From: a phage
Sequence record: PZ496580.1
Direction: 5' to 3' (one strand)
Length of the DNA: 64,000 nt
Shown here: piece by piece, positions 1 through 64,000 of the stretch
Layout of the letters: each line of letters begins with the position of its first letter
Numbering within the stretch: position 1 is the first letter of the stretch
Notes under the pieces: generated by a model
The model's database searches: none
What the model saw: the letters and a program-made list of their open reading frames with translations, nothing else
Told to the model about the DNA's origin: nothing
Position numbers and translations under genes: made by a program

Positions 1-957
1 CTCGTCAATCAGAGACAGTTTATGTTCTGCTTGTGCTTTTTGTTCTCGTACAGCCTGATCATTACCTTGAATGATCGGTTGTGTGCACGTAGGACAGACC
101 CCGCCTTTCTCATGCATATGAATAACACGGTCAAAGTTCTGGATCTGCGCACCAATCTGTGCGATAGCCGTATTAATTTTAGCCAATGCCGCGCTAGGAT
201 CTTCCGGCATAACAACAGCCAATAGCTCATCGGTCAAGCGCGTTTCTTCGGCTTTAAATGCTTTAGCCGACTCTACCTCTTTATCATACATATTCTGTAA
301 ACGCTGGAGATTCTCGGCACTCGCCTTGCTAGCGTCTTCTATGTACTTTTTATGAGTGTTGATTTGTTGCTGAACGTGATTAGCTTTCATTTCCTGCATT
401 TGGATATTCTGGGTTATCTCGCGCACATACGCTTTATTCAGTTTATCCATTTCGCCTAGCGTAGCAATATCAAGCAAATCCTCGACCAGTTTACGGCGAC
501 CCGCTGCCGGAAGACTCATAAACGGAACATAACCAGCAGTGCCTAAAACAACGATCTGTTTGAAGCTGGCTAGGTTCATGCCTATGATACCTTCAAAATA
601 TTCCTGAAAGTCTTTGGTGCTTGCGCTCTCATCGATCTTTTGACCGTCGCGATGCACTTCGAATACTTCCGGCTTTTGTCCACGTTTAATATAAAATTCT
701 TTCCCGTCCAGTTCAAACCAGACTTCGACCAACAGTTTCTTTTTGTTGACGCTGTTAATCAATTGGCCTTTCTTGATACTACGAAACGGTTTACCGAACA
801 ACACAAAGCAAAGCGCCTCGATCATTGTTGATTTACCAGCACCGTTAACACCAGTGATTAGTGTCTTTTTGAATCCGTCTAGCTGAATCTCTACAGGTTC
901 AGCACCCACGCTCATTATATTTTGATAGCGCAAGGTTTTAAAATTTAACTTTGCCAT
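1..957 (-). CDS. 46: recombination endonuclease ATPase subunit gp46 (SbcC/Rad50-like), N-terminal part; gene continues beyond window start
   Basis: Minus-strand frame open from ATG at 957 to position 1; N-terminus MAKLNFKTLRYQNIMSVG...TLITGVNGAGKSTMIEALCFVLFGKPF closely parallels T4 gp46 N-terminus including Walker A GxGKST; not in ORF track because no stop in window. Confidence 0.85.
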   Translation of the reverse strand, partial: MAKLNFKTLRYQNIMSVGAEPVEIQLDGFKKTLITGVNGAGKSTMIEALCFVLFGKPFRSIKKGQLINSVNKKKLLVEVWFELDGKEFYIKRGQKPEVFEVHRDGQKIDESASTKDFQEYFEGIIGMNLASFKQIVVLGTAGYVPFMSLPAAGRRKLVEDLLDIATLGEMDKLNKAYVREITQNIQMQEMKANHVQQQINTHKKYIEDASKASAENLQRLQNMYDKEVESAKAFKAEETRLTDELLAVVMPEDPSAALAKINTAIAQIGAQIQNFDRVIHMHEKGGVCPTCTQPIIQGNDQAVREQKAQAEHKLSLIDE

Positions 958-1201
958 TAATCCACTCCGCAATCACACATTCCATAATATTAAATGCTAA
1001 CACATCTTCATCAATGTTGTAAACACTTGCCGCCTTCACTTTAACTAATGTGTCTCTGCGATCTGGCAACATGATAACATAATCCAGTGTCGCCGGATCA
1101 TATGTCATAAAGGGGTCAATATAAACCCCTTTATTCAATGCCAGATATTCGCGAAGACCTTCTATAACCCTGTGTCTAAGGTAGGTCATCGATAGAATCA
1201 T
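938..1201 (-). CDS. hypothetical protein (87 aa)
   Basis: ORF in co-directional array between genes 47 and 46; overlaps gene 46 start by 20 nt; start not verified. Confidence 0.4.
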   Translation of the reverse strand: MILSMTYLRHRVIEGLREYLALNKGVYIDPFMTYDPATLDYVIMLPDRRDTLVKVKAASVYNIDEDVLAFNIMECVIAEWINGKVKF

Positions 1202-1788
1202 TTTAGTTTATGTTCCTCTAAAAATTCTTCAATTTCACCTTGCAGGTCTTCCGCTTGCTGTTCCAGAATATCGCGAAATTCACCTACAGTCAAGCGGTAA
1301 TCACATTTCACCAGTCGATGCGGGAGAATATACCCTTTATACATTGTCTCTGACGCTTCCAGGAATACCCCGCTATGCATGACGGAGATCCAACCTGTTA
1401 ACGTCAATGGAGTATTCGGAAAATAATACTTGCTGGATTGTTTCCACTGGACGAAAGCACCATATACAATCGGATTATATTCACCAACCACACTCTTAAT
1501 AATGGATTCTACTTTGTCTTTTACAAATACGCCCATATCCATAGTGGTCATCAATTCTTGTGGATGAATCACTTTAAGGTAACGACGATAGTCATCATCA
1601 TAATACAGCTTAACTACTGGTTCACCCCACATAGACGAAATATTCGCTTTCAGATATCCATAAATCGGATTCTTATCATAGGATTGTTTTAGCGTGTAGG
1701 TATGCAACAGCGTAATAAAATGTCGCATTACCAGTTTATCTGGATCAACCGCGCCCATAGTCGTATTCATAATATGTTCCTTTCTCAA
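1198..1788 (-). CDS. hypothetical protein (196 aa)
   Basis: ORF with 4-nt stop/start overlap to neighbour; no motif recognised. Confidence 0.5.
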   Translation of the reverse strand: MRKEHIMNTTMGAVDPDKLVMRHFITLLHTYTLKQSYDKNPIYGYLKANISSMWGEPVVKLYYDDDYRRYLKVIHPQELMTTMDMGVFVKDKVESIIKSVVGEYNPIVYGAFVQWKQSSKYYFPNTPLTLTGWISVMHSGVFLEASETMYKGYILPHRLVKCDYRLTVGEFRDILEQQAEDLQGEIEEFLEEHKLK

Positions 1789-2068
1789 TTGCTTCTTGTT
1801 TCAGGTCTTCTAACATTTCATCAATAGCTTGTTTCAGCATATGACGCAGAGTAAAGTAGTAGTGTTCATCAAATTCTATTTCTCGACGGGGAATAGAACG
1901 GAACTTACATTTAACGACTGTATCAGTCATTCGTTTTTCGACCAACATACGCACTTCTTGATGTTCTTTAGAATACCAGACCATCACATGCATATCTTTA
2001 CGGCGAGCGAACATAGGCAAAGACGCATTAAACCATATTACCTTTTGTGCAAGTGTAAGGGTTTTCAT
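1745..2068 (-). CDS. hypothetical protein (107 aa)
   Basis: ORF in dense minus-strand array; start not verified. Confidence 0.45.
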   Translation of the reverse strand: MKTLTLAQKVIWFNASLPMFARRKDMHVMVWYSKEHQEVRMLVEKRMTDTVVKCKFRSIPRREIEFDEHYYFTLRHMLKQAIDEMLEDLKQEAIEKGTYYEYDYGRG

Positions 2069-2328
2069 AGTACAGACTCCATAGATCCACGCGCAATAAC
2101 ATTCTGGGTGATATCAGCAATCTTACGGGATACGATGTTTGTTAGCCCTTCTTTGGTGATATTTTCACGATCAAATGGGATTTCGTCATGAGTCCACAAA
2201 CCATAGTTAGATCGAAATGATAGCATATACTGACCATCTCGCACAACCTCAAATACATGGATCTTAGTGAATTTCGATAAACCTTCGTTGATTTCTTTCA
2301 GTGCATTAGTAATCATAACAACCTCCAA
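2065..2328 (-). CDS. hypothetical protein (87 aa)
   Basis: ORF with stop/start overlap to the downstream ORF. Confidence 0.45.
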   Translation of the reverse strand: MEVVMITNALKEINEGLSKFTKIHVFEVVRDGQYMLSFRSNYGLWTHDEIPFDRENITKEGLTNIVSRKIADITQNVIARGSMESVL

Positions 2329-2369
2329 TCAATTTTAGAGAGTATAACGGGGATTTCTCCCCGCGTCAA

Positions 2370-3404
2370 CTAACTTTTTGCGCTATTTACTTCGGCTAAA
2401 AGTTCATCAGAAATACGCTTGACCGCCGCAAGTTCTTCCGGTTCTAGGTTTTGTTCTTCCAGATATTCATAGACCATCTGAATAGTGCTTTTAACTTCAA
2501 TAACACCTGTTTCCTGTGATGCGCTACTCTCCAGTTTATGGACCACTTTTAGCTTGTGTACAACGGCCTCTAACGCGCTTTCTAACTTAGTTAACCCATT
2601 ATCAGCGACCGTTGCGATAAGACGCACACTAAGCCCCTTAAAGCGTTCTACATCGATTTTATCATCTGACGGGTAAGTGATACGCACATGATAAGTTTTG
2701 TCATTCTGAATAAACTCTTTTTTGTGTGTATCGGTATCGAATACCCAAAAACCACGCGGATCGTTTTCGTCACCCGCCGTTAGTGTGTATGGTGTACCGA
2801 TATACGTTACGTTACCCCCATCACTAATAGTATGAAAATGACCAGAAAACACTTCACGGTATTTCTTGAGGAAGTCCGCGCTATAACCTTCGGATTTTAG
2901 CCCTTTATAGAAATAGTAACCGGACAATTCCCAATGGCCTACACAATATTCGCTGAATGAGTTTTGAATAAACTCTAAAATCTCTGATTTATTGTCATCA
3001 CAAAACCACGGGAACAGATCAAATGATACACCATCAAAGGTAACTGTTTCTGGTTTATCAATAACCTTAATACAATCATACTGGCTTAACACTTCACGCG
3101 GTGCGTTAGGCTGGATCTTGTTTCGTTTAAACATATCATGATTCCCGACCGTGATATAACAAGTAATACCAGCCTCTTCCAGTAGCGGGATGATTTTCGT
3201 TCTATTAAAACGCATAGTTGCATGTGTGATTGCTTTTCGGCAATCAAACCAGTCCCCTGTCTGAATCCATGCCTTAATATTATGTTTTTTTGAATAATCG
3301 ACTGCCTTTTTAATAGTATCAAGAATATACTCATGTATCCACGGATCATCGTTGCCGATACCAGTATGCAGATCACCCAAAAGCAAAATTTTCATATTAT
3401 ACAT
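2370..3404 (-). CDS. 47: recombination endonuclease nuclease subunit gp47 (Mre11/SbcD-like metallophosphatase)
   Basis: Phosphoesterase motifs GDLH, GDWFD, GNHD; length 344 aa vs about 339 in T4; adjacent to gene 46 as in T4; start may be second ATG at 3395 (MKILLLGDLH). Confidence 0.85.
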   Translation of the reverse strand: MYNMKILLLGDLHTGIGNDDPWIHEYILDTIKKAVDYSKKHNIKAWIQTGDWFDCRKAITHATMRFNRTKIIPLLEEAGITCYITVGNHDMFKRNKIQPNAPREVLSQYDCIKVIDKPETVTFDGVSFDLFPWFCDDNKSEILEFIQNSFSEYCVGHWELSGYYFYKGLKSEGYSADFLKKYREVFSGHFHTISDGGNVTYIGTPYTLTAGDENDPRGFWVFDTDTHKKEFIQNDKTYHVRITYPSDDKIDVERFKGLSVRLIATVADNGLTKLESALEAVVHKLKVVHKLESSASQETGVIEVKSTIQMVYEYLEEQNLEPEELAAVKRISDELLAEVNSAKS

Positions 3405-3410
3405 AATCTC

Positions 3411-3965
3411 CTAAAAATTTTTAACACCATATTCACCAAAATAAAGATCAACCGCTTTGTCATAAGCTCTGGCCGCATCTTCTTCGTTGACATAATACCC
3501 AAGAGATATTAGTTTATCATTATTTCGTATTCTTGCAACCCATTTCTTCGTATGTTTATGCCAGCTAACCCCTTTATACTTGCTTGCTTTATTCTTGTAC
3601 TTTCCAACGTTACAAGCATTTTTCTTTGCGTCGGACTCTCTAAGATTGCGCGGTGCGTTGTTTAAAGGATTTCGGTCTATATGATCTATAATTTCTGGTT
3701 GTGTTCCATGCTCAAGAAACCATACAATACGATGTACATATGGCTTTAAAACCCTCCCATTATCCATAACAATTGCAATTTGGAGATGATCCTGACTTTT
3801 AAAAGTTTTTACTTTATCTCCTGCCTTATAAAACTTTCCTTCGTAATTCTTTCCTCCGGCTCGGCTATTCTTTAAATGATAAAGAATACCATCGTCGTCA
3901 TGTCTATATCTTTCTCGTATAATTCGTTGCGTTTCTTCATCCCACAATTTGGAACGTCTACTCAT
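3411..3965 (-). CDS. HNH homing endonuclease with AP2 DNA-binding domain
   Basis: HNH motif HIDRNPLNNAPRNL; C-terminal AP2-like YKGVSWHKHTKKWVARI...LGYY...EEDAARAYDKA; ATG at 3965; sits between genes 47 and 55 where T4 carries a-gt. Confidence 0.75.
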   Translation of the reverse strand: MSRRSKLWDEETQRIIRERYRHDDDGILYHLKNSRAGGKNYEGKFYKAGDKVKTFKSQDHLQIAIVMDNGRVLKPYVHRIVWFLEHGTQPEIIDHIDRNPLNNAPRNLRESDAKKNACNVGKYKNKASKYKGVSWHKHTKKWVARIRNNDKLISLGYYVNEEDAARAYDKAVDLYFGEYGVKNF

Positions 3966-4007
3966 AGTCTCTTCCTCTCTTCGTTTTCGATGCTCTCACT
4001 ATATCAC

Positions 4008-4033
4008 AGAAAAATAAAAAGGGAAACCCCTTT
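4008..4033 (-). terminator. rho-independent terminator-like hairpin
   Basis: Stem 4018-4023/4028-4033 (aaaggg/cccttt) followed on minus strand by U-run from 4010-4017. Confidence 0.45.
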
Positions 4034-4055
4034 CAGAGTCTCCCTTATAAAGCCA

Positions 4056-4343
4056 TTACAGCATACTTAATACCGTTTGCCGTGTACTAACCCACATAGC
4101 AGAAAGCAGTTCTGGCGTGTGTGGCTGTTTGTAGATATCACGTAATTTTCCGATAGCGTAGATATACGCATCACGGTTATCATCGATGATAGCTTGTTCA
4201 GCCCACCTCTTAAGGCGTGCAATCTCTCGCGAGTTCTTACGCAAGATCTTTTCCGCTTTCTTAGCGGCTTTCGCCTCTAGTTCTGCTTGTACTTTGTCTA
4301 CTTCATTCACTACAATCTGGTCATGTTGTTCATCGTAAGTCAT
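4056..4343 (-). CDS. hypothetical protein (95 aa), coiled-coil rich
   Basis: ORF; followed on minus strand by hairpin plus U-run terminator at 4008-4033. Confidence 0.45.
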   Translation of the reverse strand: MTYDEQHDQIVVNEVDKVQAELEAKAAKKAEKILRKNSREIARLKRWAEQAIIDDNRDAYIYAIGKLRDIYKQPHTPELLSAMWVSTRQTVLSML

Positions 4344-4344
4344 A

Positions 4345-4578
4345 TTATTTTCCTTCTGGGATATAGTCGATGATTAAAGAAAATTCATCTTCTGATACAT
4401 TATAGCTATGTGAGATTGTACCCGTAAAGACCTCAAGGTCCGGTGATTTGATATTGCACGGATCGATAATCACCGGAACGCCGCAATCTCTCAAAAATAA
4501 TTTGGCGAAATACGGCACAAGGTCAGTTTCAAACTCTGCTTCTTCCAGCAAACGGGAAATGTTAATTTTCAATCTCAT
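4345..4578 (-). CDS. hypothetical protein (77 aa)
   Basis: ORF overlapping gene 55 3' end by 17 nt. Confidence 0.4.
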
Positions 4579-5095
4579 AAAATTGGTCCAGGCTAGGCAA
4601 TTCCTCGGTCAATACATCTTCAACCTTTGGCGCTTTCGGTTTATTGACCGATTCCTCGTAGTTGTTGATTTTATCGTAAATGTCCTGTATGAATGCCTCA
4701 TCCGCAATCTGGCACATATCAGCGTCGCGTTCGTCATATACATGATGCACAAAATATTTGTATTTTGCGGCGGTTGCTGTTCTTTCTTTTTTAATGCGCT
4801 GTACAAAGGCATTAAAGCACGCTTGCGTAATGTAAGCATGAGGATTTTTATACTTTGTCTCGTCAAAATTAATCAAACCCTTGACCGCCGCTTCGATTCC
4901 ATCGTCGATCATTTCTTCGCGCCACGTTTGACTATAGCCAGAAAAGTTAAAACGCCGTGATAGATTTTTAGAGATTTGCATAATTGCTAGGCCGATTTGG
5001 TCGCTCATTGGCACTTGTCGACCTTCGGCTGCAATTCGTTGTTTCCAACGGCAAATTTCTTCGTAAAGCTCTTTATTGTTTACATAATCAGACAC
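4562..5095 (-). CDS. 55: late-transcription sigma factor gp55
   Basis: YVNNKEL...IGLAIM...[10 protein letters not shown]...[23 protein letters not shown]...FIQDIYDK nearly collinear with T4 gp55; GTG start at 5095 with GAGGG Shine-Dalgarno. Confidence 0.9.
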
Positions 5096-5135
5096 TTCGC
5101 ACCCTCGCTATTATTTAGGAAATAACCCTTTCGGG

Positions 5136-6605
5136 CTATTCCCCATTACCATTATACTTTCTTTGCTTAGTTATCCACACTCTAACCATCTCTACAGATT
5201 CGCCGTCAGACGGATCAAGAGTTTTTCCTTTTTTCTTCATGCGGTACTTAAATCCGTTAAATCTTGCATTCTCTTGCTCGTTAAAGTCGAACATCTTTTT
5301 AAATGATTTTCGCCCTTTACGCTCACCGCATTCTAGAGGAATCATTCGGTCTGTTATTACATTGGCATTAGGTAGAAACGTTTTTAGATAATCTACCAAC
5401 GCCCAATCAGGAACATATAGATTAACATTCTCCTTGCTCTCGTTGTCTCTCAGGTTACAACGCAAACATAATTGAAATGCTGGTTCCAGATAATCAGACA
5501 CATGACGCGCTTTCAAAAACTCGTTTGTTGGGAGATCGCAACTATTAGCAAGACCTTTTAAAATATCAATCTCCCATCGTTGAGGGTTAAAGCTGAACAT
5601 CACAGCAACATTTTTATGATGAATGTAAGAGTTAAGACCATAAGATCCGTAAGGTATCCGCTCACCAATACCATTTGTGCACGCTTCTCGGTCCCGATTC
5701 ACGGTATAAATGAAGTCATCACCACATTCATTTTTAACCATATCAACAAGACGTTCAAAGGTATTGTTTGTTTCTGACTGGTGACGCGACCATCGTTCAG
5801 AGTCCGTCATAAGGATGATATTAACTCTATCTGTATTTTTATACTCTTTGAAATATAGTCTGGATTCTAGCGCACTCGGAACAAAATCACAATTTGCATA
5901 GTATCGTAGATACTTCCCACTATATGTATCAAAGAGATTTGCACATGCTATCGTAACCTTTTTAAAGTCTCCCCACGTACCGTGTTTGTTATCGTTCAAG
6001 AAAACAATTTTCGACCCATTCTTCCGGTGGCCTTCGTTATGTTTTACCATAACGTTGATTTTCTTCTCTAATAACGCCTCATAAAGCCCTCTAAGAGAAG
6101 AATCGATCATATCAGTACCATCCTTTGCACTTTCTATCTTTTCTTTGATAGCGGCCTTCTCAGAGTCTTTTAGAACTAAGTTCTGTAGGCATTCCGATTC
6201 GTCGGCGATTGGTTCGCAATGCTTCGTGATAAGTTCAAGATTAGACTTAAACGGATACTCATTAAATTCAACCAGTTGAGGAACTTCATCAATGTAAAGA
6301 GCATAATCACCAAACATTTTTGAACGTTCCATATTAGATAACGCTGTATGTGTAATGAATATCACATCAGCACCATCTTTAACTGATTGCATTATCGACG
6401 CTTGCACTGTCTTAAGGCTTCTTAGTCTTGTGCTATCAATCAAGACAGCACGACCGCCCATTCTTTTAAACTTATTGTAAGATTGTTCACTTAAAACACG
6501 AGATGGCGAAGCAATAACCGCTTTTTCTTTTGTCTCTAGGACGTGGGAAAGTATAGCATCAGTTTTCCCCGCCGCTGGCAATGCGATTAATGTTTCAATC
6601 TTCAT
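5136..6605 (-). CDS. P-loop NTPase, helicase-like N-terminal domain (489 aa), function unknown
   Basis: Walker A LPAAGKT, helicase motif Ia-like SPSRVLSEQ, Walker B LYIDEV; C-terminal Cys cluster CLRCN; ATG at 6605 overlaps stop of upstream ORF (TAATG). Confidence 0.6.
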   Translation of the reverse strand: MKIETLIALPAAGKTDAILSHVLETKEKAVIASPSRVLSEQSYNKFKRMGGRAVLIDSTRLRSLKTVQASIMQSVKDGADVIFITHTALSNMERSKMFGDYALYIDEVPQLVEFNEYPFKSNLELITKHCEPIADESECLQNLVLKDSEKAAIKEKIESAKDGTDMIDSSLRGLYEALLEKKINVMVKHNEGHRKNGSKIVFLNDNKHGTWGDFKKVTIACANLFDTYSGKYLRYYANCDFVPSALESRLYFKEYKNTDRVNIILMTDSERWSRHQSETNNTFERLVDMVKNECGDDFIYTVNRDREACTNGIGERIPYGSYGLNSYIHHKNVAVMFSFNPQRWEIDILKGLANSCDLPTNEFLKARHVSDYLEPAFQLCLRCNLRDNESKENVNLYVPDWALVDYLKTFLPNANVITDRMIPLECGERKGRKSFKKMFDFNEQENARFNGFKYRMKKKGKTLDPSDGESVEMVRVWITKQRKYNGNGE

Positions 6606-6910
6606 TAGAAACCCTTACGTCGTGCTTTCTGACATTTCTTGATCATTTTATCAGAAATTTCGCGCTTCGGTGCAATCTCTTTCACACCGAAAGCACTAAT
6701 GCCAAATTCAGAGAGAATATATTCAACCAACAATTCACGCACACGCGCTTTACCGATATTCACGCCGTTATTTTTCAGATATGTCTGGCCTTCGACTTGC
6801 ATCAGATCTAAATCCGCGTCGGTAATATTGATTTCTTCCATGCGCCCAAATCGAGAATAAACCATGTGTGCGATTGCATTGTGTACTAACATAATATATT
6901 CCTCACTCAA
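6605..6910 (-). CDS. hypothetical protein (101 aa)
   Basis: ORF translationally coupled to the downstream NTPase gene. Confidence 0.45.
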   Translation of the reverse strand: MSEEYIMLVHNAIAHMVYSRFGRMEEINITDADLDLMQVEGQTYLKNNGVNIGKARVRELLVEYILSEFGISAFGVKEIAPKREISDKMIKKCQKARRKGF

Positions 6911-6913
6911 GAA

Positions 6914-7072
6914 TTACTTAATGATACTTACTTTACCAGATCCGTGACAATGAGCGCAACACCCATCACCACGCAATCCTGTTCCGTTACAGTGTTTACA
7001 CGTCTTCAACGGTAAAGCCATTATAGCAAATAAAGCAATAATGAACACCGAAACTAAATTCTCAATAATCAT
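6914..7072 (-). CDS. small membrane-anchored protein with DnaJ-type zinc finger (52 aa)
   Basis: Hand-translated: MIIENLVSVFIIALFAIMALPLKTCKHCNGTGLRGDGCCAHCHGSGKVSIIK; hydrophobic N-terminus then two CxxCxGxG repeats; GAGGG 6 nt upstream of ATG; under 60 aa so absent from track. Confidence 0.4.
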   Translation of the reverse strand: MIIENLVSVFIIALFAIMALPLKTCKHCNGTGLRGDGCCAHCHGSGKVSIIK

Positions 7073-7331
7073 AAATCGCCCTCAGTTCTTTATAGCCTCC
7101 AATGTGCTCGTTGTCAATGAATATCTGGGGGTATACAAATCGGAGGCTCTTTGAGTTCAGCCTCCCCGCCAGTTCTTCAATCATATCACGGTCGGGAATA
7201 ATGTCAACCCCAACCTGCTTGAATACTGGTTTAAGTGTATACGGAATACCCAGATCATCCAGTAGCTTCATTGCACTAATACAACCATAACAATGATAAG
7301 CCTCTTTCGGTATACCGTATATCTCGATCAT
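7062..7331 (-). CDS. nrdH: glutaredoxin-like redoxin (NrdH/Grx family)
   Basis: CYGC active-site motif near N-terminus, about 89 aa, next to anaerobic RNR genes; ATG at 7331. Confidence 0.65.
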   Translation of the reverse strand: MIEIYGIPKEAYHCYGCISAMKLLDDLGIPYTLKPVFKQVGVDIIPDRDMIEELAGRLNSKSLRFVYPQIFIDNEHIGGYKELRAIYDY

Positions 7332-7834
7332 TTCTCAGCCTTTAATCTTTCTAGTTCTTCTTCCAGTTCCTTAATGCGCTTCTCGCGTTCAATATCACGT
7401 TGGATCTTAGTGGCGAATACTCGTTTAAACTGACTATAGTCATCAATTTTAAATACTTCCTCTTCACCATATCGACGTACAGAAACTTCGTAGTTGTTGA
7501 AAAATTGTTCCAACATTGCATCAGTGGTCAGTTCTGCCGATACCACTTTAAAATGACGTTCTTCTGATTGCAAAAACCAGTTGTGCGCGTATTCCCGTAC
7601 ATCATCAACATTGCGGCAGGTGTATACCGTGCCATCAATTTCAATCGCAGAAACATAATCATCATCCGATGCATGGTGATCAAATGCAATAACTTTAAAT
7701 GGACGGTCGCCGATAAACTCTGCTATTGCATCATTTGCAACGCTAAAGTTTGCAAAATCTTTTCTCGTTTTCTTATCTTTCCACTGATAGGTCACGCCAG
7801 CAACAAACATATTACCATCCTCGCTCTTTACCAA
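7328..7834 (-). CDS. paralog-family protein (family A; beta-rich domain plus C-terminal coiled coil)
   Basis: Shares GxTYxWKD...GxRPFKV...IEIDG...WF...F unit with ORFs at 7812, 8649, 9118, 14038; charged coiled-coil tail. Confidence 0.55.
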   Translation of the reverse strand: MVKSEDGNMFVAGVTYQWKDKKTRKDFANFSVANDAIAEFIGDRPFKVIAFDHHASDDDYVSAIEIDGTVYTCRNVDDVREYAHNWFLQSEERHFKVVSAELTTDAMLEQFFNNYEVSVRRYGEEEVFKIDDYSQFKRVFATKIQRDIEREKRIKELEEELERLKAEK

Positions 7835-8636
7835 TCAAAAATTCAACTTCACGACGTTTAATGTCTTCTTGAAGGTCTTTAATCTTCTGTCGATCTTGCA
7901 TGATTTCGTCCATCTTGTCAAGTGCTGCAATGAAATCATCGAAACGTTCAAAGGTTTTACCTTCATTTGCTTCGCTAAATTTAACCATAGTCAGACCGTA
8001 ACGACTACTAAACAGACGTTTCAACTGTCCAACGATCTTAGAATCAGTGGTTATAACTTCCAATTCTTCTACTTCTTGAAAGAATTTTCTATCAGAATCA
8101 ATAAACCAGCTAGTTCCTTTATGGTCTCTATCTCCGGTTGCGCTCATTAGAGTATGGTCTTTACCATCAATTTCAATTACATCAATTTGCCCACATGGAC
8201 TAACATTTTTAACAGTAAAAGGTCTATAATTTATTGCTCGTGCAATAACATAATTAAGGTTAGATACGTTTTCAGCATAATGGCAGAAGTCGGTCATAGC
8301 CTTCGCATCTTTCCAAGTATAAGTTTTACCAACTTCCCATTTCTGGGGAACTTCTTCAACTTCACGAAAGAATTTTCTATCGAATGGACTAAAGAAATAT
8401 GTTGCAGTCCAAATGTCTTTTCCTGTAGCAGTTTTCGCCGTATGATAAACACCGTCTAGCTCTATTGCATTAATCCAACCGTTACCCTCGATCTCGATGA
8501 TGGTAAATGGCTTGTCACCAATAGCTGCACTAATATCGCTGTTAAGTGGAGAAAGAACACCTTCTCCGTTAGTAATAAACTCAGTTTTAGCGTTTTCATC
8601 TTTCCAAGTGTAAGTTTTACCAATTTCCCATTTCAT
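7812..8636 (-). CDS. paralog-family protein, two tandem family-A domains plus coiled-coil tail
   Basis: Internal duplication KWEIGKTYTWKDENAKTEF... and KWEVGKTYTWKDAKAMTDF..., each ending FDRKFF.EVEE. Confidence 0.6.
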   Translation of the reverse strand: MKWEIGKTYTWKDENAKTEFITNGEGVLSPLNSDISAAIGDKPFTIIEIEGNGWINAIELDGVYHTAKTATGKDIWTATYFFSPFDRKFFREVEEVPQKWEVGKTYTWKDAKAMTDFCHYAENVSNLNYVIARAINYRPFTVKNVSPCGQIDVIEIDGKDHTLMSATGDRDHKGTSWFIDSDRKFFQEVEELEVITTDSKIVGQLKRLFSSRYGLTMVKFSEANEGKTFERFDDFIAALDKMDEIMQDRQKIKDLQEDIKRREVEFLIGKERGW

Positions 8637-8648
8637 AATATATTCCCC

Positions 8649-9128
8649 TTAACCGATTTTATCAAGTTCGTTTAATGCTTTCTCTGCTTCCTGTATAGCT
8701 TGCACCCTTTCCGGCATTTTGTCAAGAAAATCTTTCAACTCTTCAAAACTGGAGATATGACGCAAGGCATTAGCACCGATAGCCGCATGTGATTTGCATT
8801 CAAAGCGAATTTTATAATTATCCATCGCCAACTTGAGAAGATCAATTAGTTTAGATTCTTCTGGAATAATAATTTCTTCAAATCTGCTACGGTCGTGATC
8901 CAGAAACCAACAAGATAGACCTACATCGGTTGAACTCATATAAGTTCCATCATGAAGATATACAGATCGCACGTATCCTTTTTTCGCATCAACCGACGCA
9001 ACTTTAAACGGTAATCTCAGATATTTCAAATAATCAACATCATACCATTTAAAAAATTGGTTTGCATCTTTTACATCTTTCCACGCATAGGTCTTACCAG
9101 CTTCCCATTTCATAATATCATCTCTCAT
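8649..9128 (-). CDS. paralog-family protein (family A)
   Basis: N-terminus MKWEAGKTYAWKDVKD...; WFLDHDRSRFEE; C-terminal helical tail. Confidence 0.55.
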   Translation of the reverse strand: MRDDIMKWEAGKTYAWKDVKDANQFFKWYDVDYLKYLRLPFKVASVDAKKGYVRSVYLHDGTYMSSTDVGLSCWFLDHDRSRFEEIIIPEESKLIDLLKLAMDNYKIRFECKSHAAIGANALRHISSFEELKDFLDKMPERVQAIQEAEKALNELDKIG

Positions 9129-9666
9129 TTTTGATACGTGATTCTAATTGGATCATACGGTCGCGCGTTTGCTTGTATTCGCGGATAGCACCGATACGGC
9201 TAGGCATACCATTTAGAACGCTCTTAATACCTTCTAGGGTAGTAATTTTAGCAATGCTATTATGTAACCCCATCTTATCGATTAACTGAATATCGTAGGC
9301 TTCCATAAGCAGACCCAGACGTTCTAAGGTTAAATCTTGTTCTTTATCTTCTTCCTTTTCTTCCGGTTCTGGGATTTCTTTGTTAATAGTAGCTTCGGTA
9401 AAGAAACGACGCTCACCTGCCCAAAACCACACACCGGAAAAGCCAATAGGGGATTCTTTTAACGTCATAGAGTCGTAACCACTGCCGATAATAGTAATTT
9501 CTCTAACATCACCATCATCGTCAATGTCTTCTACCCTAAACGGGCGACCAGCCAACAAGTCCACAATACATCTGTTAATAGACGACGAAAATTTAGTCAG
9601 TTCGGCTTTCGACGCTTCGCATTCAATCTTGTAAGTTTTACCAACTTCCCATTCCATAATAATCAC
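9118..9666 (-). CDS. paralog-family protein (family A)
   Basis: MEWEVGKTYK...GRPFRVEDI...WFWAGERRFFTE; acidic linker and coiled-coil tail. Confidence 0.55.
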   Translation of the reverse strand: MIIMEWEVGKTYKIECEASKAELTKFSSSINRCIVDLLAGRPFRVEDIDDDGDVREITIIGSGYDSMTLKESPIGFSGVWFWAGERRFFTEATINKEIPEPEEKEEDKEQDLTLERLGLLMEAYDIQLIDKMGLHNSIAKITTLEGIKSVLNGMPSRIGAIREYKQTRDRMIQLESRIKNER

Positions 9667-9667
9667 C

Positions 9668-10171
9668 TCAAATAATTTTCACTGGAATACTATTAACAAT
9701 CTTGTATTGTACTTGATTGTCGGACCCCCGCCACGGCTTCTTCGTTGGCATATCTTTAATATAACGCCCATCGATGAACATGTCAACCGATTCTACAATT
9801 TTTCTTTGCTCATCATTCAATTGGTCAAGGGTATAACCAGACCATAGCCAAATATCTTTATTTGGCATCCATGATTTTACTTCATCGATGATCCGCTGTA
9901 CACCCTTTAAATTGCGTTTATACAGTGGATCGCCACCTAAGAATGTTAGCCCCTGAATAAAATCAGGTCTAAGCAGATCCAGAATCAATCCCATTGTATC
10001 ATCAGTGAATGGTTCCCCGTTCTTAGGATTGAGTAGGCTAGCATTAAAGCAACCATCACATGCGTGTGAACATCCGGTAACGTAAAGGGAGACTCTCACT
10101 CCCTCACCGTTAACCATATCACAATCTTTAATATCGGCATAGCGTAGTTTGCCGTATGTATCAGAACTCAT
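9668..10171 (-). CDS. nrdG: anaerobic ribonucleotide reductase activating protein NrdG (radical SAM)
   Basis: Cys cluster GCSHACDGC (CxxxCxxC) near N-terminus; size about 167 aa; adjacent to nrdD; track start 10177 is TTG, first ATG at 10171. Confidence 0.85.
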   Translation of the reverse strand: MSSDTYGKLRYADIKDCDMVNGEGVRVSLYVTGCSHACDGCFNASLLNPKNGEPFTDDTMGLILDLLRPDFIQGLTFLGGDPLYKRNLKGVQRIIDEVKSWMPNKDIWLWSGYTLDQLNDEQRKIVESVDMFIDGRYIKDMPTKKPWRGSDNQVQYKIVNSIPVKII

Positions 10172-10313
10172 ATTCAATTACCCCAAACTCGTTTACAATC
10201 TGCGCTTTATAGTATCCACCGCGAGATGCTAATAGATAAGCCGGGCTTAGGTATTCGTATTCACGGATTTCTACTTGTGCGTTTTCAGTTTCCCAAATCA
10301 GTAAAGTCCACAT
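10161..10313 (-). CDS. small hypothetical protein (about 50 aa)
   Basis: ATG at 10313 preceded by AGGAGA and promoter 10356-10384; track ORF 10161-10388 extends upstream through the promoter. Confidence 0.3.
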   Translation of the reverse strand: MWTLLIWETENAQVEIREYEYLSPAYLLASRGGYYKAQIVNEFGVIEYEF

Positions 10314-10355
10314 ATTTGATTCTCCTGTAAAGTTGTATCTCGTCTTGATGAATAT

Positions 10356-10384
10356 AGTATAGGGGATCTCTCGATCCCCGTCAA
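10356..10384 (-). promoter_or_regulatory. sigma70-type early promoter with spacer hairpin (PeSL-like)
   Basis: Minus strand TTGACG(10379-10384)-17-TATACT(10356-10361); 7-bp inverted repeat ggggatc/gatcccc fills the spacer. Confidence 0.6.
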
Positions 10385-10388
10385 GCAT

Positions 10389-10718
10389 TTATTTTAAATT
10401 TTTTCGAATGTATTCAGACCATTCCTTCCCTGTCAGTTCGGTCCCATTCTGGAAACTGAAATATTCATACGGCATAGAGTCAAGATAAAACAGGATCATA
10501 CATCGCGCCATATAATACCAATCACGATTAAAGTAAACTACGTTATCACCAGTACCATCAGCACCTTTATCATAACCATCGCGGGTACGGGCGACCCATT
10601 GAATAGTATCATTTTTCTCACGGATAGTAACAGGTTCCCAATATCCAGCACCATCCAGCATGACCACACGAACAAGTAAGGAAATATTGGCCTTTTGATT
10701 TGTTGTCATCCCATTCAC
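10389..10718 (-). CDS. hypothetical protein (109 aa); start uncertain, possibly fused with upstream ORF
   Basis: Track start 10718 is GTG with no Shine-Dalgarno; overlaps ORF 10618-10938 by 100 nt. Confidence 0.4.
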   Translation of the reverse strand: MNGMTTNQKANISLLVRVVMLDGAGYWEPVTIREKNDTIQWVARTRDGYDKGADGTGDNVVYFNRDWYYMARCMILFYLDSMPYEYFSFQNGTELTGKEWSEYIRKNLK

Positions 10719-10938
10719 GATGGATTGGTTCGATCTCGTGAAACAGTGCTAAACAATCATGATTATGCAACACTGGCTTACCATCAATCAATGCATGGAA
10801 TGTATACAAACGACCAGTAGACAAATAGCTGTCCTCACGCTCAACCAGTTCAATAGCAATCTTTTTAGCTCGTTCCTTGTGTCGTTGTGCTTTACGCTTA
10901 CGGTTTAATGATTTCATATTCACCTCACACATTATCAA
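10618..10938 (-). CDS. hypothetical protein (106 aa), basic N-terminus
   Basis: ORF overlapping next ORF; see frameshift finding. Confidence 0.4.
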   Translation of the reverse strand: MIMCEVNMKSLNRKRKAQRHKERAKKIAIELVEREDSYLSTGRLYTFHALIDGKPVLHNHDCLALFHEIEPIHREWDDNKSKGQYFLTCSCGHAGWCWILGTCYYP

Positions 10939-11480
10939 AGGTCGCGATATAGTACATTATGAAAATGAGAACTTGCATTACCAATATTGTAGATAATAAA
11001 TTCTTCATCCGGCGCTTGCGCTACAAATTGAGTATGAGCAACCGCTACAACCTTAAAAATACGATCCGTGATCTTGTGTTTAATTTCTGTTCCTACTTCC
11101 ATAGGAACATATTCATGTGTTTCTGTTTCAGTCGCAAAACAGCCATCTTCTTCATAAGCACGAACAAATCGATCGCAATCAGTACGCTTAACAAATTCAA
11201 GAGTATATAATTCTCGTGAATTGTCGGTATAAACCAACACAGAATTATTCTGATAGCGAATCACATACAGGTTATTATCATCGTCAATTACGCAAAAGCT
11301 ACGGATTTGTGTTCCTTCGCCTTTACTCCAGCAGATATTAACCACCGTTCCTCTAATAAAAAAACTTTCCTTTAAATTAAAACTAGCCAATGTGCTAGCG
11401 TGCATTTTAACAACAACACCATCGCCAATTTCCAGTTTACGAAGTTTAACTTCTTTGCTCAGCACACAAAACATCATCAT
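10935..11480 (-). CDS. hypothetical protein (181 aa)
   Basis: ATG at 11480 downstream of promoter 11510-11537; start is MMMFCV. Confidence 0.5.
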   Translation of the reverse strand: MMMFCVLSKEVKLRKLEIGDGVVVKMHASTLASFNLKESFFIRGTVVNICWSKGEGTQIRSFCVIDDDNNLYVIRYQNNSVLVYTDNSRELYTLEFVKRTDCDRFVRAYEEDGCFATETETHEYVPMEVGTEIKHKITDRIFKVVAVAHTQFVAQAPDEEFIIYNIGNASSHFHNVLYRDL

Positions 11481-11509
11481 GTTGTCCTCTCGTTGTTTTC
11501 GATGTGAGC

Positions 11510-11537
11510 ATTATACATTAGCTAATCAGGTTGTCAA
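11510..11537 (-). promoter_or_regulatory. sigma70-type early promoter
   Basis: TTGACA(11532-11537)-16-TATAAT(11510-11515), just downstream of nrdD terminator. Confidence 0.6.
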
Positions 11538-11542
11538 CACCT

Positions 11543-11576
11543 AAAAACGAAAAAGCCGACCCTTTCGGATCGGCTG
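11543..11576 (-). terminator. rho-independent terminator after nrdD
   Basis: 8-bp stem with one G.U (11554-11561/11568-11575), then U-run on minus strand. Confidence 0.6.
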
Positions 11577-11580
11577 AAAA

Positions 11581-13443
11581 TTACATGTGCTTAACGCGGT
11601 TTACCATCTCGGAATGTTTCCCGTGGTTAAATGGACGCAGATCAACAGATCCAAGATATCCACTAACGCGACGGATAACATTCATTTTTTCCAGATTATC
11701 ATTTCCGCAATCAGGGCAAACAAAACCAGACTCGGTCGCTCTCATTTCCTTAGTAGATCCGCATACATGACACACATCAGAAGGGGTATTAACACCGAAG
11801 TAGTGCAATTTATCCATTGCATAGTCTACTACAGTTTCAAGCCCTTTAATGTTGTTTTTCATGTCTGGAAACTCAACATAAGAGATCATGCCACCGGACG
11901 CCAGCCAGTGATAGTCTTTCTCAAAGTCGATTTTCTCAAACGGTGTGACTTTCCGGTCTACGTCAAGGTGGAATGAGTTGGTGTACCAGTCTTTATCGGT
12001 AGCACCCTTAACAATACCAAATTGCTCTCGGTCCAGTCGATTAAATCGATAGCAAAGGCTTTCGGCTGGCGTACCGTAAAGACTAAACCCAAGTCCGGTT
12101 TCGTCCTTCCATTTTTCAGTATAATGACGCAAGATCTTAAGAATATGTTTACCGTATCGCTGCGCATCTTCCGAATCAAACGGATGAACACCAAACAGGA
12201 CGCTCAATACCTCATGTAAACCAATATACCCAAGAGAGATACTAGCGCGACCATCTTTCAACACTTCCAAAATTTCATCGTTTTGATGAATACGGAAAAA
12301 TGCACCTTCGGTATACAGTACAGGAGCAACATTGGCTTTAGCGCCTTTTAAAGCGTCTACGCGACTCATGAGCGCATCAAAACAAATAGGCATACGATTA
12401 GCTAGCTCTTGTTCGAATAGCTCAATTCTGCGCATTACAGACGCTTTACCAGCACGACGCGCGGCAATAAGGGCAATACGCGGAAGATTCAGAGTAACAA
12501 CACCTAAGTTATTACGTCCGTCTAATACTTCTTCGCCTTTCTCATTATGCCACACACCCAGGAAGCTACGACAACCCATCGGGCTAACCGGAACACTAGA
12601 TCCAGTGATACTACGGTTATTCTTCGCAGAGATATAATCAGGGTAAAGACGCTTACTAGAACATTCCAATGCAAGTTGTTTAATGTCGTAGTTCGGATCT
12701 TCCGGTTTAAGGTTTAATCCTTCTTCTAAGAACATCACCAGCTTAGGAAACACCGGAGTTATACCATCTTTACCTAAACCTTTAGTTCGAACTTTCAGGA
12801 TCGCTTTCTGAATCAGTTTTTCTTCCCAGCTAGTACCCATACCAAATGTTAAAGTCACAAAAGGTGTTTGACCGTTGGTGGAGAACAAAGTGTTGATTTC
12901 ATATTCCAACGCCTGATACCCGTCTAGCGTTTCTTTTTCTGTCTTCTCTTGTGCATAGAGAGTATCAGCTTTGATTCCGTAGGTTTCGGCATCAGCAAGG
13001 TGTTTATGATATGTTTTCTCAACATACGGTGCTAACACCTGATCGATGTTTGCAATTGTGGTCCCGCCATATTGATGACTTGCCACCTGTGCGATAATTT
13101 GAGCGGTTACAGCACAAGCAACGCCGATTGATTTCGGACTTTCGATTTGTGCGCTACCCAATTTAAAACCATTCTCTAGCATGTCTTTTAGATTAACAAG
13201 ACAGCAGTTAGTAAACGGCATAGCGGGTGCATAATCCATATCATGATAATGAATATCACCGTCTACATGCGCTTTATAGATGTGCTCAGGTAACACGGTT
13301 TTAGCAATCTGTTTAGACACAGCGCCAGCAATCAGATCTCGACGTGTCGGGAATGTTCGCGCGTCTTTGTTCGCGTTCTCTTTGCTTACTTCGTTTTCTT
13401 TACCCGTTGCGATCTCTGTAATGTCTTTGATTAGTTTTTCCAT
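11581..13443 (-). CDS. nrdD: anaerobic ribonucleoside-triphosphate reductase NrdD (glycyl radical enzyme), uninterrupted
   Basis: 620 aa; C-terminal glycyl radical motif RRVSGYLGS followed by CxxC...CPDCG zinc ribbon; ATG at 13443; terminator hairpin 11543-11576 after stop. Confidence 0.92.
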   Translation of the reverse strand: MEKLIKDITEIATGKENEVSKENANKDARTFPTRRDLIAGAVSKQIAKTVLPEHIYKAHVDGDIHYHDMDYAPAMPFTNCCLVNLKDMLENGFKLGSAQIESPKSIGVACAVTAQIIAQVASHQYGGTTIANIDQVLAPYVEKTYHKHLADAETYGIKADTLYAQEKTEKETLDGYQALEYEINTLFSTNGQTPFVTLTFGMGTSWEEKLIQKAILKVRTKGLGKDGITPVFPKLVMFLEEGLNLKPEDPNYDIKQLALECSSKRLYPDYISAKNNRSITGSSVPVSPMGCRSFLGVWHNEKGEEVLDGRNNLGVVTLNLPRIALIAARRAGKASVMRRIELFEQELANRMPICFDALMSRVDALKGAKANVAPVLYTEGAFFRIHQNDEILEVLKDGRASISLGYIGLHEVLSVLFGVHPFDSEDAQRYGKHILKILRHYTEKWKDETGLGFSLYGTPAESLCYRFNRLDREQFGIVKGATDKDWYTNSFHLDVDRKVTPFEKIDFEKDYHWLASGGMISYVEFPDMKNNIKGLETVVDYAMDKLHYFGVNTPSDVCHVCGSTKEMRATESGFVCPDCGNDNLEKMNVIRRVSGYLGSVDLRPFNHGKHSEMVNRVKHM

Positions 13444-13455
13444 TGTATCACCTAT

Positions 13456-13479
13456 GAAAAAGCGGGATTTTCTCCCGCT
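13456..13479 (-). terminator. terminator-like hairpin immediately upstream of nrdD start
   Basis: Stem agcggga/tcccgct (13461-13467/13473-13479) followed by U4-5 that abuts the nrdD Shine-Dalgarno. Confidence 0.5.
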
Positions 13480-13488
13480 CGTTGATAG

Positions 13489-13983
13489 TTATTTTACCAG
13501 TTCTGCTAATTCTTTTTCTTTAGCTTCTAGTTCAGCTTTAAGCTGTTTAATCTCTTGTCGCTTCTTATTAGCGGCTTCTTGCTTACTATTTCGGATAACC
13601 TGATCTAGATACAACTCCCAATCCTGAATATTTTTGATAATGTAACCGTCAACATTAATTGGTCGGAGATTCAGTACAGCTTCCAGTTTAGTTGCAAAAA
13701 CTTTAATTGCTGGGGTGAAGTATTCATATTCGTTATCTTCAAACCAATAACCTAGACTTGCATTATCAATACGAAGACGAAGTTCAAGATCAAGGTCTTT
13801 ATCTTCGGTGTATAGGTCTTTTACACCCCCCATCGAACCAACAACAACTTTAAAACGAATTTTATCAACACCACCAAACACATCAGTAAGGATACCAGCA
13901 ATTGAGCTATTAGCGCAAGATTGGTCGCTGAATGCGTCAAGGTTTTCTTTAGTTACAGTATACCAAACATCTTGTTTCCACAT
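13489..13983 (-). CDS. hypothetical protein with C-terminal coiled coil (164 aa)
   Basis: ATG at 13983 downstream of promoter 14008-14041; C-terminus KQLKAELEAKEKELAELVK. Confidence 0.5.
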   Translation of the reverse strand: MWKQDVWYTVTKENLDAFSDQSCANSSIAGILTDVFGGVDKIRFKVVVGSMGGVKDLYTEDKDLDLELRLRIDNASLGYWFEDNEYEYFTPAIKVFATKLEAVLNLRPINVDGYIIKNIQDWELYLDQVIRNSKQEAANKKRQEIKQLKAELEAKEKELAELVK

Positions 13984-14007
13984 AATATAATCCTCTCGTT
14001 GTTAAGT

Positions 14008-14041
14008 GGGAGTATTATAGCATACTCCCTTTGCATGTCAA
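14008..14041 (-). promoter_or_regulatory. sigma70-type early promoter with hairpin across -10 (PeSL-like)
   Basis: TTGACA(14036-14041)-16-TATAAT(14014-14019); 8-bp inverted repeat gggagtat/atactccc (14008-14015/14022-14029). Confidence 0.6.
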
Positions 14042-15216
14042 GCACGAACTTTTTTCTTTACTGCTTTCACCTTCTGGCGAATTGCTCGAATCTCTTCGAT
14101 CTCTTTTTCAGTCTCTTTAACAATTTCTTTGCGATTCTGAATATCTGTATCGAGATTATCATCAAGTTTAGGCAGCATGTCAATCAAGAACTTTTTAAAG
14201 TCTTTCAGGTTTCGGATAACAGCACCTTCACCCATTACCGCCACCCCTACACCATCCGGTAGATCACCAAACAGTTTAACCAGTTCAGACAGATGATCAT
14301 GATCTTCTAGTGCTTCTTCCGGTTCAGATGGTAGTTCAACAAAGTAATAGCGTTCATCATTGCTGATCAGGTGATACCAGCAAAGCCCAAAAGATTTAGG
14401 AGTATATTCTACACCATCAACTTCAACCGCGTCAACACTTCCGAAAGAATCTACTTTAGTTACCTTAAATCCGTGTTCCAGCTTTTGAACAATTTCAATA
14501 ACATGACTGGATACGGTTTCAGTGTTAAACCAATGAGGCAAATTATGTGGATTTGGTTTGTAGCGTTCGCCCACTTTAAATCTCTGACCACGCTCTTGCA
14601 TACGGACATATTCAACTCGCGTTATTTCCGCGAAGTATTCAAATTCGCTACCGTCAAACACACAAGCCCATTGATCACAAAAACGATCCGCCTTAACAGT
14701 TTCACCTTTCGCGGTGATCATGGTAGCCGATCCGTGAAATTCTTCTTCAACTAAAAAGCCATATTCGACAAAATCAACAAGTTTCATGGCTTCTTTGTGC
14801 TCTGGATCATGCTCTCCCCAGAATCGCTTAAATTCTTGCAAACCTTCCGGGGTAAACGAATAACATTTACCTTTTTCAAAGTAAGTCGGCATTGCATCCT
14901 CTTTCTTGTTCATCGCTTCGTATGTCTCTTTTGAGATACGTTTAAAGTATTTGCGCTCATTGTGCATAATCATAGTAGCCCAATAATCCACAATATCATT
15001 AGCGGAATAAACTACATCTCCAGCTTCAATAGTAATAACATGACCGTGGTCATCTTTTTCTAATACTTTAAAGCCCTTTTCTACGATTTCAGCAACCCGA
15101 ATATGACCACGGCGCGAAGCATCAGTCAGAATAATTGAATAGCGAGAAAAGTCTAGAAACTCATCTTTACCGCCTTCACGGAATGCATAGTAATGCCCTT
15201 CAAAGAATTTAGCCAT
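14038..15216 (-). CDS. paralog-family protein, multi-domain (392 aa) with coiled-coil tail
   Basis: Several repeated about 90-aa units (e.g. HGFKVTKVDSFGSVDAVEVDGVEYT... WYHLISNDERYYFVEL) related to family A; ATG at 15216. Confidence 0.55.
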   Translation of the reverse strand: MAKFFEGHYYAFREGGKDEFLDFSRYSIILTDASRRGHIRVAEIVEKGFKVLEKDDHGHVITIEAGDVVYSANDIVDYWATMIMHNERKYFKRISKETYEAMNKKEDAMPTYFEKGKCYSFTPEGLQEFKRFWGEHDPEHKEAMKLVDFVEYGFLVEEEFHGSATMITAKGETVKADRFCDQWACVFDGSEFEYFAEITRVEYVRMQERGQRFKVGERYKPNPHNLPHWFNTETVSSHVIEIVQKLEHGFKVTKVDSFGSVDAVEVDGVEYTPKSFGLCWYHLISNDERYYFVELPSEPEEALEDHDHLSELVKLFGDLPDGVGVAVMGEGAVIRNLKDFKKFLIDMLPKLDDNLDTDIQNRKEIVKETEKEIEEIRAIRQKVKAVKKKVRA

Positions 15217-15241
15217 AATATAATCCTCTCGTTGTTTAGAT

Positions 15242-15276
15242 GGGAGTATCTTACTACTCCCGTTTCATCATGTCAA
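15242..15276 (-). promoter_or_regulatory. sigma70-type early promoter with hairpin across -10 (PeSL-like)
   Basis: TTGACA(15271-15276)-17-TAAGAT(15248-15253); inverted repeat gggagta/tactccc. Confidence 0.6.
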
Positions 15277-15857
15277 GCGTTAAATGACTTTTGGATCTCT
15301 TTCAGTTCAGCTACTTTATCGGCGCTATACTTTGCTTGATGTTCCATGCGCTTAAGCTCACCTTTGATATAGGTTTCTAGCTTAGGTTTATTCTCAATCA
15401 GAAAATCTTTCAAGTCATCGGCATTTTTAAAGTATAGCTGATTATCAAAGCTAAAATCTTCCAGCGTCAATGATACCAAAGAAGACTTCGCAAACAAGTT
15501 AATCAGATCTTCCAGAGATTCTTCTTTCTTAACTGGTTTCATTTCTTCAAACTGCTTTTTAGTGATGCGTTTAAAGTATTTGCGCTCGCTTGCATCAATC
15601 AGAATCGATGCACCCTCATAATCATGAGTTTCTACCAAATACACATTACCCATAACATTAACGGTCAGAACTTTAAAGCCATTGCGAAGCACATCATGCA
15701 GGAATTTGTTATGTTGCGGGTATAGTTTAACAAATTCAACAGCAGCATTAGCACTACGGAAAGTGTAGTAACGGCCTCTTTCAAAAACAGCATCATTGGA
15801 AGATTTAGCCGGATATACTTTGTATGTTTTCTGCACCATAATATAATCCTCTATCAT
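15273..15857 (-). CDS. paralog-family protein (194 aa)
   Basis: NGFKVLTVNVMGNVYLVE...SERKYFKRI unit similar to 14038-15216; coiled-coil C-terminus. Confidence 0.5.
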   Translation of the reverse strand: MIEDYIMVQKTYKVYPAKSSNDAVFERGRYYTFRSANAAVEFVKLYPQHNKFLHDVLRNGFKVLTVNVMGNVYLVETHDYEGASILIDASERKYFKRITKKQFEEMKPVKKEESLEDLINLFAKSSLVSLTLEDFSFDNQLYFKNADDLKDFLIENKPKLETYIKGELKRMEHQAKYSADKVAELKEIQKSFNA

Positions 15858-16126
15858 TTCACTAATTGAACAGCACGGAACAGAATGCGATCACATGGAA
15901 GTAGCATAAAGTTCCAGCTCGGATCAAAGTCTTTAGCGGTGTAGGGTTTCCCATCAACAGAGATTTCACTTACATAACCAATGGGCGACACTTTAAGAAC
16001 AGTAAATCCATTCTTGATGACTTCGTAGGTATCTTTCAGACCTTCGTAGTCGTCCTCTAAGAAGTCTTTACGTGCTTGCTCAGATTTAAAAACATAGGCC
16101 ACACCAGCTTTAAACATCTTACGCAT
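15854..16126 (-). CDS. paralog-family protein, single domain (90 aa)
   Basis: ATG at 16126 downstream of promoter 16152-16186; NGFTVLKVSPIGYVSEISVDGKPYT motif. Confidence 0.5.
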   Translation of the reverse strand: MRKMFKAGVAYVFKSEQARKDFLEDDYEGLKDTYEVIKNGFTVLKVSPIGYVSEISVDGKPYTAKDFDPSWNFMLLPCDRILFRAVQLVK

Positions 16127-16151
16127 TGTTGATTCTCCTTCTTGATTAGAT

Positions 16152-16186
16152 GGGAGTATTTTACTACTCCCATTTCATGTTGTCAA
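16152..16186 (-). promoter_or_regulatory. sigma70-type early promoter with hairpin across -10 (PeSL-like)
   Basis: TTGACA(16181-16186)-17-TAAAAT(16158-16163); inverted repeat gggagta/tactccc. Confidence 0.6.
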
Positions 16187-16192
16187 CTACTA

Positions 16193-16666
16193 CTATCTTA
16201 ATTTTTGTATGAATTGTTTCTTATACTTCTTCGTGATTTCTTCTCGTGTATCAGCGTCGCAGTAATCGAAACCTTCTGCGTCCATAATAGCAACCATCTC
16301 CGCGCGTGTCAAGCGTGAAAATCGTTTTACTTTATCAACAGCATATTGAGGATGTAAATGATTGTTGGTGTAGTCTCCTTTGATGTAATTAACATAGTTT
16401 GTAGCCCAAACAACGAAATCAGCACCTAAAGCACCAACCCCAAACCGCTTAAAGTCTCCGGTCAGCGATCCTTCTAGGCGGTTGCAACACGAATGAAGCA
16501 ATCCCCTTACGCGGCCTTGCCCTTTCCCATCTAGATCGTGATCATGGTCAAGATGGTTTTTGCTCATATCCTCAAAAAGTGGCAATTGACAAAGGGGGCA
16601 AATGCCCCCCTGTTTTTCGAATAGTTCTTGTTTGTACTCTTTAGCACTCTTAGCAGTCAGTAACAT
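16193..16666 (-). CDS. 49: endonuclease VII (Holliday junction resolvase) gp49
   Basis: MLLTAKSAKEY...GGICPLCQ...NHLDHDHDLDG...RVRGLL...CN collinear with T4 endo VII; track start 16681 is TTG, ATG at 16666. Confidence 0.85.
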   Translation of the reverse strand: MLLTAKSAKEYKQELFEKQGGICPLCQLPLFEDMSKNHLDHDHDLDGKGQGRVRGLLHSCCNRLEGSLTGDFKRFGVGALGADFVVWATNYVNYIKGDYTNNHLHPQYAVDKVKRFSRLTRAEMVAIMDAEGFDYCDADTREEITKKYKKQFIQKLR

Positions 16667-16690
16667 AAATTCACCCTCCAAAGAAGGTAT

Positions 16691-16972
16691 TTAACCATTA
16701 ATCTTGTTTTTGACTACAAAGGACCGGAACTCATCAAAGCCACCGATATAATCACCATTATAGAAAATCTGCGGCATGGTGGCAATAACTTCTACCCCTG
16801 CGCGATCCTGAATATCGGCAATGATAGAATCAATCTTTACCGGGCGACCGTTTTCGTCAACACCATCATTAACCGGAATGTAGATGTAAGGGATCTTACG
16901 CGCTTCACAAAGGCGCTTTGCATTCTGGCAATACTTACAGTTGTAACCTTCAAAACCAAAAATTTCTACCAT
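16691..16972 (-). CDS. nrdC: thioredoxin/glutaredoxin NrdC
   Basis: CKYCQNAKRL active site and TMPQIF...IGGFDEF resemble T4 NrdC; track start 16984 is TTG, ATG at 16972. Confidence 0.8.
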   Translation of the reverse strand: MVEIFGFEGYNCKYCQNAKRLCEARKIPYIYIPVNDGVDENGRPVKIDSIIADIQDRAGVEVIATMPQIFYNGDYIGGFDEFRSFVVKNKING

Positions 16973-16980
16973 GTTATACC

Positions 16981-17793
16981 TCAATCTACGTTAGTTACAT
17001 AAACTTCTTGCGTATCAGAAGACTTGCCACCTGAACGATCTAGGCAATAGGTCTTATTCAACAGGACGCAGTTTAAATCGTTCCGCTTGATAAAGTCAAG
17101 AAGATGATCATTTACCTTTCCCTTATGATGTGTGACATTACTGATACCAAACTGAAAACCACGCGCCATAATAGATTCTACCCACTGATAGAATTTAATC
17201 TCTTCCTCGTCACTCCAGAACTTATTATATTCCGCAGAAGTGATAAGGTACGGCGGGTCCAAATAAACGAAATCACCTGGCAAGATCTCGATCTCGTCAT
17301 ATCGTCCAGAAGTAAAATTGATTCGACCGTCTTTGTTTTCTTCTTTAAAATTCAGGACACGCTCTACCGCGTTTTCGTTAAAAGTCCGGCGACCAAAGTT
17401 AGCATTAAATTCGCCCTTCCGGTTATGGCGGTTAATGTTGCTAAAACTATGCTGAATCAACACAAACAGAGATAGCGGATCTGGATTCTCGTTATACTTC
17501 TTGCGGAATGCCATATAAGAATCTTTATCATCACGAGACAAACCATTCTCGGCAATAATCCGCTTGATCGTAGAAACCGGATCAGGACACTCGTCAATCG
17601 CTTTGTACGCGTCAATTAAGCGGTGATCATAGTCATTAGCCAGCACATCCCCTTCGACGTACAGAGACACGCTCAAGCCGCCACAAAAGGCATCAACAAA
17701 GCGGTTATAGTGCTTAGGGAAATACTTACTAACACCAGGCAATAACTTTTCCTTATTGCCCGTATAGGGAATTAAACCTAATGCTTTCTTCAT
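16981..17793 (-). CDS. dam: DNA adenine methyltransferase Dam (alpha class)
   Basis: IPYTGNK, FVDAFCGGLSVS (motif I), DFVYLDPPY (motif IV), YNKFWSDEEE; collinear with T4 Dam; ATG at 17793. Confidence 0.88.
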   Translation of the reverse strand: MKKALGLIPYTGNKEKLLPGVSKYFPKHYNRFVDAFCGGLSVSLYVEGDVLANDYDHRLIDAYKAIDECPDPVSTIKRIIAENGLSRDDKDSYMAFRKKYNENPDPLSLFVLIQHSFSNINRHNRKGEFNANFGRRTFNENAVERVLNFKEENKDGRINFTSGRYDEIEILPGDFVYLDPPYLITSAEYNKFWSDEEEIKFYQWVESIMARGFQFGISNVTHHKGKVNDHLLDFIKRNDLNCVLLNKTYCLDRSGGKSSDTQEVYVTNVD

Positions 17794-18224
17794 TATCCCT
17801 TCCTCAAATAAGTTCGCTCAATCTCTACCAGTTCGAAAAAATCTTGCCAACCGCAAGGAAAATTGCAGTTTCCGAAATGATCCTCTTTGTAAAGTTCTTT
17901 ACCGGATGGCAGCTTAATATCTGTTACGCTGTAGTATCCGCAACAATCGCAATCACCCTCTGTATATTCTGTTTTAGTCGGAATATCCATCATTGCCAGA
18001 TACAAAGGTACATCGTCTTGCTCAAAGTTCATGTAACCTTCATGGTCAAACGAAACAAAATTGTCATCACCACCGAAAGGGATATAATGGTCATAGTCGG
18101 TTACAGGTTGACCGTGTAATTCCCATTCTACAATTTTAATATTACCGCTAAAATTGATACCCATAATTTCAACAAGAAAATGAGTATCGTCAATGTAAAT
18201 CTTACTAGGAGTTGGATAAACCAT
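17793..18224 (-). CDS. hypothetical protein (143 aa), Cys-rich
   Basis: ORF; CDCCGYY and CNFPCGW clusters; start not verified. Confidence 0.45.
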   Translation of the reverse strand: MVYPTPSKIYIDDTHFLVEIMGINFSGNIKIVEWELHGQPVTDYDHYIPFGGDDNFVSFDHEGYMNFEQDDVPLYLAMMDIPTKTEYTEGDCDCCGYYSVTDIKLPSGKELYKEDHFGNCNFPCGWQDFFELVEIERTYLRKG

Positions 18225-18234
18225 TATATAATCC

Positions 18235-18531
18235 TCATATCTCAGAGAATAGAATCTCTGTTAGCTTCACTGACTGCTCTCTGAATGTTAGCGTATACTC
18301 GAAAGGAAAGTCAACACCTAATTTCAGAAGAGAATAGCCTACCGCCTCTTTATGCTTATCGGTTAGGGCAATCCTAACCAATTCCCGTTGAATCTCTTTA
18401 GGCGGTGAATGGATAGTAACACTGGTATCATGCAATGTCCAGTCACCATTACGAATCAAGATTAACGGTTTATCGTCATTGAAGATCACCGACCCCTTTC
18501 CGGTCGGTGAGTGTTTTATACTAATCATCAA
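18235..18531 (-). CDS. hypothetical protein (98 aa)
   Basis: ORF in minus-strand array. Confidence 0.4.
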   Translation of the reverse strand: MMISIKHSPTGKGSVIFNDDKPLILIRNGDWTLHDTSVTIHSPPKEIQRELVRIALTDKHKEAVGYSLLKLGVDFPFEYTLTFREQSVKLTEILFSEI

Positions 18532-18742
18532 ATTCTAAGAAATATTCTGGAACGATATAACCGTTAAAGTCATTGCACTTATAAAAATGTGGTGCATTTA
18601 ATGCTGGATGAGCGTTTGTAAACCTCACGTCAGCCAGAAACAGAACGTAATTAACAGGTCTGATACCGACAGAATCAGGATCTAATCCCTTTTCTCTCAG
18701 TTCAGCCAGCGTTAAAACTCGTCCAGATCGTAACTTAGCCAT
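18521..18742 (-). CDS. hypothetical protein (73 aa)
   Basis: ORF in minus-strand array. Confidence 0.4.
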   Translation of the reverse strand: MAKLRSGRVLTLAELREKGLDPDSVGIRPVNYVLFLADVRFTNAHPALNAPHFYKCNDFNGYIVPEYFLEFDD

Positions 18743-19028
18743 GATTTACCCCCAATTCATCAAGATTATGTCGCAGCATTTCAGAGTATTTTTCTACTTC
18801 CTTGATCTTAGTGTGGATCTCCACGATCTCATCTTCACTATCAGAAAGTTTAATGGCAATAGCGGTGCTGCTTTTACCCGCCTTGATCGCTTCTTTCAGT
18901 TCAACCAACATGTCCGCGTGTTTCAATAGTAATTCTTCACGTTGAACATAAGCGACGGTCAAAGCCTCATCAGCGATTTCTAAAGCATTTTCAGCGACAC
19001 CAACAACCATTTTACGAGTAGACAGCAT
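18735..19028 (-). CDS. hypothetical protein (97 aa), helical
   Basis: ORF in minus-strand array. Confidence 0.4.
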   Translation of the reverse strand: MLSTRKMVVGVAENALEIADEALTVAYVQREELLLKHADMLVELKEAIKAGKSSTAIAIKLSDSEDEIVEIHTKIKEVEKYSEMLRHNLDELGVNHG

Positions 19029-19042
19029 AAATTCACCTCACA

Positions 19043-19351
19043 TTATTTCACGTTAACGCCGTCATCAATCCAGCCGACGCTATTTGGTTTAACAGTTTTA
19101 CCATAGGATGCATACTTAATCAAGCATGGTTTAACATCATTATCAAATCTTCCTAAACGTACTCCAAAATCAGGAATATCCATGTATGCGGCTTTATATC
19201 CCCATGTACCGTATTCAGAATCAATCTCAACCGGACGGCCTTTAAAAGCATACACGACACCGTGACGGTCAACGATAACATAGCAATAGCCAGCCGGAAG
19301 ATACACAGTTTCGCCGTAAACTTTAACTGGAGTAGCAGAAGAGATAAACAT
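19043..19351 (-). CDS. hypothetical protein (102 aa)
   Basis: ATG at 19351 downstream of promoter 19380-19414. Confidence 0.45.
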   Translation of the reverse strand: MFISSATPVKVYGETVYLPAGYCYVIVDRHGVVYAFKGRPVEIDSEYGTWGYKAAYMDIPDFGVRLGRFDNDVKPCLIKYASYGKTVKPNSVGWIDDGVNVK

Positions 19352-19379
19352 AATATAATCCTCACATCGTTCATTTGAT

Positions 19380-19414
19380 GCGGTTATTATATGATAACCG
19401 CATTTTCATGTCAA
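19380..19414 (-). promoter_or_regulatory. sigma70-type early promoter with hairpin across -10 (PeSL-like)
   Basis: TTGACA(19409-19414)-17-TATAAT(19386-19391); 8-bp inverted repeat gcggttat/ataaccgc. Confidence 0.6.
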
Positions 19415-19420
19415 CAGTTT

Positions 19421-19795
19421 TTAAAAATCTTCTTCCGGTTTATATCGACCGTCGTCTTCTTGTTTTGGAGTAAATCCTTTATGCGTGCGCGGCTTCGCTT
19501 CCGGTTTACCAGCAATCATCAAACCAAAACATTTCAGCCCTTTATAACACATAACAATATTAACCACGGTCCACGTTATAGGCCATATAATAGAACAAAT
19601 GGCATATGCTCCAGTATCGACCTCTTTGGTGTCCTTGTCGAATCTAGCATACAAGCAAATTATAAGATAGGTGATCATTGCACCAGTAGGCCAGATATAA
19701 AGTACATTAACAATATCTTGTGACGTCACGTTATCCTCCTTACATGTCTTGCAGTGCATAAAAGCATTTTTCTTCATAGTCATAGAAAATGTCAA
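19421..19795 (-). CDS. hypothetical membrane protein (124 aa)
   Basis: Two hydrophobic segments; start not verified. Confidence 0.4.
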   Translation of the reverse strand: MTFSMTMKKNAFMHCKTCKEDNVTSQDIVNVLYIWPTGAMITYLIICLYARFDKDTKEVDTGAYAICSIIWPITWTVVNIVMCYKGLKCFGLMIAGKPEAKPRTHKGFTPKQEDDGRYKPEEDF

Positions 19796-20018
19796 AGTAT
19801 GCTTTTTCTACATACTCGCCATTGATCCAAGCGGCAGTAACAATCAGAGTGGTCCAGTTAGATCCGCTCTCAACCGTAAAGGTTTTAATACCCAGCTTCG
19901 CTGCTAAGTCGAACGCAAACCGGACGCAACCACGGCAGGAAGTGATATTGGAAGTTTTGATTTTGATGCCACCGCGAGTTTTAGAAATTTCTACTTTAGC
20001 GAAAGACAGGTTGCTCAT
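19740..20018 (-). CDS. hypothetical protein (92 aa)
   Basis: ORF downstream of promoter 20061-20089. Confidence 0.4.
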   Translation of the reverse strand: MSNLSFAKVEISKTRGGIKIKTSNITSCRGCVRFAFDLAAKLGIKTFTVESGSNWTTLIVTAAWINGEYVEKAYFDIFYDYEEKCFYALQDM

Positions 20019-20060
20019 TTTGATTCTCCTTAAGAAAGTGTGTTTCGTTTTGATGTGTTT

Positions 20061-20089
20061 AGTATAGGGGATACGTGATCCCCTGTCAA
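20061..20089 (-). promoter_or_regulatory. sigma70-type early promoter with spacer hairpin (PeSL-like)
   Basis: TTGACA(20084-20089)-17-TATACT(20061-20066); inverted repeat ggggat/atcccc in spacer. Confidence 0.6.
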
Positions 20090-20105
20090 CAACTTTTTTA
20101 TGATT

Positions 20106-20426
20106 TTAGTGAATTAACTCTACACCAAAATGAGGCACAGAGAACGCCTTACGAAACACATATTCATCATGTTTAGGGATCGCCCCTAACCTCTCTATTT
20201 CGCTCGCTAACACGATAAACTGTTTATCTGGTGCATATGCCTTGTGTGCTTCAACAACGCACGGAAAACGCGTTTTAGAGAGTTCTGGATAGTTTTCTGA
20301 ATCCAGAAGGACGATGAATACCCTATTACATTGATTGTAGAATCCTGTTTTTGATTTCATCAAGTTTTTTTCTATGTACATTTCGTGCAATCTTCCTTTC
20401 ATGATTTCGTTGGTTCTTGTCTTCAC
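20106..20426 (-). CDS. hypothetical protein, C-terminal segment of a possibly frameshifted gene
   Basis: Track start 20426 is GTG; no Shine-Dalgarno before first ATG (20402); overlaps upstream ORF by 100 nt containing an A7 tract. Confidence 0.4.
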   Translation of the reverse strand: MKTRTNEIMKGRLHEMYIEKNLMKSKTGFYNQCNRVFIVLLDSENYPELSKTRFPCVVEAHKAYAPDKQFIVLASEIERLGAIPKHDEYVFRKAFSVPHFGVELIH

Positions 20427-20667
20427 AGTTTACCCACTCAACAAGATCTTTACCTAACTCGAAAGCCCATTCTCGGTCCTGCTTTACGTTTTGTAGGTAT
20501 GGACTTTCCGACACTCTACGAAGTGATGTTGTCGTAACAAGAATGATCCCAGGAATGGTCGGATGTTCCTTGCCATAAACAATAGGACGCGAGTCACTAT
20601 CAATACCTTGTAAGAAGGTGTATCCTGAATCACTTAGAATCATATACATTTTCATTTCACACATCAC
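20326..20667 (-). CDS. hypothetical protein, N-terminal segment of a possibly frameshifted gene
   Basis: ORF reading through the A7 tract at 20365-20371. Confidence 0.4.
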   Translation of the reverse strand: MMCEMKMYMILSDSGYTFLQGIDSDSRPIVYGKEHPTIPGIILVTTTSLRRVSESPYLQNVKQDREWAFELGKDLVEWVNCEDKNQRNHERKIARNVHRKKLDEIKNRILQSM

Positions 20668-20921
20668 AGTTTCCTCAACCAGTTATTAAAGCGAGCAAAC
20701 CATGATGCTTTTCGTGCTTCTTTTACTTTATGTGCACGAAAACCACTGAAACACCATTCATAATCATCACCGAAACATGATTCAACAGGAACACCCGCAT
20801 TTCGTAGTTCTCTGGTCTTTATCATGAATCCTTGACATAAGGGGCGACCTTCAACAATGATAGGAAGTTTAACTTTTTCCATGAAAGTATACCCAGCACG
20901 GTCAATAATTTCAATCTTCAT
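20664..20921 (-). CDS. small paralog-family protein (family B, MKIEIID type)
   Basis: MKIEIIDRAGYTFMEKVKLPIIVEGR... paralogous to 20940-21137 and 23263-23484. Confidence 0.5.
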   Translation of the reverse strand: MKIEIIDRAGYTFMEKVKLPIIVEGRPLCQGFMIKTRELRNAGVPVESCFGDDYEWCFSGFRAHKVKEARKASWFARFNNWLRKL

Positions 20922-20939
20922 AATATAATCCTCAATTAG

Positions 20940-21137
20940 TTATACTGCCCATGCTTCATTTGCACGAAAACACCATTCATACTCAGGAAAATAACCTTTA
21001 ATTGGTACGCCAGCTTTTTGTAGTTCCTGCGTTTCTACAAGATAATCAAGCCCATAACGACGACCTTCCACAATAATAGGAAGTTTAACGCCATTCATGA
21101 AAGAAAATCCACCATCATCAATAATTTCAATTTTCAT
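20940..21137 (-). CDS. small paralog-family protein (family B)
   Basis: MKIEIIDDGGFSFMNGVKLPIIVEGR...YEWCF. Confidence 0.5.
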   Translation of the reverse strand: MKIEIIDDGGFSFMNGVKLPIIVEGRRYGLDYLVETQELQKAGVPIKGYFPEYEWCFRANEAWAV

Positions 21138-21382
21138 TTTACATTGTCTCCATAGATCTTTCCATCAATACCAATTTCACCAGCACGAACATCTAGGATA
21201 AGATGCGGTAGGTGTATGCAGTTTTCCCACCCTACGCGCTTCATTTCTGAAACAGTGACGTAAGCCCATCCGTTCGCTGTAATAAAGTCTACTTCAACCT
21301 TGAGAGGAAAGCAAGACTTTTCTATGTTTTCAAATCCGACAATGTGTTTTGTCGTTGAATATGGAATATATCCGGTGATCAT
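21134..21382 (-). CDS. hypothetical protein (82 aa)
   Basis: ORF with stop/start overlap. Confidence 0.4.
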   Translation of the reverse strand: MITGYIPYSTTKHIVGFENIEKSCFPLKVEVDFITANGWAYVTVSEMKRVGWENCIHLPHLILDVRAGEIGIDGKIYGDNVK

Positions 21383-21840
21383 TTTGTGATCTCCTTATAC
21401 TCAACACACCATAAACGGGTCGCCCATGATAAACGCTCATAACGCTGGCAGAAATCAGACCATAGATATTGTGTACCGTCTTGCATAGTTGAAATATGCG
21501 TTTTCTCTCCTACTTTCACGAATGAAGTATTCGATTTTGTGATCTCGACCGGAGTATATCCGAAAGCTGGTTCCAAGTCAACATCTGAACTAAATGCTAA
21601 TTTAACAGAATTTGTTTTTCTGACCGCTGTCCGGTTTCCTTCTGGGTATAGCACAGCAGGTTTAGCGCCTAAGCGGATAAACTCAGTGTTTTTAATGAAC
21701 AGAATATCATGATAACCGTCATATTCCGACACTTCCATAGTAACAGGAAAATCGACATGTTCTAAACCTGGTAGATCTCGCATATCATGAAATGTAGCCA
21801 TCAACTTTTTCATCTTGTATTCCTCACTCTTCTGTTTCAT
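21379..21840 (-). CDS. hypothetical protein (153 aa)
   Basis: ORF; start not verified. Confidence 0.45.
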   Translation of the reverse strand: MKQKSEEYKMKKLMATFHDMRDLPGLEHVDFPVTMEVSEYDGYHDILFIKNTEFIRLGAKPAVLYPEGNRTAVRKTNSVKLAFSSDVDLEPAFGYTPVEITKSNTSFVKVGEKTHISTMQDGTQYLWSDFCQRYERLSWATRLWCVEYKEITK

Positions 21841-22060
21841 TTCTTTTATATGGTACTATAACAGGATTAATACAGCAAGCACCAATTACGTTATGAGCAC
21901 CACAATTTAAGCATTTATAATCATGGAACTTATTAAGGAATCGACCAAACTCATAGCCGACTAACGCCGCGTGTACTTGAGTCTCGATCTCATCCATATC
22001 AGCCAATGTTTTAACCTTCATAATATAATCCTCAAATGGTAGTTTTGCGAAGATGGTCAT
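21824..22060 (-). CDS. hypothetical protein (78 aa) with CxxC...C cluster
   Basis: CLNCGAHNVIGACC motif. Confidence 0.4.
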   Translation of the reverse strand: MTIFAKLPFEDYIMKVKTLADMDEIETQVHAALVGYEFGRFLNKFHDYKCLNCGAHNVIGACCINPVIVPYKRNETEE

Positions 22061-22322
22061 TACATGCTTTTAATGCATCAGTCGCGGTGTCATAGCGAGT
22101 ATTATCATAGCACCAGTAACCATCTGTCAACTGATAAATCAATCCGTCCCTTTTAGCTTCGATGAAAGATAACTCTTTGAAAGTTTCTACTTTCTTTGCT
22201 GATACTCCACGGTCACGGCGCTTATAGAGTTTAGCTAAAATGCGTTCAGCTTGTTCCTCTTTATCACCAGACAGATCCCAAATAATGTTGCGGATATGTT
22301 TGATTAATTGTTCAGTGGTCAT
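22032..22322 (-). CDS. hypothetical protein (96 aa)
   Basis: Downstream of promoter 22352-22379. Confidence 0.45.
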   Translation of the reverse strand: MTTEQLIKHIRNIIWDLSGDKEEQAERILAKLYKRRDRGVSAKKVETFKELSFIEAKRDGLIYQLTDGYWCYDNTRYDTATDALKACNDHLRKTTI

Positions 22323-22351
22323 CTTTGATTCTCCTTAGTTGGTATGTGTGC

Positions 22352-22379
22352 ATTATAGCATTGTGATTATCTTTGTCAA
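22352..22379 (-). promoter_or_regulatory. sigma70-type early promoter
   Basis: TTGACA(22374-22379)-16-TATAAT(22352-22357). Confidence 0.6.
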
Positions 22380-22383
22380 CACC

Positions 22384-22416
22384 CAAAAACAAAAAGGCTA
22401 CCCCGAAGGATAGCCC
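22384..22416 (-). terminator. rho-independent terminator (UUCG tetraloop)
   Basis: 8-bp stem with one G.U, loop uucg on minus RNA, followed by U-run; just after the stop of the glycine-rich gene. Confidence 0.6.
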
Positions 22417-22422
22417 ATAAAA

Positions 22423-23208
22423 TTACACGCGAGCACCGTAGATCGTGCCTACTTTATCCCAGCGAGGGGCATTGCCAGTAACAGCCTTACCAGCTGCGCC
22501 ACCCGAGTGAACAGTTCCTCCAGTACCACCTTGAATATATGAAGATTTGCCAGCAGACCCCAAATCTCCACCATTTCCTCCATAGTGAACCCCAGAAACA
22601 GTGCCTTTACCTGGGGCAGAAATTGTACCAGCAGATGCTGCCGCTGCGCCGCCTCCTGCCTTACCAGCAGCACCAAATGGACGGCCTCCGCCGCCTCCAA
22701 ATATCATATCCATTTGAGGGAAAGGATGGTATCTAGCACCAGCACCGCCACCACCGCCACCACCAATAATACCATTATTGTTTATTCTTAAACGAGTTCC
22801 AATTCCGTTATTTATTGCATTTCCTCCTGCTCCACCAGCAGAGTTACTTCCGCCATTTCCTCCCCGACCTAATACATGAACACCAGAGTTAATGATTAGT
22901 GTCACATATTCATTTGTTAGTGAGCTAGGGAAATCAAGACAAGGAACGCCAGTAGATTGGGAAACAATATTACCTGTGATAGTAATTACTACCGGAGTAG
23001 ATCCTTGTGCTTTCATCCAGTTAATAAGAGTGTCTTTATTGTAAGAGTTACTAGCGCCAATGCTATAATGAATCTCTTTAGAACGTCCGACCATCGCTGA
23101 CATATACGCCGGACGACCTAAGCGTACAGCTTGCATTGCGGCGCTCATCCACCGTTGACCAGTCTCAGACACAGCCGATGATCCGACCCAACCTGCTTTA
23201 ATTGCCAT
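22423..23208 (-). CDS. glycine-rich protein (261 aa), function unknown
   Basis: ATG at 23208; about 110-aa N-terminal domain then low-complexity Gly-rich C-terminus (GGGGGGGAGARYHPFP...GGGGGRPFGAAGKAGGG...); bracketed by terminator-like hairpins. Confidence 0.55.
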   Translation of the reverse strand: MAIKAGWVGSSAVSETGQRWMSAAMQAVRLGRPAYMSAMVGRSKEIHYSIGASNSYNKDTLINWMKAQGSTPVVITITGNIVSQSTGVPCLDFPSSLTNEYVTLIINSGVHVLGRGGNGGSNSAGGAGGNAINNGIGTRLRINNNGIIGGGGGGGAGARYHPFPQMDMIFGGGGGRPFGAAGKAGGGAAAASAGTISAPGKGTVSGVHYGGNGGDLGSAGKSSYIQGGTGGTVHSGGAAGKAVTGNAPRWDKVGTIYGARV

Positions 23209-23224
23209 AAAGTTTCCTCACAAG

Positions 23225-23244
23225 AAAAGCCCCAATTAAGGGGC
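23225..23244 (-). terminator. weak terminator-like hairpin
   Basis: 5-bp GC stem gcccc/ggggc with 6-nt loop then short U-run; lies between family-B gene and glycine-rich gene. Confidence 0.35.
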
Positions 23245-23262
23245 ATTGATTAATAATATTAC

Positions 23263-23484
23263 TTAGATGACCTCTGCTTCACCATTCAGGAAGAAAGACC
23301 ATGTTTTGTTAGGATAGCGAAGCGCCCATGATTCAGCAGTTTTAACACCAGCTTCGAACAATTGACGGCTGGTCACTTTAGCCATGCCATCTTCGATGGC
23401 AACGTTTTCAATAATCATTGGGTACTTAGCGCCACGCATGAAACCGAAGCCAGCGGAAGATTTGATAATTTTAACAGTTGCCAT
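23263..23484 (-). CDS. small paralog-family protein (family B)
   Basis: ATG at 23484 with GGAGA Shine-Dalgarno, downstream of promoter 23525-23553; MATVKIIKSSAGFGFMRGAKYPMIIEN... Confidence 0.5.
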   Translation of the reverse strand: MATVKIIKSSAGFGFMRGAKYPMIIENVAIEDGMAKVTSRQLFEAGVKTAESWALRYPNKTWSFFLNGEAEVI

Positions 23485-23524
23485 TTTGATTCTCCTAGAA
23501 AGTGTATCTCGTTTCGATGTGTGT

Positions 23525-23553
23525 ATTATGCAATAACACCGGAACGCTGTCAA
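23525..23553 (-). promoter_or_regulatory. sigma70-type early promoter
   Basis: TTGACA(23548-23553)-17-CATAAT(23525-23530). Confidence 0.55.
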
Positions 23554-23571
23554 CACTTTCTAAGAAAAATT

Positions 23572-23856
23572 TTAAATTAATCGAATATAGCCCAGAATTT
23601 CAGCACCTTTAGCCAGTCCTAAAACCTCCCATTCAAGGTCGCCGTAGTCATAATTTGCAACCATCAGTTCACCGTTTTTCATGCAGCAATCATGAGAGAA
23701 AATTTGCCCCGCATAAACTACGATAGTAATAAACTTTCCTGATTCTGGCGGTGTGGAAGACAAAGCGACCATATGACCATTCAGCTTAGTCACCAGTGAT
23801 GGAACAATAAAATTCGGGCTTACCTGAATACCGTTAAATTCGTTTGTGTCTTTCAT
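23572..23856 (-). CDS. hypothetical protein (94 aa)
   Basis: ORF in array. Confidence 0.45.
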   Translation of the reverse strand: MKDTNEFNGIQVSPNFIVPSLVTKLNGHMVALSSTPPESGKFITIVVYAGQIFSHDCCMKNGELMVANYDYGDLEWEVLGLAKGAEILGYIRLI

Positions 23857-24203
23857 GCCAGACCTCGCAAAACACTAATAGCATAATCATGCTGGTTATT
23901 CATAATATCAATTGCATTGTGATAACGAGCTAAACCATCAAGGATAAATTCTTGTTTATCCTGTTTCAGTTTGGTATCACGCGCAGCCATAAGAGCATCA
24001 AGAACAGGTCCAAAGTGATTATCTAATTCATCTTCGGTTGCAATGTTTCCTATTGCCTCGTCGATCCGTGATTCTAATGCTTGCTTTTCGTTGATCGCTT
24101 GCTGGGTATATTCCAACACATCAAGAATATCGCGGGTAACGTCTCCGTGATAAGGTATTCCCGCATGAAGATGATCAATTAATCGCTGAATATCAATGTT
24201 CAA
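23853..24203 (-). CDS. hypothetical protein (116 aa)
   Basis: ORF with overlap to neighbours. Confidence 0.45.
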   Translation of the reverse strand: MNIDIQRLIDHLHAGIPYHGDVTRDILDVLEYTQQAINEKQALESRIDEAIGNIATEDELDNHFGPVLDALMAARDTKLKQDKQEFILDGLARYHNAIDIMNNQHDYAISVLRGLA

Positions 24204-24538
24204 TTGTAACCCTCCTCTGAAAGTACATCCCAGATAATCGGTTCAAGGTGCATTAAATTCCACATAATAGAGTCATAACTACCGGAGCCATAAGTAAAAA
24301 TTACATCACACTGGCGATAGGTCTTATGAAAATCGGTAGCGGTCTTTGCGTTAATAGGCATATCGTCACCGGAAAGCACCAGACATTTAAGAATCATGAT
24401 TCGGTTAGCCGTTGGTGCTTCCTTAGTCGCTTCGGCGTATTTTTCGATGATCCGTTTTGCCTTTTCTTCTTTGATACGTCCAGAATAGACACGGTTTCTA
24501 TATTGATTCATAATAATTTCAATCATATCATTTTGCAT
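24200..24538 (-). CDS. hypothetical protein (112 aa)
   Basis: ORF with overlap to neighbours. Confidence 0.45.
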   Translation of the reverse strand: MQNDMIEIIMNQYRNRVYSGRIKEEKAKRIIEKYAEATKEAPTANRIMILKCLVLSGDDMPINAKTATDFHKTYRQCDVIFTYGSGSYDSIMWNLMHLEPIIWDVLSEEGYN

Positions 24539-24737
24539 TCTTCACGGTCTCCATAATTGTTTTGTAAGCCAGTTTAAGATGATCACCGAAAAACTTTGCA
24601 GTGTTACCCTTCGGATCGCGGAGCATGGTTTCTACGATCTCATCGGCAGTAACAATTTCTCCTTTCTTTGCTGCATGTTCTACCATATACTTCAAAGTTT
24701 CTTCGGAAGCAAGTGCTGCGGCTACTGGATTAATCAT
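24528..24737 (-). CDS. hypothetical protein (69 aa)
   Basis: ATG at 24737 directly downstream of promoter 24767-24795. Confidence 0.45.
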   Translation of the reverse strand: MINPVAAALASEETLKYMVEHAAKKGEIVTADEIVETMLRDPKGNTAKFFGDHLKLAYKTIMETVKNAK

Positions 24738-24766
24738 TTTGATTCTCCTTTGTTGTCGATGTGTGC

Positions 24767-24795
24767 ATTATGCTATACCCTATTCCGGTTGTCAA
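24767..24795 (-). promoter_or_regulatory. sigma70-type early promoter
   Basis: TTGACA(24790-24795)-17-CATAAT(24767-24772). Confidence 0.6.
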
Positions 24796-24800
24796 CACCT

Positions 24801-24832
24801 AAAAACGAAAAAGCCACCCTTTCGGATGGCTT
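24801..24832 (-). terminator. rho-independent terminator (GAAA tetraloop)
   Basis: 7-bp GC stem 24813-24819/24824-24830, loop gaaa on minus RNA, then U-run; after the stop of the 715-aa gene. Confidence 0.6.
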
Positions 24833-24843
24833 TTGATTATATT

Positions 24844-26991
24844 TTATTCACGTCCATTTGTATAGTAGTGTTTGAATCGACCATAGCCAGTTTCAATAGA
24901 CATATCCTTCTGGCGGACAATAGCCCAATAACCATTACACGAATCTTGAAGATACAAATCCTTACCTTTTAGGAACTCATTAAAGATAGTGATTTGCCAG
25001 TCATAGTAGACAGAATCTTCAAGTTTATCCATCCAACCATGCGGATCTTCCATCAATTCGACAAGCTCATCAATCACCCAATACGGACACGGACTAAATC
25101 GACCTTTGCTAAACTCGTTAAACATAGTAACAATTTTAACTTCCGGTCTAGGTTCATCCGGTCGCACAGGACGTTTATTAACTACAACCTGAACATATTT
25201 TGTATACCCGACAATCTCGCCAGGATCTAGTTCATCGTTGCTGTTTTTATCAGCAAATGCAACAAATCGATAAACACCAGCATCCTCTAGCGTAACGTTT
25301 GCTTTACGGTAAATCGGACTTCTTGAGTCTTCCATTTCCATTTTAACACCGTTTTTACTAAACTCATAAGTCGGAACATATGAGGCTGGCGGTTTTAGCA
25401 TGGTTGCTTCTAGCGTCAGAGTATCACCTTCCGTAACCTGTACCGGATGAGGACCGTCAAACTCCATATTCGGCACTACTTCAACATGATAGGTCGAACG
25501 ACCAGCAATATCAAAATCAGTATGCGCACTAAATGGATCTTTACTCGGACTATCACGATATTCATGCGCCCAGATGCCGTTATGGTCTCGGTCCGCAGAG
25601 TCGGTGATCTTATATTCCTTAGTACCTAGCGGAAGTTCCGTTACTTTAACGTCGTTTTTGGTGATAACCAAAGTTCGCGTTTGTTCGGGATCATCACTAG
25701 CTGGCGGTTCAGGATCTACGATCTTGAGAACAATAGGTTCACCCACTTCAATATTACGATAATCATACTCTTTATCATAAATCTCAAGCATACGACGATC
25801 ATAAAATAATGGGCGACCGTTAGGAATCACCTGTTCACCCGCTGGATTGGCAGGAGCAACCAACAATTGAAGCGCAACGCTGTTATCATATTGCAATCCA
25901 GATAGCGTTATCCGGTCATAACCCTCATCGCCATATTTTTTACTTTGTAGTTTCTTACCGCCAAGCATCCACGTAAAGTAAACGTTGTTAGTAAGCATAC
26001 CATAATGACGATTCCATGAGCTATCGGCTTGCATCACTGGCATATCAAGGTTTACAGTAGATCCAGAAGGATAACGAAAATCAATAGCACTAAAATCACG
26101 GCTAAAAAATTCGTTTTCTTTTACGTTAACTGTAAATTGGTGTCGCTGTCCATCAATATATTGTTCACCAGATCCGGGTCCATTAACAACCTTATACGCA
26201 CGAACAAAAGCAACATAAACCCCAGCATCTGACGGTTGAGCGTGTTTAGTCACGTATAGAGTCTTATCTTTAGACTCATAAACCAAGCTACCATCATTAC
26301 GCTCTAGTCGATATCGGACAATAGTATATTCCGCCTGATTAGGTGCATCATCCTCTACAGTAAAATAAGCAGGTGCATATTTTTGTACGTTGAATACTTC
26401 CTTATTTTCAGTGATGTTTGCATAGAAAGGATATACAAATTTAACCTCACCATGTTCATCACTCAATTCCATTTTATATGTACCGGAAAATTCAGGCCAC
26501 GCGAATTTTGCAATTTTAAATTCACGATGGTCCAACCCCAGATCACCATCAACGGAATCAACCAAACCATCATTATAATAGAGGTCAACCGAAATATTAG
26601 GCTGGATATGACTACGAAAAACAATCTTTGCCTTGATTTCATCACCAATATTAAAAGACGTCGGCGGGTATACATGTTCCACATATGGATTGTCAAAAAG
26701 TTCAAAGGTGAAGTTTTCCGTGCCGATATCTACGGATTCGCCAGAAAGATTTTCATCATCTTGAGCAAAACCACGAACATTAACAGACCAACCTGTTTTA
26801 TCTTCCTCTTTAACAGATTTTAGTGGAAAAGATGGACCATCTGTCATTGTGATCAACTTATCATTCTTTTTCCACAAATAACCTTTTCGTCTTTTCTCTG
26901 GGTCTTCCGACTCAGCAACAATAGAACATTCAAAAGTATGAGGAAGCCAAATTTGAGAGTTAATTGTAGTGTTTTTGATTTCTGCTGGCAT
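24844..26991 (-). CDS. large protein with repeated Ig-like domains (715 aa)
   Basis: ATG at 26991; recurring Ig-type signatures (SDAGVYVAFV, EDAGVYRFVAF); longest ORF in the early region. Confidence 0.6.
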   Translation of the reverse strand: MPAEIKNTTINSQIWLPHTFECSIVAESEDPEKRRKGYLWKKNDKLITMTDGPSFPLKSVKEEDKTGWSVNVRGFAQDDENLSGESVDIGTENFTFELFDNPYVEHVYPPTSFNIGDEIKAKIVFRSHIQPNISVDLYYNDGLVDSVDGDLGLDHREFKIAKFAWPEFSGTYKMELSDEHGEVKFVYPFYANITENKEVFNVQKYAPAYFTVEDDAPNQAEYTIVRYRLERNDGSLVYESKDKTLYVTKHAQPSDAGVYVAFVRAYKVVNGPGSGEQYIDGQRHQFTVNVKENEFFSRDFSAIDFRYPSGSTVNLDMPVMQADSSWNRHYGMLTNNVYFTWMLGGKKLQSKKYGDEGYDRITLSGLQYDNSVALQLLVAPANPAGEQVIPNGRPLFYDRRMLEIYDKEYDYRNIEVGEPIVLKIVDPEPPASDDPEQTRTLVITKNDVKVTELPLGTKEYKITDSADRDHNGIWAHEYRDSPSKDPFSAHTDFDIAGRSTYHVEVVPNMEFDGPHPVQVTEGDTLTLEATMLKPPASYVPTYEFSKNGVKMEMEDSRSPIYRKANVTLEDAGVYRFVAFADKNSNDELDPGEIVGYTKYVQVVVNKRPVRPDEPRPEVKIVTMFNEFSKGRFSPCPYWVIDELVELMEDPHGWMDKLEDSVYYDWQITIFNEFLKGKDLYLQDSCNGYWAIVRQKDMSIETGYGRFKHYYTNGRE

Positions 26992-27012
26992 GTATCCCCC
27001 TTGTGACTGACA

Positions 27013-27411
27013 TTAAGCCAGTCGAGTGAGTTTATAAATTGTTTTAAAGCATAGAACTTTGATATCGTCTAAAACGCTCTGTAACGAGCTATCAACATCA
27101 TTATAAATCTCACTAGCCATTTGCGTTAACTCTTGCAAATAGGCAATTTCGCTAATCTCCTTGCGGACGACCAACGTTGGCTGATAACGACCAGTGATCC
27201 CAATATTGGTTTCAGTGAAATTATCAACCAATTCTTGCATTTCAAGATAGAACTCTTCTAAAGCCTTATGTTTTGCATAAGATCCTGGACCAGTTACCCC
27301 AAAATGCGCAGAATGCATATAAGTAACACTCATCAGACATTCACCGATAAAGCGGTCAACTTTATTAGCTTTCCCCTCTTCGGACGTCTTTCGAAAATCA
27401 CTGAATTTCAT
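27013..27411 (-). CDS. Dps/ferritin-like four-helix-bundle protein (about 132 aa)
   Basis: YMHSAHFGVTGPGSYAKHKALEEFY resembles the Dps signature HYHWNVKGPNF..LHE.FEE.Y; ATG at 27411 with GGAGA; track start 27510 lies inside rI. Confidence 0.5.
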   Translation of the reverse strand: MKFSDFRKTSEEGKANKVDRFIGECLMSVTYMHSAHFGVTGPGSYAKHKALEEFYLEMQELVDNFTETNIGITGRYQPTLVVRKEISEIAYLQELTQMASEIYNDVDSSLQSVLDDIKVLCFKTIYKLTRLA

Positions 27412-27700
27412 GTTCTCGATTCTCCACATTATGCAACATAACAAATTGTTGTGCGGCATATTCCCCCATAATAAAACACTGCTTAGAATCCATACATTTA
27501 CTACGAGCATACATCTTCATAATATGGGCATGAAATTTCTGGCTGGTTTCAATGGAAGGAGATATTTTGTTTACATATACTATCATTGCACCGTCGAAAT
27601 AATCAGTAAAGTCACCAGTTGGATCATATTGATCAGCACTGACGCTTCCGACCGCAGTCAAGCATATTGCCGCTGTTAGAGTTTTACGAATAAATGACAT
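27398..27700 (-). CDS. rI: antiholin RI (lysis inhibition), signal-anchored periplasmic protein
   Basis: N-terminal signal-anchor LTAAICLTAVGSVSA then periplasmic domain; DP..DF and conserved Cys spacing resemble T4 RI; position next to tk as in T4. Confidence 0.7.
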   Translation of the reverse strand: MSFIRKTLTAAICLTAVGSVSADQYDPTGDFTDYFDGAMIVYVNKISPSIETSQKFHAHIMKMYARSKCMDSKQCFIMGEYAAQQFVMLHNVENREHEIQ

Positions 27701-27709
27701 AAGTCATTC

Positions 27710-27749
27710 CCCCAGATTGAAAATATTCAGTTATATTTATAATCTGGGG
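27710..27749 (-). promoter_or_regulatory. T4-type late promoter TATAAATA embedded in a 9-bp inverted repeat, upstream of rI
   Basis: Minus strand TATAAATA at 27734-27741; inverted-repeat arms 27710-27718 and 27741-27749. Confidence 0.5.
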
Positions 27750-27768
27750 CTTTATTTATGATTAACTC

Positions 27769-35760: not shown

Positions 35761-35961
35761 CTAAAATTTGTTAACGACGAATTGCATAATTAGACTAATC
35801 ACAAACATTGCAAACCAAGTATAAATGCAACAGATAAAAGCTACATACAATTCAATCTGGTCAGAGAATACACCGGGTAAAAGCATTAGCAAAATAAAAA
35901 CAGTAAAGACGCTAGCGATACCCGCAACAAAACCAATATCATTTTTACTAATCGTCATCAA
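35761..35961 (-). CDS. small membrane protein (66 aa)
   Basis: Hydrophobic. Confidence 0.4.
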   Translation of the reverse strand: MMTISKNDIGFVAGIASVFTVFILLMLLPGVFSDQIELYVAFICCIYTWFAMFVISLIMQFVVNKF

Positions 35962-36155
35962 GTCACCGTTTTGTAAAGAAACACAATAAAATCCAAGACA
36001 AGAAAGACAGTGTAAATGATCATCGTCAAGACAGTAAACACTGTCAAATTTTCATCGTTAGTTAATTCATAGTCGCCCATCCATACAATCACAAGATATA
36101 GCATTGAAAGAATGGAAGCACCTACTAAGTTGAAAAACATATTCTTGAGCGTCAT
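35958..36155 (-). CDS. small membrane protein (65 aa)
   Basis: Hydrophobic. Confidence 0.4.
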   Translation of the reverse strand: MTLKNMFFNLVGASILSMLYLVIVWMGDYELTNDENLTVFTVLTMIIYTVFLVLDFIVFLYKTVT

Positions 36156-36156
36156 A

Positions 36157-36339
36157 TTAACAATCCTCGCGGCTTAAGTCAACAGCAATTGCATACAGCA
36201 TAATGAATATGCTAGCCGATCCGAGAATCAACGCACCGTCACATTTTGAAACTCGCTCATCAAAATGTAACATTATCCATCCGAGGATGTTAAAGGCGCA
36301 TACCGCGCCTATGTTCGCTAGCCAATTAATCTTTTTCAT
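36157..36339 (-). CDS. small membrane protein (60 aa)
   Basis: Hydrophobic. Confidence 0.4.
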   Translation of the reverse strand: MKKINWLANIGAVCAFNILGWIMLHFDERVSKCDGALILGSASIFIMLYAIAVDLSREDC

Positions 36340-36347
36340 AATATACC

Positions 36348-36674
36348 TTAGAAAGAAACCGTTTTCAAGAAATCCAGATTTTCAGTACCGAATACAGAAA
36401 AGTAGTGTTTTCCTTTTTCGGTTTTAGAGAAAGCGATTGTCTTCTCTACATGGTGACGGAAGCCAGACAGACGATCACCCAGGTCAAGGCGGCAAGCGTA
36501 AGTAGTGCCGTTTTCGAAAGTAACCTCGATTTGAGTTTTGTCATATTCGCTTTCATAGGCTTTTGCTGCCGCGTCCTGTGCTTTACGCTCGAAGTCTTCG
36601 AAGTGGAATACTTCGTTTGCGTTAGCGAATACAGAAGATTCAGAGAAGATAACTTTAACAGATACTGGTTTCAT
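36348..36674 (-). CDS. hypothetical protein (108 aa)
   Basis: ATG at 36674 with Shine-Dalgarno, directly downstream of promoter 36706-36740. Confidence 0.5.
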   Translation of the reverse strand: MKPVSVKVIFSESSVFANANEVFHFEDFERKAQDAAAKAYESEYDKTQIEVTFENGTTYACRLDLGDRLSGFRHHVEKTIAFSKTEKGKHYFSVFGTENLDFLKTVSF

Positions 36675-36705
36675 TTTGATACTCCTTAGTGTGTTTCGTT
36701 TCGAT

Positions 36706-36740
36706 GGGTGTATTATGCTATACACCCTCTCGTATGTCAA
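36706..36740 (-). promoter_or_regulatory. sigma70-type early promoter with hairpin across -10 (PeSL-like)
   Basis: TTGACA(36735-36740)-17-CATAAT(36712-36717); inverted repeat gggtgta/tacaccc. Confidence 0.6.
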
Positions 36741-36747
36741 CAACTTT

Positions 36748-36948
36748 TTAGTCTTTTTTCAAAATTTTTAAGGCAGTATCTACCGCACCTTTCCAACCCT
36801 CCCACATAATGGACATAGCCAAATAGTTAAAAGTAGAATTTGGGCTTGGATTGAATTTGTTATCAATAAACCATTCAACAAATCCTTCGCTCATGCCGTG
36901 GTCTTTAGCCGATTCTCGAACTAATACAAGTTGCTCTTTAATATCCAT
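36748..36948 (-). CDS. hypothetical protein (66 aa)
   Basis: ORF. Confidence 0.4.
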   Translation of the reverse strand: MDIKEQLVLVRESAKDHGMSEGFVEWFIDNKFNPSPNSTFNYLAMSIMWEGWKGAVDTALKILKKD

Positions 36949-36957
36949 AGTATCACC

Positions 36958-37146
36958 TCAACACTTAACGTTATTCAAACGATTTTGAAAGTACATATAG
37001 CAAGCATAATTTTGCTTTGGCTGTACCGTATCAGACAGACACGCTTTTACAGCCTCTCGATCAGATGGATCTACACCCTCAGCTTTAAGTAATGCTAAAA
37101 TCTGGTTATAGCGTACTCTTAGTTGCACTAATGGTTTCTCTCCCAT
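36958..37146 (-). CDS. hypothetical protein (62 aa)
   Basis: ORF. Confidence 0.4.
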   Translation of the reverse strand: MGEKPLVQLRVRYNQILALLKAEGVDPSDREAVKACLSDTVQPKQNYACYMYFQNRLNNVKC

Positions 37147-37155
37147 ATTACCCCC

Positions 37156-37377
37156 TCACAGTTGATCAGCGATGTAAGCGTGACAAGCGCGGAGTTTCAT
37201 TAATGCACTACCTTTCACTTCGCCTACGATGTTCATAACTTCTAAGCGATCAGATGGATTCATTTTAGAGCACCAGATCTGGTTAGCCAATTCCAGTTTG
37301 CTCATATTTGGTTCCATCTCAAACAGTTCGCGCTCAAAGTCGATAATTTCTTTTGCTGCGTCTTTAAAGTTAATCAT
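37156..37377 (-). CDS. hypothetical protein (73 aa)
   Basis: ATG at 37377 downstream of promoter 37407-37435. Confidence 0.4.
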   Translation of the reverse strand: MINFKDAAKEIIDFERELFEMEPNMSKLELANQIWCSKMNPSDRLEVMNIVGEVKGSALMKLRACHAYIADQL

Positions 37378-37406
37378 TTTGGTCCTCCCGTTTCGTTGAT
37401 GGTTGT

Positions 37407-37435
37407 ATTGTAGGGGAGTTATCCTCCCCTGTCAA
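37407..37435 (-). promoter_or_regulatory. sigma70-type early promoter with spacer hairpin (PeSL-like)
   Basis: TTGACA(37430-37435)-17-TACAAT(37407-37412); inverted repeat ggggag/ctcccc. Confidence 0.6.
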
Positions 37436-37443
37436 CACTTTTA

Positions 37444-37629
37444 TCAGAAATATGCAATATAGTTTGCCAGTCCTACAGAGTCATCATTCGGCATTGCTTT
37501 TACTGCCAGTTCAAACCCTGCTTCAACTTTCTGTTTAGCGGATTCTTCGTTATAACCCCAGATAACCAGAATAGCTACTACGTTTTCTTTGCTTACTGCT
37601 TTCAGTGCTTTAGTGATGCGACGTGCCAT
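37444..37629 (-). CDS. hypothetical protein (61 aa)
   Basis: ATG at 37629 downstream of promoter 37676-37704. Confidence 0.4.
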   Translation of the reverse strand: MARRITKALKAVSKENVVAILVIWGYNEESAKQKVEAGFELAVKAMPNDDSVGLANYIAYF

Positions 37630-37675
37630 AATTTGATTCTCCGTTTAAGAAAGTGTGTTTCGTTTCGATGGGTGT

Positions 37676-37704
37676 ATTATGCTATAGGCCGGATCTGGTG
37701 TCAA
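37676..37704 (-). promoter_or_regulatory. sigma70-type early promoter
   Basis: TTGACA(37699-37704)-17-CATAAT(37676-37681). Confidence 0.6.
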
Positions 37705-37728
37705 CAACTTTTTTAAAAAATTTAGGCA

Positions 37729-37755
37729 ATAAAAAAGCCACTCCGAAGAGTGGCT
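37729..37755 (-). terminator. rho-independent terminator (UUCG tetraloop)
   Basis: Perfect 8-bp stem agccactc/gagtggct, loop uucg on minus RNA, then U6. Confidence 0.65.
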
Positions 37756-37756
37756 T

Positions 37757-37900
37757 ATAGGGAAGGTAGCGAATCTTCCTTGTCTCCAACCTGCTAGCGG
37801 CCTAGCAAGTGAATGCTTTAGCGTACCGGATCACCCCATACGCTGTAATAAATGCGGCTAGGTGACGTCCAAATCATTCTAACCGCGCTGTCTTTAGTTC
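37757..37900 (-). ncRNA. structured noncoding region (candidate small RNA or structured 3' UTR)
   Basis: About 145 nt with no ORF, GC-richer than surroundings, three local hairpins; ends at the strong terminator; occupies the slot where T4 carries its tRNA/small-RNA cluster. Confidence 0.3.
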
Positions 37901-37904
37901 ATTA

Positions 37905-38123
37905 TTATTTATATCGCTTTCTCTCGCGACGTTTTTGATCTTCTTCCTTGATAGAGTTAAATGCATCAAAAAGACACATGACACTGATAATAAACATAAC
38001 CGTATTTTCTACGATATCCCACGGCTTCGCATCAGTACAGATCCCCCAAACGGTAAGAAATGCAAATAAGGCAGAAGAGATCACAAGCATGATACTTGCT
38101 AAGATATAAAAAGTCATTTTCAT
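37905..38123 (-). CDS. small membrane protein (72 aa)
   Basis: Hydrophobic N-terminus; basic C-terminus. Confidence 0.4.
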   Translation of the reverse strand: MKMTFYILASIMLVISSALFAFLTVWGICTDAKPWDIVENTVMFIISVMCLFDAFNSIKEEDQKRRERKRYK

Positions 38124-38314
38124 GGTTTTACCTCAATTCTTCGATATTCATCACACATCCACGCAGTAAGCAAGAATCCCAACACATAAGCAACAAAATA
38201 CGTTAATGCTTCTTCTGGTTCGGTGCTATGCGCCATCATCAGACCAGCGAGAAAGGTCTTAACAATTACATTTAAAATAATTAGCCACGCAAATAATTTC
38301 ATCGTTTGCCCCAT
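38120..38314 (-). CDS. small membrane protein (64 aa)
   Basis: Hydrophobic. Confidence 0.4.
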   Translation of the reverse strand: MGQTMKLFAWLIILNVIVKTFLAGLMMAHSTEPEEALTYFVAYVLGFLLTAWMCDEYRRIEVKP

Positions 38315-38538
38315 TTCGGACGAGTCTTTTCAAACTTATACATTCCGTAACAATCTCGAATCATCCACGTAACAAGAGCACCAGTCAACACAGACAATAC
38401 ACAGAAGAAGTAAAACGGTCCGGTTGCATTATCAACATGAGCAAGCCATGTAAAGAAAACACATGCAAGGAATGTAAAGAACATCATAAAGCACAAGAAA
38501 GCGAAATATTTTATACTACTCATAGCGCCACCATACAA
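38299..38538 (-). CDS. small membrane protein (79 aa)
   Basis: Hydrophobic. Confidence 0.4.
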   Translation of the reverse strand: MYGGAMSSIKYFAFLCFMMFFTFLACVFFTWLAHVDNATGPFYFFCVLSVLTGALVTWMIRDCYGMYKFEKTRPKWGKR

Positions 38539-38626
38539 CAGATCATAAGAAACCCCAACGCAATAAGAATTGCATCAAATTTAGTGAACTCCGGTCCACC
38601 TATCAACATCATTCGTTCCTGTTCAG

Positions 38627-38872
38627 TCATAGATCACAGATCCATCTTAAAGCACCACATAAAGCGATCAGAAGACTAGGTATAAACGAGACTAAAACAA
38701 GATTACAAAAATCATCTAAGGTAACGCCGGAATAGCTACCAACTGTAACAACACCGATCATCAGACACAGAAAGAAAACAAATGCAATCAGAAACAAAGT
38801 ATTGCTAAACAGTTTAGTGATCATTAGACACCCCACGACGGTCAATTTCAAAAACTTTCTTATCACCAACAA
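38627..38872 (-). CDS. small membrane protein (81 aa)
   Basis: Hydrophobic. Confidence 0.4.
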   Translation of the reverse strand: MLVIRKFLKLTVVGCLMITKLFSNTLFLIAFVFFLCLMIGVVTVGSYSGVTLDDFCNLVLVSFIPSLLIALCGALRWICDL

Positions 38873-39017
38873 AGCAGGTCACTACCGCCTCGTTGACTTC
38901 CGCAAATTGTTGTGTTACCCACTTAAGGTCAGATCGAAACAATGTTCTATTAATAACAAAACTTTTGCCGCTCTTATCCTTACCCATAAATTTTGCTTTA
39001 ACCATATCCAATTCCAT
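38814..39017 (-). CDS. hypothetical protein (67 aa)
   Basis: ORF. Confidence 0.35.
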   Translation of the reverse strand: MELDMVKAKFMGKDKSGKSFVINRTLFRSDLKWVTQQFAEVNEAVVTCFVGDKKVFEIDRRGVSNDH

Positions 39018-39026
39018 ATTATCACC

Positions 39027-39185
39027 TTATTTGCTAATCGCTAAACCTAATCCGAAGAGAGCACCCGACGCTACAGTATACCCGAAAGTTTCAAAGGCAG
39101 TAAAGATATCTAAGCCACCAGCTAACAGAGTTGCAGTAAACAGAGTACCAGCTACGAACATAAAAGTTTTACCGATAAATTTCAT
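39027..39185 (-). CDS. small membrane protein (52 aa)
   Basis: Hand-translated MKFIGKTFMFVAGTLFTATLLAGGLDIFTAFETFGYTVASGALFGLGLAISK; AGGAGA Shine-Dalgarno; downstream of promoter 39211-39245. Confidence 0.35.
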   Translation of the reverse strand: MKFIGKTFMFVAGTLFTATLLAGGLDIFTAFETFGYTVASGALFGLGLAISK

Positions 39186-39210
39186 TTTGATTCTCCTTTC
39201 GTTTGTTTGT

Positions 39211-39245
39211 GGGGGTATCTTACTACCCCCGTTTCATGTTGTCAA
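39211..39245 (-). promoter_or_regulatory. sigma70-type early promoter with hairpin across -10 (PeSL-like)
   Basis: TTGACA(39240-39245)-17-TAAGAT(39217-39222); inverted repeat gggggta/taccccc. Confidence 0.6.
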
Positions 39246-39251
39246 CTGTTT

Positions 39252-39629
39252 TTAAGAATATTTTACTTCGTCTACAATGTCTTTCATGACATTGATTTCC
39301 ATTCCGGTCAGAACACGTTGGAACATGTGCTGAACATACGCTTTCAGGTATTCATTTGACGGCTTGCTATCAAAAGTCTTTTTAGTGTAGTAGTCATCAC
39401 CGAACGCTACTGTAATTACATTTTCGTCGTCATTCCAAGCGATATAAGCAAATTTGCCGTTATCCCAGAAGCGAGCACTAATTGCTACTTTTGTTGAATC
39501 GAATCCTACTTCGCTGTGAGATTCAAGAACTACTTGCGTGCCAGTTTCTTTATGAATGTAGTAGCGGGATACTAAGTCAAAGTTACGGGTGTAGTGACAT
39601 TCGAATTTATCTTTAAACATCATCATCAT
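39252..39629 (-). CDS. hypothetical protein (125 aa)
   Basis: ATG (first of four consecutive Met codons) at 39629 with AGGAGA, downstream of promoter 39667-39695. Confidence 0.5.
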   Translation of the reverse strand: MMMMFKDKFECHYTRNFDLVSRYYIHKETGTQVVLESHSEVGFDSTKVAISARFWDNGKFAYIAWNDDENVITVAFGDDYYTKKTFDSKPSNEYLKAYVQHMFQRVLTGMEINVMKDIVDEVKYS

Positions 39630-39666
39630 TTTGATTCTCCTAAGTGTGTTTCGTTTCGATGTGTGC

Positions 39667-39695
39667 ATTATGCTATAGTCGTTTATGGTTGTCAA
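39667..39695 (-). promoter_or_regulatory. sigma70-type early promoter
   Basis: TTGACA(39690-39695)-17-CATAAT(39667-39672). Confidence 0.6.
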
Positions 39696-39699
39696 CACA

Positions 39700-39732
39700 T
39701 AAAAACAAAAAAACCCCGAAAAATTTTCGGGG
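39700..39732 (-). terminator. rho-independent terminator after gene 57B
   Basis: Stem ccccgaaaa/ttttcgggg followed by long U-run on minus strand. Confidence 0.6.
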
Positions 39733-39739
39733 TATAGAA

Positions 39740-40204
39740 TTACAGTTTGGTCGTCCACTCCAGATCTAGATCTTCGACATACTCATGAGATCGGACAATC
39801 TCTAAATCGAACTCTAGGTCAGTGCCAAATTTACGCGCACCAACATCATAAGAAAGCGTGATATGCGGTACATATTCAGGATAATCCCACGTCGCACCTA
39901 AAGCAGTTCCGATATCGTGTCTGAATTGCATGTAGTCGCTTTCAAATGCCAGCACCAGTGCATTAGTACCGGATTGAGTTTCAAACACTTTCAGGTGGCA
40001 TAGAGAGCCTAAAAACTTTTCACCCTCTTCTGGGATAAACGGAACATAGACACGAGAATATAAGATAGTGCTATGCAGTTTATCACGAGGAACGGCATTA
40101 GGCAGATCGTAGAACTCCTGCAATTTTTCAATGCGGTCTAGTGTATCCTCAGTGAATTTAACCGCCGCATATGTACCTTTAACGGATTCTCGAAACGGGG
40201 TCAT
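39740..40204 (-). CDS. 57B: gp57B-like 2H phosphoesterase (Acb1-type anti-CBASS candidate)
   Basis: Two HxT motifs (KLHSTILYS and VPHITLSYD) at spacing typical of 2H/LigT-fold phosphoesterases; synteny 57B-57A-1 as in T4; ATG at 40204 with GGAGG (track start 40210 is TTG). Confidence 0.7.
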   Translation of the reverse strand: MTPFRESVKGTYAAVKFTEDTLDRIEKLQEFYDLPNAVPRDKLHSTILYSRVYVPFIPEEGEKFLGSLCHLKVFETQSGTNALVLAFESDYMQFRHDIGTALGATWDYPEYVPHITLSYDVGARKFGTDLEFDLEIVRSHEYVEDLDLEWTTKL

Positions 40205-40206
40205 AA

Positions 40207-40458
40207 TCAAGCCTCCGTGATCAGTTCTACTTCCTCTTCTGCTTCTTCGTCTTTAGGGAGAAGTGCTTTTACTTCTTCGACGATAGCATCAAGGGAAACA
40301 GTGCCATTTTCATCTGGCTGAATACCCAGAATGCGTACCAGTTCCATCAATACACGCTCACGATCTTTCAGTTGGCCTTCTAAGAATGCGGCCTTTTCTT
40401 GAGTGTCAAACAGACGGACTTTCAGGACATTAATCATTTGTTCATGCTGATTGGACAT
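40207..40458 (-). CDS. 57A: gp57A-like small coiled-coil chaperone of tail fibre assembly
   Basis: About 83 aa, acidic coiled coil, immediately upstream of 57B and downstream of gene 1 as in T4; ATG at 40458 with AGGAGA. Confidence 0.6.
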   Translation of the reverse strand: MSNQHEQMINVLKVRLFDTQEKAAFLEGQLKDRERVLMELVRILGIQPDENGTVSLDAIVEEVKALLPKDEEAEEEVELITEA

Positions 40459-40490
40459 ATTCACATCTCCTACTTGTTGATAACTTTTTA

Positions 40491-41147
40491 TTAAATGTTC
40501 GCGAGAATCGCGCTTTCAAATTCTTCTAATGTACCATTATTTATGATAATGGTTTCACCGTCAATAGGCACAATTCCTTTTTCGGTGGAGTGAGTCGATA
40601 CAATACCAGTATCACGCTGAATATGCAGCACCTTAGCACCCATAGAACGCATGAGAGCAATTTCAATAGGCTGACGCACATCAACCACTACAAAATACCC
40701 TTCTTCATTTTTTCGCTTCATAAACTCATTCACGAAGAGATTACACCAATAAAGCGGATTGATCAAGTTAACCATTATATCAGTACCGAGAGTGGTTAAC
40801 ATGAGACGAATGGACCAGACGTTATTATGTTTTTCGCCGATCTCATTAACGACCTTGTAAATCTCAGCCAGACGATCACAAGTAAAGGAACTACCGCCAT
40901 ACTTCGAATCTAGCATAAGCAGACACTGAATAAACCACTTATGCGCGGTATAGGTATCAATACCTAGATCGGCTTCTCTGTCACGCCCTAACCCGTCAAA
41001 GTCAAGATAAGTCAGACCTAAGTCTGGTTGACATTCGCATAAGATTTCTTTGATCGGTGCTGCCAGTTGATAACTATGTCCATCAATGATTAACGCGGCA
41101 GTGTCTTTTCCTACTCGCTTTTTACCACAAAGTGCAATCAATTTCAT
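40491..41147 (-). CDS. 1: deoxynucleoside monophosphate kinase gp1
   Basis: MKLIALCGKKRVGKDT P-loop collinear with T4 gp1; ATG at 41147. Confidence 0.85.
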   Translation of the reverse strand: MKLIALCGKKRVGKDTAALIIDGHSYQLAAPIKEILCECQPDLGLTYLDFDGLGRDREADLGIDTYTAHKWFIQCLLMLDSKYGGSSFTCDRLAEIYKVVNEIGEKHNNVWSIRLMLTTLGTDIMVNLINPLYWCNLFVNEFMKRKNEEGYFVVVDVRQPIEIALMRSMGAKVLHIQRDTGIVSTHSTEKGIVPIDGETIIINNGTLEEFESAILANI

Positions 41148-41162
41148 TATATAAGCCTCTTA

Positions 41163-41753
41163 TTACTTTCTAAAAGCAGGGTGCATAGCTTTAATACCTT
41201 CCACCCGCTGACGATCCGCCGCCTGAATTGCAGGGCGAGGAACGATCAGTTGACCATCACGTTCAATGCTCATTGTTTTAAATGGAAGAATTGCAGTACA
41301 TACCAGAGATTCATGCATATCATCGGTGTATGTTAACTCAAGTTCCCCCAATTGTGAACACCAACAACCATAAAAGTTAAAAGTGCATACAATGTTACGG
41401 CGTTCATTGTCCATCATGTGAACTTGAACGGCTTCCGGCATTGAATCCTTCCACGCTGTGGAGTTACCGTTATTGTAGTCTACTATAGAAAGCATCCATG
41501 TGTAAAGGTTTAGATAGCTTTCTAGATGTTCATCGACAATAAACCGAACTACCAACGGGTCAAACTCCACATGACTAGACGGATAATCAGCAACCGCCAA
41601 ACCATATTGACCAGCAACTTGCTTAGTCGGTGGAATGGTTATAGCAGGAAGTGTAACACCTTGAGCATTTAAAGTAAAGCCTTTTGTTAGTTGACCATCT
41701 GGAATGGCAATCTGCCAGTTGCTAGGGTTAGCATAGTTAAAGAGATTGGACAT
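41163..41753 (-). CDS. 3: tail completion / sheath stabiliser protein gp3 (by synteny)
   Basis: 196-aa ORF between genes 1 and 2 as in T4 order 1-3-2-4; ATG at 41753; no diagnostic motif recognised. Confidence 0.55.
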   Translation of the reverse strand: MSNLFNYANPSNWQIAIPDGQLTKGFTLNAQGVTLPAITIPPTKQVAGQYGLAVADYPSSHVEFDPLVVRFIVDEHLESYLNLYTWMLSIVDYNNGNSTAWKDSMPEAVQVHMMDNERRNIVCTFNFYGCWCSQLGELELTYTDDMHESLVCTAILPFKTMSIERDGQLIVPRPAIQAADRQRVEGIKAMHPAFRK

Positions 41754-41942
41754 TTTCGATTCCTCAAATGAAAATATTTATTAACAATTGTCGCTTTGCG
41801 ACGTGCCGTAGGCACTGACTACTTTTTAACCGAAACAAATTTTTATTATTCTAAAGATCTTTCTTCGTTTTGGTTATGTTTTAACCAATAACTATATTTT
41901 TATACAGTAATAAATAAAACGGGTACTATACGAGGACTTCTT

Positions 41943-42197
41943 ATGACAGAAGACATTTTGTTAAAACTCTATGATCGTTTGGATAACGAATTAGCAACAT
42001 TGCGGGGTGAAGTTCTCTATTTGTCTAAATGCAATACAGATCTGCTTAAGCAGATTGCAGAAAGGGATGACCAAATAAAATCCCTTTCAGGTGCATTACG
42101 TGATCGCGACAAGGCATTAGAGATTTTACAGCGTGTTACCAATAAGGAAGAATTAAAAGACTTCTTACATGGTTATGCTCATGCTATCGATCTATAA
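41943..42197 (+). CDS. small coiled-coil protein (84 aa), hypothetical
   Basis: Plus-strand ORF in divergent region between genes 3 and 2; GAGGA upstream of ATG; followed by bidirectional hairpin 42204-42222. Confidence 0.35.
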   Translation: MTEDILLKLYDRLDNELATLRGEVLYLSKCNTDLLKQIAERDDQIKSLSGALRDRDKALEILQRVTNKEELKDFLHGYAHAIDL

Positions 42198-42203
42198 TAA
42201 AAA

Positions 42204-42222
42204 AGCCCGTCAATGACGGGCT
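42204..42222. terminator. bidirectional terminator hairpin
   Basis: 8-bp stem agcccgtc/gacgggct, 3-nt loop; A-run on one side and T-rich on the other; between the plus-strand small ORF and gene 2. Confidence 0.55.
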
Positions 42223-42227
42223 TAATC

Positions 42228-43049
42228 TTATGCATCCTTCCAAACTTTCCTTGCGTCGTATTTCTTGCCTTTTGACATAAACTGATATGTAGGCATATAG
42301 ATAATATTGCTCCAGTCTTTCGGGCTAATCTCAACAAGTTTTGTTTTAATGTGTCCCGGTAGATATGCTTTGATCATGTGATCACTTCCACGCATACCTT
42401 TTACATCGCTCCATTTGATTTTTAAGCGTGTTTTATTGCTCAATGTAGGAGTAGATGCATATTGCTTTAAAAGTGCTTCCAGAAACTGCTGACGGGCTTT
42501 AGGCGTTACATAGTGTAAGTTAAGACCCAACATTACAGTATTACCCGCCTTTGTCTTAGAATCACCCAGACAAATGATCAGCGGGAAAACATCCCAATAT
42601 GGCAAAGTGTCTTTATACTTCGCATCATACATAAAGGTATAGATTCGCCCTACTTGCGGTTTTACAATCTGGTGTCCCTTTATTCCCGTTTTTATTGTTT
42701 TAGTAAACCATTCCTGTGATTTTTCTTTAGGACGACTTTTGGATACAGCACGCATAGACGCACGAAAATCATTAATCATCATCATTGCGCGTTGCTGCTT
42801 ATTGAGACCCTTTGCACTTTTCCCTTTTAGTTTTTCAACTTCTATTGCTGTTTTAATTTCGCTGGCATAACGAGACATACTTTTAGTGAAAGTCGCATAG
42901 GCTATTCCCTTAGAATCTGCAAATACTTTAGCTGTCATGCCTTTGGCTTTTGCTTTCGCAAATTCTACACCCAATTCGACCCACTGTTTAGACTTTCGTT
43001 TTTGGGGAGACGGCTTTTCGTCTTCTGTGATTATTTCAAATACGCTCAT
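42228..43049 (-). CDS. 2: DNA end protector protein gp2 (by synteny and size)
   Basis: 273 aa (T4 gp2 about 274 aa), basic N-terminal region, between genes 3 and 4; ATG at 43049. Confidence 0.6.
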   Translation of the reverse strand: MSVFEIITEDEKPSPQKRKSKQWVELGVEFAKAKAKGMTAKVFADSKGIAYATFTKSMSRYASEIKTAIEVEKLKGKSAKGLNKQQRAMMMINDFRASMRAVSKSRPKEKSQEWFTKTIKTGIKGHQIVKPQVGRIYTFMYDAKYKDTLPYWDVFPLIICLGDSKTKAGNTVMLGLNLHYVTPKARQQFLEALLKQYASTPTLSNKTRLKIKWSDVKGMRGSDHMIKAYLPGHIKTKLVEISPKDWSNIIYMPTYQFMSKGKKYDARKVWKDA

Positions 43050-43060
43050 AATATTATCCT

Positions 43061-43537
43061 CTATTTGTTAAGCCCTTTAAAGCCAAACACTTTCTTTAAT
43101 GCATGTTCGGTTATGATCTTAAACTCCATGTTATGCTTTTGGCACAAATCAACCGCAGCTTTCCACTTTTCCGTGTTTACAGTATATGTGTAACACTCTT
43201 GCATATATCTTTGCTTAGTCTTAGTGGTTATTCTTTTTGGCCTTTCCGGTGGCCTTGTCTCTTTTGCTGGTTTTATTTCCCATAAATGCTCTTTACCATC
43301 ATCAAACTTAACGTATATATCCATGTAGTAGCGCCTTTTTTTGTTATCGGCGCTGGACCAGTATGGAATCACTACGGTCTCTGACCCCCATTTAGCGACT
43401 CTAGGGTTACGGTCTAGCCACTTAAAAATGTGCAACTCCCAGCTTGACCTATACGTTATTTTATGCAAGTTATTCCCTTTGTACTTCTCAGGATTTTCCG
43501 GTCTATACTTGCCCTTATAAGTGTTAGATCCTCCCAT
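43061..43537 (-). CDS. 4: head completion protein gp4
   Basis: About 158 aa from ATG at 43537; position divergent from gene 53 as in T4; track start 43657 overlaps gene 53. Confidence 0.7.
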   Translation of the reverse strand: MGGSNTYKGKYRPENPEKYKGNNLHKITYRSSWELHIFKWLDRNPRVAKWGSETVVIPYWSSADNKKRRYYMDIYVKFDDGKEHLWEIKPAKETRPPERPKRITTKTKQRYMQECYTYTVNTEKWKAAVDLCQKHNMEFKIITEHALKKVFGFKGLNK

Positions 43538-43592
43538 TTTAGCACCCTTTATTATAAATACATAATAATATTTATCAATTGAGGGTGCTAAA
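43538..43592. promoter_or_regulatory. divergent late-promoter region bracketed by a perfect 10-bp inverted repeat
   Basis: Arms tttagcaccc (43538-43547) and gggtgctaaa (43583-43592) each abut a start codon (gene 4 and gene 53); plus-strand TATAAATA at 43553-43560; minus-strand GATAAATA at 43569-43576. Confidence 0.55.
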
Positions 43593-44147
43593 ATGCTCTT
43601 TTCTTTCTTCCCTGCCATTGAATACAACGGCAAGATGATTACTGACATTGTGCGCAATTACCGCGCATATTTCAACGCAATAATTTCTGATTATAACATA
43701 CAAACATATTACATTCAAGGTAGTCCACGACCGGAACAAGTTGCATATGAAGTATACGGAAACCAACAACTTTACTGGATCTTGCTGATGCTTAATGACG
43801 TATACGATCCGTTCCATGACTGGATCACCGATCAAGAGACAGCATATGAATCAGCCGAACAGCGATATGCAAATGTAGGAGGAAATCAAGTATTATACCA
43901 CGTTGATATTGACGGAAACAAGTATTGGAATCTTACCGAATATCCTAAAGGATCAAGCAATTGGTATGATAAAGGGGATATTCATCACCGTCATTTGCAG
44001 TTTCATGGTGCATTATCGGCAGTAGACACACTGGAAGATGCGATCCTCCGTAATGAGGAACGACGCAAGATCAAGATCATAGATCCTACACAAATTAAAC
44101 AATTTATTAACGCATTCATTCGAGAAATGGAAAAGGCTGATGTGTAA
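43593..44147 (+). CDS. 53: baseplate wedge protein gp53
   Basis: 184 aa directly upstream of gene 5; TATAAATA late promoter at 43553-43560. Confidence 0.7.
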   Translation: MLFSFFPAIEYNGKMITDIVRNYRAYFNAIISDYNIQTYYIQGSPRPEQVAYEVYGNQQLYWILLMLNDVYDPFHDWITDQETAYESAEQRYANVGGNQVLYHVDIDGNKYWNLTEYPKGSSNWYDKGDIHHRHLQFHGALSAVDTLEDAILRNEERRKIKIIDPTQIKQFINAFIREMEKADV

Positions 44148-44158
44148 GGTGATTAATT

Positions 44159-45958
44159 ATGCTAATGTTTAATAACTCCGTTAAATGGTTTACCGGAATT
44201 GTAGAAAACAGGGAAGACCCATTAATGCTGGGGCGTGTTCAGGTTAGGATTCATGGTATACATCCCTCGCTATCCGCGCACGGTGACATTCAAGGTCTTC
44301 CAACCGAAGATCTATTATGGATTACGCCAGTACAAGATATTACAAGCGCGGCGATCTCCGGTATAGGTCAAAGCCCTACTGGTATTGTTGAAGGTTCAAT
44401 GGTATTTGGTTTGGCTTTAGATGAACGTTATTTAAACTGCGTTATTCTGGGTACTATTGCCGGACAATATACAGAGAAACCACTCACTACAGAAGGTTTT
44501 TGCGACCCTTCTGGTGCATATCCTCGTTATATTGGTAATGATGTTAATATTCTTGCTCGTGGCGGTATTAACCCAGAAACCGGGCAAACAACAAAACCTG
44601 ATAGTGTCTATATTCGAGATGAAAACACTGGAGTTGCAGTAAATCCAGACGACGAGCCATTAGATCAAATTCCGGTTGATGATAATCCTGATTTTACAAT
44701 AGAAAAAATGCTGCGTGGCGATGAGGGATATCGCGAGAAATGGTATCTTGATTCAGAAGGATATCCGACAATAGGCATCGGGCATTTGATCATTTATAAG
44801 AAAACCAGTGATCTGGGTATTATCAATAATGAACTTTCTAAGCTGGTAGGGCGCGAAGTTACAAACGGAAGACTTACTGCCGAAGAAGTTAGCAAAGTAT
44901 TTGCTGACGATATAGAAAAAACTCGTCGTGATATGCGCAAACATCCACGAATTGCACCTGTCTATAATAAATGTAATGCTTCTCGTCGTATGGCATTAGA
45001 AAATATGGCGTTTCAAATGGGTGTTGGTGGCTTAGGGAAATTTAAGAATAGTCTTGCTGCAATGCTGGCGGAAGAATGGAAACAAGCCTATGATGGATTA
45101 CGTCAATCGGTATGGGCTAACCAAACTCCAGGACGTTCAAGCCGTGTATCTAAAATTATTCTGACTGGTAACTTAGAATCATATGGCGTAATTGCTCCAA
45201 AGAAAGAGGAATCAATTTCTGATGACCCGCGAGCACGTTTGAGAAATGCCCGTATTGCTGCCTATAAGACGCAGAGAGCAGAAGAAGACCCAGAAGCACC
45301 GTTTACCCCACAAGACACACGAATCATGTTTAAAGAGCCTAAGAGTTCGTATTCTGCAAGGTATCCATATAACCATGTATACGAGTCAGAGAGCGGTCAT
45401 ATTATCGAGATTGATGATACTCCTTCTCACGAACGTTATCATCGTAAACATCCTTCTGGTACATTTGAAGAAACCAGACCGGACGGAACGAGGGTAGAAA
45501 AGATTGAAGGCGATGACTATTTGATCGTTAAACAAGGCCGGAAAGTAAACGTTAAGGGTAATTTGCAAGTTGTTGTTGAAGGTGACGCGCAAGTTTATTA
45601 TATGGGTAATGTGATGCAAACCGTTGATGGTAACGTCACTGAATTTATTCGTGGCAATGTTAATCAGACCGTTGAGGGTACTGCAAATATGCATGTTGTA
45701 GGTGATGTTATCGCACAGCTTGACGCTAATTTGACGGCTAATGTCAAGGGTAATGCTGAATTAATGATCGAGGGTAACACTACAGAGACAATTAAAGGTA
45801 ACTATGATTTAACCGTTGAGGGTAATTTTAATATGACCGTCAATGGCACTAAATCAGATCAGGTTAATGGTGACTGGTCCCGTAATTGTGGTGCAAGCGT
45901 TAAAGATATTGCATCTGGCACAGTTAAAATTGATGGTAGCCGTATTGATCTTGGGTGA
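44159..45958 (+). CDS. 5: baseplate hub and tail lysozyme gp5
   Basis: N-terminal OB domain; central T4-lysozyme-like domain (EGYREKWYLDSEGYPTIGIGHLI...NQTPGRSSRV); C-terminal VxGxxxxxx beta-helix repeats. Confidence 0.9.
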   Translation: MLMFNNSVKWFTGIVENREDPLMLGRVQVRIHGIHPSLSAHGDIQGLPTEDLLWITPVQDITSAAISGIGQSPTGIVEGSMVFGLALDERYLNCVILGTIAGQYTEKPLTTEGFCDPSGAYPRYIGNDVNILARGGINPETGQTTKPDSVYIRDENTGVAVNPDDEPLDQIPVDDNPDFTIEKMLRGDEGYREKWYLDSEGYPTIGIGHLIIYKKTSDLGIINNELSKLVGREVTNGRLTAEEVSKVFADDIEKTRRDMRKHPRIAPVYNKCNASRRMALENMAFQMGVGGLGKFKNSLAAMLAEEWKQAYDGLRQSVWANQTPGRSSRVSKIILTGNLESYGVIAPKKEESISDDPRARLRNARIAAYKTQRAEEDPEAPFTPQDTRIMFKEPKSSYSARYPYNHVYESESGHIIEIDDTPSHERYHRKHPSGTFEETRPDGTRVEKIEGDDYLIVKQGRKVNVKGNLQVVVEGDAQVYYMGNVMQTVDGNVTEFIRGNVNQTVEGTANMHVVGDVIAQLDANLTANVKGNAELMIEGNTTETIKGNYDLTVEGNFNMTVNGTKSDQVNGDWSRNCGASVKDIASGTVKIDGSRIDLG

Positions 45959-45966
45959 GGTAACTA

Positions 45967-46533
45967 ATGGTTGAAATTCTTCCTGTGAGTTCAAAATTGG
46001 AGGATATCAGCGAGCGAGAAATCTTTGAGGTGGTGTTCTCTTATAAAGCAACGCCACCTGATGCAAACACCACATACACGATTAAAGAGTTTAAGATCAG
46101 CGAGTATCGCCCTAATAAGGGCGTTACCGTTGAAGAAACTAAAATATCTGGTGAGTATCGGGATAGTTTTTCGCTTGGCGCGGATTCTCTTAAATATATA
46201 ACGAAAGATCGAATTAAAAAATCTGCCGGAAGTTTTGATGATTTACCAGATCCAACTACCGCAGATCTATATTATTTTAACGCTCCTACACGTCTACAGG
46301 AGGTTTATACTTATAAAGTAACCCTAACCTATATCCAATCTGTTTCAGAGTCTTCTGGTGGTTCCGGTGAAGGAAATAGTGGTGGTTCTAATAGCCGAGA
46401 GGGTGCTGGTGAAACTAATCCGCCTCCGGTAGTAACCGAACACACAATAGAGAAAGTTTATACTCAAACCGTTTTTGGAAATTGGGATGTGTGGAGTAAA
46501 CAGTTAAGAGATTATGTACATAGGGGTGTTTAA
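45967..46533 (+). CDS. hypothetical protein at gp5.1 position (188 aa)
   Basis: ORF between gene 5 and the PAAR gene; Gly/Ser-rich C-terminal segment. Confidence 0.55.
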
Positions 46534-46826
46534 TGGCTGGATTATCCTACGATAAAGCTAAAACTACAGGGCACGGAAACTACCCACCTACGGTAATTAA
46601 TGCAACTCAATCTAAGGTATTTGTTGAGGGTATCCCTGTATTAGTCGAAGGAGACCCAATTACACCACATACAAAAACAACAAAACCTTATGATACACAC
46701 GGGGGAACTACGGTCGCCAGTACCCCGAAAGTATTTGTTACCGGAAAGAAAGCAATTCAAATGGCAGATCGTATTAGCTGTGGCGATACCGTCGCTATGG
46801 CATCACCGAAGGTATTCATAAAATGA
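46533..46826 (+). CDS. 5.4: PAAR-repeat baseplate spike tip protein gp5.4
   Basis: 97 aa, same length as T4 gp5.4; PAAR-type pattern [18 protein letters not shown]...KVFVTGKKA. Confidence 0.85.
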
Positions 46827-48727
46827 CAAAGCAAAAGATTACACAAATTCCTGATATTTTTAATGCTGCTACATTCGATGAAATTAAAAGCGCATTAACA
46901 GACTGGATGAGAAACCAGGAAGAATTTAAAGATTTTGATTTTAATGGTGCTGGTATTAACGTATTGATGGACTTGCTCGCATATAACACTCTGTATATTC
47001 AGCAATTCGCTAACGCCGCTCTATATGAATCTTTTATCAGAACTGCAATTAAACGTAGTTCAGTGGTTCAAGCCGCGCAAGATTTAGGATATTTGCCAGC
47101 AAGTAAAACTAGTGCATCAACTACAATTATGTTGCATGTATCACATCCGCGAAATCCGGCAAGTATTCGAATCCCACGAGGAACTAAATTTATTGCAAGT
47201 GTGGATCGCCAGACGTCTTATCCGTTTGTGACTACAGAAGACGTTGTGAGCGTTTTAGGTTCAAATGGTTTATATACGCCTATGCTTAAAGTCGCACAAG
47301 GTCGTATTGTTCGTACAGAAATGTTATTTGATCCGAAGAAACAAATTCTGATCCGTGACCCTGATATTGACCGCGCTCAGGTTAAGTTGTGGGTAGACGG
47401 TGCTGAATGGAAAGACTGGACGCGAGAAAGTATTGTTAATGCAACTGGCGCTAGTAATATTTTCTATATGCGTGAAACCGTAGACGGACATACAGAAATC
47501 TTCTTTGGTGAAGGTGAATCAACTTTATCTGCTGCTGGCGGTGCACTGGAAGCAAATTATATTGGTGGACTTAAGCCGTCAACTGGTGCTAATATTGTTA
47601 TTGAATATATCAGCACTAAGGGCGCGGAAGCAAACGGTTCAGTTAATTTTACATATGCGGATACATTGGCATCAATTTCTATTGTTAAAATTATTGAGAA
47701 TCCGACAAATGATCGTGATTATGTCGGTGCAGATGGTGGTGGTGATCCTGAATCAATCGAACGTATTCGTGAACTTGCTCCGGTAATGCGTGAATCTCAG
47801 CGTCGTTGTGTAACTGCTTCCGACTATGAGGCTTTTGTGTCTAGCCGTTTTGGTAGTATTGTTCAGGCTGTACAATGTTTCACCGACCGAGAAAAACCGG
47901 GTTATGCTTTTGTTGCTGTTAAGCCTAAATCTGGCTTGCGTTTGACAACTGTTCAAAAAGAAGATATGCGGGATTATCTGGCAAAATATAATCTTGCCCC
48001 TATCACGCCGAGCATAATTGACCCTAACTATCTGTATATTAAACAGAATATTAAAGTTTCCTATTCAATCAACGACTTGTCAGAATCAGAGCAGTGGTTG
48101 CGCGGTGCGGTTATTGATCAGATTGATGCATATTATACCGACGAAGTGGAAATTTTTAACCAGACATTTAGTAAGTCTAAAATGCTTGCTCGTATTGACA
48201 AAGCTGACGTGTCTGTGATAGGTTCTAGTGCAGAAATCGAGATGGTGCGAGAGATCGACAACTTCTATAAAGCACCTATGGCTGGAATCAAGTTTTTAAA
48301 CCAGTATAAGAGCGGAATTAAGTCTAGTTCATTCAACTTCGAAAAGGACGACAAGCAATATCCGATCCATTATGTAAGTACAGAAATGAACAAAGAATCC
48401 GGTTTAGCTAAATTGCTGGTTGGACCTTTCCCTGTTGGTTCTACAATCGCTTTACCGCACTATTCCGGCACTGATTTTGATAAAGAGGTTATCGACGGTG
48501 CGGACCTATACTTTGAGGTTGGAGAGGTTCAGCATTATGAAGACCTTATTTCATGGGATCTGGGTAAACTGAATATCAATAGCGATCGCTTTACTGGTTC
48601 ATATATTGAGTTGACAGCTAAACCGATTGCTGATAACATCTTTACTAAAGACGGTTCTTTGATCGTGTTTGAAAACGATCTCCGTCCTCAGTACACAACT
48701 ATTAGTCTGGAGGCAATTGCTCAATGA
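46823..48727 (+). CDS. 6: baseplate wedge protein gp6
   Basis: [32 protein letters not shown]...[14 protein letters not shown] nearly identical in pattern to T4 gp6; 634 aa. Confidence 0.85.
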
Positions 48728-51700
48728 TTAAAGCGCCTAGTGTAACTAGCTTGACAATAGAAAAATTGTCTGCTAATCAGGCGTATATCACATGGGATGA
48801 CGTAGGCGAAAACTTCTTTTATTTTGTGGAGTTAGCCGAAACCAGAACACGAGACGGGGAGATCATCCCCGTCGATGAGTTAAGCTGGGTAAACCTGGGA
48901 TATACTGCCGACCAAAACTGGTTTGAGGACAAAAACCTTTTTCCAGAATATTATTACAAGTTTCGTGTAGCAGTAGCCGCAGAAGGATTTGAACAAAGTA
49001 AATGGGTTGAGACAGAAGAGTTTCAGACATTTAAAACAAACGCATATAATTTTTCTATGATGCGAGAGTTCAACCTTGCAAACGAGTTTATAAAGGAAAA
49101 ATTTACATACGATAATAGAGAGTATGTCAAGTTTAACACTGACCTGATTCAAGCATCCTTGATGAAGGAAGATTTTGTCTTTAGTCCTGAATATGCAAAC
49201 ATGACAAATATCTCAAACTACATTGTAGTTGACGAGAACTTTCATGAAATACAGGACCACATAGAAAAAGTTTGTACTGATATAAACCGCACGATGTTAG
49301 CGGAAATGAACGGTGTTTTATACCTTTTCGAAAGGTTCCAGCCGATCGTGAAAGTGTCAAATGATAAAGGTCAATCATGGAAAGCATACAAGGCTTTTAA
49401 TGATCGTGTAGGCAATCCGGTTTCCCGTACATGCGTTTATCAGTCTAAAACCACTACTTACGTTTTAGGATATGACCGAATCTTTTACGGACGACAAGCT
49501 AGCGATACTCGATGGAGCGCGGACGATGTTCGATTTAGTGATGATACGATCACTTTTGCAAAGGTTGGTGACGAAAACGACTTAGGGTTTGATGTTGAGG
49601 TCTTTGGTGTATTTTCCAGATTAACAGGGGACACCACAAAATACGCCGAAGCTATGGCGTGCAGTGATGACTATTTGTGGGTTGGAGCTAAAGATGTTAT
49701 TCGCCGGATTCGTCTTAAGAATACTCCTGTTGATACCGTACAGGGTTCTCCTACGTTTGGAGAAAAAATATTCGATCCTGATGTTATCCGAGTAACAGGA
49801 AATGATAAAGCTGTCATTCAGAAAATGGATGTGATCGACGGTAAATTGCTTGTGTTTGTTACTGGTGAAGTTAAACAGCGTTATCAAGATCCAACCAAAC
49901 CAGAAAACGTTGTTCCGTCAGATGATGCGGGTGTATACTTAATAGGGAGTGATGGTCTGTCTTTTCAGAGAGTATTTGGCAACACTCCACAGGAAAGGGA
50001 ATATATTCAGCATGGGTTCAGTAATATGTCAACCAATGGTGATGAGGTGTTCATAAGCCATTATAATCATCACTTCGAAAGCATTTTACCTGATCCAGAA
50101 ACTGCCGCGAAATATGAATTAAGCGAAGCTGTAAAATATTCTCAGGAGCCAACTTATCTAACTGATAAGAAAATACATCAAACTACTTTCAGAGCAAGTT
50201 ATGATGATTTGCGTATTTGGGAGCTAGGTCCACAAGCATATTATAACGAGGCTGATTATACATGGATGCGTCGAAACGGTGTCCGTGTGTGGATCACAAA
50301 TGATAATCGCCCGTTGGTTGTTTATCCAGAGGTTATCTATACTCAAGAAGTTGATACGTCTGGCATTCTTGACCAAAATAGGGTCAACCGAGAAGTTTAT
50401 GATAAAGGGACCGTGACCTGTTATCTTAACAATGTTAAATTTGAAGGATTCAAACAATATGCATCCGGTGTAATGTTCCATAAAAACACGGGAGAGATCA
50501 TTGGATTCTATCAATTTAATTATCGTGTTCGTGATCAAGTTGGTGTATATTGGAAACCTACAAATGTAGCATTTGTTGCTGAATTGCAAAATCAGGTTCG
50601 AGAGGTTCCCTGGGTTCCTGTTCATTATGACAGAGAGCAAGATCCAGATTTGCGACCTTTACTGAATAAGATGACACCGGATAGCTTTTTACTTGAGAAC
50701 GAAAATTTCAGAAAATTCTCTGAATATTATCTGCAATTCTTAAGTGATGGTTCAGGAACATATTATAATAAACTAAAAAATCTGATTAAAAACAAATATC
50801 CACGCGAGCAAGATGCATATGAGTATCTTTGGTCAGAGATGAACAAACGAAACATCTATGCAGATAAAAACAAGCGAGATGCGGTAGTAAGATTCTTTGA
50901 ATCCCGCAAATCAGATTTTTATTCCACTAAGGGCGTGGAGGCTTCTTATAAGTTCTTGTTTAAGTTACTTTATAATGAAGATGTGGAAATTGAGGTTGAA
51001 TCACAAGCCGGACTAGAGTATGATATTGTTGTTAGTTCAACGAACATTGACGAGGATATCGTAGGTCGCACGATTTATACTCAAACCGGACGGGCTAACG
51101 TGACGTATCTTGAAAGGGAATATGAAGGTGGTCGCCTACGCTGGCGAGTAACCATTCATAACCTGATCGGGCGGTTCGAAGAAGGTCAAGTGATCAAATC
51201 AGAGAAAACAGCGTTTGAAGGGATGATCCTTGTTGGTGTACGTGGTAAAGAGTTGTTGAGTAGTTCAATCGACTATATCAACCGCTCACGAAGCCAATAC
51301 ACCATGAAGATTAAAAGCGCATTGCCAGTTTCGCGCTATGCAAATGATGTAATGCGATTCGTTCATCCTGTCGGCTTTGGGTTTATCGGTGTTACCCTGC
51401 TTACGATGTTCATTAACAGCGGGTTAAGCATGAAACACACAGAGACGATAATTCAATCTCTAAAAAATTATAAGTTTGACAGCGGATTGCCTAGCGTGTA
51501 TCCTGATCGGGTGGCAGACCTTGACGTTGACGGAAACATTAAGAAAGACCCGCTTACCGGAAAAGCATTATATTTGACTTCACCTTTAATTGGCGATGAA
51601 TTTCCGGTTCCTCCTGAATATGATCAGGAGAACAGCGAATTGTTCCACGGACTTAAAGCAAGTGAACGAAGATTTGCAATGAGTCCACTGTTTGACCAGT

Positions 51701-51810
51701 CGGCGGTAACATTCTCTATGTTCCGTGAACTTGTAGATAAACGGTTGAAGGATAATATAGGGAATCCACGCGATCCGAAGAATCCGACACAGAGGAAAAT
51801 TAATGGCTAA
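48724..51810 (+). CDS. 7: baseplate wedge protein gp7
   Basis: 1028 aa (T4 gp7 1032 aa) between genes 6 and 8. Confidence 0.8.
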   Translation: MIKAPSVTSLTIEKLSANQAYITWDDVGENFFYFVELAETRTRDGEIIPVDELSWVNLGYTADQNWFEDKNLFPEYYYKFRVAVAAEGFEQSKWVETEEFQTFKTNAYNFSMMREFNLANEFIKEKFTYDNREYVKFNTDLIQASLMKEDFVFSPEYANMTNISNYIVVDENFHEIQDHIEKVCTDINRTMLAEMNGVLYLFERFQPIVKVSNDKGQSWKAYKAFNDRVGNPVSRTCVYQSKTTTYVLGYDRIFYGRQASDTRWSADDVRFSDDTITFAKVGDENDLGFDVEVFGVFSRLTGDTTKYAEAMACSDDYLWVGAKDVIRRIRLKNTPVDTVQGSPTFGEKIFDPDVIRVTGNDKAVIQKMDVIDGKLLVFVTGEVKQRYQDPTKPENVVPSDDAGVYLIGSDGLSFQRVFGNTPQEREYIQHGFSNMSTNGDEVFISHYNHHFESILPDPETAAKYELSEAVKYSQEPTYLTDKKIHQTTFRASYDDLRIWELGPQAYYNEADYTWMRRNGVRVWITNDNRPLVVYPEVIYTQEVDTSGILDQNRVNREVYDKGTVTCYLNNVKFEGFKQYASGVMFHKNTGEIIGFYQFNYRVRDQVGVYWKPTNVAFVAELQNQVREVPWVPVHYDREQDPDLRPLLNKMTPDSFLLENENFRKFSEYYLQFLSDGSGTYYNKLKNLIKNKYPREQDAYEYLWSEMNKRNIYADKNKRDAVVRFFESRKSDFYSTKGVEASYKFLFKLLYNEDVEIEVESQAGLEYDIVVSSTNIDEDIVGRTIYTQTGRANVTYLEREYEGGRLRWRVTIHNLIGRFEEGQVIKSEKTAFEGMILVGVRGKELLSSSIDYINRSRSQYTMKIKSALPVSRYANDVMRFVHPVGFGFIGVTLLTMFINSGLSMKHTETIIQSLKNYKFDSGLPSVYPDRVADLDVDGNIKKDPLTGKALYLTSPLIGDEFPVPPEYDQENSELFHGLKASERRFAMSPLFDQSAVTFSMFRELVDKRLKDNIGNPRDPKNPTQRKING

Positions 51811-52798
51811 TGAAAATAGTGTGATCTATCGCTCAATCATTACTAGTAAATTCAGAACGGAAAAACTTCTGAATTTCTATAATTCTGTAGGCGATGGGGC
51901 AAATCAAATTACAATTTATGGAACGTTTGGACGTTCGGAGCCGTGGTCAGAAAACGAAAAAGAGGTGGGCTTTGCCCCACCTTATCCAACCGACTCAACG
52001 GCTGGCGTTGTTGATATGTGGACCCATATGATGGGGGCGGTTAAGATTAACAAATCACTTCTTGATGCGGTTATCCCTCGTAAAGATTGGGGTGATACCG
52101 GACAGGATAACCCGCGCACGTTCTTTATCAATGACATTGTTGTCGTAAACTCAGCACCATATAACCGTACAGATGTTGGTAGCGGCTGGATGGTGTATCG
52201 CGTAACCGATGTTCCTGATCGCGGTTACTGCTCGATTTCAAGCATTGACGCTAAAGTAGAGTGTTTGAAGCTGGGCGGAAAGTGGACACCTACTCATGAA
52301 TCAATCGCGCCACCTGTAGGAAAGGGCGATTCTATTGATATGGGTGATGGGTATCGTTGGGAATATCTGTACACAATTCCACCTGATGCGGCGATCAACC
52401 GTTGCACCAATGAACATATTGTTGTTCCATTCCCAGATGAATTGAGACAAGATCCGGCGCGTTGGGGATATGATAATGTGATCACCTGGTATAATGACTA
52501 TAATCTGCTTTATCGGCTGAAAGTAGTAACTTTGCGTTTTCAGGCTTATATGGACTCAGCGCAATTCCCAACTACCGCGTTAGTGGGTAATACTGGCTTC
52601 CGTCAGTTAAGCATTATCCTTAACCCATTGGAAAAGAAAGCACGCCCTAGCGATCCAGATGTTAAAGCGGTTAAAGATAAGTACCGTCCGCAAGACTTAG
52701 AGCCACACTCAGGAGAAATGATCTACATGGAAAACCGACAACCTATCGTTCGGTCATTAGATCAAACAGAACTTGTTTCTGTATTGTTTGAGTTCTAA
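51803..52798 (+). CDS. 8: baseplate wedge protein gp8
   Basis: SVIYRSIITSKFRTEKLLNFYNS...GRSEPWSENEKEVGFAPPYPTDS...EMIYMENRQPI collinear with T4 gp8. Confidence 0.88.
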   Translation: MANENSVIYRSIITSKFRTEKLLNFYNSVGDGANQITIYGTFGRSEPWSENEKEVGFAPPYPTDSTAGVVDMWTHMMGAVKINKSLLDAVIPRKDWGDTGQDNPRTFFINDIVVVNSAPYNRTDVGSGWMVYRVTDVPDRGYCSISSIDAKVECLKLGGKWTPTHESIAPPVGKGDSIDMGDGYRWEYLYTIPPDAAINRCTNEHIVVPFPDELRQDPARWGYDNVITWYNDYNLLYRLKVVTLRFQAYMDSAQFPTTALVGNTGFRQLSIILNPLEKKARPSDPDVKAVKDKYRPQDLEPHSGEMIYMENRQPIVRSLDQTELVSVLFEF

Positions 52799-52810
52799 GT
52801 GTATGATTTA

Positions 52811-52840
52811 AAAGCCAATTCGAGAGAGTTGGCTTTTTCC
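52811..52840 (+). terminator. rho-independent terminator after gene 8
   Basis: 7-bp stem aagccaa/ttggctt followed by T5. Confidence 0.55.
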
Positions 52841-52850
52841 ATTTTGGGGG

Positions 52851-52878
52851 TTGACAATCTTGTCTGATAAGGTATAAT
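52851..52878 (+). promoter_or_regulatory. near-consensus sigma70 promoter driving the inserted 3-gene cassette
   Basis: TTGACA(52851-52856)-16-TATAAT(52873-52878); GGAGG Shine-Dalgarno and ATG at 52908. Confidence 0.65.
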
Positions 52879-52907
52879 GCTCACATCTAAACAACGGAGG
52901 ATAAATT

Positions 52908-53165
52908 ATGGCACGTCGTAAATTTACAGATAATTGTGAAGCAATTCAGGTATCCCCTTGCGGTTGGGATGTGATCGCGAACGGTGAAAAGATCGGAGAG
53001 ATCATCGATCATACTCATTCATCACTAGCCGATTACACCGATGAACTATGGGAGGGTATTAATTGCGCTAACGTAACCAAACGATTCAAGACTATTGATG
53101 AAGCTATACATTTTGTGTATAATCCAACTTTCGGTATGTGGAGTGATAGAAAATGGCACGCGTAA
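52908..53165 (+). CDS. hypothetical protein (85 aa), first gene of inserted cassette
   Basis: ATG at 52908 with GGAGG, 30 nt downstream of sigma70-like promoter. Confidence 0.5.
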   Translation: MARRKFTDNCEAIQVSPCGWDVIANGEKIGEIIDHTHSSLADYTDELWEGINCANVTKRFKTIDEAIHFVYNPTFGMWSDRKWHA

Positions 53166-53482
53166 ATATTAAACTGCATTATACAATGGGTAAACCAAAA
53201 CATCCAATGTATAAAGTGTTTTGGGGCTTGCATCTTCAAGAAAAATGGCACGATAACTATTGGTTTTGTGACCATGATAAGAAGTGGCATTCTCAAGATG
53301 AAGTTAATGCGATGATGGAACAGGGTATCAAATTTAATTACTCTAATTATGACCATAGCATTACTTGTATTCGAAAATTAAAACGGTTTATTCGAAAGAA
53401 TCCGCAATTTAAAAACTTTGTGTTCTTTATGTCTCATGTTTATTTGGGGCATAGCGTTACCGTAACAGCAAAGGTTAAATAA
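53153..53482 (+). CDS. hypothetical His/Trp-rich protein (109 aa)
   Basis: Overlaps upstream ORF by 13 nt. Confidence 0.5.
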   Translation: MARVNIKLHYTMGKPKHPMYKVFWGLHLQEKWHDNYWFCDHDKKWHSQDEVNAMMEQGIKFNYSNYDHSITCIRKLKRFIRKNPQFKNFVFFMSHVYLGHSVTVTAKVK

Positions 53483-54321
53483 TGGCACGACTTTCTAAAC
53501 AAGAACAAAAATTACACGATCGAGCAATGGAGTTGATTAATTCAGATCGTCCATTGACCTATGAAGAAAAAGAATTTTGCTATAACAACTATCAGGGCGA
53601 TGGTCTAGGTGGTTCCGGTGCATTCTTTACCCCAGAAGGTCTTGCATGGGATTTTACCATCGATGCACATTGCACAGGAAAAGTATTAGATCTTTGTGCT
53701 GGGATCGGTCGCTTATCTTTTTGTATGTTACATCGTTGTAAGCCAGAAAAGATCGTATGCGTCGAACTCAATCCAGAATTTGCGCGTATAGGTAAACGAC
53801 TATTACCGGAAGCAGAATGGATCACCAGCGATGTATTCGAATTTGAGTCAAACGAAAAATTCGATGTGGTGATCAGCAATCCACCTTTCGGGAAAATCAA
53901 TACAACCGACACAAAGGATGTATTTGAGTACACTGGCGGCGAATTTGAATTTAAGGTTATGACATTAGGCCAGAAGTTTGCCGATGTAGGTTATTTTATT
54001 GTTCCTGTTGGTTCCGCTGGTTTTGCCTATTCCGGTAGACCTTATTATGACGGGACCATGAAGTCTAATAAATATCTAAAATGGAGCAAACAAACTGGTT
54101 TGGTGACTTATGCCGGATGTGGGATCGATACATCAATCTATCGCGATGAATGGCATAGTACCAACGTTTTAACAGAAGTGGTTGAGGTTCGGTATTACGA
54201 GAAAGAAGCCGTAGAAGCGCCTAAATCGCGTCCTAACGAACAAATAGAAGAAAGTAAGGAGATTACCTTACCGAAACAGGAAAGCGAGTCTGGGACACTC
54301 TCAGATTTGTTTGACATTTAA
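53482..54321 (+). CDS. SAM-dependent methyltransferase (NPPF motif; probable N6-adenine or amino-group MTase)
   Basis: FFTPEGLAWDF (motif X-like), VLDLCAGIGRLS (motif I), VVISNPPFG (motif IV), order X-I-IV; 279 aa; followed by terminator 54326-54351. Confidence 0.65.
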   Translation: MARLSKQEQKLHDRAMELINSDRPLTYEEKEFCYNNYQGDGLGGSGAFFTPEGLAWDFTIDAHCTGKVLDLCAGIGRLSFCMLHRCKPEKIVCVELNPEFARIGKRLLPEAEWITSDVFEFESNEKFDVVISNPPFGKINTTDTKDVFEYTGGEFEFKVMTLGQKFADVGYFIVPVGSAGFAYSGRPYYDGTMKSNKYLKWSKQTGLVTYAGCGIDTSIYRDEWHSTNVLTEVVEVRYYEKEAVEAPKSRPNEQIEESKEITLPKQESESGTLSDLFDI

Positions 54322-54325
54322 TTAT

Positions 54326-54351
54326 AAGCCGTCCTTGTGGGCGGCTTTTTT
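54326..54351 (+). terminator. rho-independent terminator after the methyltransferase gene
   Basis: Stem aagccg/cggctt with inner pairs, then T6. Confidence 0.55.
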
Positions 54352-54361
54352 GTATGTATTT

Positions 54362-54369
54362 TATAAATA
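54362..54369 (+). promoter_or_regulatory. T4-type late promoter for gene 9
   Basis: Exact TATAAATA about 28 nt upstream of the gene 9 ATG. Confidence 0.6.
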
Positions 54370-54396
54370 ATACACCATAACATGAGGAATTAAACA

Positions 54397-55251
54397 ATGG
54401 CACAAGTTCCAAAGAAAAGAATAGACACAGGTACTGTCGGCAATCCATCGACTGGCGATATCTTATATGATGGCGGTAATAAAATTAACGATAACTTTGA
54501 TTCAATATATGACGCATTTGCTGATCAGCGGTTTAAAGACGTAGACCACGGCGTAGGAAGAATGGTTATTCATGCAACCGGATACTATCAGAAACATCCA
54601 CGTCAAAGCTACGCTGGTTCCGCTGTTGAGATTGGGAGTCTACACGATATCGATACAACTCAAGGCGCACTTATTGCTATTCTACCTAAAGCAAAGGTTG
54701 GTGAGGGTGTTGTATTCATAAATAGTAACGGTAGCCTTTCAACGACGACACCGCTCAATATTCGAACTCAAGCAGGTGATTCTATTAGCGGGTATTCCGG
54801 TGATGCTACAATAACACAACCATTTTCAAAAGTCACTGTTTGGTGTACTGCCGTTGAAGGTAGTCGCGTAACATGGCGATTGGGTATCGAAAGTATGTTT
54901 ACCGATACAACAACGCCATTAGATAAAACAGTTAACGTAACTGGAGTAGCAACAAACGTTGCTATTGCCGCAAAAACAGAATACGTTTCCATCAAATTAT
55001 TAACTACCGCTAGCAATACATCCGGTTCAAAAATGCGTTCAAGTGAAACGCTACTGATGATTGATTCTAAAGCCGGAAAAGTTTATGCGACGGAATATGC
55101 AGTTTTGCAGAAGACAGAAGATGAACTATACACGGTTCGTTATTTCATCGGTTCCGGCGATAAAGTATATGCAGAGTATAAGGCTACTGGCGAAAATATT
55201 CGTTTAGCAGTTAAAGCCGTAGACACTATTAAAATCGGGGTTGCTACATGA
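54397..55251 (+). CDS. 9: baseplate wedge / long tail fibre socket protein gp9
   Basis: KKRIDTGTVGNPSTGDILYDGGNKINDNFDSIYDAFADQR...IHATGYYQKH collinear with T4 gp9; TATAAATA late promoter at 54362-54369. Confidence 0.9.
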   Translation: MAQVPKKRIDTGTVGNPSTGDILYDGGNKINDNFDSIYDAFADQRFKDVDHGVGRMVIHATGYYQKHPRQSYAGSAVEIGSLHDIDTTQGALIAILPKAKVGEGVVFINSNGSLSTTTPLNIRTQAGDSISGYSGDATITQPFSKVTVWCTAVEGSRVTWRLGIESMFTDTTTPLDKTVNVTGVATNVAIAAKTEYVSIKLLTTASNTSGSKMRSSETLLMIDSKAGKVYATEYAVLQKTEDELYTVRYFIGSGDKVYAEYKATGENIRLAVKAVDTIKIGVAT

Positions 55252-57050
55252 AACAATTAATTAATATCGGTAACGTTGTTGATGACGGTACAGGTGATTA
55301 TCTAAGAAAAGGTGGTCAAAAGATTAATGACAACTTTTCTGAACTTTATACTAAGCTGGGGGATGGCGATATCCCTCATGCATCCGGCGCGTGGAAAACT
55401 CACACACAACCAGTATTAAAACCAAATTTTGGTGATGCGTGGGCGATTAATACAACGAACAACGCTGTTTCTGTTGAATTGCCTAAAGGAAGCGCGAGTG
55501 ATTATAATAAAACAATTAAACTTCGTGATGTTTGGCGCTCATGGGCTGCACATAACGTAACGTTGAAGCCAGCACAAGGTGATACCATTAAGGGATCTCC
55601 AATCGACCGTGAGTTGTATAAAGATTTCATGGATGTTGAATTGGTTTATTGTGCGCCTGGACGTTGGGAATATGTCGAAAATAAACGAGTAGATACTATC
55701 ACCACTTCCGATTTAAGCACAGTCGCTAAGGAAGTTTATATCGCAACCGAAGGACAAACAGACTTCCCTAATGTGTTTGGTTCCAATACTTACAATATTC
55801 GAAATGTTGAAGTTTATTATCGCGGTAACTTGCTTTATTATGGCAAGGATTTAACCGATGATTCTAACTATGGTTCAATCGGTGAAAACGGTGATATTGT
55901 TCCGCTGGACGGTAAAAGCATTAAATTACGCTTCCCTTGTTCGGCGGGTGATACCATTCAAATCATCACTTATATGGACGGTATCGCATCCTTCCGGTCA
56001 AGCTATATTACTCATACAATCCGCGTCTATGAGACAGGAATGACAACTTTGGAATCCATCCCAGGTGAAGTTTGGGTTGGTGAACTAGCTAATAAGAAAG
56101 AATTTACTAATGCTGAATTAGGCGTAAGTAAGCGAGATCTTATTAATCCAAATTCATTTGAATTGCTGATCAACGGCACACAAATGATTAAAGCGGGTGA
56201 TGCGGATTTACCTTCCTTTATTTGTGAAGGTGCTGACGGTGAAACGGAAGAAACCTGCGTACTTGCTGGCGGTCAATGGGTGGAATCTGGCGAAGATTAT
56301 TCATTAATGTTTGACGAAAACAGCGTGGTGACTGGTATTAAATTATCTAAAGCACTAGATAACCGAGATACTATCACAATTCGCTGGTTTAATAATGATA
56401 TCGGAACATTAATGGAATGGGACGGTGTAGGCGGTATTAAAGAAAAAGCAGATAAAATCTATCTTAATAACGAAGATGAAGTTACTCTGACAAATCGAAT
56501 TGAATATACCGATTTCCAGAATCCAAGTCAAGCAACTAAACGCCCGATGGAAGATTATACAGGTCGTGTGATGGATATCTATTCCATCTTTGATATTTTC
56601 CATCCTATAGGCACAATTTATGAAAACGCGCATAACCCAGCTAACCCGGCGACCTATATGGGAATTGGTACATGGGTACGTTATGCGGAAGGTGAATTTC
56701 TGGCTGGTTGGTCATCTGACGCAAGTGACCAGAATTTTGCATTAAACAATAATGATCTTGATACACATGGTCAACCGACACATACCGCAGGTGGTAAAGG
56801 TGGTGATGTTGCATACCAGATCAAGAAAAATATGATTCCTGAATTACAGAGCAACGATCGAGTTCTTGTAAAAGATGATAACGGAAATATTATTATCGGT
56901 GGTTGTCAGGTAGACCCTGATGCAGTAGGTCCAGCATTTACCAAATACCGCGAGGATACTGTAAAAGTTAATCAGGGGAATACAGACCCATCAATGATGG
57001 GTATTCTTCCTCCATACAGAACTGTCTATCGTTGGCTAAGGGTAGGTTAA
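55248..57050 (+). CDS. 10: baseplate wedge protein gp10
   Basis: MKQLINIGNVVDDGTGDYLRKGGQKINDNFSELYTKLGDGD collinear with T4 gp10 N-terminus; 600 aa. Confidence 0.88.
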   Translation: MKQLINIGNVVDDGTGDYLRKGGQKINDNFSELYTKLGDGDIPHASGAWKTHTQPVLKPNFGDAWAINTTNNAVSVELPKGSASDYNKTIKLRDVWRSWAAHNVTLKPAQGDTIKGSPIDRELYKDFMDVELVYCAPGRWEYVENKRVDTITTSDLSTVAKEVYIATEGQTDFPNVFGSNTYNIRNVEVYYRGNLLYYGKDLTDDSNYGSIGENGDIVPLDGKSIKLRFPCSAGDTIQIITYMDGIASFRSSYITHTIRVYETGMTTLESIPGEVWVGELANKKEFTNAELGVSKRDLINPNSFELLINGTQMIKAGDADLPSFICEGADGETEETCVLAGGQWVESGEDYSLMFDENSVVTGIKLSKALDNRDTITIRWFNNDIGTLMEWDGVGGIKEKADKIYLNNEDEVTLTNRIEYTDFQNPSQATKRPMEDYTGRVMDIYSIFDIFHPIGTIYENAHNPANPATYMGIGTWVRYAEGEFLAGWSSDASDQNFALNNNDLDTHGQPTHTAGGKGGDVAYQIKKNMIPELQSNDRVLVKDDNGNIIIGGCQVDPDAVGPAFTKYREDTVKVNQGNTDPSMMGILPPYRTVYRWLRVG

Positions 57051-57051
57051 T

Positions 57052-57696
57052 ATGATTTCGAAAACACGTTCAAAAGCTAGTGTATTTTCCAGCGATGCGG
57101 CGTTTATTTCATACGATCCAGGATCGAAAGATCCTGTTATCGGTGGTTCTCGTCCAATTGGTGGCGTTAATGTCGATCAATCAAGAAAAGGTTCCTATGT
57201 AAGCAACGTTCAATCTGCAATTGATGACCTTTATTCATTGTCAATGATCCGAATTGGTGACGTTTTAGTAACAACAAATTCAACTGCACCACAATCGGCA
57301 GGGCAAATTGAAACATTAACATTTGCAGGAAGCGTTAATAATCAACATAACCCAGAAGCAAAGAAAGTATTAATTGATGTTTTGGGTTATCCATTTATTG
57401 TTGATGTTGGGTCTTCCGGCGTTTCTCTATGTGAGAAAGTAACGGAAAAATTTACCGAACTAATGAATAAAAACATTATGTTCAAAGAAGTAAAAAGAAA
57501 AGGAAGTAGCAACGACCAATTAGAAATTCATTATATCGATTCTCTTGAACATCCACCAACCGATATTAACAAGTACGGAATTACAATCACAGGAAATGTT
57601 GATTCCCCTGCCCGTGTTGGTTATGGTTCATGGTCTCGAATGGGTACAGAAGAGAAATTTGGAACTACCCTATATTATTTCAAACGTATTGCATAA
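57052..57696 (+). CDS. 11: baseplate wedge protein gp11
   Basis: 214 aa; C-terminus GYGSWSRMG...TLYYFKRIA parallels T4 gp11. Confidence 0.8.
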   Translation: MISKTRSKASVFSSDAAFISYDPGSKDPVIGGSRPIGGVNVDQSRKGSYVSNVQSAIDDLYSLSMIRIGDVLVTTNSTAPQSAGQIETLTFAGSVNNQHNPEAKKVLIDVLGYPFIVDVGSSGVSLCEKVTEKFTELMNKNIMFKEVKRKGSSNDQLEIHYIDSLEHPPTDINKYGITITGNVDSPARVGYGSWSRMGTEEKFGTTLYYFKRIA

Positions 57697-57707
57697 GGTG
57701 ATGTATA

Positions 57708-59108
57708 ATGGCAAACAATACTATTAACCACGTAAAAGACGATGCTCAATACGTCAAGTTTAACCCTGTAAATGATTGGCCTCAAAGCATTACCAACGTA
57801 CAAGCGGCTTTAGCCGCTATTAACGGCTTTGCTGTAAATGGATTACCGGACGCTACGGAAGATACAGCCGGGATCGCTGCAATCGCAACACAGGAAGAAG
57901 TAAACGACGGTACTGTAGACAATAAGATCGTGACTCCAAAAACATTGGCGGTTAAAATGTCGCGTCCAGATGCTACAAAAGAAGTAAAGGGTATCACTCG
58001 TTTTGCCACGATGGAAGAATCGCTGCAAGAGAGCAACGAGAACATGGCAATCGGTCCAGACACACTAAACCATTACTTCACCACTAAAAAGGCGTCAGAG
58101 AGCGTTCAGGGGACTATTAAGATATGTTCTCTTGAGGCAGCAAAGATTGGCAGTGATGACACAATGGCAGTAACACCGAAAAAGATGCACACTGCCATTG
58201 CACAGATTGTACCGGGATTGATTCCAGAGCAAAACACAGCAACCGAAAGCGCACAAGGTTTAGTTCAGTTAGCAACCAATGCGCAAGTTTTACAAGGCCA
58301 GATTCGAGAAGGTTTTGCAATTAGCCCTTATGCATTTGCAAATGCTCGCGCCAATGAGAATCAGGCGGGTACTGTTAAGATCGCCAGCCAGTCACAGATG
58401 AATGCTGGTTCAGATGATACTGTAGTTGTTTCTGCTAAGAAGTTTGCAAGCACTAAGGCAACAACGTCTCAATACGGTATTGTTAAACTACGAGACACCG
58501 TAGGAAGTGAGGCTAACGCTGCACTATCAGCAAATGCTAAGGTTCTTCCTAGCACTGGCGGTACGGTAAGCGGAAACGTCTATAAAGGTTCTAACTCAGA
58601 CGGCAACCAGTTTGTTACTAAAAATGAATTAGCGAATCACGCAATGCCAATTGGTGGTATTATCCTTTCTGGATTCAATGCTGATCGCGGTGACTTTCTG
58701 ATCTGTAATGGTCGTTCACTGAATAAAAATCAATATCCGCAATTATTTTCTGCGATTGGTTATACCTTTGGTGGTTCAGGTAACAATTTTAACCTTCCTG
58801 ATATGCGCGGTTTAGTTGCTCGTGGTTGCGATCATGGAAGAAACCTTGATCCAGGTCGTCGATTTGGTTCTTATCAAGAAGACGCAATGCAGAGAATTAC
58901 TGGTAAATTCCCTGTAGCTGACCGCTGGCGCGGTTGGTATGGTGGCGCATTTACTGCACAGCGCGGTCAATGGAGCACGAACTATAAAAACGGTGGGGGT
59001 GATGATTGGGGTTCTACTGTTAACTTTGACTCAGGAAGATCTGTAAGAACGGCTAACGAGACTCGCGTCAAGAGTCTGGCATTAAACTATATCATAAGGG
59101 TGCGCTAA
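57708..59108 (+). CDS. 12: short tail fibre protein gp12
   Basis: N-terminus NHVKDDAQYVKFNPVNDWPQSITNVQAALAAI and repeated ...ATQEEVNDG...NKIVTPKTL segments parallel T4 gp12. Confidence 0.88.
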   Translation: MANNTINHVKDDAQYVKFNPVNDWPQSITNVQAALAAINGFAVNGLPDATEDTAGIAAIATQEEVNDGTVDNKIVTPKTLAVKMSRPDATKEVKGITRFATMEESLQESNENMAIGPDTLNHYFTTKKASESVQGTIKICSLEAAKIGSDDTMAVTPKKMHTAIAQIVPGLIPEQNTATESAQGLVQLATNAQVLQGQIREGFAISPYAFANARANENQAGTVKIASQSQMNAGSDDTVVVSAKKFASTKATTSQYGIVKLRDTVGSEANAALSANAKVLPSTGGTVSGNVYKGSNSDGNQFVTKNELANHAMPIGGIILSGFNADRGDFLICNGRSLNKNQYPQLFSAIGYTFGGSGNNFNLPDMRGLVARGCDHGRNLDPGRRFGSYQEDAMQRITGKFPVADRWRGWYGGAFTAQRGQWSTNYKNGGGDDWGSTVNFDSGRSVRTANETRVKSLALNYIIRVR

Positions 59109-60877
59109 TGATTGAACAATTAAACATCCACGAGATCCCAAATGTTGACGGTGTACCAGGCGAAGGACAGCACCGGATTAATTGGATCAAGAATGGCGAA
59201 TGTTTAAGCGCAGCAACGACACAGACTGGCAATGACGGGACGCTTAACCGCGCCCCGGTTGCAATTCAAGAAAACGTTGCACGCGTAAACGAAAACGCAA
59301 AATCAACCGTCGCTAAAGTTAACGAGGTTGTAACGGCGGTTAATGATATTAAAACAACTTTAGGGGCAATTTCTGACGGAAGTATCATTGATGTGGTTAA
59401 CCAGACTGTCGCAAAAGTTGAATCCGTCGAAGAGAACTTAGGAGAAACAGCAAAAACTCTGCAAACAGCGGTAGACGCTGTATCAGAACTTAACATCAAG
59501 ATTGGTGATCGCCCCGCTGCCGATCCGAGCACAAGAACAATCTATGATGACATTTCTTTCATCAAACAAGAAATGGGTTCTTATCCTAACTTTAATATTA
59601 ATGGTTCGCCTGATGCTGGTAATTCCGGTTCCGGCATCAAATACCGAGTTATTCAGAATACCGCAGCATTAAATGACCACGGTCGCCGAATCGTTCAGCT
59701 AGAAAACGACTGGCAAGATTCTGGCGTAGGCGAGTTAACAAAACAAGTTAACAAAATGCGCAGTGAGATCGGCGACACGTCTCTTGCAACACAAGAAAAT
59801 GTGTATGTTCGTCTCCGCACCAACGCAAGAAACATTGCTAACTTATCAAATGAAGTTCTAGAAGTCAAGAAAGCAATTTTGTTTGATTCAATCCCTGATA
59901 TCGGGACTAAAGTCACTACGCTAGGCACTAATTATGAACGTCTAAACAATGATGTTAATGGTGTAGATTCCGGTATTCGTCCTCGTCTTCTGGCAGTTGA
60001 AAACAAGATCGGTACTCCTCAATCTGCTGGTAGTATTGATTATCGATTAACCAACACAGAGCGAGAATTTTTAGATCTTAAACAGGTTGTTGGTGTAAGC
60101 GGTGCTGACGGTTTGCGCGGTGAAGTTGCTCGACTTTCTAATGAGATTGGTACTGACAGCGATCGACATACTCTAGCCGGACGTCTTAAAGTTGTAGAAA
60201 ACACTCAGGGTCGGTTAGAAGCAAGCGTACAGGACATGGAACAGCTTGTAGGTGATCGCGAATCAGGTTTGACCGCTGGCGTTATTAAACTATCAAGTGA
60301 TATCTATGGTGATGATGGTTCAGAAGATCCATTTACTCAGAAAGGCGTGATTAAAATCGTCAAAGAGCTACAAACATCTAACGGAAACAAAGTAGATGAT
60401 GTACCTGATGACGGTTTCCATTATCTGCGTAAGCGCGGAGAATGGGTGCAAGTTGCATATGCTGCTGGAGCATTTAAAAATACCGCAGATATTACGGTTG
60501 AACTTAACGAACAGGATGTTTATAAACCGATTCCGCTTAACGACATGGCGGCGGAAGTTAATGTGCGTCAAATGGTGAAAAGTGAATCTGTTGTCACCGT
60601 TCAGGACAAAGGTTTATTCCGTTGTGTATTCCGTTGTGCTGTACACGCTCAACATAATGCAACATTCATTGTTGCGATTTTCAAAAATGGACAGATGGTA
60701 TATGAAGCGAAAAATGGTCATTACGGCACAGACGAATTGATCAGCTATTCTACCAGTGCTTTCCTAAATATTGAAAAGGGCGATCAGATTAACATCCGTA
60801 TTAAGGGTGTATCTGTCGAAGCAGTAGCACAACCAGTACAAATTAAAGAGTTCCTCTTTGGGATTTCTCCGGTATAA
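59108..60877 (+). CDS. wac: fibritin (whisker) Wac
   Basis: N-terminus HEIPNVDGVPGEGQHRINWIKNGE matches T4 fibritin; long coiled-coil body; C-terminal PDDGFHYLRKRGEWVQVA-type foldon-like segment. Confidence 0.88.
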   Translation: MIEQLNIHEIPNVDGVPGEGQHRINWIKNGECLSAATTQTGNDGTLNRAPVAIQENVARVNENAKSTVAKVNEVVTAVNDIKTTLGAISDGSIIDVVNQTVAKVESVEENLGETAKTLQTAVDAVSELNIKIGDRPAADPSTRTIYDDISFIKQEMGSYPNFNINGSPDAGNSGSGIKYRVIQNTAALNDHGRRIVQLENDWQDSGVGELTKQVNKMRSEIGDTSLATQENVYVRLRTNARNIANLSNEVLEVKKAILFDSIPDIGTKVTTLGTNYERLNNDVNGVDSGIRPRLLAVENKIGTPQSAGSIDYRLTNTEREFLDLKQVVGVSGADGLRGEVARLSNEIGTDSDRHTLAGRLKVVENTQGRLEASVQDMEQLVGDRESGLTAGVIKLSSDIYGDDGSEDPFTQKGVIKIVKELQTSNGNKVDDVPDDGFHYLRKRGEWVQVAYAAGAFKNTADITVELNEQDVYKPIPLNDMAAEVNVRQMVKSESVVTVQDKGLFRCVFRCAVHAQHNATFIVAIFKNGQMVYEAKNGHYGTDELISYSTSAFLNIEKGDQINIRIKGVSVEAVAQPVQIKEFLFGISPV

Positions 60878-60883
60878 GAAATT

Positions 60884-60908
60884 AAAGGGGCGTTAAGCCC
60901 CTTTTTCG
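60884..60908 (+). terminator. rho-independent terminator after wac
   Basis: 8-bp stem aaaggggc/gccccttt, 5-nt loop, T-run. Confidence 0.6.
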
Positions 60909-60923
60909 TTTATAGGTGATATT

Positions 60924-61856
60924 ATGTCAGGATATGTAACCAATAACCCAAGAGAATTAAAAGACGCTATTCTGCGTCGTTTAGGCGCACCAGTAATTAA
61001 CGTAGAAGTAACAGAAGACCAGATTTACGATTGTATTCAGAGAGCACTAGAACTCTATGGGGAATATCATTTCGATGGTGTGAATAAAGGATATAAAGTA
61101 TTTCGTGTTAGTGCAGAGCAAGCGCAACATGGGGTATTTGATTTAAGCGATTCTGGAGTATTCGCAGTAACTAAAATAATTCGAACAAACGTAGGTAGCG
61201 CGGCTACGATGGATGGTACTGCCGTTTATCCGTGGTTTACTGACTTTCTGTTGGGTTTAGCGGGTGTAAATGGCGGTTTAGGATCTGGCTGTAGTAAATT
61301 TTATGGTCCAAATGCAATGGGTGGTGATCTAGGATATTTCGAACAGCTTATGAGCTATCGAGCCACTATGCAAAATATGCTTAATCCACTGCCAGACTAT
61401 TGGTATAATAGCGCAAACGGACAACTTAAGATTACAGGAAACTTCCGAGAAGGTGATCTCATTGTTGTTGAATTATATGTTAAAAGCTATGTAGACGTTC
61501 CTGATATGATCGGCGCGGTTGCTGGTTATGCTCATGCGGGAGGATGTTCTACCGCTGGCGGGATTAGCGCCGTTTATGATAATCCAACTGCTGGTTTAAG
61601 CGGGATTGTTGCTGGCATGGGACCAATCAGTGAGAACAAACAGGGCGCATATAATAACCGTTGGGTTAAAGACATGGCAACCGCTTTCACTAAGGAGGTG
61701 TGGGGGTCCATCATGGCTAAACATCAAGGTCTGCAATTACCCGGCGGTGTTACCGTGGATGGTATCCGAATCATTGAAGAAGCACGCGCCGATATTGAGA
61801 AATTGCGACAAGAACTAGAATTATTAGATCCTCCGTTCGGCATCCTCATGATTTGA
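60924..61856 (+). CDS. 13: neck protein gp13
   Basis: [42 protein letters not shown]...[10 protein letters not shown]...LDPPFGIL collinear with T4 gp13. Confidence 0.88.
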
Positions 61857-61892
61857 TTTATTGGGGGAGTATTCCCCCATTTGGAGTAACAT

Positions 61893-62633
61893 ATGTTTAA
61901 CAACACTCTTTTTGCTCGCCTTGAATCGCAAAAGGATTATGAGAATACACGACAAACAGAGATTCTCAATCCTTATGTGAACTTTCACAAATATACAAAT
62001 ACTCAGACGTTAGCCGACGTTATGGTCGCAGAAGCTATCCAGATGCGAGGTGTAGAATTATATTACATCCCTCGTGAATTTGTCAAGCCAGATATGATCT
62101 TTGGTGAAGATGTTCAAAGCAAATTCACTAAAGCATGGAAATTTGCGGCTTATATTAACTCGTTTGATGGTTATGAAGGTGCGGGTAATTTCTTCTCTAG
62201 TTTCGGGTATCAAGCTAATGATGAATTAACTTTTACGGTTAACCCCAACCTATTCAAGCATCAAGTAGATGATCAAGAGCCAAAATCAGGTGACTTGATT
62301 TATATTCCAATGAGTAATGATCTTTTTGAAATCAATTACGTCGAGCCATATCAGCCGTTTTTTCAGGCTGGCAAAAATGCCATGCGTAAAATTATTGCAG
62401 AGAAATTCGTGTATAGCGGTGAGGAATTGCGACCAGAATTACAACGCAATGAGGGAATTAATGTTGATGAGTTCGCGGATCTGGATCTTGCACCGATCAC
62501 TAATCTGGACGGGTTAACAGATATCAACTTAGATCAGTACAAAGAAGATAAGCAATTCAGAAGCGAAGGACAAGATTTTATTGACCCATTTGATCCTATT
62601 AATGGCAAGGGTTCACCTTTCGCCGATTTTTGA
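61893..62633 (+). CDS. 14: neck protein gp14
   Basis: 246 aa following gene 13 as in T4. Confidence 0.75.
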
Positions 62634-63493
62634 TAAATACTCATAAACAAGGGGGTCAAATGTTCGGTTGGCACTATAATTCGTCAATTAGACGGTATAT
62701 TGTATTGCTGGGTAATTTATTCTCCGGCGTACAAATTAAAAGGGTGCGTAGTGACGGTGAGCGTTTTATTAAAGTTCCTATCACCTACGCAAAGAAAGAA
62801 AAATTCATGATGAGTCTGGACAAATATAACAATATCTCAAGTGAGGAAGACGTAGCAAAGGTAGAAACTATTTTACCGCGTATGTGTCTTTCTTTGATTG
62901 ATATGACATACGCCCAGAACTTTAAAACCAATATTGCAAATAAGACAGTACCAAAATATACGGCTGATGGAATCAGGAGCGTGACACAATATAATCCTGT
63001 ACCATATAAGTTTACTTTCGAGTTAGGGATTTATACGCGTAACGAAGATGATATGTTTCAGATAATTGAACAGATTCTTCCTTACTTCCAGCCTCATTTT
63101 AACTGTAAGATTAAAGAACTACACGGTAATGATGTATGGATTGATCGAGATATTCAGGTCACAATTAGTTCTATTACTCCAGATGAACAGGTAGGCGAAG
63201 ATAAGTTTTCTCGTCGTCGTCTTGAGTGGACCATTATGTTCGAATTTATCGGCTTTATATATCCTCCGGCTACCGACGTTAAGGGGGAAATTAGAACGAT
63301 TTATCTTGATTTTCATGCTAATTCTCGTGAATTAAATCCTAGCGGTAATTTTGAATCTGTGGATCACGAGGTCGTTAAACGTGATGTTGAGCAAGAAGAA
63401 TGGGACGGAACAATCAAAGAATCATATTCTAGTGATATTCCTGTACCAGTTGCACCGACTCCACCGGGTCCACGTATTGTAAGAGAATTTTAA
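62630..63493 (+). CDS. 15: tail sheath stabiliser / tail terminator gp15
   Basis: 287 aa between genes 14 and 16 as in T4. Confidence 0.75.
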
Positions 63494-63506
63494 GAGGTAA
63501 TTTATT

Positions 63507-64000
63507 ATGTCAGATCTAGGCTTAGATATGAAGCAATTAATGAATTTCGAAAGTCTAGGTCTTCCGGGGTCATTCGACGCGGAAGAAGATCGAGTGAGCT
63601 ATGATCCGCTCGTCTTGACTCCGGTCGAAAGTCATCCAGAAGATCGTAATATTGACTTACAACGAGATTATAATGAGGCACGTCAGAATATTCATTTTCA
63701 GAATCAGATGATGATGGACGCCGCAAAGATTTATCTTGAACTTGCAAAAAATAGTGAGTCGCCACGATTCTTACAAGCATTTAACGGCCTCATGCAGCAA
63801 ATGAGCAATAACAACAAAGAATTGCTGAATATCCATAAGGATATGAAGAAAATCACCGAGCAAGCTGGAGAGAAAAAGAAAGATAATACTCCAGCCGCAC
63901 CAGTTAATATCCAGAATGCGACCGTCTTTATGGGTTCTCCTAGTGATTTAATGGATGAAATCGAAGACGAGGAAGCGCGAGTTATTGAAGGTGAGACAGT
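63507..64000 (+). CDS. 16: terminase small subunit gp16, N-terminal part (continues beyond window end)
   Basis: MSDLGLDMKQLMNFESLGLPG...NIHFQNQMMMDAAKIYLELAKNSESPRF...NNNKELLNIHKDMKKITEQ collinear with T4 gp16; ATG at 63507; open to window end. Confidence 0.85.
   Translation, partial: MSDLGLDMKQLMNFESLGLPGSFDAEEDRVSYDPLVLTPVESHPEDRNIDLQRDYNEARQNIHFQNQMMMDAAKIYLELAKNSESPRFLQAFNGLMQQMSNNNKELLNIHKDMKKITEQAGEKKKDNTPAAPVNIQNATVFMGSPSDLMDEIEDEEARVIEGET

Follow-up and report, generated by a model that had tools for sequence, protein, structure and literature searches.

A superfamily 2 helicase-like ATPase of predicted XPD/DinG-like architecture coupled to the gene 55.2 homologue of a Krischvirus

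The 489-residue protein encoded directly upstream of late sigma factor gene 55 in a Krischvirus is, by its motifs, a helicase-like P-loop NTPase of superfamily 2 (SF2). Its predicted architecture is XPD/DinG-like, with two RecA-like domains and an insertion of ~105 residues, and lacks an Fe-S domain. The start of its gene overlaps the stop of a homologue of T4 gene 55.2. A role as an accessory of replication or recombination, suggested in a preliminary description of this DNA, is the best-supported reading; it draws on the replication slot held by bacterial relatives of the protein, their AEP-like partner domain, and a DprA-like neighbor in one phage. We judge it slightly more probable than not that the protein is an active XPD/DinG-like SF2 motor, functioning as an accessory early replication/recombination helicase coupled with 55.2.

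Much of what serves as reference in replication and recombination comes from the T4-type phages, whose helicases gp41, Dda and UvsW are textbook enzymes. The gene described here is a fourth helicase-like gene in T4-type phages, conserved in about 240 sequenced relatives; to our knowledge its family has never been studied experimentally. The only characterized gene of the region is 55.2, to which the helicase gene is physically coupled, and the coupling of a helicase to the gene of a topoisomerase I inhibitor yields a concrete hypothesis about the handling of supercoiling and R-loops early in infection. (What is described is an uncharacterized form of a known kind of helicase.) Krischviruses are used in phage-therapy cocktails, so that naming their unknown genes also has practical value.

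The locus

The window (the whole stretch of DNA that was analyzed, 64,000 nucleotides of record PZ496580.1) is 98-99% identical to 59 Krischvirus genomes, RB49, JSE, Phi1 and Brandy among them, and this identity assigns the source to the T4-related phages of the RB49/JSE/Phi1 type. All three ORFs on which the preliminary description had focused (489, 101 and 52 codons) are found on the minus strand (Table 1). GenBank already annotates them, mostly as "hypothetical protein". The 52-codon ORF, which had been thought to be missing from the ORF track, is annotated as RB49ORF046c and also has an annotation in W115 and most relatives, with only a few records omitting it.

Table 1. Coordinates of genes, protein segments and signals in the window
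Feature	Position	Strand	Basis and remarks
489-aa SF2 helicase-like ATPase	5136-6605	-	RB49ORF044c; phrog_2467; XPD/DinG-like predicted architecture
Walker A / motif I, LPAAGKT	6561-6581	-	residues 9-15; G13, K14, T15 invariant (30 phage homologues)
Motif Ia-like SPSRVLSEQ	6483-6509	-	sequence
Walker B / motif II, YIDEV	6282-6296	-	residues 104-108; D106, E107 invariant
Accessory insertion, ~105 residues	5961-6278	-	residues 110-215, between motifs II and III; invariant C130, D165
Motif VI, QLCLRCNLR	5448-5474	-	residues 378-386; Q378, R382, R386 invariant (arginine fingers)
Basic helical C-terminal tail, ~60 residues	5139-5315	-	residues ~431-489; E445, W477 invariant in T4-like clade
Middle ORF, 101-aa version from TTG	6605-6910	-	ORF scan
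T4 gene 55.2 homologue, 95 aa from ATG	6605-6892	-	Pfam DUF7570; RB49 annotation
52-aa micro-protein	6914-7072	-	RB49ORF046c; phrog_3931
N-terminal transmembrane helix of 52-aa protein	7007-7066	-	sequence
Two CxxCxGxG motifs, CKHCNGTG and CAHCHGSG	6935-7000	-	sequence, 52-aa ORF
Gene 55, late sigma factor, downstream neighbor	4562-5095	-	phrog_234 E 5e-63; RB49 annotation
nrdH-like glutaredoxin, upstream neighbor	7062-7331	-	11-nt overlap with 52-aa ORF; RB49 annotation
Perfect 13-bp hairpin, GAAA loop	5116-5145	-	covers helicase stop codon, just ahead of gene 55

Gene 55 follows the helicase gene directly, and the helicase gene is coupled to the ORF that precedes it, as originally proposed: the 55.2 stop (TAA) and the helicase ATG overlap in the sequence TAATG. 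A gap of 21 nt lies between the 52-codon ORF and 55.2, which is preceded by a Shine-Dalgarno sequence of its own (GAGGA). In T4, only the small genes 55.1 to 55.6 lie between 55 and nrdH, in agreement with the preliminary description. Close packing and overlapping of genes are the general rule in this early region, so that adjacency by itself is weak evidence for a functional link.

The hairpin that covers the end of the helicase gene has a minimum free energy of -20.3 kcal/mol (z -3.15), and none of 200 shuffled sequences folds as well. Transcription terminators are annotated at the helicase/gene 55 junction in records of Proteus and Serratia phages. A terminator scan of the window did not rise above shuffled controls and called no terminator on the minus strand; a σ70 promoter scan of the window likewise did not exceed its shuffled controls. 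No late promoter of the form TATAAATA was found near these genes, and the motif is not enriched across the window.

An SF2 ATPase with intact motifs

The three motifs quoted in the preliminary description (LPAAGKT, SPSRVLSEQ and YIDEV) are all present, and its assignment of a helicase-like P-loop NTPase holds and can be narrowed to SF2 on the combined basis of motifs, the Pfam DEAD match and fold. Walker A (GxGKT/S) and Walker B (DExx) take the forms AAGKT and IDEV, and the second RecA-like domain carries an SF2 motif VI of the QxxGRxxR type, with its glutamine and its pair of arginine fingers. None of the three motifs (Walker A, Walker B and motif VI) varies among 30 phage homologues or among 53 long forms from bacteria (in the latter, Walker A by its glycine and lysine), and the ATP-site residues K14, T15, D106, E107, Q378, R382 and R386 are all conserved. 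The cysteines fare differently. Only C130 and C380 are invariant among the 30 homologues, and the C-terminal cysteine cluster that had been remarked upon is not conserved; a metal-binding function for it is rejected on that account.

Homologues of the protein are found with E-values of 1e-100 and better, and comparison with RB49 counts 12 synonymous codon differences against 1 non-synonymous one; this is not a chance ORF, and the pattern of substitution indicates purifying selection. Recognition by libraries of known families is much fainter. Pfam DEAD (PF00270) is matched at 27.3 bits, marginally above its gathering score of 26, and by 15 of the 30 homologues at E<=1. NCBIfam matches neither the helicase nor 55.2, and sequence searches of the PDB, with the single protein and with a profile, return nothing significant.

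A DEAD-box or DEAH RNA helicase that remodels phage or host RNA (in mRNA turnover, in translation, or by acting on RNA structure independently of R-loops) is a highly improbable reading of this protein. PF00270 is a generic model of the SF2 N-terminal domain. Only 9 residues precede Walker A, too few to accommodate a Q motif; motif II reads D-E-V-P rather than D-E-A-D or D-E-A-H (DEVP or DETP among the homologues), and T-I-A-C-A-N occupies the position of the motif III S-A-T. Structural matches to DEAD-box proteins span a single RecA domain (about 140 residues), and relatives of the protein are fused to a DNA primase-polymerase-like domain.

Predicted fold

The AF2 model of the protein has a pLDDT of 87.9. 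Foldseek ranks XPD and CasDinG first (E 1.5e-10 to 1e-8), and two methods agree independently on XPD, Rad3, DinG and CasDinG as the closest structures. The XPD/DinG matches align 324-372 residues, as compared with ~250 for other SF2 cores (that is, ~70-100 more), at a similarity that is moderate (TM-score about 0.46-0.51, 8-15% identity). The insertion at residues 110-215, modeled as a mixture of helices and strands, occupies the place of the Arch domain of XPD/DinG, to which it is likened by position; this region also aligns between the phage and bacterial clades. The 4Fe-4S domain that XPD, Rad3 and DinG carry between motifs Ia and II, with four conserved cysteines, is absent: the segment from motif Ia to the strand before Walker B, at only ~45 residues, is too short to contain one and has no conserved cysteine. 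The Pfam models DEAD_2 (PF06733) and Helicase_C_2 (PF13307) find no match at E<=1 in any of 30 family members, nor at E<=0.01 in 10 long-form relatives.

The Fe-S domain of DinG/XPD has been described as essential to helicase activity, and in Staphylococcus aureus DinG the activity is that of a nuclease, not of a helicase (PMC3270479). The lack of the domain that serves XPD as a wedge is one reason to ask whether the 489-residue protein might be a double-stranded DNA translocase, a motor that displaces proteins without unwinding, in the manner of Swi/Snf-type SF2 proteins or of the helicase-like domain of IEE (the E. coli O157 enhancer of IS excision). The task of such a motor would be to clear DNA of RNA polymerase or nucleoid proteins, or to keep hold of DNA ends on which a second enzyme works. 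A weak match to Pfam AAA_34 in 8 of 30 family members is consistent with this reading, as is the precedent of IEE itself, which combines an AEP domain with an SF2 helicase-like domain that is an ATPase, does not unwind, and stabilizes DNA for its AEP partner (PMC9943667). The XPD/DinG-type matches nevertheless score higher and align over a longer span, and CasDinG has only a vestigial Fe-S domain and yet unwinds DNA, and RNA/DNA hybrids, in the 5'-3' direction (PMC10450177). We regard a pure translocase as unlikely and continue to prefer an unwinding enzyme.

Gene 55.2 and its pairing with the helicase

The preliminary description had correctly noted a reading frame ahead of the helicase gene, in a 101-codon version, and had missed its identity. 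This ORF matches Pfam DUF7570 (PF24454) at 99.2 bits (cut-off 27; E 1.4e-28) and is 42% identical to T4 gp55.2 over 96 residues (E 7e-20); on this similarity of sequence it is a gp55.2 homologue. The RB49 annotation names it 55.2 and gives it 95 residues, and the ATG at 6892, which is served by the GAGGA Shine-Dalgarno sequence, is most likely the true start in place of the upstream TTG.

Adjacency of 55.2 and the helicase gene, with overlapping stop and start, is found in Krischvirus, Pseudotevenvirus RB16, Bragavirus Pm5461 and Cinqassovirus Ah1. RB16 keeps the pair although its gene 55 is located elsewhere. The link is not universal. Aeromonas phage 25 has, in place of 55.2, a gene for a DprA-like recombination mediator that overlaps the start of the helicase gene (no DprA-like gene is found in the window), in Serratia phage Muldoon the helicase gene follows an unrelated ORF, and the T-even phages have 55.2 and lack the helicase. 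Among phage records, the helicase is found in 244 as against 1,093 for 55.2; its carriers include Krischvirus, Pseudotevenvirus and many phages of Aeromonas, Proteus, Serratia and Cronobacter.

The 52-codon gene does not share in this pattern. It is absent beside the helicase gene in RB16, in Aeromonas phages 25 and Ah1, and in Proteus phage Pm5461. Of the three-gene set originally proposed, the helicase/55.2 overlap stands, and the notion of all three ORFs as one conserved module is rejected.

Bacterial relatives and their primase-polymerase-like partner

The family is mostly non-phage. A profile search collects 1,320 clusters at E<=1e-3, falling into two length classes, and hhalign aligns the phage with the bacterial profile at 100% probability (E 5e-68) over 431 columns. 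A search with the long-form profile yields nothing beyond generic matches to the SF2 N-terminal part. In a model with pLDDT 89, the long forms have a C-terminal domain that folds like AEP primase-polymerases, and this domain has conserved LDF[DE] and SGLD motifs; the profile of this AEP-like domain finds no match by sequence search. The phage protein ends after its ~60-residue tail with no fused AEP-like domain, and the AEP-like profile finds no match at E<=10 among the ORFs of the 64-kb window. One further relative, P0126, has the helicase module at its C-terminus, and its only phage relatives are the 489-residue-type proteins of T4-like phages; an AEP domain is not demonstrable in its N-terminal 370 residues.

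The context of these relatives is provided by three integrative-element loci that were read; a genomic island in Bradyrhizobium contributed nothing informative. In one, an integrase gene, AlpA and the helicase gene are followed by a separate AEP-like gene (hhalign E 1e-65); in the other two, integrase and HTH_17 genes are followed by a helicase-AEP-like fusion protein. Placement after an integrase and an AlpA or HTH_17 gene, together with a primase-polymerase-like domain, suggests a function in replication; integrating mobile elements appear to use the bacterial relatives as their helicase-primase genes. The family may supply the replication helicase, with its primase-polymerase-like domain, of many bacterial integrative elements, and would then add to the kinds of replication module known from mobile elements.

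These relatives also bear on the suggestion that the phage protein is an ATPase of counter-defense or inter-phage conflict and not a replication factor: it might dislodge surveillance complexes of the host or act as a decoy for them, or it might keep out competing phages. The accessory distribution of its gene (the record counts given above, and its absence from T-even phages), its location in a variable early region with many small accessory genes, and the presence of the defense helicases CasDinG, Hna and DdmD among the structural neighbors can be adduced in favor. The family's replication slot in the three loci and its pairing with primase-polymerase-like rather than nuclease or effector domains point the other way, as does the nature of the coupled partners in phages, 55.2 and the DprA-like protein, both of them proteins of DNA metabolism. 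PADLOC gives no meaningful match (best E 0.009, to an unrelated model), and in the absence of a credible one the assignment to defense or anti-defense, which the preliminary description had offered as its alternative, is rejected for lack of evidence; nothing points specifically to an anti-defense ATPase. We consider the broader conflict-related role to be quite unlikely and retain the accessory replication/recombination helicase as the preferred reading.

Proposed function

Acting as such a helicase, the 489-residue protein would bind single-stranded DNA and translocate along it with ATP, probably 5'→3' by analogy with XPD/DinG, opening duplex DNA or RNA-DNA hybrids. It would be made by translational coupling with the gp55.2 homologue, and the two proteins most likely would share a substrate: underwound DNA, prone to R-loop and D-loop formation, at the start of phage replication. 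Gp55.2 would keep this DNA underwound and the helicase would open or clear it. T4-like phages have their own gp41/gp61 primosome and may have kept only the helicase half of the module for use as an early accessory.

Gene 41 and dda are both present in the RB49 genome, so that no specific need for the additional helicase is evident there. Replacement of Dda by the 489-residue protein was entertained as an explanation and is rejected for the same reason.

A wider and rather doubtful extension of this proposal would make the family a large clade of monomeric, Fe-S-less, XPD-like replicative helicases of integrative elements, paired with AEP; T4-like phages would have captured the helicase half and rewired it with gp55.2 for R-loop processing or for an origin-opening route that bypasses the classical T4 pathways. 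The helicase would load onto phage or host DNA that gp55.2 holds underwound. Were this so, a primosome would be built on an SF2 helicase and not on a hexameric helicase of SF3, SF4 or SF6.

The 52-residue protein

The product of the 52-codon ORF had been described as membrane-anchored and as having two CxxCxGxG motifs of the DnaJ type; its N-terminus is indeed hydrophobic, and both motifs are present. Residues 1-19 have a Kyte-Doolittle value of 2.4 and are predicted to form a single-pass membrane anchor, for which the flanking charges suggest N-out/C-in topology. In DnaJ, a pair of CxxCxGxG motifs binds one zinc ion; the protein is accordingly predicted to have one cytoplasmic zinc knuckle. 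Its phage family is phrog_3931. A homology search returned only three close relatives; a 58-residue protein of Felixounavirus EC106 has the same layout. Codon differences in the ORF (1 synonymous, 2 non-synonymous) are too few for judging selection. Its association with the helicase gene is limited to Krischvirus, and by its distribution it is a separate accessory gene.

The likeness to the cysteine-rich domain of DnaJ is confined to the level of the motif, of which the 52-residue protein has two, ~14 residues apart, and DnaJ has four, forming two zinc centers. DnaJ models give a weak local match (E 4e-4; PF00684 at 14.6 bits, cut-off 32.7), and the 50-position model of the Bacillus subtilis anti-TRAP protein RtpA gives E 0.057 (13.5, cut-off 65). 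Unlike both DnaJ and anti-TRAP, the 52-residue protein has an N-terminal transmembrane helix.

Comparison with known systems

[quoted passage not shown] It differs from XPD/DinG in being smaller, in lacking an N-terminal extension (residue 9 already belongs to Walker A), in its motif II (DEVP in place of DEAH), in its basic helical C-terminal tail, and in having no sequence relationship to them detectable by Pfam or PDB searches. Within that family it is best compared with the forms that lack a functional Fe-S domain, CasDinG of type IV CRISPR and Firmicute DinG. It resembles CasDinG in having no functional Fe-S cluster (PMC10450177); CasDinG has the vestige of an Fe-S domain and the phage protein has none.

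Kazlauskas et al. (PMC5862659) predicted a helicase-like family of viruses and plasmids, with a remote SF2-like domain in T4-like phages that is fused to AEP primases in mobile elements. Their family pVOG1685 has the same pattern of occurrence as the family of the 489-residue protein, the two being likened by description alone. The order of domains is reversed: helicase N-terminal and AEP-like domain C-terminal in the fusions characterized here, and the opposite in PMC5862659. The same work links Herpes_ori_bp (UL9) to pVOG9714, and no member of the present family matched Herpes_ori_bp. The bacterial relatives are similar to IEE in that a protein of mobile elements joins an AEP-like domain to a helicase-like domain of SF2, a likeness of architecture only; the domain order is again opposite, and the helicase domain of IEE has been aligned with RadD, not with XPD/DinG (PMC9943667).

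The partner gene has the closest counterpart. T4 gp55.2 binds DNA and inhibits relaxation by E. coli topoisomerase I (Mattenberger et al. 2015, PMC4396842); both properties were shown for the T4 protein, and the RB49-type protein may share them. In both phages, 55.2 is located between nrdH and gene 55; downstream of it T4 has the small gene 55.1, and here its stop codon overlaps the start of the helicase gene.

ATP site and family of the putative helicase

To judge from its conserved motifs, the 489-aa protein (RB49ORF044c, the helicase) is a superfamily 2 motor with an intact ATP site. An alignment of 30 homologues, 32-74% identical to the window protein, places Walker A at G13, K14 and T15, Walker B at D106 and E107, and a motif VI of the QxxxRxxxR type at Q378, R382 and R386, and so bears out its preliminary description as a helicase-like P-loop NTPase. 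A C-terminal cysteine cluster proposed at the same time is unconserved, the only invariant cysteines being C130 and C380. Pfam yields only a marginal DEAD match (PF00270) in the N-terminal third, and the PHROGs assignment, phrog_2467, carries no functional annotation. The gene differs from that of RB49 in 13 codons (12 synonymous, 1 non-synonymous).

Full-length homologues are found by tblastn in 244 phage records: Krischvirus, RB16-type Pseudotevenvirus, many Aeromonas T4-like phages, phages of Proteus, Serratia, Erwinia, Morganella and Cronobacter, and one non-T4 Pseudoalteromonas phage. The same search finds none in T-even phages. A profile search of 1.8 billion representative proteins yields 1,320 clusters (765 at E<=1e-10) that fall into a shorter class of about 470-560 aa and a longer one of about 730-890 aa. 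Bacterial chromosomes, such as those of Bradyrhizobium and Belnapia, carry the long forms, and the phage profile aligns with their helicase part over 431 columns at 100% probability.

Gene order and annotation

The genome is that of a Krischvirus (RB49, JSE, Phi1 type). The three ORFs, motifs and coupling first described are all present in the window sequence: nrdH overlaps the 52-aa ORF by 11 nt, and the stop codon of the middle ORF overlaps the helicase start in TAATG. In T4 the interval between nrdH and 55 indeed holds nothing but the small genes 55.1 to 55.6. All genes of the locus lie on the minus strand, and all were already in GenBank; in the phage W115 record the 52-aa ORF is a "putative membrane protein", 55.2 a "hypothetical protein" and the 489-aa ORF a "putative helicase".

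Features of the window and of the comparison loci
Feature	Record or locus	Position	Strand	Remark
Segment around the locus	window	4500-7400		98-99% identical to 59 deposited phages
nrdH	window	7331-7062	-	first in transcription direction
52-aa ORF	window	7072-6914	-	second; RB49ORF046c in RB49
55.2 homologue	window	6892-6605	-	third; annotated 55.2 in RB49
489-aa ORF	window	6605-5136	-	fourth; RB49ORF044c in RB49
Hairpin	window	5116-5145	-	strong; follows 489-aa ORF
Gene 55	window	5095-4562	-	after hairpin
RB49ORF040c	window	3411-3965	-	between gene 47 and a-gt.4
RB49ORF048c-051c	window	7328-9666	-	upstream of nrdH
55.2-helicase pair	RB16, L005	2166-3928
DprA-like gene, PHG25ORF050c	Aeromonas phage 25, L004	1929-2504
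Integrase, HTH_17, fused gene	contig L014	6168-10445
Integrase, HTH_17, fused gene	contig L015	6023-10300
Integrase, AlpA, short-form helicase	contig L013	4401-13408
Stretch that includes the helicase-AEP fusion	Bradyrhizobium sp. 172, CP064701, L008	8807-22319

The hairpin, a perfect 13-bp stem closed by a GAAA tetraloop, includes the stop codon of the helicase and lies 20 nt ahead of gene 55; its minimum free energy is -20.3 kcal/mol (z -3.15). As a U-tract is missing, it does not qualify as a canonical intrinsic terminator, but it could terminate transcription in part, or serve to stabilise or process the RNA. Terminators are annotated at the matching junction in the records of Proteus phage Pm5461 and Serratia phage Muldoon. 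Elsewhere in the window, RB49ORF040c combines HNH_3 and AP2 domains, which are typical of homing endonucleases, and is probably a mobile insertion. The four tandem genes RB49ORF048c-051c (168, 274, 159 and 182 aa) together hold 5 copies of a ~90-aa domain (roughly WExGKTYxWKD...RPF...IEIDG...WF...RxFFxEV, with invariant G, T-Y, P-F, G, F, F) to which Pfam gives no match; by its sequence this is a locally amplified family.

The 52-aa micro-protein

A good ribosome-binding site precedes the 52-aa ORF. The N-terminus of the peptide is strongly hydrophobic, and the lysines and arginines that come next suggest, by the positive-inside rule, a cytoplasmic C-terminus. Of the proposed DnaJ-type zinc finger, two CxxCxGxG motifs stand, enough for one zinc site; DnaJ domain thresholds are failed. 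The ORF falls in phrog_3931 (E 1e-9), and 59 Krischvirus records share it at 94-100% conservation; a 55-aa variant is 82% identical, and its layout recurs in a 58-aa protein annotated in a Felixounavirus. It does not lie beside the helicase in other genera, so that the supposed three-gene module dissolves: the ORF represents a genuine family of micro-proteins and is an accessory gene in its own right.

Pairing of 55.2 with the helicase

The middle ORF is 55.2 by sequence (Pfam DUF7570, E 1e-28; 42% identity to T4 gp55.2, E 7e-20). Its start is most probably the ATG at 6892, preceded by a GAGGA ribosome-binding site and giving 95 aa, in preference to a TTG giving 101 aa. T4 gp55.2 is a DNA-binding protein that specifically prevents E. 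coli topoisomerase I from relaxing negative supercoils; it changes supercoiling in vivo and makes the phage fitter (PMC4396842).

With homologues in 1,093 phage records, 55.2 is much more widespread than the helicase. Genomes with both genes usually have them side by side, the stop codon of 55.2 overlapping the helicase start, as in Krischvirus, RB16, Proteus phage Pm5461 and Aeromonas phage Ah1. In RB16 tail-fibre gene 34 comes after the pair and gene 55 lies elsewhere, implying that 55.2 and the helicase stayed together when the genome was rearranged. In Serratia phage Muldoon the ORF upstream of the helicase is unrelated to 55.2, and in Aeromonas phage 25 two genes separate the pair. In 44RR/25-type Aeromonas phages a DprA-like gene replaces 55.2 at the helicase start; that of phage 25, a DprA-like recombination mediator (phrog_768, E 6e-66), overlaps it. 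The window contains no DprA-like gene.

Bacterial relatives and integrative elements

The 300 C-terminal residues of the long forms match neither Pfam nor PDB sequences, and carry conserved acidic motifs, LDF[DE] and SGLD. On contig L013 a separate 258-aa AEP-like (primase-polymerase-like) gene, which matches this domain (hhalign E 1e-65), follows a short-form helicase and precedes DUF927 genes; on L014 and L015 the two parts are fused. On all three contigs a tyrosine integrase and an AlpA/HTH_17 gene immediately precede the helicase relative, which stands where integrative elements usually carry their replication module. The phage protein is homologous to the helicase part of such mobile-element modules, which combine it with an AEP-like domain; no AEP-like domain is encoded within the 64-kb window. 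The Bradyrhizobium fusion (808 aa) lies amid unannotated small genes; its neighbours also include genes for an ATP-dependent DNA ligase and for a DUF6641 protein, and one that faintly matches ORC/CDC6. DUF6641 is also found near another relative, P0043, and the stretch bearing it may be a further conserved island.

Kazlauskas et al. predicted a new helicase family of viruses and plasmids, pVOG1685/9714 (PMC5862659). The helicase very probably belongs to it (protein P0126, for example, has no phage relatives but the T4-like phage proteins), so that the family was very probably already predicted as a helicase family in that 2018 survey. What appear to be new are the reversed fusion order (helicase, then AEP), the integrase-adjacent context, the conserved coupling to a topoisomerase I inhibitor and, as modelled, an XPD/DinG-like architecture that lacks the Fe-S domain.

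Proposed function and comparison with XPD/DinG helicases

In T4-like phages priming is the task of gp41/gp61, and Dda is present as well, so that the helicase would be an accessory, probably of early replication or recombination. A conflict or anti-defence ATPase, the latter also suggested at first, is distinctly improbable; the coupling to DNA-metabolism genes is established, as is the kinship with mobile-element modules.

AlphaFold2, run with the alignment, gives a confident model (pLDDT 87.9, pTM 0.76) whose predicted fold is closest to XPD/Rad3/DinG, and the Foldseek ranking agrees. The Arch domain of XPD/DinG sits between motifs II and III; a predicted insertion of ~105 residues (110-215), which the extra residues aligned in XPD/DinG-type matches fit, would occupy that position and may be its counterpart. 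Classical XPD/DinG proteins, in contrast, are defined by an Fe-S domain, which the 489-aa protein lacks, and no member examined matches the Pfam models of that family, DEAD_2 and Helicase_C_2; the protein is therefore termed XPD/DinG-like in architecture, and not a family member.

The helicase would move along single-stranded DNA, probably 5'-3', and open duplex DNA or RNA-DNA hybrids. CasDinG, a DinG-type protein whose Fe-S domain is vestigial, can nevertheless unwind DNA, and RNA/DNA hybrids too, in the 5'-3' direction (PMC10450177); the opposite outcome is described for DinG of S. aureus, which acts as a nuclease and not as a helicase (PMC3270479). A translocase that does not unwind is an unlikely reading of the phage protein. 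That it is an RNA helicase is very improbable indeed. Its substrate may be the underwound, R-loop-prone DNA that gp55.2 would help to maintain. For this architecture the unwinding of R-loops and RNA/DNA hybrids is a typical activity, as work on E. coli DinG (PMC2770101) and CasDinG (PMC10450177) supports.

Follow-up and report, generated by a model that had tools for sequence, protein, structure and literature searches.

Coliphage T4 carries three single-copy genes encoding GoF (ComCα), Frd.2 and MotB.1, whose products were first recognised in 2025 as an "LSm-like" family set up by their N-terminal domains (Kim et al. 2025, Comput Struct Biotechnol J, PMC12152347). The goF gene emerged as a suppressor of rho alleles of the host, its product appears early at about 20,000 copies per cell, and GoF and MotB.1 both run as monomer and dimer bands (PMC12152347). 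The mutant protein GoF(D25Y) stabilises a gene 41 5'UR reporter RNA post-transcriptionally (PMC12152347); this effect on RNA was shown for the mutant only, and wild-type GoF does not stabilise RNA. The gene has been without an explanation ever since the rho/nusD suppressor studies.

The DNA analysed here (the window, 64,000 nucleotides; sequence record PZ496580.1) belongs to an RB49-like Krischvirus, a T4-type coliphage, with 95-97% nucleotide identity to FL15, Phi1 and RB49. Eight minus-strand genes around nrdD and nrdG, here called A to H, share a unit of about 90 amino acids which is modelled as a β-barrel:

7328..7834, minus strand: gene A; listed ORF of 168 aa with a TTG start, likely start ATG 7810 (160 aa); one N-terminal barrel unit, then a C-terminal α/β element and charged helix; PHROG 5347 (1.6e-54)
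7812..8636, minus strand: gene B; 274 aa; two barrels in tandem, at aa 3-95 and aa 100-191, and a C-terminal domain whose final element is a 40-residue helix (AF2 model of aa 96-274, pLDDT 81)
8649..9128, minus strand: gene C; 154 aa from the likely start at ATG 9113; a single barrel unit and a C-terminal domain
9118..9666, minus strand: gene D; 179 aa from the likely start at ATG 9657; a single barrel unit, acidic linker and C-terminal domain
13489..13983, minus strand: gene E, a probable member; 164 aa; one divergent unit, C-terminal domain and charged helix
14038..15216, minus strand: gene F, 'frd.2' in RB49; 392 aa; three barrels (aa 4-95, 113-199 and 213-295) and a C-terminal domain
15273..15857, minus strand: gene G; 188 aa from the likely start at ATG 15839; a single barrel unit and a C-terminal domain
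15854..16126, minus strand: gene H; 90 aa; a barrel unit alone, with no C-terminal domain; PHROG 16115

The internal ATGs of A, C, D and G are the likely true starts, judging from their GAGG..TATATT-ATG context, which is that of B, E and F, and they are the same as in the RB49 annotation. The initial annotation had proposed a paralog family with about 12 copies of the unit. All eight ORFs were found at these coordinates on the minus strand, and the HMM counted 11 copies: one each in A, C, D, E, G and H, two in tandem in B, as had been proposed, and exactly three in F, for which "three or more" had been claimed.

The family itself proved to be real. All-against-all BLASTP gave E-values of 1e-12 to 1e-4 among A, B, C, D, F, G and H, and the best value for neighbouring non-family ORFs was about 0.1. 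Aligned units showed 14-48% identity, the two barrels of B being 48% identical. In cross-validation, an HMM of the A-D units detected F1, F3, G and H at 23-38 bits and one of the F-H units detected A, B1, B2 and C at 17-30 bits, against a top score of 11.3 bits among 1000 shuffled units. D was marginal with the F-H HMM (12.6 bits) and F2 was missed by the A-D HMM (2.1 bits); both were placed in the family because of their nearer paralogs. A six-frame scan of the whole window with a 10-unit HMM recovered family genes only, and a word-indexed homolog search with the unit alignment returned 14 close relatives. Two extra HMM candidates at 35422-35748 and 39255-39782, both on the minus strand, were dropped at E-values of 0.04-0.1 with partial coverage. 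The long repeat proteins P0097, P0111, P0117, P0146 and P0147, met in a search of 1.84 billion proteins, matched over spans of 25-40 residues, several of them repeated many times, and were treated as unrelated repeats.

The barrel unit ends in the motif [DE]-R-[KR]-[FY]-F-x-E-V. In most cases an acidic linker comes next, then a small α/β element and finally a long charged helix. The charged coiled-coil tail first ascribed to the family was recovered as a long charged C-terminal helix in seven of the eight genes, H having none, and a crude heptad score of these helices was no more than suggestive of coiled coils. Two local blocks were distinguished, A-D (downstream of nrdG) being GoF-like and F-H (upstream of nrdD) Frd.2-like, with E as an outlier; these clades are a neighbor-joining grouping without support values.

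Gene E is probably a divergent member of the family. It scored 6-7 bits with either half-family HMM, inside the range of the shuffled units, and reached E=0.002 with the 10-unit HMM. When the E orthologs were aligned by hhalign with the other 10 units, the match extended over the whole domain (Prob 81%, E 1.2e-5). An AF2 model of E built from its orthologs alone contained a 45-residue helix and secondary-structure elements in the same order as in the family, and was left out of the fold search because its pLDDT of 60 was too low. The score of 4e-12 obtained for E with an iterated HMM was not counted, being circular: E and its orthologs had themselves served to train that HMM.

An HMM built from the window units only found T4 GoF (aa 3-91, E 3.9e-9), Frd.2 (aa 2-90, E 2.8e-5) and MotB.1 (aa 8-86, E 0.095), over segments that coincide with the N-terminal domains used by Kim et al. 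(2025) to define the family. BLASTP of T4 Frd.2 against F gave 6e-7, the third unit of F being its best match, and the RB49 ortholog of F carries the annotation frd.2 / 'goF mRNA metabolism modulator'. These matches contradict the earlier view that the unit belongs to no named T4 family. PHROG 'goF' families were matched by A, B, F, G and H, with F and G labelled goF mRNA metabolism modulator. A Foldseek search of BFVD returned 64 matches at E<=1e-3, among them GoF of VR7 and Dc2 of ECD7; the 35 matches listed with a source name were all phage proteins, nearly all from T4-type phages, phAPEC8 being an exception.

Homology to the N-terminal 85-90 amino acids of the T4 proteins was found across the cluster, weakly for E, and in the alignments and the model the architecture agrees with that of T4, an N-terminal domain joined by a linker to a C-terminal domain that varies, H consisting of the N-terminal domain only. 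Both sets comprise small, mostly acidic proteins of T4-type phages, encoded in regions that are presumably early and dispensable. Judged by homology, the known GoF/Frd.2/MotB.1 family has undergone a genuine expansion specific to the Krischvirus lineage, and the cluster is not a new kind of system. Whereas the T4 members are three dispersed single-barrel genes near genes 39 or frd, the window holds eight genes with 11 barrels clustered around nrdD/nrdG, two- and three-barrel polypeptides among them. A basic R-[KR] pair present in most window units is absent from wild-type GoF, which reads E-A-G-F-F. The C-terminal domains also differ, those of the window being an α/β element plus a 40-residue charged helix and those of T4 GoF and Frd.2 short, and this counts against the explanation favoured below.

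None of the eight proteins matched any Pfam family, FeoA included, even at E<=1; Pfam and NCBIfam scans returned nothing but sub-threshold coiled-coil noise, and a PDB sequence search with the family profile gave no match. Pfam PF03197 (FRD2, Bacteriophage FRD2 protein) covers T4 Frd.2 from aa 26 to 128 (E 5e-39), and we judge it too narrow for the family because no window protein reaches it at E<=1. PHROGs, for their part, divide these genes among four main groups, and the family is thus broken up in current annotation resources.

The AF2 model of B consists of β1, two helices and a β2-β5 barrel, followed by the small α/β element and the long helix. Its predicted bent, five-stranded antiparallel N-terminal β-barrel has as closest solved folds FeoA, the C-terminal domain of DtxR/IdeR, the MIB repeat and the PcrA Tudor domain, which are SH3-like and not Hfq (Z <=5.5); FeoA and IdeR/SloR are structural neighbours of the T4 proteins too. 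Foldseek against the PDB gave no significant match, but FeoA/MIB/SloR folds were top-ranked all the same. The likeness to FeoA (Pfam PF04023) and to the SH3-like C-terminal domain of DtxR/IdeR/SloR (CATH 2.30.30.90) is a resemblance of fold and not family membership: beside the lack of Pfam matches and of significant Foldseek E-values, neither feoB nor metal transport genes form part of the context.

Nine of the 11 barrels are acidic (pI 4.4-6.2) and the G and H units are basic, G being the sole strongly basic barrel (pI 9.4). The acidity of the nine is unlike a general RNA-binding surface and counts against RNA binding. At the strictly conserved positions (Y11, F45, F91, G8, F22, V47 and G54) the residue is glycine or a hydrophobic one, which points to turns and to the hydrophobic core; the other positions vary between copies. 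This pattern leads us to read the barrel as a putative ligand-binding scaffold in which the positions that differ between copies are presumably exposed.

Kim et al. called the N-terminal domain 'LSm-like' and listed Hfq among its structural relatives (PMC12152347), so the proteins might be true Hfq/LSm-type RNA chaperones, forming hexameric or heptameric rings, or pseudo-rings of tandem barrels, that would bind U/A-rich RNA directly. The longer RNA half-life under GoF(D25Y) and the basic units of G and H would fit such a role, but we consider it improbable. The Sm/LSm/Hfq fold, with its N-terminal α-helix, five bent strands and Sm1/Sm2 motifs, was not recovered, the model having no Sm N-terminal helix and two helices inserted after β1; AF3 gave no confident homo-oligomers for GoF or MotB.1 (Kim et al., PMC12152347); the GoF(D25Y) effect is Hfq-independent; and most units are acidic.

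The phages RB49, phi1 and JSE carry PeSL (promoter-early stem-loop) cassettes (Arbiol et al. 2010, PMC2839356; Comeau et al. 2014, PMC4122927), and nrdD has been named as a plastic locus associated with PeSLs. The following regulatory features were located in the cluster:

11510..11575, minus strand: terminator hairpin, then a perfect sigma-70 promoter; putative operon start
13457..13479, minus strand: hairpin resembling a terminator (AGCGGGA-GAAAA-TCCCGCT, then TTTT) in the gap from the E stop to the nrdD start; read in the sequence and unflagged by the automated scan
13984..14041, minus strand: PeSL-type early promoter of E; perfect TTGACA-16-TATAAT; stem as in the H promoter at 14008-14029
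15217..15276, minus strand: PeSL-type early promoter of F; TTGACA-17-TAAGAT; stem as in the H promoter at 15242-15261
16127..16186, minus strand: PeSL-type early promoter of H (and G); TTGACA-17-TAAAAT; hairpin GGGAGTA..TACTCCC at 16152-16171 over the -10 box

Upstream of H, F and E, as in the PeSLs of RB49/phi1/JSE, an intergenic sigma-70 promoter (-35/-10) has a G/C-rich stem-loop over its -10 box and is followed by a Shine-Dalgarno sequence and a start codon; A, B, C, D and G have no such arrangement. Most copies had been credited with their own hairpin promoter, which holds for these three of the eight genes only, the other five having 1-14-nt spacers or no hairpin, with A-D packed after nrdG in its operon and G after H. 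What distinguishes the cluster from the described PeSLs is that three of eight family genes share one identical stem, their promoter-hairpin cassettes as a whole being near-identical. The GGGAGTA/TACTCCC sequence occurs nowhere else in the 64-kb window, and the identity of the stems is compatible with cassette duplication or exchange. The promoters suggest that the cluster genes are expressed early and transcribed by sigma-70 polymerase. Because of the 1-14-nt gene spacings (10 nt from the nrdG stop to D downstream), we infer an operon of the order orf181 - (frameshifted RB49p054 ortholog) - DUF7170 ORF - nrdG - D - C - B - A - nrdH.

RB49 contains nine genes and 12 domains of the family, against three and three in T4, and its ninth member, Dc2, adjoins gene 41. 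With the family consensus, tblastn found seven places in each of four listed Krischvirus genomes and one or two in the other records listed. Among natural relatives, alleles have been swapped, one of the B barrels has been lost through a crossover within the conserved DRKFF motif, and D and B occur as a fusion. Values of dS for A and G were 0.6-0.9, compared with 0.02-0.19 for flanking housekeeping genes, and gene-wide dN/dS ranged from 0.02 to 0.66, with none above 1. Positive selection was rejected because all gene-wide values were below 0.7. The set had been described as diversifying. This is true as far as alleles are replaced in mosaic fashion and copy number changes, with unusual variability between close relatives, but not as regards positive selection. 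From the sequence comparisons, the variation among orthologs is mosaic turnover, that is, allele replacement plus recombination between units, and the natural variants without C or one B barrel suggest that the cluster genes are dispensable. The picture of the family is thereby extended by its growth to nine genes with 12 barrels in one lineage, by two- and three-barrel proteins, by copy-number change through recombination within its own conserved motif, and by its location, in part, on PeSL cassettes.

The cluster lies in a hyperplastic region and its neighbours are nrdD, nrdG, nrdH and ORFans. This location could mean a shared function, the proteins being accessory factors of the anaerobic ribonucleotide reductase, with which the apparent co-transcription of A-D with nrdG and nrdH and a weak PHROG cross-match of unit A to a 'radical SAM domain-containing protein' profile (E 0.0017) would agree. 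We regard this as very improbable. In T4 no family member is found near nrdD, nrdG or nrdH, Dc2 of RB49 sits beside gene 41, nrdD is a named PeSL-associated plastic locus, and nrdD and nrdG are intact in relatives that have lost C and fused D to B. A functional link of the cluster to nrdD/nrdG is unlikely, and the location would reflect the plasticity of the region and not a role in ribonucleotide reduction.

Targeting of host proteins stays a live rival because the fold is nearest to the protein-binding SH3-like domains of FeoA/DtxR and most units are acidic. The cluster would in that case be a panel of adaptors or inhibitors, each barrel binding a different host protein (for example a defence, nucleoid, RNA polymerase or Rho component), with the C-terminal helix dimerising or tethering them and with any effects on RNA being indirect. 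The remaining nearest folds, MIB repeat and PcrA Tudor, are likewise protein-interaction modules, and the core- and turn-like nature of the conserved residues amid otherwise variable positions, the allele swaps between close relatives (typical of host-interaction genes), the isolation of goF as a suppressor of host rho alleles and the failure of wild-type GoF to stabilise RNA are all consistent with this proposal. We hold it to be possible but doubtful, given that a pull-down with His-tagged GoF from uninfected E. coli yielded essentially GoF monomer and dimer alone, that no gene has a dN/dS above 1, that family members have no known partners and that the fold similarity is modest.

The explanation that we favour as a whole, with a probability of about one half, is a Krischvirus expansion of the GoF/Frd.2/MotB.1 family into early modulators of mRNA metabolism. 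The biochemical role in it is a best guess, extrapolated from the stabilisation of gene 41 mRNA by T4 GoF(D25Y). All eight would be early, individually dispensable host-takeover proteins, predicted to dimerise through the C-terminal helix and possibly gaining valency from tandem barrels; their shared activity would most likely be the modulation of mRNA metabolism, either by RNA binding or by blocking host RNA-decay or Rho-linked machinery. A bolder version, which we think rather unlikely, is that barrels with different surfaces, arranged in tandem or paired as homo- or heterodimers through the C-terminal helix, are multivalent binders of mRNA or of the host RNA-decay/Rho machinery, and that some natural paralogs already have the activity that T4 GoF gains by mutation. 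If true, the 50-year-old question of GoF's role would become directly accessible to experiment through these proteins.

The cluster offers a natural variant series for testing function. At the column of the family motif that corresponds to the GoF suppressor substitution G84R, six of the 11 window units have K or R. Unit G, with its basic barrel, has Tyr and Lys, respectively, at the columns that match D25 and G84 of GoF, and would be the prime candidate for a natural activity resembling that of the GoF mutants.

The 8.8-kb region of this RB49-like phage is 94-97% identical in nucleotide sequence to RB49, Phi1, JSE, FL15 and about 60 other Krischvirus (Straboviridae) coliphages. The minus strand carries every gene between 4.5 and about 43 kb of the window, and the eight ORFs that the initial annotation had grouped as paralogs, here called A to H, were all present at the coordinates listed below. 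Their RB49 counterparts, RB49p048-051 and p057-060, bracket nrdG, three or four small ORFs and nrdD in the interval from nrdH to gene 49. The genes, their units (N-terminal barrel domains of ~90 aa), their PHROG groups and a putative operon start are:

7328-7834, minus: gene A, phrog_5347
7812-8636, minus: gene B, tandem units B1 and B2, phrog_5347
8649-9128, minus: gene C, phrog_5347
9118-9666, minus: gene D, phrog_5347
11510-11575: terminator and perfect promoter, putative operon start
13489-13983, minus: gene E, phrog_15067
14038-15216, minus: gene F, tandem units F1, F2 and F3, phrog_8944 ("goF mRNA metabolism modulator")
15273-15857, minus: gene G, phrog_8944
15854-16126, minus: gene H, phrog_16115

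In an all-versus-all BLASTP comparison, seven of the genes were linked to one another at E-values between 1e-12 and 1e-4 (A, C, D, G and H through one unit each, B through two and F through three), and the best E-value of six non-family neighbour ORFs was about 0.1. The units aligned over their full length with 14-48% identity; the count of eight genes stands, and the earlier estimate of about 12 domains becomes 11, with two in B and exactly three in F. Residues Y11, F45 and F91 are invariant in the 11-unit alignment and G8, F22, V47 and G54 nearly so. When an HMM from the units of one half of the family (A-D or F-H) was scored against those of the other half, scores were 23-38 bits for F1, F3, G and H (A-D model) and 17-30 bits for A, B1, B2 and C (F-H model), against a top score of 11.3 bits among 1000 shuffled units. 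D was marginal in this test (12.6 bits) and F2 undetected (2.1 bits); both are tied into the family via nearer paralogs. A six-frame HMM scan of the whole 64 kb matched A-H only. E reached only 6-7 bits with either half-family HMM and E=0.002 with a 10-unit HMM. Its orthologs aligned with the other ten units in hhalign over the entire domain (Prob 81%, E 1.2e-5), it shares a PHROG 3710 cross-hit with A, B, D and F, its promoter cassette is that of F and H, and its low-confidence AlphaFold2 model has a matching secondary-structure order in both halves. E is probably a divergent family member; its strong iterated-HMM score was discarded as circular.

Pfam and NCBIfam scans of the eight proteins found nothing, and their PHROG groups showed many cross-hits between them. 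An HMM made only from the window units matched T4 GoF (3.9e-9, aa 3-91), Frd.2 (2.8e-5, aa 2-90) and, weakly, MotB.1 (0.095, aa 8-86), and direct BLASTP of T4 Frd.2 against F gave 6e-7. Since these ranges coincide with the N-terminal domains defined by Kim et al. (GoF 1-91, Frd.2 1-88, MotB.1 1-82; PMC12152347), the units belong to a named and published family, contrary to the initial view that no T4 family could be recognised. The GoF/Frd.2 family is thus already known, from 2025. RB49, Krischvirus, paralog expansion and multi-barrel proteins are all absent from that paper (PMC12152347), and the literature searched contains no description of the Krischvirus expansion, of multi-barrel proteins or of turnover driven by recombination.

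AlphaFold2 modelling of B residues 96-274 with a 23-row paralog/ortholog alignment gave a mean pLDDT of 81 (78-93 in the barrel blocks). The modelled barrel runs β1, α, α, β2, β3, β4, short helices and β5, and is followed by a poorly ordered linker, an α-β-β element and a 40-residue helix. The unit can be described as an SH3-like barrel of FeoA/DtxR type that carries a helical insert. The same folds were top-ranked by Foldseek against the PDB, none significantly, and neither fold-search list contained Hfq or Sm chains. FeoA/DtxR-type folds are also the closest-relative group given for the GoF family (PMC12152347), and we regard "LSm-like" as a loose label for the unit.

A profile search of 1.84 billion representatives returned 91 clusters at E<=1e-3, most of them 75-280-aa proteins with the unit N-terminal, several with two or three units, and with variable C-terminal domains. 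A BFVD structure search gave 64 matches at E<=1e-3; the 35 listed with a source name were all phage proteins, nearly all from T4-type phages (of Proteus, Aeromonas, Edwardsiella, Serratia, Pectobacterium, Citrobacter, Klebsiella, Salmonella and Enterobacter), and the matches include a GoF, an RB49-type Dc2 and phAPEC8. The family consensus matched 858 phage genomes by tblastn; of those listed, the four Krischvirus genomes had 7 matching places each and the remaining records 1-2. It also matched the 148-156-kb myovirus genomes of phAPEC8 (BFVD: K7QK92), a Justusliebigvirus-labelled record, ESCO8, REC and PD114, which we take to lie outside Straboviridae. If so, the family would not be confined to T4-like phages, contrary to the implication of the 2025 title. 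Whole-genome six-frame scans found 9 genes with 12 units in RB49 versus 3 genes with 3 units in T4. The ninth RB49 gene, outside the cluster, is Dc2 (211 aa, NC_005066 11993-12628; HMM 2e-8, and a BFVD match to Dc2 of ECD7). It adjoins gene 41, whose mRNA is affected by T4 GoF(D25Y). In RB49, the sites that hold goF/motB.1 (between 39 and dexA) and frd.2 (between frd and 32) in T4 are without a family member. T4 has none around nrdD/nrdG; the family is unlikely to act in anaerobic ribonucleotide reduction. A rough NJ tree without support values grouped A-D with GoF and Dc2, and F-H with Frd.2.

The 8-gene, 11-unit layout is kept in RB49, JSE and UPWr_E1. In comparisons of the window with these phages and one metagenomic relative, the flanking housekeeping genes gp55, nrdH, nrdG, nrdD, gp49, nrdC and dam were 97-100% identical (dS 0.02-0.19, dN/dS 0.00-0.13). 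A was about 70% identical to RB49 and JSE (dS 0.8-0.9), G about 75% to all four relatives (dS 0.6-0.7), and B, C and D 69-76% to UPWr_E1 (dS 0.4-0.6). These dS jumps in the family genes indicate replacement by diverged alleles (mosaicism) rather than positive selection in place; the "diversifying" set proposed earlier holds as mosaic allele turnover and copy-number change, not as positive selection (dN/dS of the family genes 0.02-0.66). The non-family ORFans orf109 and orf181 showed the same allele replacement, and mosaicism is therefore a property of the hyperplastic region. A metagenomic relative (L011 10001-10537) has a one-barrel B with its junction inside the conserved DRKFF motif, a hallmark of unequal crossing-over between units B1 and B2. 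A second contig (L015 5941-6878), a Logan assembly in which assembly error is possible, carries a D/B chimera and intact nrdD and nrdG genes; its A is frameshifted and C is missing.

In A, C, D and G, ATGs inside the listed ORFs (at 7810, 9113, 9657 and 15839, respectively) have the GAGG..TATATT-ATG context of B, E and F and agree with the RB49 annotation; taking these as start codons places the beginning of the barrel at residue 2-5 in all proteins but G. The initiation region GAGG[AT]T..TATATT-ATG is near-identical in seven of the eight genes (A to G, window 7812-15839), which suggests that a 5' untranslated cassette was duplicated or exchanged together with the genes. The 23 nt preceding the ATG are identical between E and F. 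Intergenic spacers (nrdG-D 10 nt, D-C 4 nt, C-B 12 nt, B-A 1 nt, H-G 14 nt) are too short for A, C, D and G to be preceded by separate promoters, and B has a weak 10/12 promoter match within the end of C, hairpin absent. Strong sigma-70 promoters precede H (11/12), F (10/12) and E (12/12), each with a hairpin GGGAGTA...TACTCCC overlapping the -10 box; hairpin promoters, earlier ascribed to most copies, thus occur in three of eight. The window contains exactly three copies of this stem, versus 0 expected. All three promoters are PeSL (promoter-early stem-loop) cassettes as published for RB49/phi1; experiments showed that such cassettes have both promoter and terminator activity, and nrdD was named as an associated plastic locus (PMC2839356). 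A terminator-like hairpin follows E, and the operon orf181 ... nrdG-D-C-B-A-nrdH most likely starts at the terminator and promoter at 11510-11575.

The features documented here (membership of the family, the fold of the barrel, a modular build, promoters of early type for three transcription units, and mosaic turnover) can be set beside the T4 data. T4 GoF is a dispensable, abundant early protein (about 20,000 copies per cell) that runs as monomer and dimer; GoF(D25Y) lengthens the half-life of a reporter RNA with the gene 41 5'UR, an effect that does not depend on Hfq and that wild-type GoF and MotB.1 lack (PMC12152347). A CRISPRi-ART screen found frd.2 to be the single T4 fitness gene lacking an assigned function (PMC11879866); frd.2 amber mutants plated normally according to Kim et al. 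(PMC12152347). The barrels may be ligand-binding scaffolds, with the C-terminal helix dimerising the proteins and tandem barrels adding valency, and mRNA metabolism could be the common field of action. A general RNA-binding role is disfavoured by the acidic barrels (9/11, pI 4.4-6.2) and by the nearest folds, which are protein-interaction modules; for the same reasons the initial proposal of host-protein binders stays a serious rival. The initial interpretation as a whole was right in part, and the observation behind it was largely correct, save for unit count, gene starts and promoters. Pertinent to the mRNA-metabolism reading, the second goF suppressor, G84R, alters a residue of the family motif [DE]-R-[KR]-[FY]-F, which in wild-type GoF has the sequence E-A-G-F-F; the equivalent column is K or R in 6/11 window units and the preceding one R in 8/11. 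Unit G, the only strongly basic barrel (pI 9.4), carries Y opposite D25, although this position is in a loop and its alignment is uncertain. The Krischvirus copies are chiefly useful as a naturally occurring set of variants with which to approach what GoF does.

Among the neighbouring genes, the RB49p054 ortholog (175 aa; window 10389-10938, minus) is interrupted by an extra G (GGATGGTGCTGG versus RB49 GGAT-GTGCTGG), a 1-nt insertion that leaves two overlapping ORFs at 10618-10938 and 10389-10718; this is either a frameshift/pseudogene or a sequencing error. At 10165-10221 (DUF7170 ORF end and nrdG start) a 48-57-nt stretch is 90-94% identical to unrelated ~49-kb phages, Escherichia phage IsaakIselin and Klebsiella phage Samwise, and may be a short mobile or regulatory segment held in common. 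The 489-aa ORF at 5136-6605 (minus; RB49 p044, annotated hypothetical) has a DEAD/DEAH-box helicase Pfam match over aa 11-130 that is barely above the curated cutoff of 26 (27.3 bits, E 3.4e-6). JSE nrdD consists of two CDS interrupted by a homing-endonuclease gene (L014 7244-9866), and nrdD of the window (11581-13443) is a single unbroken 620-aa ORF.

Follow-up and report, generated by a model that had tools for sequence, protein, structure and literature searches.

Early-promoter units with conserved stem-loops in a Krischvirus phage, very probably PeSL cassettes of the Phi1/RB49 type

We analyzed a window of 64,000 nucleotides of phage DNA (PZ496580.1) and found 17 intergenic early-promoter units on its minus strand between positions 10356 and 39695. 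These are very probably PeSLs (promoter-early stem-loops) in the strict sense, that is, elements already published and known. There is likewise little doubt in our minds that they are the PeSL cassettes of an RB49/Phi1-type T4-like coliphage and serve as compact transcriptional punctuation before small early genes. The window belongs to a Krischvirus: identity is 96.2% with phage Brandy and about 95% with both Phi1 and RB49. By the Phi1 annotation, the region carrying the units is the nrdG-to-gp3 hyperplastic region, which is rich in hypothetical ORFs.

A first-pass annotation of this DNA had reported about 18 cassettes, with at least 15 minus-strand promoters, between positions 10356 and 39695. 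Our own scan and a second promoter scan agreed with it on location, and the two limits of the range coincide exactly with the point where the -10 of the first unit ends and the point where the -35 of the last one starts. The -35 element is TTGAC[A/G] in 16 of the 17 units and TTGACT in the one at 30541, the spacing is 16-17 nt, and all 17 score at least 10/12 against the sigma-70 consensus, four of them 12/12. Between positions 10000 and 40000, matches of at least 11/12 number 17 on the minus strand and one on the plus strand, against 0.70 +/- 0.85 expected from 200 dinucleotide shuffles. The 20 nt before the -35 average 75% A+T, compared with 60% window-wide, and include motifs of the AAAAAGTTG / TTTTTAGGTG type.

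Alignment beyond the hexamers had been named as a test of the cassettes, and it came out in their favour: in an alignment of 18 units, similarity extends into the discriminator, the CA-rich leader and AGGAGAATCAAAATG. An nhmmer profile of the units recovered 17 units over ~70 model positions (E 1e-8 to 1e-14) and no other match. The near-identical leader described for many units is real, but its long form, CATCGAAACGAAACACACT, is common to six units rather than to most. Perfect embedded stems (7 bp or longer, with four or more GC pairs) are found in 10/17 units versus 0.5% of background 43-nt windows (P = 1.4e-19), and ten is exactly the number for which the first-pass annotation had placed a GC inverted repeat within the spacer or over the -10. 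Folded as RNA, the units reach -11 to -21 kcal/mol (z -2.1 to -5.8). In the GEC-3S record, promoters and terminators have been annotated independently at the orthologous positions. The repeated units of promoter and hairpin are confirmed as real, and chance is excluded.

The units are listed below, each named by the start position of its -35; the ORF, frd.2 or vs.1 in brackets is the Phi1 orthologue downstream.

39626..39733, minus strand: u39695, upstream-terminator class; terminator hairpin ACCCCGAAA-att-TTTCGGGGT + T7 (39713-39733); TTGACA-17-CATAAT (39695-39667); long CA-rich leader; AGGAGAATCAAAATG; ATG 39629 (ORF125)
39183..39245, minus strand: u39245, -10-straddling class; TTGACA-17-TAAGAT; stem GGGGGTA/TACCCCC (39211-39230), 0 T in the 9 nt after it; ATG 39185 (ORF124)
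37627..37756, minus strand: u37704, upstream-terminator class; UUCG-tetraloop hairpin AAGCCACTC/GAGTGGCTT (37735-37756) + T-run; TTGACA-17-CATAAT; ATG 37629 (ORF117)
37375..37435, minus strand: u37435, spacer class; TTGACA-[AGGGGAG gataa CTCCCCT]-TACAAT; stem 37412-37430; ATG 37377 (ORF116)
36672..36740, minus strand: u36740, -10-straddling class; stem GGGTGTAT/ATACACCC (36706-36727) around CATAAT; long leader; ATG 36674 (ORF113)
31324..31386, minus strand: u31386, -10-straddling class; stem GGGGGTA/TACCCCC (31352-31371) around TAATAT; ATG 31326 (ORF095, upstream of regB)
30476..30545, minus strand: u30541, bracketing repeat; TTGACT-17-TATTAT; 14-bp inverted repeat CTTGACTTTCTGGT... / ...ATCAGAAAGTTAAG (including G-U pairs) around the entire promoter; ATG 30478 (vs.1)
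24735..24834, minus strand: u24795, upstream-terminator class; GAAA-tetraloop hairpin (24809-24834) + TTTTTCGTTTTT; TTGACA-17-CATAAT; ATG 24737 (ORF084)
23482..23553, minus strand: u23553, decayed -10 class; GTGT/ACAC pairs only (GGTGT/ACACC in most relatives); long leader; ATG 23484 (ORF080)
22320..22416, minus strand: u22379, upstream-terminator class, just downstream of gp38; UUCG-tetraloop hairpin (22395-22416) + T-run; 12/12 TTGACA-16-TATAAT; ATG 22322 (ORF078)
20016..20089, minus strand: u20089, spacer class; TTGACA-[AGGGGAT cacgt ATCCCCT]-TATACT; stem 20066-20084; long leader; ATG 20018 (ORF070)
19349..19414, minus strand: u19414, -10-straddling class; 12/12 promoter; 10-bp stem ATGCGGTTAT/ATAACCGCAT (19378-19403); Shine-Dalgarno GAGGATTATATTATG; ATG 19351 (ORF068)
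16124..16186, minus strand: u16186, -10-straddling class; stem ATGGGAGTA/TACTCCCAT (16150-16173) around TAAAAT; ATG 16126 (ORF060)
15214..15276, minus strand: u15276, -10-straddling class; stem GGGAGTA/TACTCCC (15242-15261) around TAAGAT; ATG 15216 (frd.2)
13981..14041, minus strand: u14041, -10-straddling class; 12/12 promoter; stem GGGAGTAT/ATACTCCC (14008-14029); ATG 13983 (ORF057)
11478..11575, minus strand: u11537, upstream-terminator class; GAAA-tetraloop hairpin (11554-11575) + TTTTTCGTTTTT; 12/12 promoter; ATG 11480 (ORF055)
10311..10384, minus strand: u10384, spacer class; TTGACG-[GGGGATC gaga GATCCCC]-TATACT; stem 10362-10379; ATG 10313 (ORF053)

The hairpin lies across the -10 in seven of the 17 units, in the spacer in three and upstream in five; in one it is decayed, and in one it brackets the -35 to +16 region. 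The ten embedded perfect stems are 7-10 bp long. The five upstream-class units lack any embedded stem; each has a UUCG/GAAA tetraloop or triloop hairpin with 6-8 T among the next 9 nt. These hairpins fit intrinsic terminators fully, U-tract included. In contrast, what comes behind a nested hairpin is the -10 hexamer in the spacer class and a C/A-rich discriminator and leader in the -10 class. Over the first 9 nt beyond the stem, there are 1-5 T in the spacer class and 0-2 T in the seven -10-straddling units (for example CCCCC-ACAAACAAA), short of a terminator U-tract in both, and the -10-straddling stems end at -1/+2. The first-pass annotation had combined a tetraloop terminator and an embedded hairpin in one common unit. 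Instead, the two are mutually exclusive (0 units with both, P = 0.003), which suggests that they have equivalent roles; any terminator role of the -10-straddling class is putative. The stems of u16186, u15276 and u14041 are all of the GGGAGTA(T)/(A)TACTCCC type.

All 17 units occupy the same positions in Phi1, RB49, Brandy, GEC-3S, G2248 and JK32, except that u22379 is missing from G2248; a flank-anchored search did not recover u10384 in JSE or Makalu3. The idea that relatives would differ in the ORFs between units found little support, as most flanked ORFs are kept in place across eight relatives; the inverted repeats themselves are conserved. Variable sites among these relatives amount to 5/154 in the embedded stems, 0/99 in the -35 hexamers and 1/58 in the -10 hexamers, against 37/169 in the non-stem spacer (Fisher P = 2.5e-7 versus stems), 10/56 in the hairpin loops (P = 9e-4) and 93/831 in flanking coding sequence. 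Conservation of the stems is therefore 7-fold above that of neighbouring spacer bases, and the embedded stems are under strong selective constraint. Between paralogous units the arms differ (GGGAGTA, GGGGGTA, GGGTGTA, GGGGATAT and GCGGTTAT), each with its exact complement: pairing, rather than sequence, is what the units keep. This evidence of covariation comes from the paralogues, since no compensatory changes were seen among orthologues, whose 93-96% identity leaves too little divergence.

PeSLs were defined in Phi1 and RB49 by Arbiol, Comeau, Kutateladze, Adamia & Krisch 2010, Genome Biol Evol 2:140 (PMC2839356), where the spacer and the overlap with the -10 are the commonest hairpin positions. 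The first-pass annotation had called the units PeSL-like; they are PeSLs proper, matching in genus, positions and definition. They share the sigma-70 consensus promoter, the AT-rich upstream tract, the GGGG...CCCC-type stem-loop, the conserved leader, and the Shine-Dalgarno sequence and start codon at the 3' end, with similarity over about 100 bp. Their stem-loops fall among the five positions allowed (the spacer, either hexamer, upstream, or downstream of the -10), and they stand in the hyperplastic region, mostly directly 5' of small ORFs of unknown function. We found no essential difference.

Functional data exist for the spacer class in Phi1, where PeSL206/205 gave a promoter activity of about 13,000 Miller units and the stem-loop of 211/210 showed terminator-like activity, with a lacZ drop equal to that of rrnB T1 (PMC2839356). 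In the Phi1 sequence, the stem used in the terminator assay is followed by TTATAAT. Compared with the assayed Phi1 units 5' of ORF210 (TTGACAGGGGATCGGTGATCCCCTTATAAT) and 5' of ORF205 (TTGACAGGGGATCACCGATCCCCTATACT), the promoter-hairpin core of u20089 has only a few changed bases, which lie in the loop of the hairpin and near the -10. RB49 early promoters have been confirmed via 5'-end mapping, per Nolan et al. 2006 (PMC1524935). What our analysis adds to the PeSL picture is the exclusivity of embedded stems and upstream U-tract terminators, the -10 class lacking a U-tract, and the rarity of PeSL-bounded indels in this region of eight relatives.

PeSL-like promoter-terminator motifs have also been described in other T4-like phages (Comeau, Arbiol & Krisch 2014, PMC4122927). 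Those of T4/PST and KVP40/nt-1, and the elements of the T-even internal-protein (IP) locus, similarly couple a stem-loop to an early promoter, flank variable small genes and are proposed recombination points. Unlike the present units, the T-even elements, analogues and not homologues according to the authors, have T4-type early promoters and weaker AT-rich stems without polyG/polyC.

Our model is that unmodified host RNA polymerase would use the A/T-rich tract and the near-consensus sigma-70 promoter (TTGACA, 16-17 nt, TAnnnT) immediately upon infection. In the present phage, transcription would most likely start at the conserved C-A(+1)-T, 7 nt past the -10. The short, unstructured CA-rich leader would then lead to a strong Shine-Dalgarno sequence (AGGAG or GAGAGGA) 7-8 nt before the ATG and allow efficient translation. 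As GGAG also serves the phage RegB endoribonuclease as its cleavage motif, the same site may permit later shut-off of the early messages. The GC-rich stem-loop would act as a canonical intrinsic terminator where it lies upstream with a U-tract. Where the promoter encloses it, either within the spacer or over the -10, it is predicted to stay outside the RNA of its own promoter and to be transcribed solely in read-through RNA from upstream. There it could terminate, attenuate or cap the 3' end of the upstream message, and small-ORF modules would thus be insulated from their neighbours.

An alternative that we regard as possible, if clearly the less probable, is that the nested hairpins, above all those straddling the -10, are not terminators. 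They would instead form 3'-end caps against 3'-to-5' exonucleases, or pause or processing sites, and set mRNA stability. The -10-straddling stems lack a U-tract, are stable (-13 to -16 kcal/mol) and strongly conserved, and their end at -1/+2 excludes them from the unit's own transcript, all of which suits such a function. Against it, the Phi1 spacer-class stem cut downstream lacZ as much as rrnB T1 did (Arbiol 2010, PMC2839356), and the mutual exclusivity with true terminators suggests equal roles.

A broader proposal, rather unlikely in our judgement, would make the -10-straddling hairpins a functionally distinct class, lacking a U-tract, ending at the transcription start and using the AT-rich -10 as loop. 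They might be RNA 3'-end caps, or they might act at the DNA level, as a cruciform or an operator, to adjust open-complex formation or initiate recombination. The same spacer and -10 hairpin architectures are seen again in phage lineages unrelated to this one, some of them relatives of 350-kb jumbo phages. If true, this would be a general, convergent design principle for virulent-phage early promoters and not a quirk of the RB49 group. We did find spacer-hairpin sigma-70 promoters in other virulent enterobacterial phages, both uncultivated ones related to the ~350-kb Munch/7t3/GAP32 jumbo phages and an unassigned family of environmental contigs, together with one -10-straddling example (GTGGGTAT/ATACCCAC). 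They share the TTGACA-GGGGA...TCCCC-TAnnnT arrangement, the 17-nt spacing, the C-A-T start region, and a Shine-Dalgarno sequence and ATG 25-45 nt downstream. However, the genomes are unrelated or very distant (no megablast match; ~68% identity in patches), and flanks and leaders differ. We know of no description of these promoters as PeSLs, a point at which our literature search was not aimed.

It is more doubtful still that the inverted repeats act as DNA, whether as palindromes that a dimeric protein of phage or host binds as operators, or as cruciforms that form under negative supercoiling and either switch the promoter on or off or give endonuclease VII a place to cut, from which recombination would start. 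The repeats are perfect palindromes placed exactly between the hexamers or centred on one, with the AT-rich -10 as centre, they are far better conserved than the rest of the spacer, and the architecture recurs in unrelated phages. The gp49 endonuclease VII gene also lies in the window. Arms of 7-10 bp are, however, short for stable cruciform extrusion. Arbiol et al. speculated on a DNA-binding protein for GGGG...CCCC, but uninfected E. coli, which has no phage proteins, already gave promoter and terminator activity (PMC2839356). The protein-operator idea, which the first-pass annotation had raised for the -10 hairpins, is not favoured because the stem sequences differ between units while complementarity stays, which points to nucleic-acid structure and not to one sequence-specific protein.

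Returning to the PeSL cassettes, their 60-100 bp of similarity and exact runs of up to 35 nt suggest that they could be homology patches for phage recombination, with occasional swap or deletion of the cassettes between them. Mosaic units are present: u37704 lacks the 5' arm of the u36740 stem and yet has a 35-nt exact run in common with that unit, 3' arm ATACACCC included, and u11537 and u24795 share one of 29 nt. G2248 has a single spacer-class unit in place of gp38 and u22379, and the junction lies within the shared leader. This junction zone is the crossover zone reported for PeSLs in 2010. In Phi1/RB49, mini-circles formed between PeSL units have published junctions (PMC2839356). Yet of ~12 large indels across the 36-kb region in eight relatives, one is clearly PeSL-bounded, five or more are homing-endonuclease insertions and one removes an internal part of a 715-aa ORF; breakpoints fall inside a unit in one or two, about the chance level. 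PeSL-driven modular shuffling, as earlier proposed, is thus weakly borne out in this one region of eight relatives: the gp38 swap stands, and most other large indels are homing endonucleases or internal deletions located away from units. That these are ordinary early promoters, alike by common descent and consensus selection, with incidental hairpins and no special part in shuffling, agrees with the stable placement of units and most flanked ORFs and with the many indels unrelated to units, but is improbable given the frequency of embedded stems, their conservation over adjacent spacer bases, the complementarity kept across differing arms, and the G2248 and mini-circle junctions.

Mapping of units beyond the range, also suggested earlier, located three more, and a terminator module copy without a promoter lies inside it:

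2312..2369, minus strand: spacer-class unit (2369), TTGACG-[CGGGGA gaaa TCCCCG]-TATACT
43578: unit with an inverted repeat bracketing the promoter
52815..52916, plus strand: upstream-terminator-class unit, hairpin AAAAGCCAA/TTGGCTTTT + T-run; 12/12 TTGACA-16-TATAAT (52851-52878)
32596..32620, minus strand: terminator module copy, AAGCCAATCC-gaaaa-GGGTTGGCTT + TTTCGTTTT, between nrdC.11 and vs.6

Megablast of window positions 11500-27000 against GenBank phages identified Enterobacteria phage Brandy as the closest match (96.2% identity, 100% query coverage); Phi1, RB49, GEC-3S and many more phages of Krischvirus (the RB49 or 'pseudo-T-even' group) were ~95% identical. GC skew and ORF layout revealed minus-strand genes up to ~44 kb, followed by plus-strand late genes. 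By Phi1 annotation, the stretch studied here (10356-39695) spans nrdG/ORF053 to ORF125 and is the early, hyperplastic part, where dozens of small hypothetical ORFs lie among nrdD, frd.2, gp49, nrdC, dam, gp38, rI, tk, vs, regB and dmd.

Tool scans and our own scan of this range identified 17 intergenic early-promoter units on the minus strand, and the promoters reported in the first-pass annotation were recovered at the same places. Units are named by the start of their -35 (u39695 and so on) and differ in whether a stem is nested in the promoter, either straddling the -10 or filling the spacer, or whether a terminator hairpin lies upstream. The units, with three found outside the range and one promoterless copy of the terminator module, are as follows.

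u39245, u36740, u31386, u19414, u16186, u15276 and u14041, minus strand: -10-straddling class (n=7), perfect 7-10-bp stem, arms GGGGGTA, GGGTGTAT, ATGCGGTTAT and (AT)GGGAGTA(T)
u37435, u20089 and u10384, minus strand: spacer class (n=3), arms AGGGGAG, AGGGGAT and GGGGATC
u39695, u37704, u24795, u22379 and u11537, minus strand: upstream-terminator class (n=5), without a nested stem
u23553, minus strand: 4 paired bases left in the window, 5 in relatives
u30541, minus strand: 14-bp inverted repeat, one arm over the -35 and the other just past the start site
u2369, outside the range: spacer class
52851, plus strand, outside the range: terminator class
43578, minus strand, outside the range: promoter TTGATA-16-TATAAT (window 43537-43600)
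32596-32620, minus strand, between nrdC.11 and vs.6: promoterless PeSL terminator module, a GAAAA-loop hairpin followed by TTTCGTTTT

In the upstream class the hairpin loop is a tetraloop, UUCG or GAAA, except in u39695, which has a triloop, and the hairpin is followed by a T-run. Around the 43578 promoter, the inverted repeat AGCACCCT/AGGGTGCT, i.e. TTTTAGCACCCT / AGGGTGCTAAAA, makes the entire promoter its loop.

A chance origin of the units was ruled out by both the promoter-match and the stem statistics. Between 10000 and 40000, 17 sites on the minus strand and 1 on the plus strand matched TTGACA-N16-18-TATAAT at 11 or more of 12 positions, against 0.70 +/- 0.85 (maximum 4) in 200 dinucleotide-preserving shuffles. 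A perfect stem (7 bp or more, with 4 or more G-C pairs and a loop of 3-8 nt) was present in 10/17 units and in 0.5% of background 43-nt windows from the same region (binomial P = 1.4e-19). Over the whole window, such hairpins number ~26 (39 if nested variants are counted separately), compared with 4.3 +/- 2.4 in shuffles, and the ten nested ones, folded as RNA, reached -11 to -21 kcal/mol with z from -2.1 to -5.8. Five 11/12 sigma-70 matches (29871, 22130, 16785, 16312 and 14183, minus strand), against ~0.7 expected in total, lie within coding sequence on the transcribed strand, 16312 being inside the endonuclease VII gene; these may be internal early promoters.

Aligning the units, a check named in the first-pass annotation, revealed similarity that extends past the hexamers. 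With MAFFT, 18 units shared a G/T ahead of the -35, a discriminator and start region ACAC[A/C]C-A-TCGAAAC, a CA-rich leader and a ribosome-binding module that is either AGGAGAATCAAAATG or GAGAGGATTATATTATG. Six units have the long leader CATCGAAACGAAACACACT in common, and the longest exact runs common to two units measure 35 nt (u37704/u36740) and 29 nt (u24795/u11537). A profile HMM of the units (nhmmer) regained 17 of them in the 64 kb, with E from 1e-8 to 1e-14; it found no further or decayed copies beyond the listed units in that sequence, and missed u2369 despite its being in the training set. The units are thus homologous past the -35 and -10, contrary to the refuting condition set in the first-pass annotation, a lack of alignment outside the hexamers. 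No Rfam match was obtained at gathering thresholds anywhere in the window, which places the hairpins outside every curated RNA family.

Promoter-early stem-loops (PeSLs) were described in Phi1 and RB49 by Arbiol et al. 2010 (PMC2839356), who counted 52 and 51 of them in the two genomes, the majority ahead of ORFans in hyperplastic regions. Phi1 and RB49 have all 17 units at matching positions, as do nearly all of the other relatives among the eight we examined (Phi1, Brandy, GEC-3S, RB49, JSE, G2248, JK32 and Makalu_003). Promoters and terminators are also annotated, independently, at unit sites in the GEC-3S record. We read the Phi1 intergenic regions of the 2010 assays directly from the genome sequence. 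Both assayed elements are of the spacer class: the stem-loop tested as a terminator, 5' of ORF210, reads TTGACA-GGGGATCGGTGATCCCC-TTATAAT, and the unit tested as a promoter, 5' of ORF205, reads TTGACA-GGGGATCACCGATCCCC-TATACT. The core of u20089, promoter plus hairpin, departs from both at only a few bases, within the hairpin loop and near the -10. The units are therefore the published PeSLs, rediscovered within the same genus, and the earlier description of the cassettes as PeSL-like was both accurate in its observations and apt in its interpretation. That description, made from raw sequence, had picked out the regulatory cassettes that punctuate the early hyperplastic region of RB49-type phages. 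The published picture is unchanged by the present data, to which we add, modestly, the mutual exclusion of hairpin types, a -10-straddling class without a U-tract, and the stability of the cassettes in eight relatives.

Nested hairpins and upstream terminators never occurred in the same unit (10 and 5 of 17, 0 overlap; P = 0.003), which fits the published view of the nested stem as the unit's terminator or attenuator module. The classes differ in what follows the hairpin: the next 9 nt hold 6-8 T in the upstream class, 1-5 in the spacer class, where these are the -10 hexamer itself, and 0-2 in the -10-straddling class (e.g. CCCCC-ACAAACAAA). Thus, the commonest class in the region lacks the U-tract of an intrinsic terminator, whereas the class assayed in Phi1 was the spacer one. 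For the upstream class, the predicted terminator role follows from the sequence; for the -10-straddling class, a terminator or attenuator role is doubtful. The stems might instead be RNA 3'-end caps, a tentative reading that mainly concerns the -10-straddling class and draws on its missing U-tract; the mutual exclusion favours the terminator or attenuator module. In -10-straddling stems, the 3' arm begins at the final T of the -10 and ends at -1 (or +2), and spacer stems extend from the first base past the -35 to the base immediately before the -10. Because of this geometry, the nested stem should be absent from the RNA of its own promoter and form only in RNA reading through from upstream.

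Other strong GC hairpins occur outside promoter units. One at 13461-13479, 3' of nrdD, is terminator-like and labelled a terminator in GEC-3S, and a 9-bp GC stem lies within coding sequence at 18486-18510. A bidirectional terminator at 42203-42223, in the gp3/ORF130 gap, adjoins an extra 1.0-1.2-kb ORF in Phi1, G2248 and JSE.

Variable sites across the eight relatives were distributed as follows.

-35 hexamers: 0/99
-10 hexamers: 1/58
Nested stems: 5/154
Nested loops: 10/56
Non-stem spacer: 37/169
Flanking coding sequence: 93/831

Nested stems varied significantly less than adjacent spacer bases (P = 2.5e-7, Fisher), than their loops (P = 9e-4) and than the coding flanks (P = 1e-3). In u31386, for example, nearly all spacer bases 5' of the stem have been exchanged between genomes, and the stem is intact. 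No compensatory pairs were visible among orthologues, which are too similar for this (93-96% identity, 5 variable stem sites in 8 genomes). Paralogous arms, drawn from the window, a second Phi1 region and Krischvirus contigs in IMG/VR, read GGGAGTA, GGGGGTA, GGGTGTA, GGGGATAT or GCGGTTAT, each with its exact complement. As judged from these arms, the preserved property is complementarity rather than any one sequence. A DNA-level operator or cruciform, again mainly a matter for the -10-straddling class, is an improbable rival. Because the arms differ from unit to unit, we rejected a single sequence-specific operator protein as the main explanation; the first-pass annotation had mentioned protein operators for hairpins overlapping the -10.

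The cassettes had also been proposed to be mobile and to drive modular shuffling. When window 8000-45000 was compared with the eight relatives (chained blastn, gap parsing), ~12 distinct large indel events emerged, at least 5 of them homing-endonuclease insertions:

Within nrdD, in JSE
Between nrdC and dam, in GEC-3S
Adjoining the promoterless terminator at 32596-32620, in JSE and JK32
At 33745, in JSE, G2248 and JK32
Behind the 43578 promoter, a captured ORF, probably of this kind, in Brandy

The extra ORF in Brandy (696 bp) sits exactly at the ATG of the 43578 unit, taking over its promoter and SD. Several other events were not bounded by PeSLs. Brandy, G2248 and JK32 carry the intact 715-aa ORF of 24844-26991 (minus strand; weak, sub-threshold Ig_3 match), of which an internal deletion has left a remnant of 70-130 bp in Phi1, RB49, GEC-3S, JSE and Makalu_003. 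The nearest unit is hundreds of bases away from ORF074, from a 229-bp ORF in Makalu_003 and from a replacement at 35755-36150. Separately, a 184-aa ORF at 3411-3965 (minus strand), flanked by the gp47-like exonuclease gene and the following ORF, is missing in Brandy; by eye, its C-terminal part resembles the AP2 DNA-binding domain of HNH/AP2 homing endonucleases.

One clear exchange involved a unit. In the window, gp38 is followed by the terminator-class u22379; G2248 is missing both and has instead one spacer-class unit, TTGACA-CGGGGAGAAATCCCCG-TATAAT, with the downstream junction inside the common leader CATACCAACTAAGGAGAATCAAA. On this comparison, the replacement reads as a textbook PeSL exchange, and its junction zone (-10 to SD) is that of the mini-circle crossovers mapped by Arbiol et al. 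(PMC2839356). Mosaic units also point to past exchange between units: u37704 carries the 3' arm of u36740 and lacks the 5' arm. Across the ~12 events in eight relatives, however, breakpoints were not enriched in unit footprints beyond chance, and most indels lay away from units. Consequently, shuffling by mobile cassettes is compatible with the data, with G2248 as its one clear instance, but is not independently demonstrated. The cassettes are very stable among these close relatives, and homing endonucleases contribute more than PeSL exchange to their gene-content differences. The gp38 gene itself (22423-23208, minus strand; flanks 22320-23262) encodes a tail-fibre adhesin (Pfam GP38, E = 1.9e-70) with 84-89% nucleotide identity to T-even-type gp38 (e.g. 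AV115, Kha5h, Shfl2). These phages have no other DNA in common with the window, a sign that a host-range gene was transferred horizontally.

The account that the evidence supports best runs in four steps. Host sigma-70 RNA polymerase would fire every unit right after infection, starting at the conserved CAT 7 nt past the -10, as expected from the start mapped in RB49 (Nolan et al. 2006, PMC1524935) and the promoter strength shown previously (PMC2839356). The CA-rich leader and strong SD, which contains GGAG in 13/17 units, would then direct translation of the small ORF. GGAG is the recognition motif of the RegB endoribonuclease, whose gene lies at ~30.6-31.0 kb by Phi1 annotation; by extension from T4 biology, RegB would allow later inactivation of the unit messages. 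Next, the stem-loop would stop, attenuate or cap upstream RNA and so insulate the modules, a step shown for one spacer-class stem in the 2010 work (PMC2839356). Finally, the common 60-100 bp would provide recombination homology. PeSLs show how a large virulent phage can fit promoter, terminator and recombination homology into ~100 bp, a design in which small accessory genes are plugged in or out with expression unbroken.

The element is already known in this lineage, and the little that remains of interest is its -10-straddling class and how far the design is distributed. Scanning IMG/VR for the exact pattern TTGACAGGGGA-N7-TCCCCTA gave 27 matches, about twelve of them in Krischvirus-type contigs; the remaining contigs had no megablast-level similarity to known phages (no match for L012 and L017, a tRNA match only for L028). 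In all non-Krischvirus matches the -10 ends in T, and in nearly all an SD and ATG follow 25-45 nt 3'. Judging from these matches, the promoter-hairpin architecture extends outside the RB49 group. Distant blastn/tblastn placed these contigs approximately. Three loci are distant kin (~68% nucleotide identity, in patches) of Munch, 7t3, PHA46 and GAP32, ~350-kb Salmonella/Cronobacter jumbo phages, and carry arrays of consensus promoters, some with spacer stems and one with a -10-straddling stem, GTGGGTAT/ATACCCAC. Seven small environmental contigs form a separate family with one conserved unit in common. Hairpin-in-spacer promoters of the form TTGACA-GGGGA..TCCCC-TAnnnT, and the one -10-straddling version, lie in the following uncultivated phage contigs, which are unrelated to Krischvirus.

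L017: 2084-2112 and 3983-4011
L020: 1468 and 2200
L028, minus strand: 10168
Further contigs: L010, L012, L019, L026, L027, L030 and L032

Follow-up and report, generated by a model that had tools for sequence, protein, structure and literature searches.

A displaced, mosaic gene 38 encodes the predicted long-tail-fibre tip adhesin of an RB49-like phage

Introduction

What a phage protein with a glycine-rich C-terminal half is for, and how it is made when its gene lies between hairpins among early genes, is the question raised by an open reading frame on the minus strand of a 64,000-nt stretch of phage DNA (sequence record PZ496580.1; the whole stretch is referred to below as the window). An earlier note, prepared from the sequence without database searches, had favoured a secreted or membrane-targeting effector. 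The open reading frame was compared here with Pfam, PHROG, PDB sequences and phage records, and its surroundings were searched for transcription signals. Its identity, family, architecture (by alignment), location, flanking signals and mosaicism come from the present analysis, and the adhesin function and the mode of attachment are taken from the literature.

Results and Discussion

Identity and family of the gene

The open reading frame was annotated as follows.

22423..23208, minus strand: g38, encoding the long-tail-fibre tip adhesin gp38 (ATG open reading frame, 261 aa; Pfam, PHROG and PDB matches)

Two Pfam families together cover nearly the whole product: GP38 (PF05268; E 1.9e-70, 237.5 bits against a cutoff of 25; residues 45-261, profile positions 1-218 of 218) and Gp38_N (PF21721; E 6.2e-18, 65 bits against a cutoff of 25; residues 1-40, profile positions 1-40 of 40). 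PHROG 2056 ("tail fiber protein; host specificity") was matched at 2.5e-99. The search of PDB sequences returned 6F45 chain D, the S16 gp38 that caps the gp37 trimer, as a homologue over the full length (50% identity at 2e-49, with residues 1-259 of the query aligned to residues 1-247 of the chain), together with the T2-type gp38 9v85 (E 7e-31). Homologues were found by tblastn in 778 phage records, one per genome, labelled as adhesin or receptor-recognising protein; a second gp38-like sequence was found neither in the window (tblastn) nor in Krischvirus records.

All 261 residues of the protein are the same as in QZI93396.1 of phage Brandy (100% identity), and the 2.5 kb around g38 are 99.1% identical to the Brandy genome (MZ504876). 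Judged by this comparison, the window belongs either to Brandy, with differences in sequence, or to a phage very closely related to it. Brandy and Brandy49 share with the window the 261-aa sequence, the neighbouring genes and the flanking hairpins. [quoted passage not shown]

A different function is implied by GenBank labels such as "Putative distal long tail fiber assembly catalyst" in GEC-3S and "tail assembly protein" elsewhere, according to which the protein would help gp37 to fold, in the manner of T4 gp38, and would not be part of the virion. T4 gp38 has the same gene number and the same slot after gene 37 in T4-type genomes, but according to the literature it is unrelated in sequence and role, being a folding chaperone that is not in the virion. 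The window protein matches the S16/T2 type over its full length, the S16-type protein caps gp37 in the crystal structure, T4 gp38 is very different in sequence, and RB49-like gp37 has a self-cleaving chaperone domain of its own. The "assembly catalyst" annotations in Krischvirus are a name carried over from T4 gp38, and a chaperone function for the window protein is very improbable.

Architecture of the protein and the role of the glycine-rich half

The 261-aa glycine-rich frame that the earlier note had described is present, with its glycine runs (G7 at residues 149-155, G5 at 171-175) and its motifs HYGG (208-211) and YIQGG (224-228). Its division into an N-terminal domain of roughly 110 aa and a low-complexity tail of about 150 aa holds only approximately: the glycine content is 9% in residues 1-110 and 33% in residues 111-261, but in the alignment to S16 gp38 glycine-rich motifs alternate with strands of the beta-helix, which also takes in the last ~25 residues.

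The structure of S16 gp38 comprises an N-terminal helical attachment domain, which docks via conserved tryptophans, and a five-rung beta-helix with two long excursions. The ten glycine-rich motifs of these excursions form a three-layer polyglycine-II lattice (PGII sandwich), and the binding site is proposed to lie in the distal hypervariable loops. In the window protein, the glycine-rich motifs, the long glycine run included, align in register with their S16 counterparts; this half of the protein is therefore read as the scaffold of a receptor-binding head and not as disordered low-complexity sequence. Glycine columns at G114-G120, G125, G128-129, G150-155, G171-175, G211-214 and G236-237 are invariant across the Krischvirus, Tequatrovirus and S16 proteins, and the variation is concentrated between them. 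The window protein is 12 residues longer than S16 gp38, mostly in loop regions. S16 gp38 also differs in its hypervariable loops, in its host (Salmonella) and in having its gene adjoin g37. The polyglycine-II fold of the window protein was deduced from the alignment to 6F45 and from the published AlphaFold models of the identical Brandy49 protein; a single-sequence AlphaFold2 model was uninformative (mean pLDDT 32.6).

In the attachment domain, W7 and W20 are invariant in the alignment. Tyr35 aligns with W36 of S16 and with a tryptophan in Tequatrovirus, at what may be one of the three aromatic docking positions. Codons 4-5 of g38 (23194..23199, minus strand) encode Lys-Ala in the window and in Brandy versus Ser-Ser in GEC-3S and kaaroe. 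This patch lies at the very start of the attachment domain and holds several nucleotide changes within about 12 nt, with flanks that are otherwise identical.

By analogy with this template, the N-terminal ~45 residues would dock on the end of the gp37 trimer once gp37 has shed its C-terminal chaperone, strands from the middle and the C-terminus would build a small beta-helix, and the polyglycine-II lattice would present short hypervariable loops that make contact with a receptor in the outer membrane and thereby determine the host range. The gp37 of RB49-like phages, like that of most T-even relatives, loses its C-terminal chaperone domain, and one gp38 monomer sits on each of the six long tail fibres. 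Receptors are recognised by the C-terminal part of gp38; host-range differences among these phages track gp38, and host-range mutants of RB49 carry E230K or Y231S in it.

The earlier note had listed three resemblances for the glycine-rich part, of which the one to gp38-type phage adhesins is borne out by the Pfam, PHROG and PDB matches. A colicin- or microcin-like effector, secreted or targeted to membranes and made early in infection, could be argued for from the aromatic and basic residues within the glycine-rich C-terminal half and from the setting of the gene, which lies on the early strand among early genes, behind a sigma-70-type promoter and without a late promoter. At E<=1, however, Pfam returned GP38 and Gp38_N only, with no colicin or microcin family, and the PDB search returned gp38 adhesins and noise-level matches to superoxide dismutase only; the suggested likeness to colicin translocation domains or class II microcins found no match in either. 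[quoted passage not shown] The note itself had named a structural virion protein with a known tail-fibre role as the observation that would speak against its favoured effector, which is now extremely improbable.

A mosaic allele

The DNA identity of g38 was scanned in 60-nt windows against GEC-3S (Krischvirus) and Kha5h (Tequatrovirus), and the middle of the gene was used as a megablast query.

22489..22869, minus strand: receptor-specifying segment of g38 (gene nt ~340-720, aa ~114-240), a recombinant module common to Tequatrovirus adhesins (windowed DNA identity, megablast)
g38 nt 61-300: 93-97% identity to GEC-3S, 58-83% to Kha5h
g38 nt 361-720: 43-77% identity to GEC-3S, 88-97% to Kha5h
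g38 nt 721-786: 100% identity to GEC-3S, 58-77% to Kha5h

The first 120 nt of the gene are 58-65% identical to Kha5h-type Tequatrovirus DNA. With the middle segment, megablast gave matches in 10 Krischvirus records at 95.5-100% identity and in about 28 Tequatrovirus records at 91.6-94.2%, and no RB49/GEC-3S-type Krischvirus was among these matches. The overall identity of the window protein is 84% to GEC-3S gp38 and 89% to Kha5h gp38.

Set against the RB49/GEC-3S-type genes, which comprise OmpA- and O-antigen-binding alleles, the window gene is alike in its displaced locus, its promoter and terminator signals, its attachment domain and its C-terminus, and it differs in the receptor segment (43-77% DNA identity) and hence in overall protein identity. 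With Tequatrovirus phages Kha5h, TadeuszReichstein (Bas43), KIT06, slur07 and RB18 it shares 89% overall and, in the receptor half, 91-97% of the protein and 92-94% of the DNA sequence. Unlike the window gene, the Kha5h/Bas43-type g38 occupies the canonical position between g37 and the holin gene, and the first ~50 residues of its product, which dock on gp37, are of Tequatrovirus type. On these alignments the allele is a mosaic in which a Krischvirus attachment domain and a Krischvirus C-terminus flank a receptor segment shared with Tequatrovirus. Adhesin modules are known to be swapped through recombination at conserved motifs (Trojet 2011), and the present allele is a cross-genus case of it.

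The gp38 proteins of Kha5h (3980-4771) and Bas43 (1018-1809) are nearly identical to Krischvirus gp38 from about residue 50 on, with the beta-helix included. The N-terminal halves of typical Tequatrovirus gp38 proteins are only about 45% identical to Krischvirus gp38. Judging from these sequences, the Kha5h-type allele may in turn derive from a Krischvirus-type gene fused to a Tequatrovirus docking end, and transfer may have run in either direction.

Predicted receptor

Residues 161-261 of the window protein are 94% identical to Bas43 gp38, and four differences are found in the receptor domain (residues 115-245): N130T, K184A, S218A and Q226K. The primary receptor of Bas43 has been determined by experiment to be Tsx, which is also used by some Krischviruses. 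Because the receptor module is near-identical to that of a Tsx user, the nucleoside channel Tsx is predicted, with modest preference, to be the receptor of the Brandy-type allele on E. coli K-12. The receptor of FL37 and FL38, which carry the same allele, is not stated in PMC12032242, so that the prediction draws on Bas43.

Brandy49, whose gp38 is divergent and whose host range is different and broader, plates on K-12 without ompA and on E. coli 4s mutated in waaC or waaG; RB49-type phages, in contrast, need OmpA on K-12. Brandy49-resistant mutants retain the O antigen, and the receptor was left unidentified in 2022 (PMC9569957). The specificity of gp38 can change by one to a few substitutions in the hypervariable loops: Q206L switches recognition from OmpF to OmpW, and PST and T6 differ likewise.

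The displaced locus

The position of the gene in the early region, as claimed in the earlier note, is confirmed by its same-strand neighbours dam, nrdC, endonuclease VII, tk, rI and vs; g37 is not near g38 in the window. The 163,424-bp genome of GEC-3S gives the full picture. There, g37 ends at 153763 and g38 lies at 45726-46505 on the opposite strand, 55.4 kb away around the genome, and the fibre cluster at 144-155 kb contains g34-g35-g36-g37, a 79-aa open reading frame and the holin gene. The 79-aa frame (GEC-3S excerpt 10807-11046; outside the window) occupies the canonical g38 slot between g37 and the holin gene, and a 79-aa frame in this slot of RB49 is mentioned by Trojet 2011. That g38 lies apart from g37 has been published as characteristic of RB49-like phages (Trojet 2011; bioRxiv 2026), and a displaced g38 has been reported for FL37 and FL38 too. 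Non-adjacency to g37 is a known genus trait and does not define the gp38 family.

The signals and the small open reading frame around g38 are given below in the direction of transcription.

23525..23553, minus strand: sigma-70-type early promoter, TTGACA-17-CATAAT, the nearest promoter-like signal upstream of g38 (sequence; GEC-3S annotation; conserved)
23263..23484, minus strand: 73-aa open reading frame between the early promoter and g38 (without Pfam match)
23229..23244, minus strand: upstream hairpin with 5 GC pairs and a 6-nt loop, GCCCC-TTAATT-GGGGC followed by TTTTCTT (sequence; terminator in GEC-3S annotation)
23214..23219, minus strand: Shine-Dalgarno-like GAGGAA, 5 nt before the g38 ATG (sequence; conserved in GEC-3S and kaaroe)
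22395..22416, minus strand: downstream intrinsic terminator of g38 with a 9-bp stem, a UUCG-type loop and a T-run, TTTTTGTTTTT (sequence; terminator in GEC-3S annotation)
22352..22379, minus strand: sigma-70 early promoter, perfect TTGACA-16-TATAAT, directly after the terminator (sequence; promoter in GEC-3S annotation)

Both hairpins that had been said to bracket the gene lie on the coding strand (23244..23229 and 22416..22395), and both are invariant in three Krischviruses. They differ in strength. The downstream one folds as RNA with -14.7 kcal/mol (z = -4.1). The upstream one stands 20 nt ahead of the g38 ATG, within a 48-nt stretch of weak folding signal (z = -1.6), and is probably a leaky terminator-like element between the 73-aa frame and g38. 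From its sequence, the promoter at 22352..22379 is predicted to drive the next gene, 22032..22322. The terminator 22416..22395 and the promoter 22379..22352 together fit the definition of a PeSL (promoter-early/stem-loop) cassette, namely a GC-rich stem-loop followed by a near-perfect sigma-70 promoter in a hyperplastic region; the upstream hairpin 23244..23229, with no promoter after it, is a stem-loop only and not a PeSL. Such cassettes were described for the hyperplastic regions of RB49 and phi1 and were proposed to mediate modular shuffling (Arbiol 2010). In the window, g38 is carried in a small hyperplastic-region cassette made up of an early promoter, the 73-aa frame, the weak hairpin, g38, and the strong terminator with the next early promoter, and its displacement may have been mediated by PeSLs; g38 is not mentioned in the PeSL paper (Arbiol 2010).

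The 73-aa frame, which is apparently co-transcribed with g38, is one of a small family of paralogous frames (23263..23484, 20664..20921 and 20940..21137, all on the minus strand) with the N-terminal motif M..KIEII/VKIIK..G..FM...K.P.I.E; phage kaaroe has two members under one PVOG label, and there is no Pfam match. About 1.6 kb upstream of g38, a 715-aa frame (24844..26991, minus strand; Brandy QZI93402.1, "hypothetical protein") has no GEC-3S counterpart at that place. Its sole Pfam match is a sub-threshold one to Ig_3 (E 1.3e-4; 22.8 bits, cutoff 30), and the frame has the appearance of a large accessory gene that entered the hyperplastic early region by insertion. The 96-aa frame downstream of g38 (22032..22322, minus strand) matched the Csm6 6H domain of Pfam weakly and below threshold (E 0.0068; 16.9 bits, cutoff 27.6), which is probably noise.

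Transcription of g38

The earlier note had seen no promoter hexamers in front of the gene. This is correct for the 55-nt intergenic space but does not extend further upstream, where TTGACA-17-CATAAT (23553..23525) precedes the 73-aa frame. The exact late motif TATAAATA occurs in four copies in the window, none of them near g38. Two copies, at 43553..43560 and 54362..54369 (both plus strand), lie about 30-40 nt before structural open reading frames starting at 43593 and 54397, and one, at 27734..27741 (minus strand), lies in the rI region. Since the canonical late motif is used by this phage, its absence ahead of g38 is noticeable. When T4-type late promoters with <=1 mismatch were sought on the minus strand between 23150 and 24000, only TATGAATA at 23904 was found, 700 nt upstream and inside another open reading frame; no late promoter in a plausible position was found within 800 bp upstream of g38 at this tolerance. 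The late promoter consensus of RB49 is (A/T)ATAAATA, and this relaxed form is also absent before g38, because the scan with <=1 mismatch gave only the site at 23904.

As no T4-type late promoter is present, we infer that transcription of g38 starts at the upstream sigma-70 early promoter and reads through the weak hairpin, which would be the simplest reading of the sequence ahead of the gene. Virion proteins of T4-type phages are not usually made from early promoters. In RB49, neither a motA orthologue nor a middle-promoter consensus was found, and RB49 is absent from the genomes listed with asiA. Speculatively, sigma-70 promoters might remain active for longer than they do in T4.

A silent or decaying extra copy, stranded by rearrangement between two terminators, could be supposed from the distance of ~55 kb to gene 37, the terminator-like hairpins on both sides and the missing late promoter, but it is scarcely conceivable given an intact frame with a good Shine-Dalgarno sequence, the absence of any other gp38 homologue from the window and from each Krischvirus record, a canonical slot after g37 that holds just the 79-aa frame, flanks that are conserved while the receptor loops vary as expected under host-range selection, and RB49 host-range mutations that map to g38.

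The reading of the gene as an expressed tip adhesin can be extended to a combined proposal, in which Brandy gp38 is a recent cross-genus recombinant with loops from the Tsx pool, the receptor of Brandy49 is Tsx, and the protein is synthesised by terminator read-through from the early promoter and not from a gp55-dependent late one. That all three parts hold together is given even odds.

Conclusions

The gp38 protein and its displaced position in RB49-like genomes were already described and represent no new biology. Mildly new are only the cross-genus mosaic, the Tsx prediction for the Brandy-type allele that results from it, and the observation that g38 has no recognisable late promoter, which raises the question of expression timing in Krischviruses. 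The module shared with Tsx-dependent adhesins provides a receptor hypothesis for a broad-host-range phage of therapeutic cocktails. In most T4-type coliphages gp38 is the main host-range determinant, and it is a target in therapeutic phage engineering.
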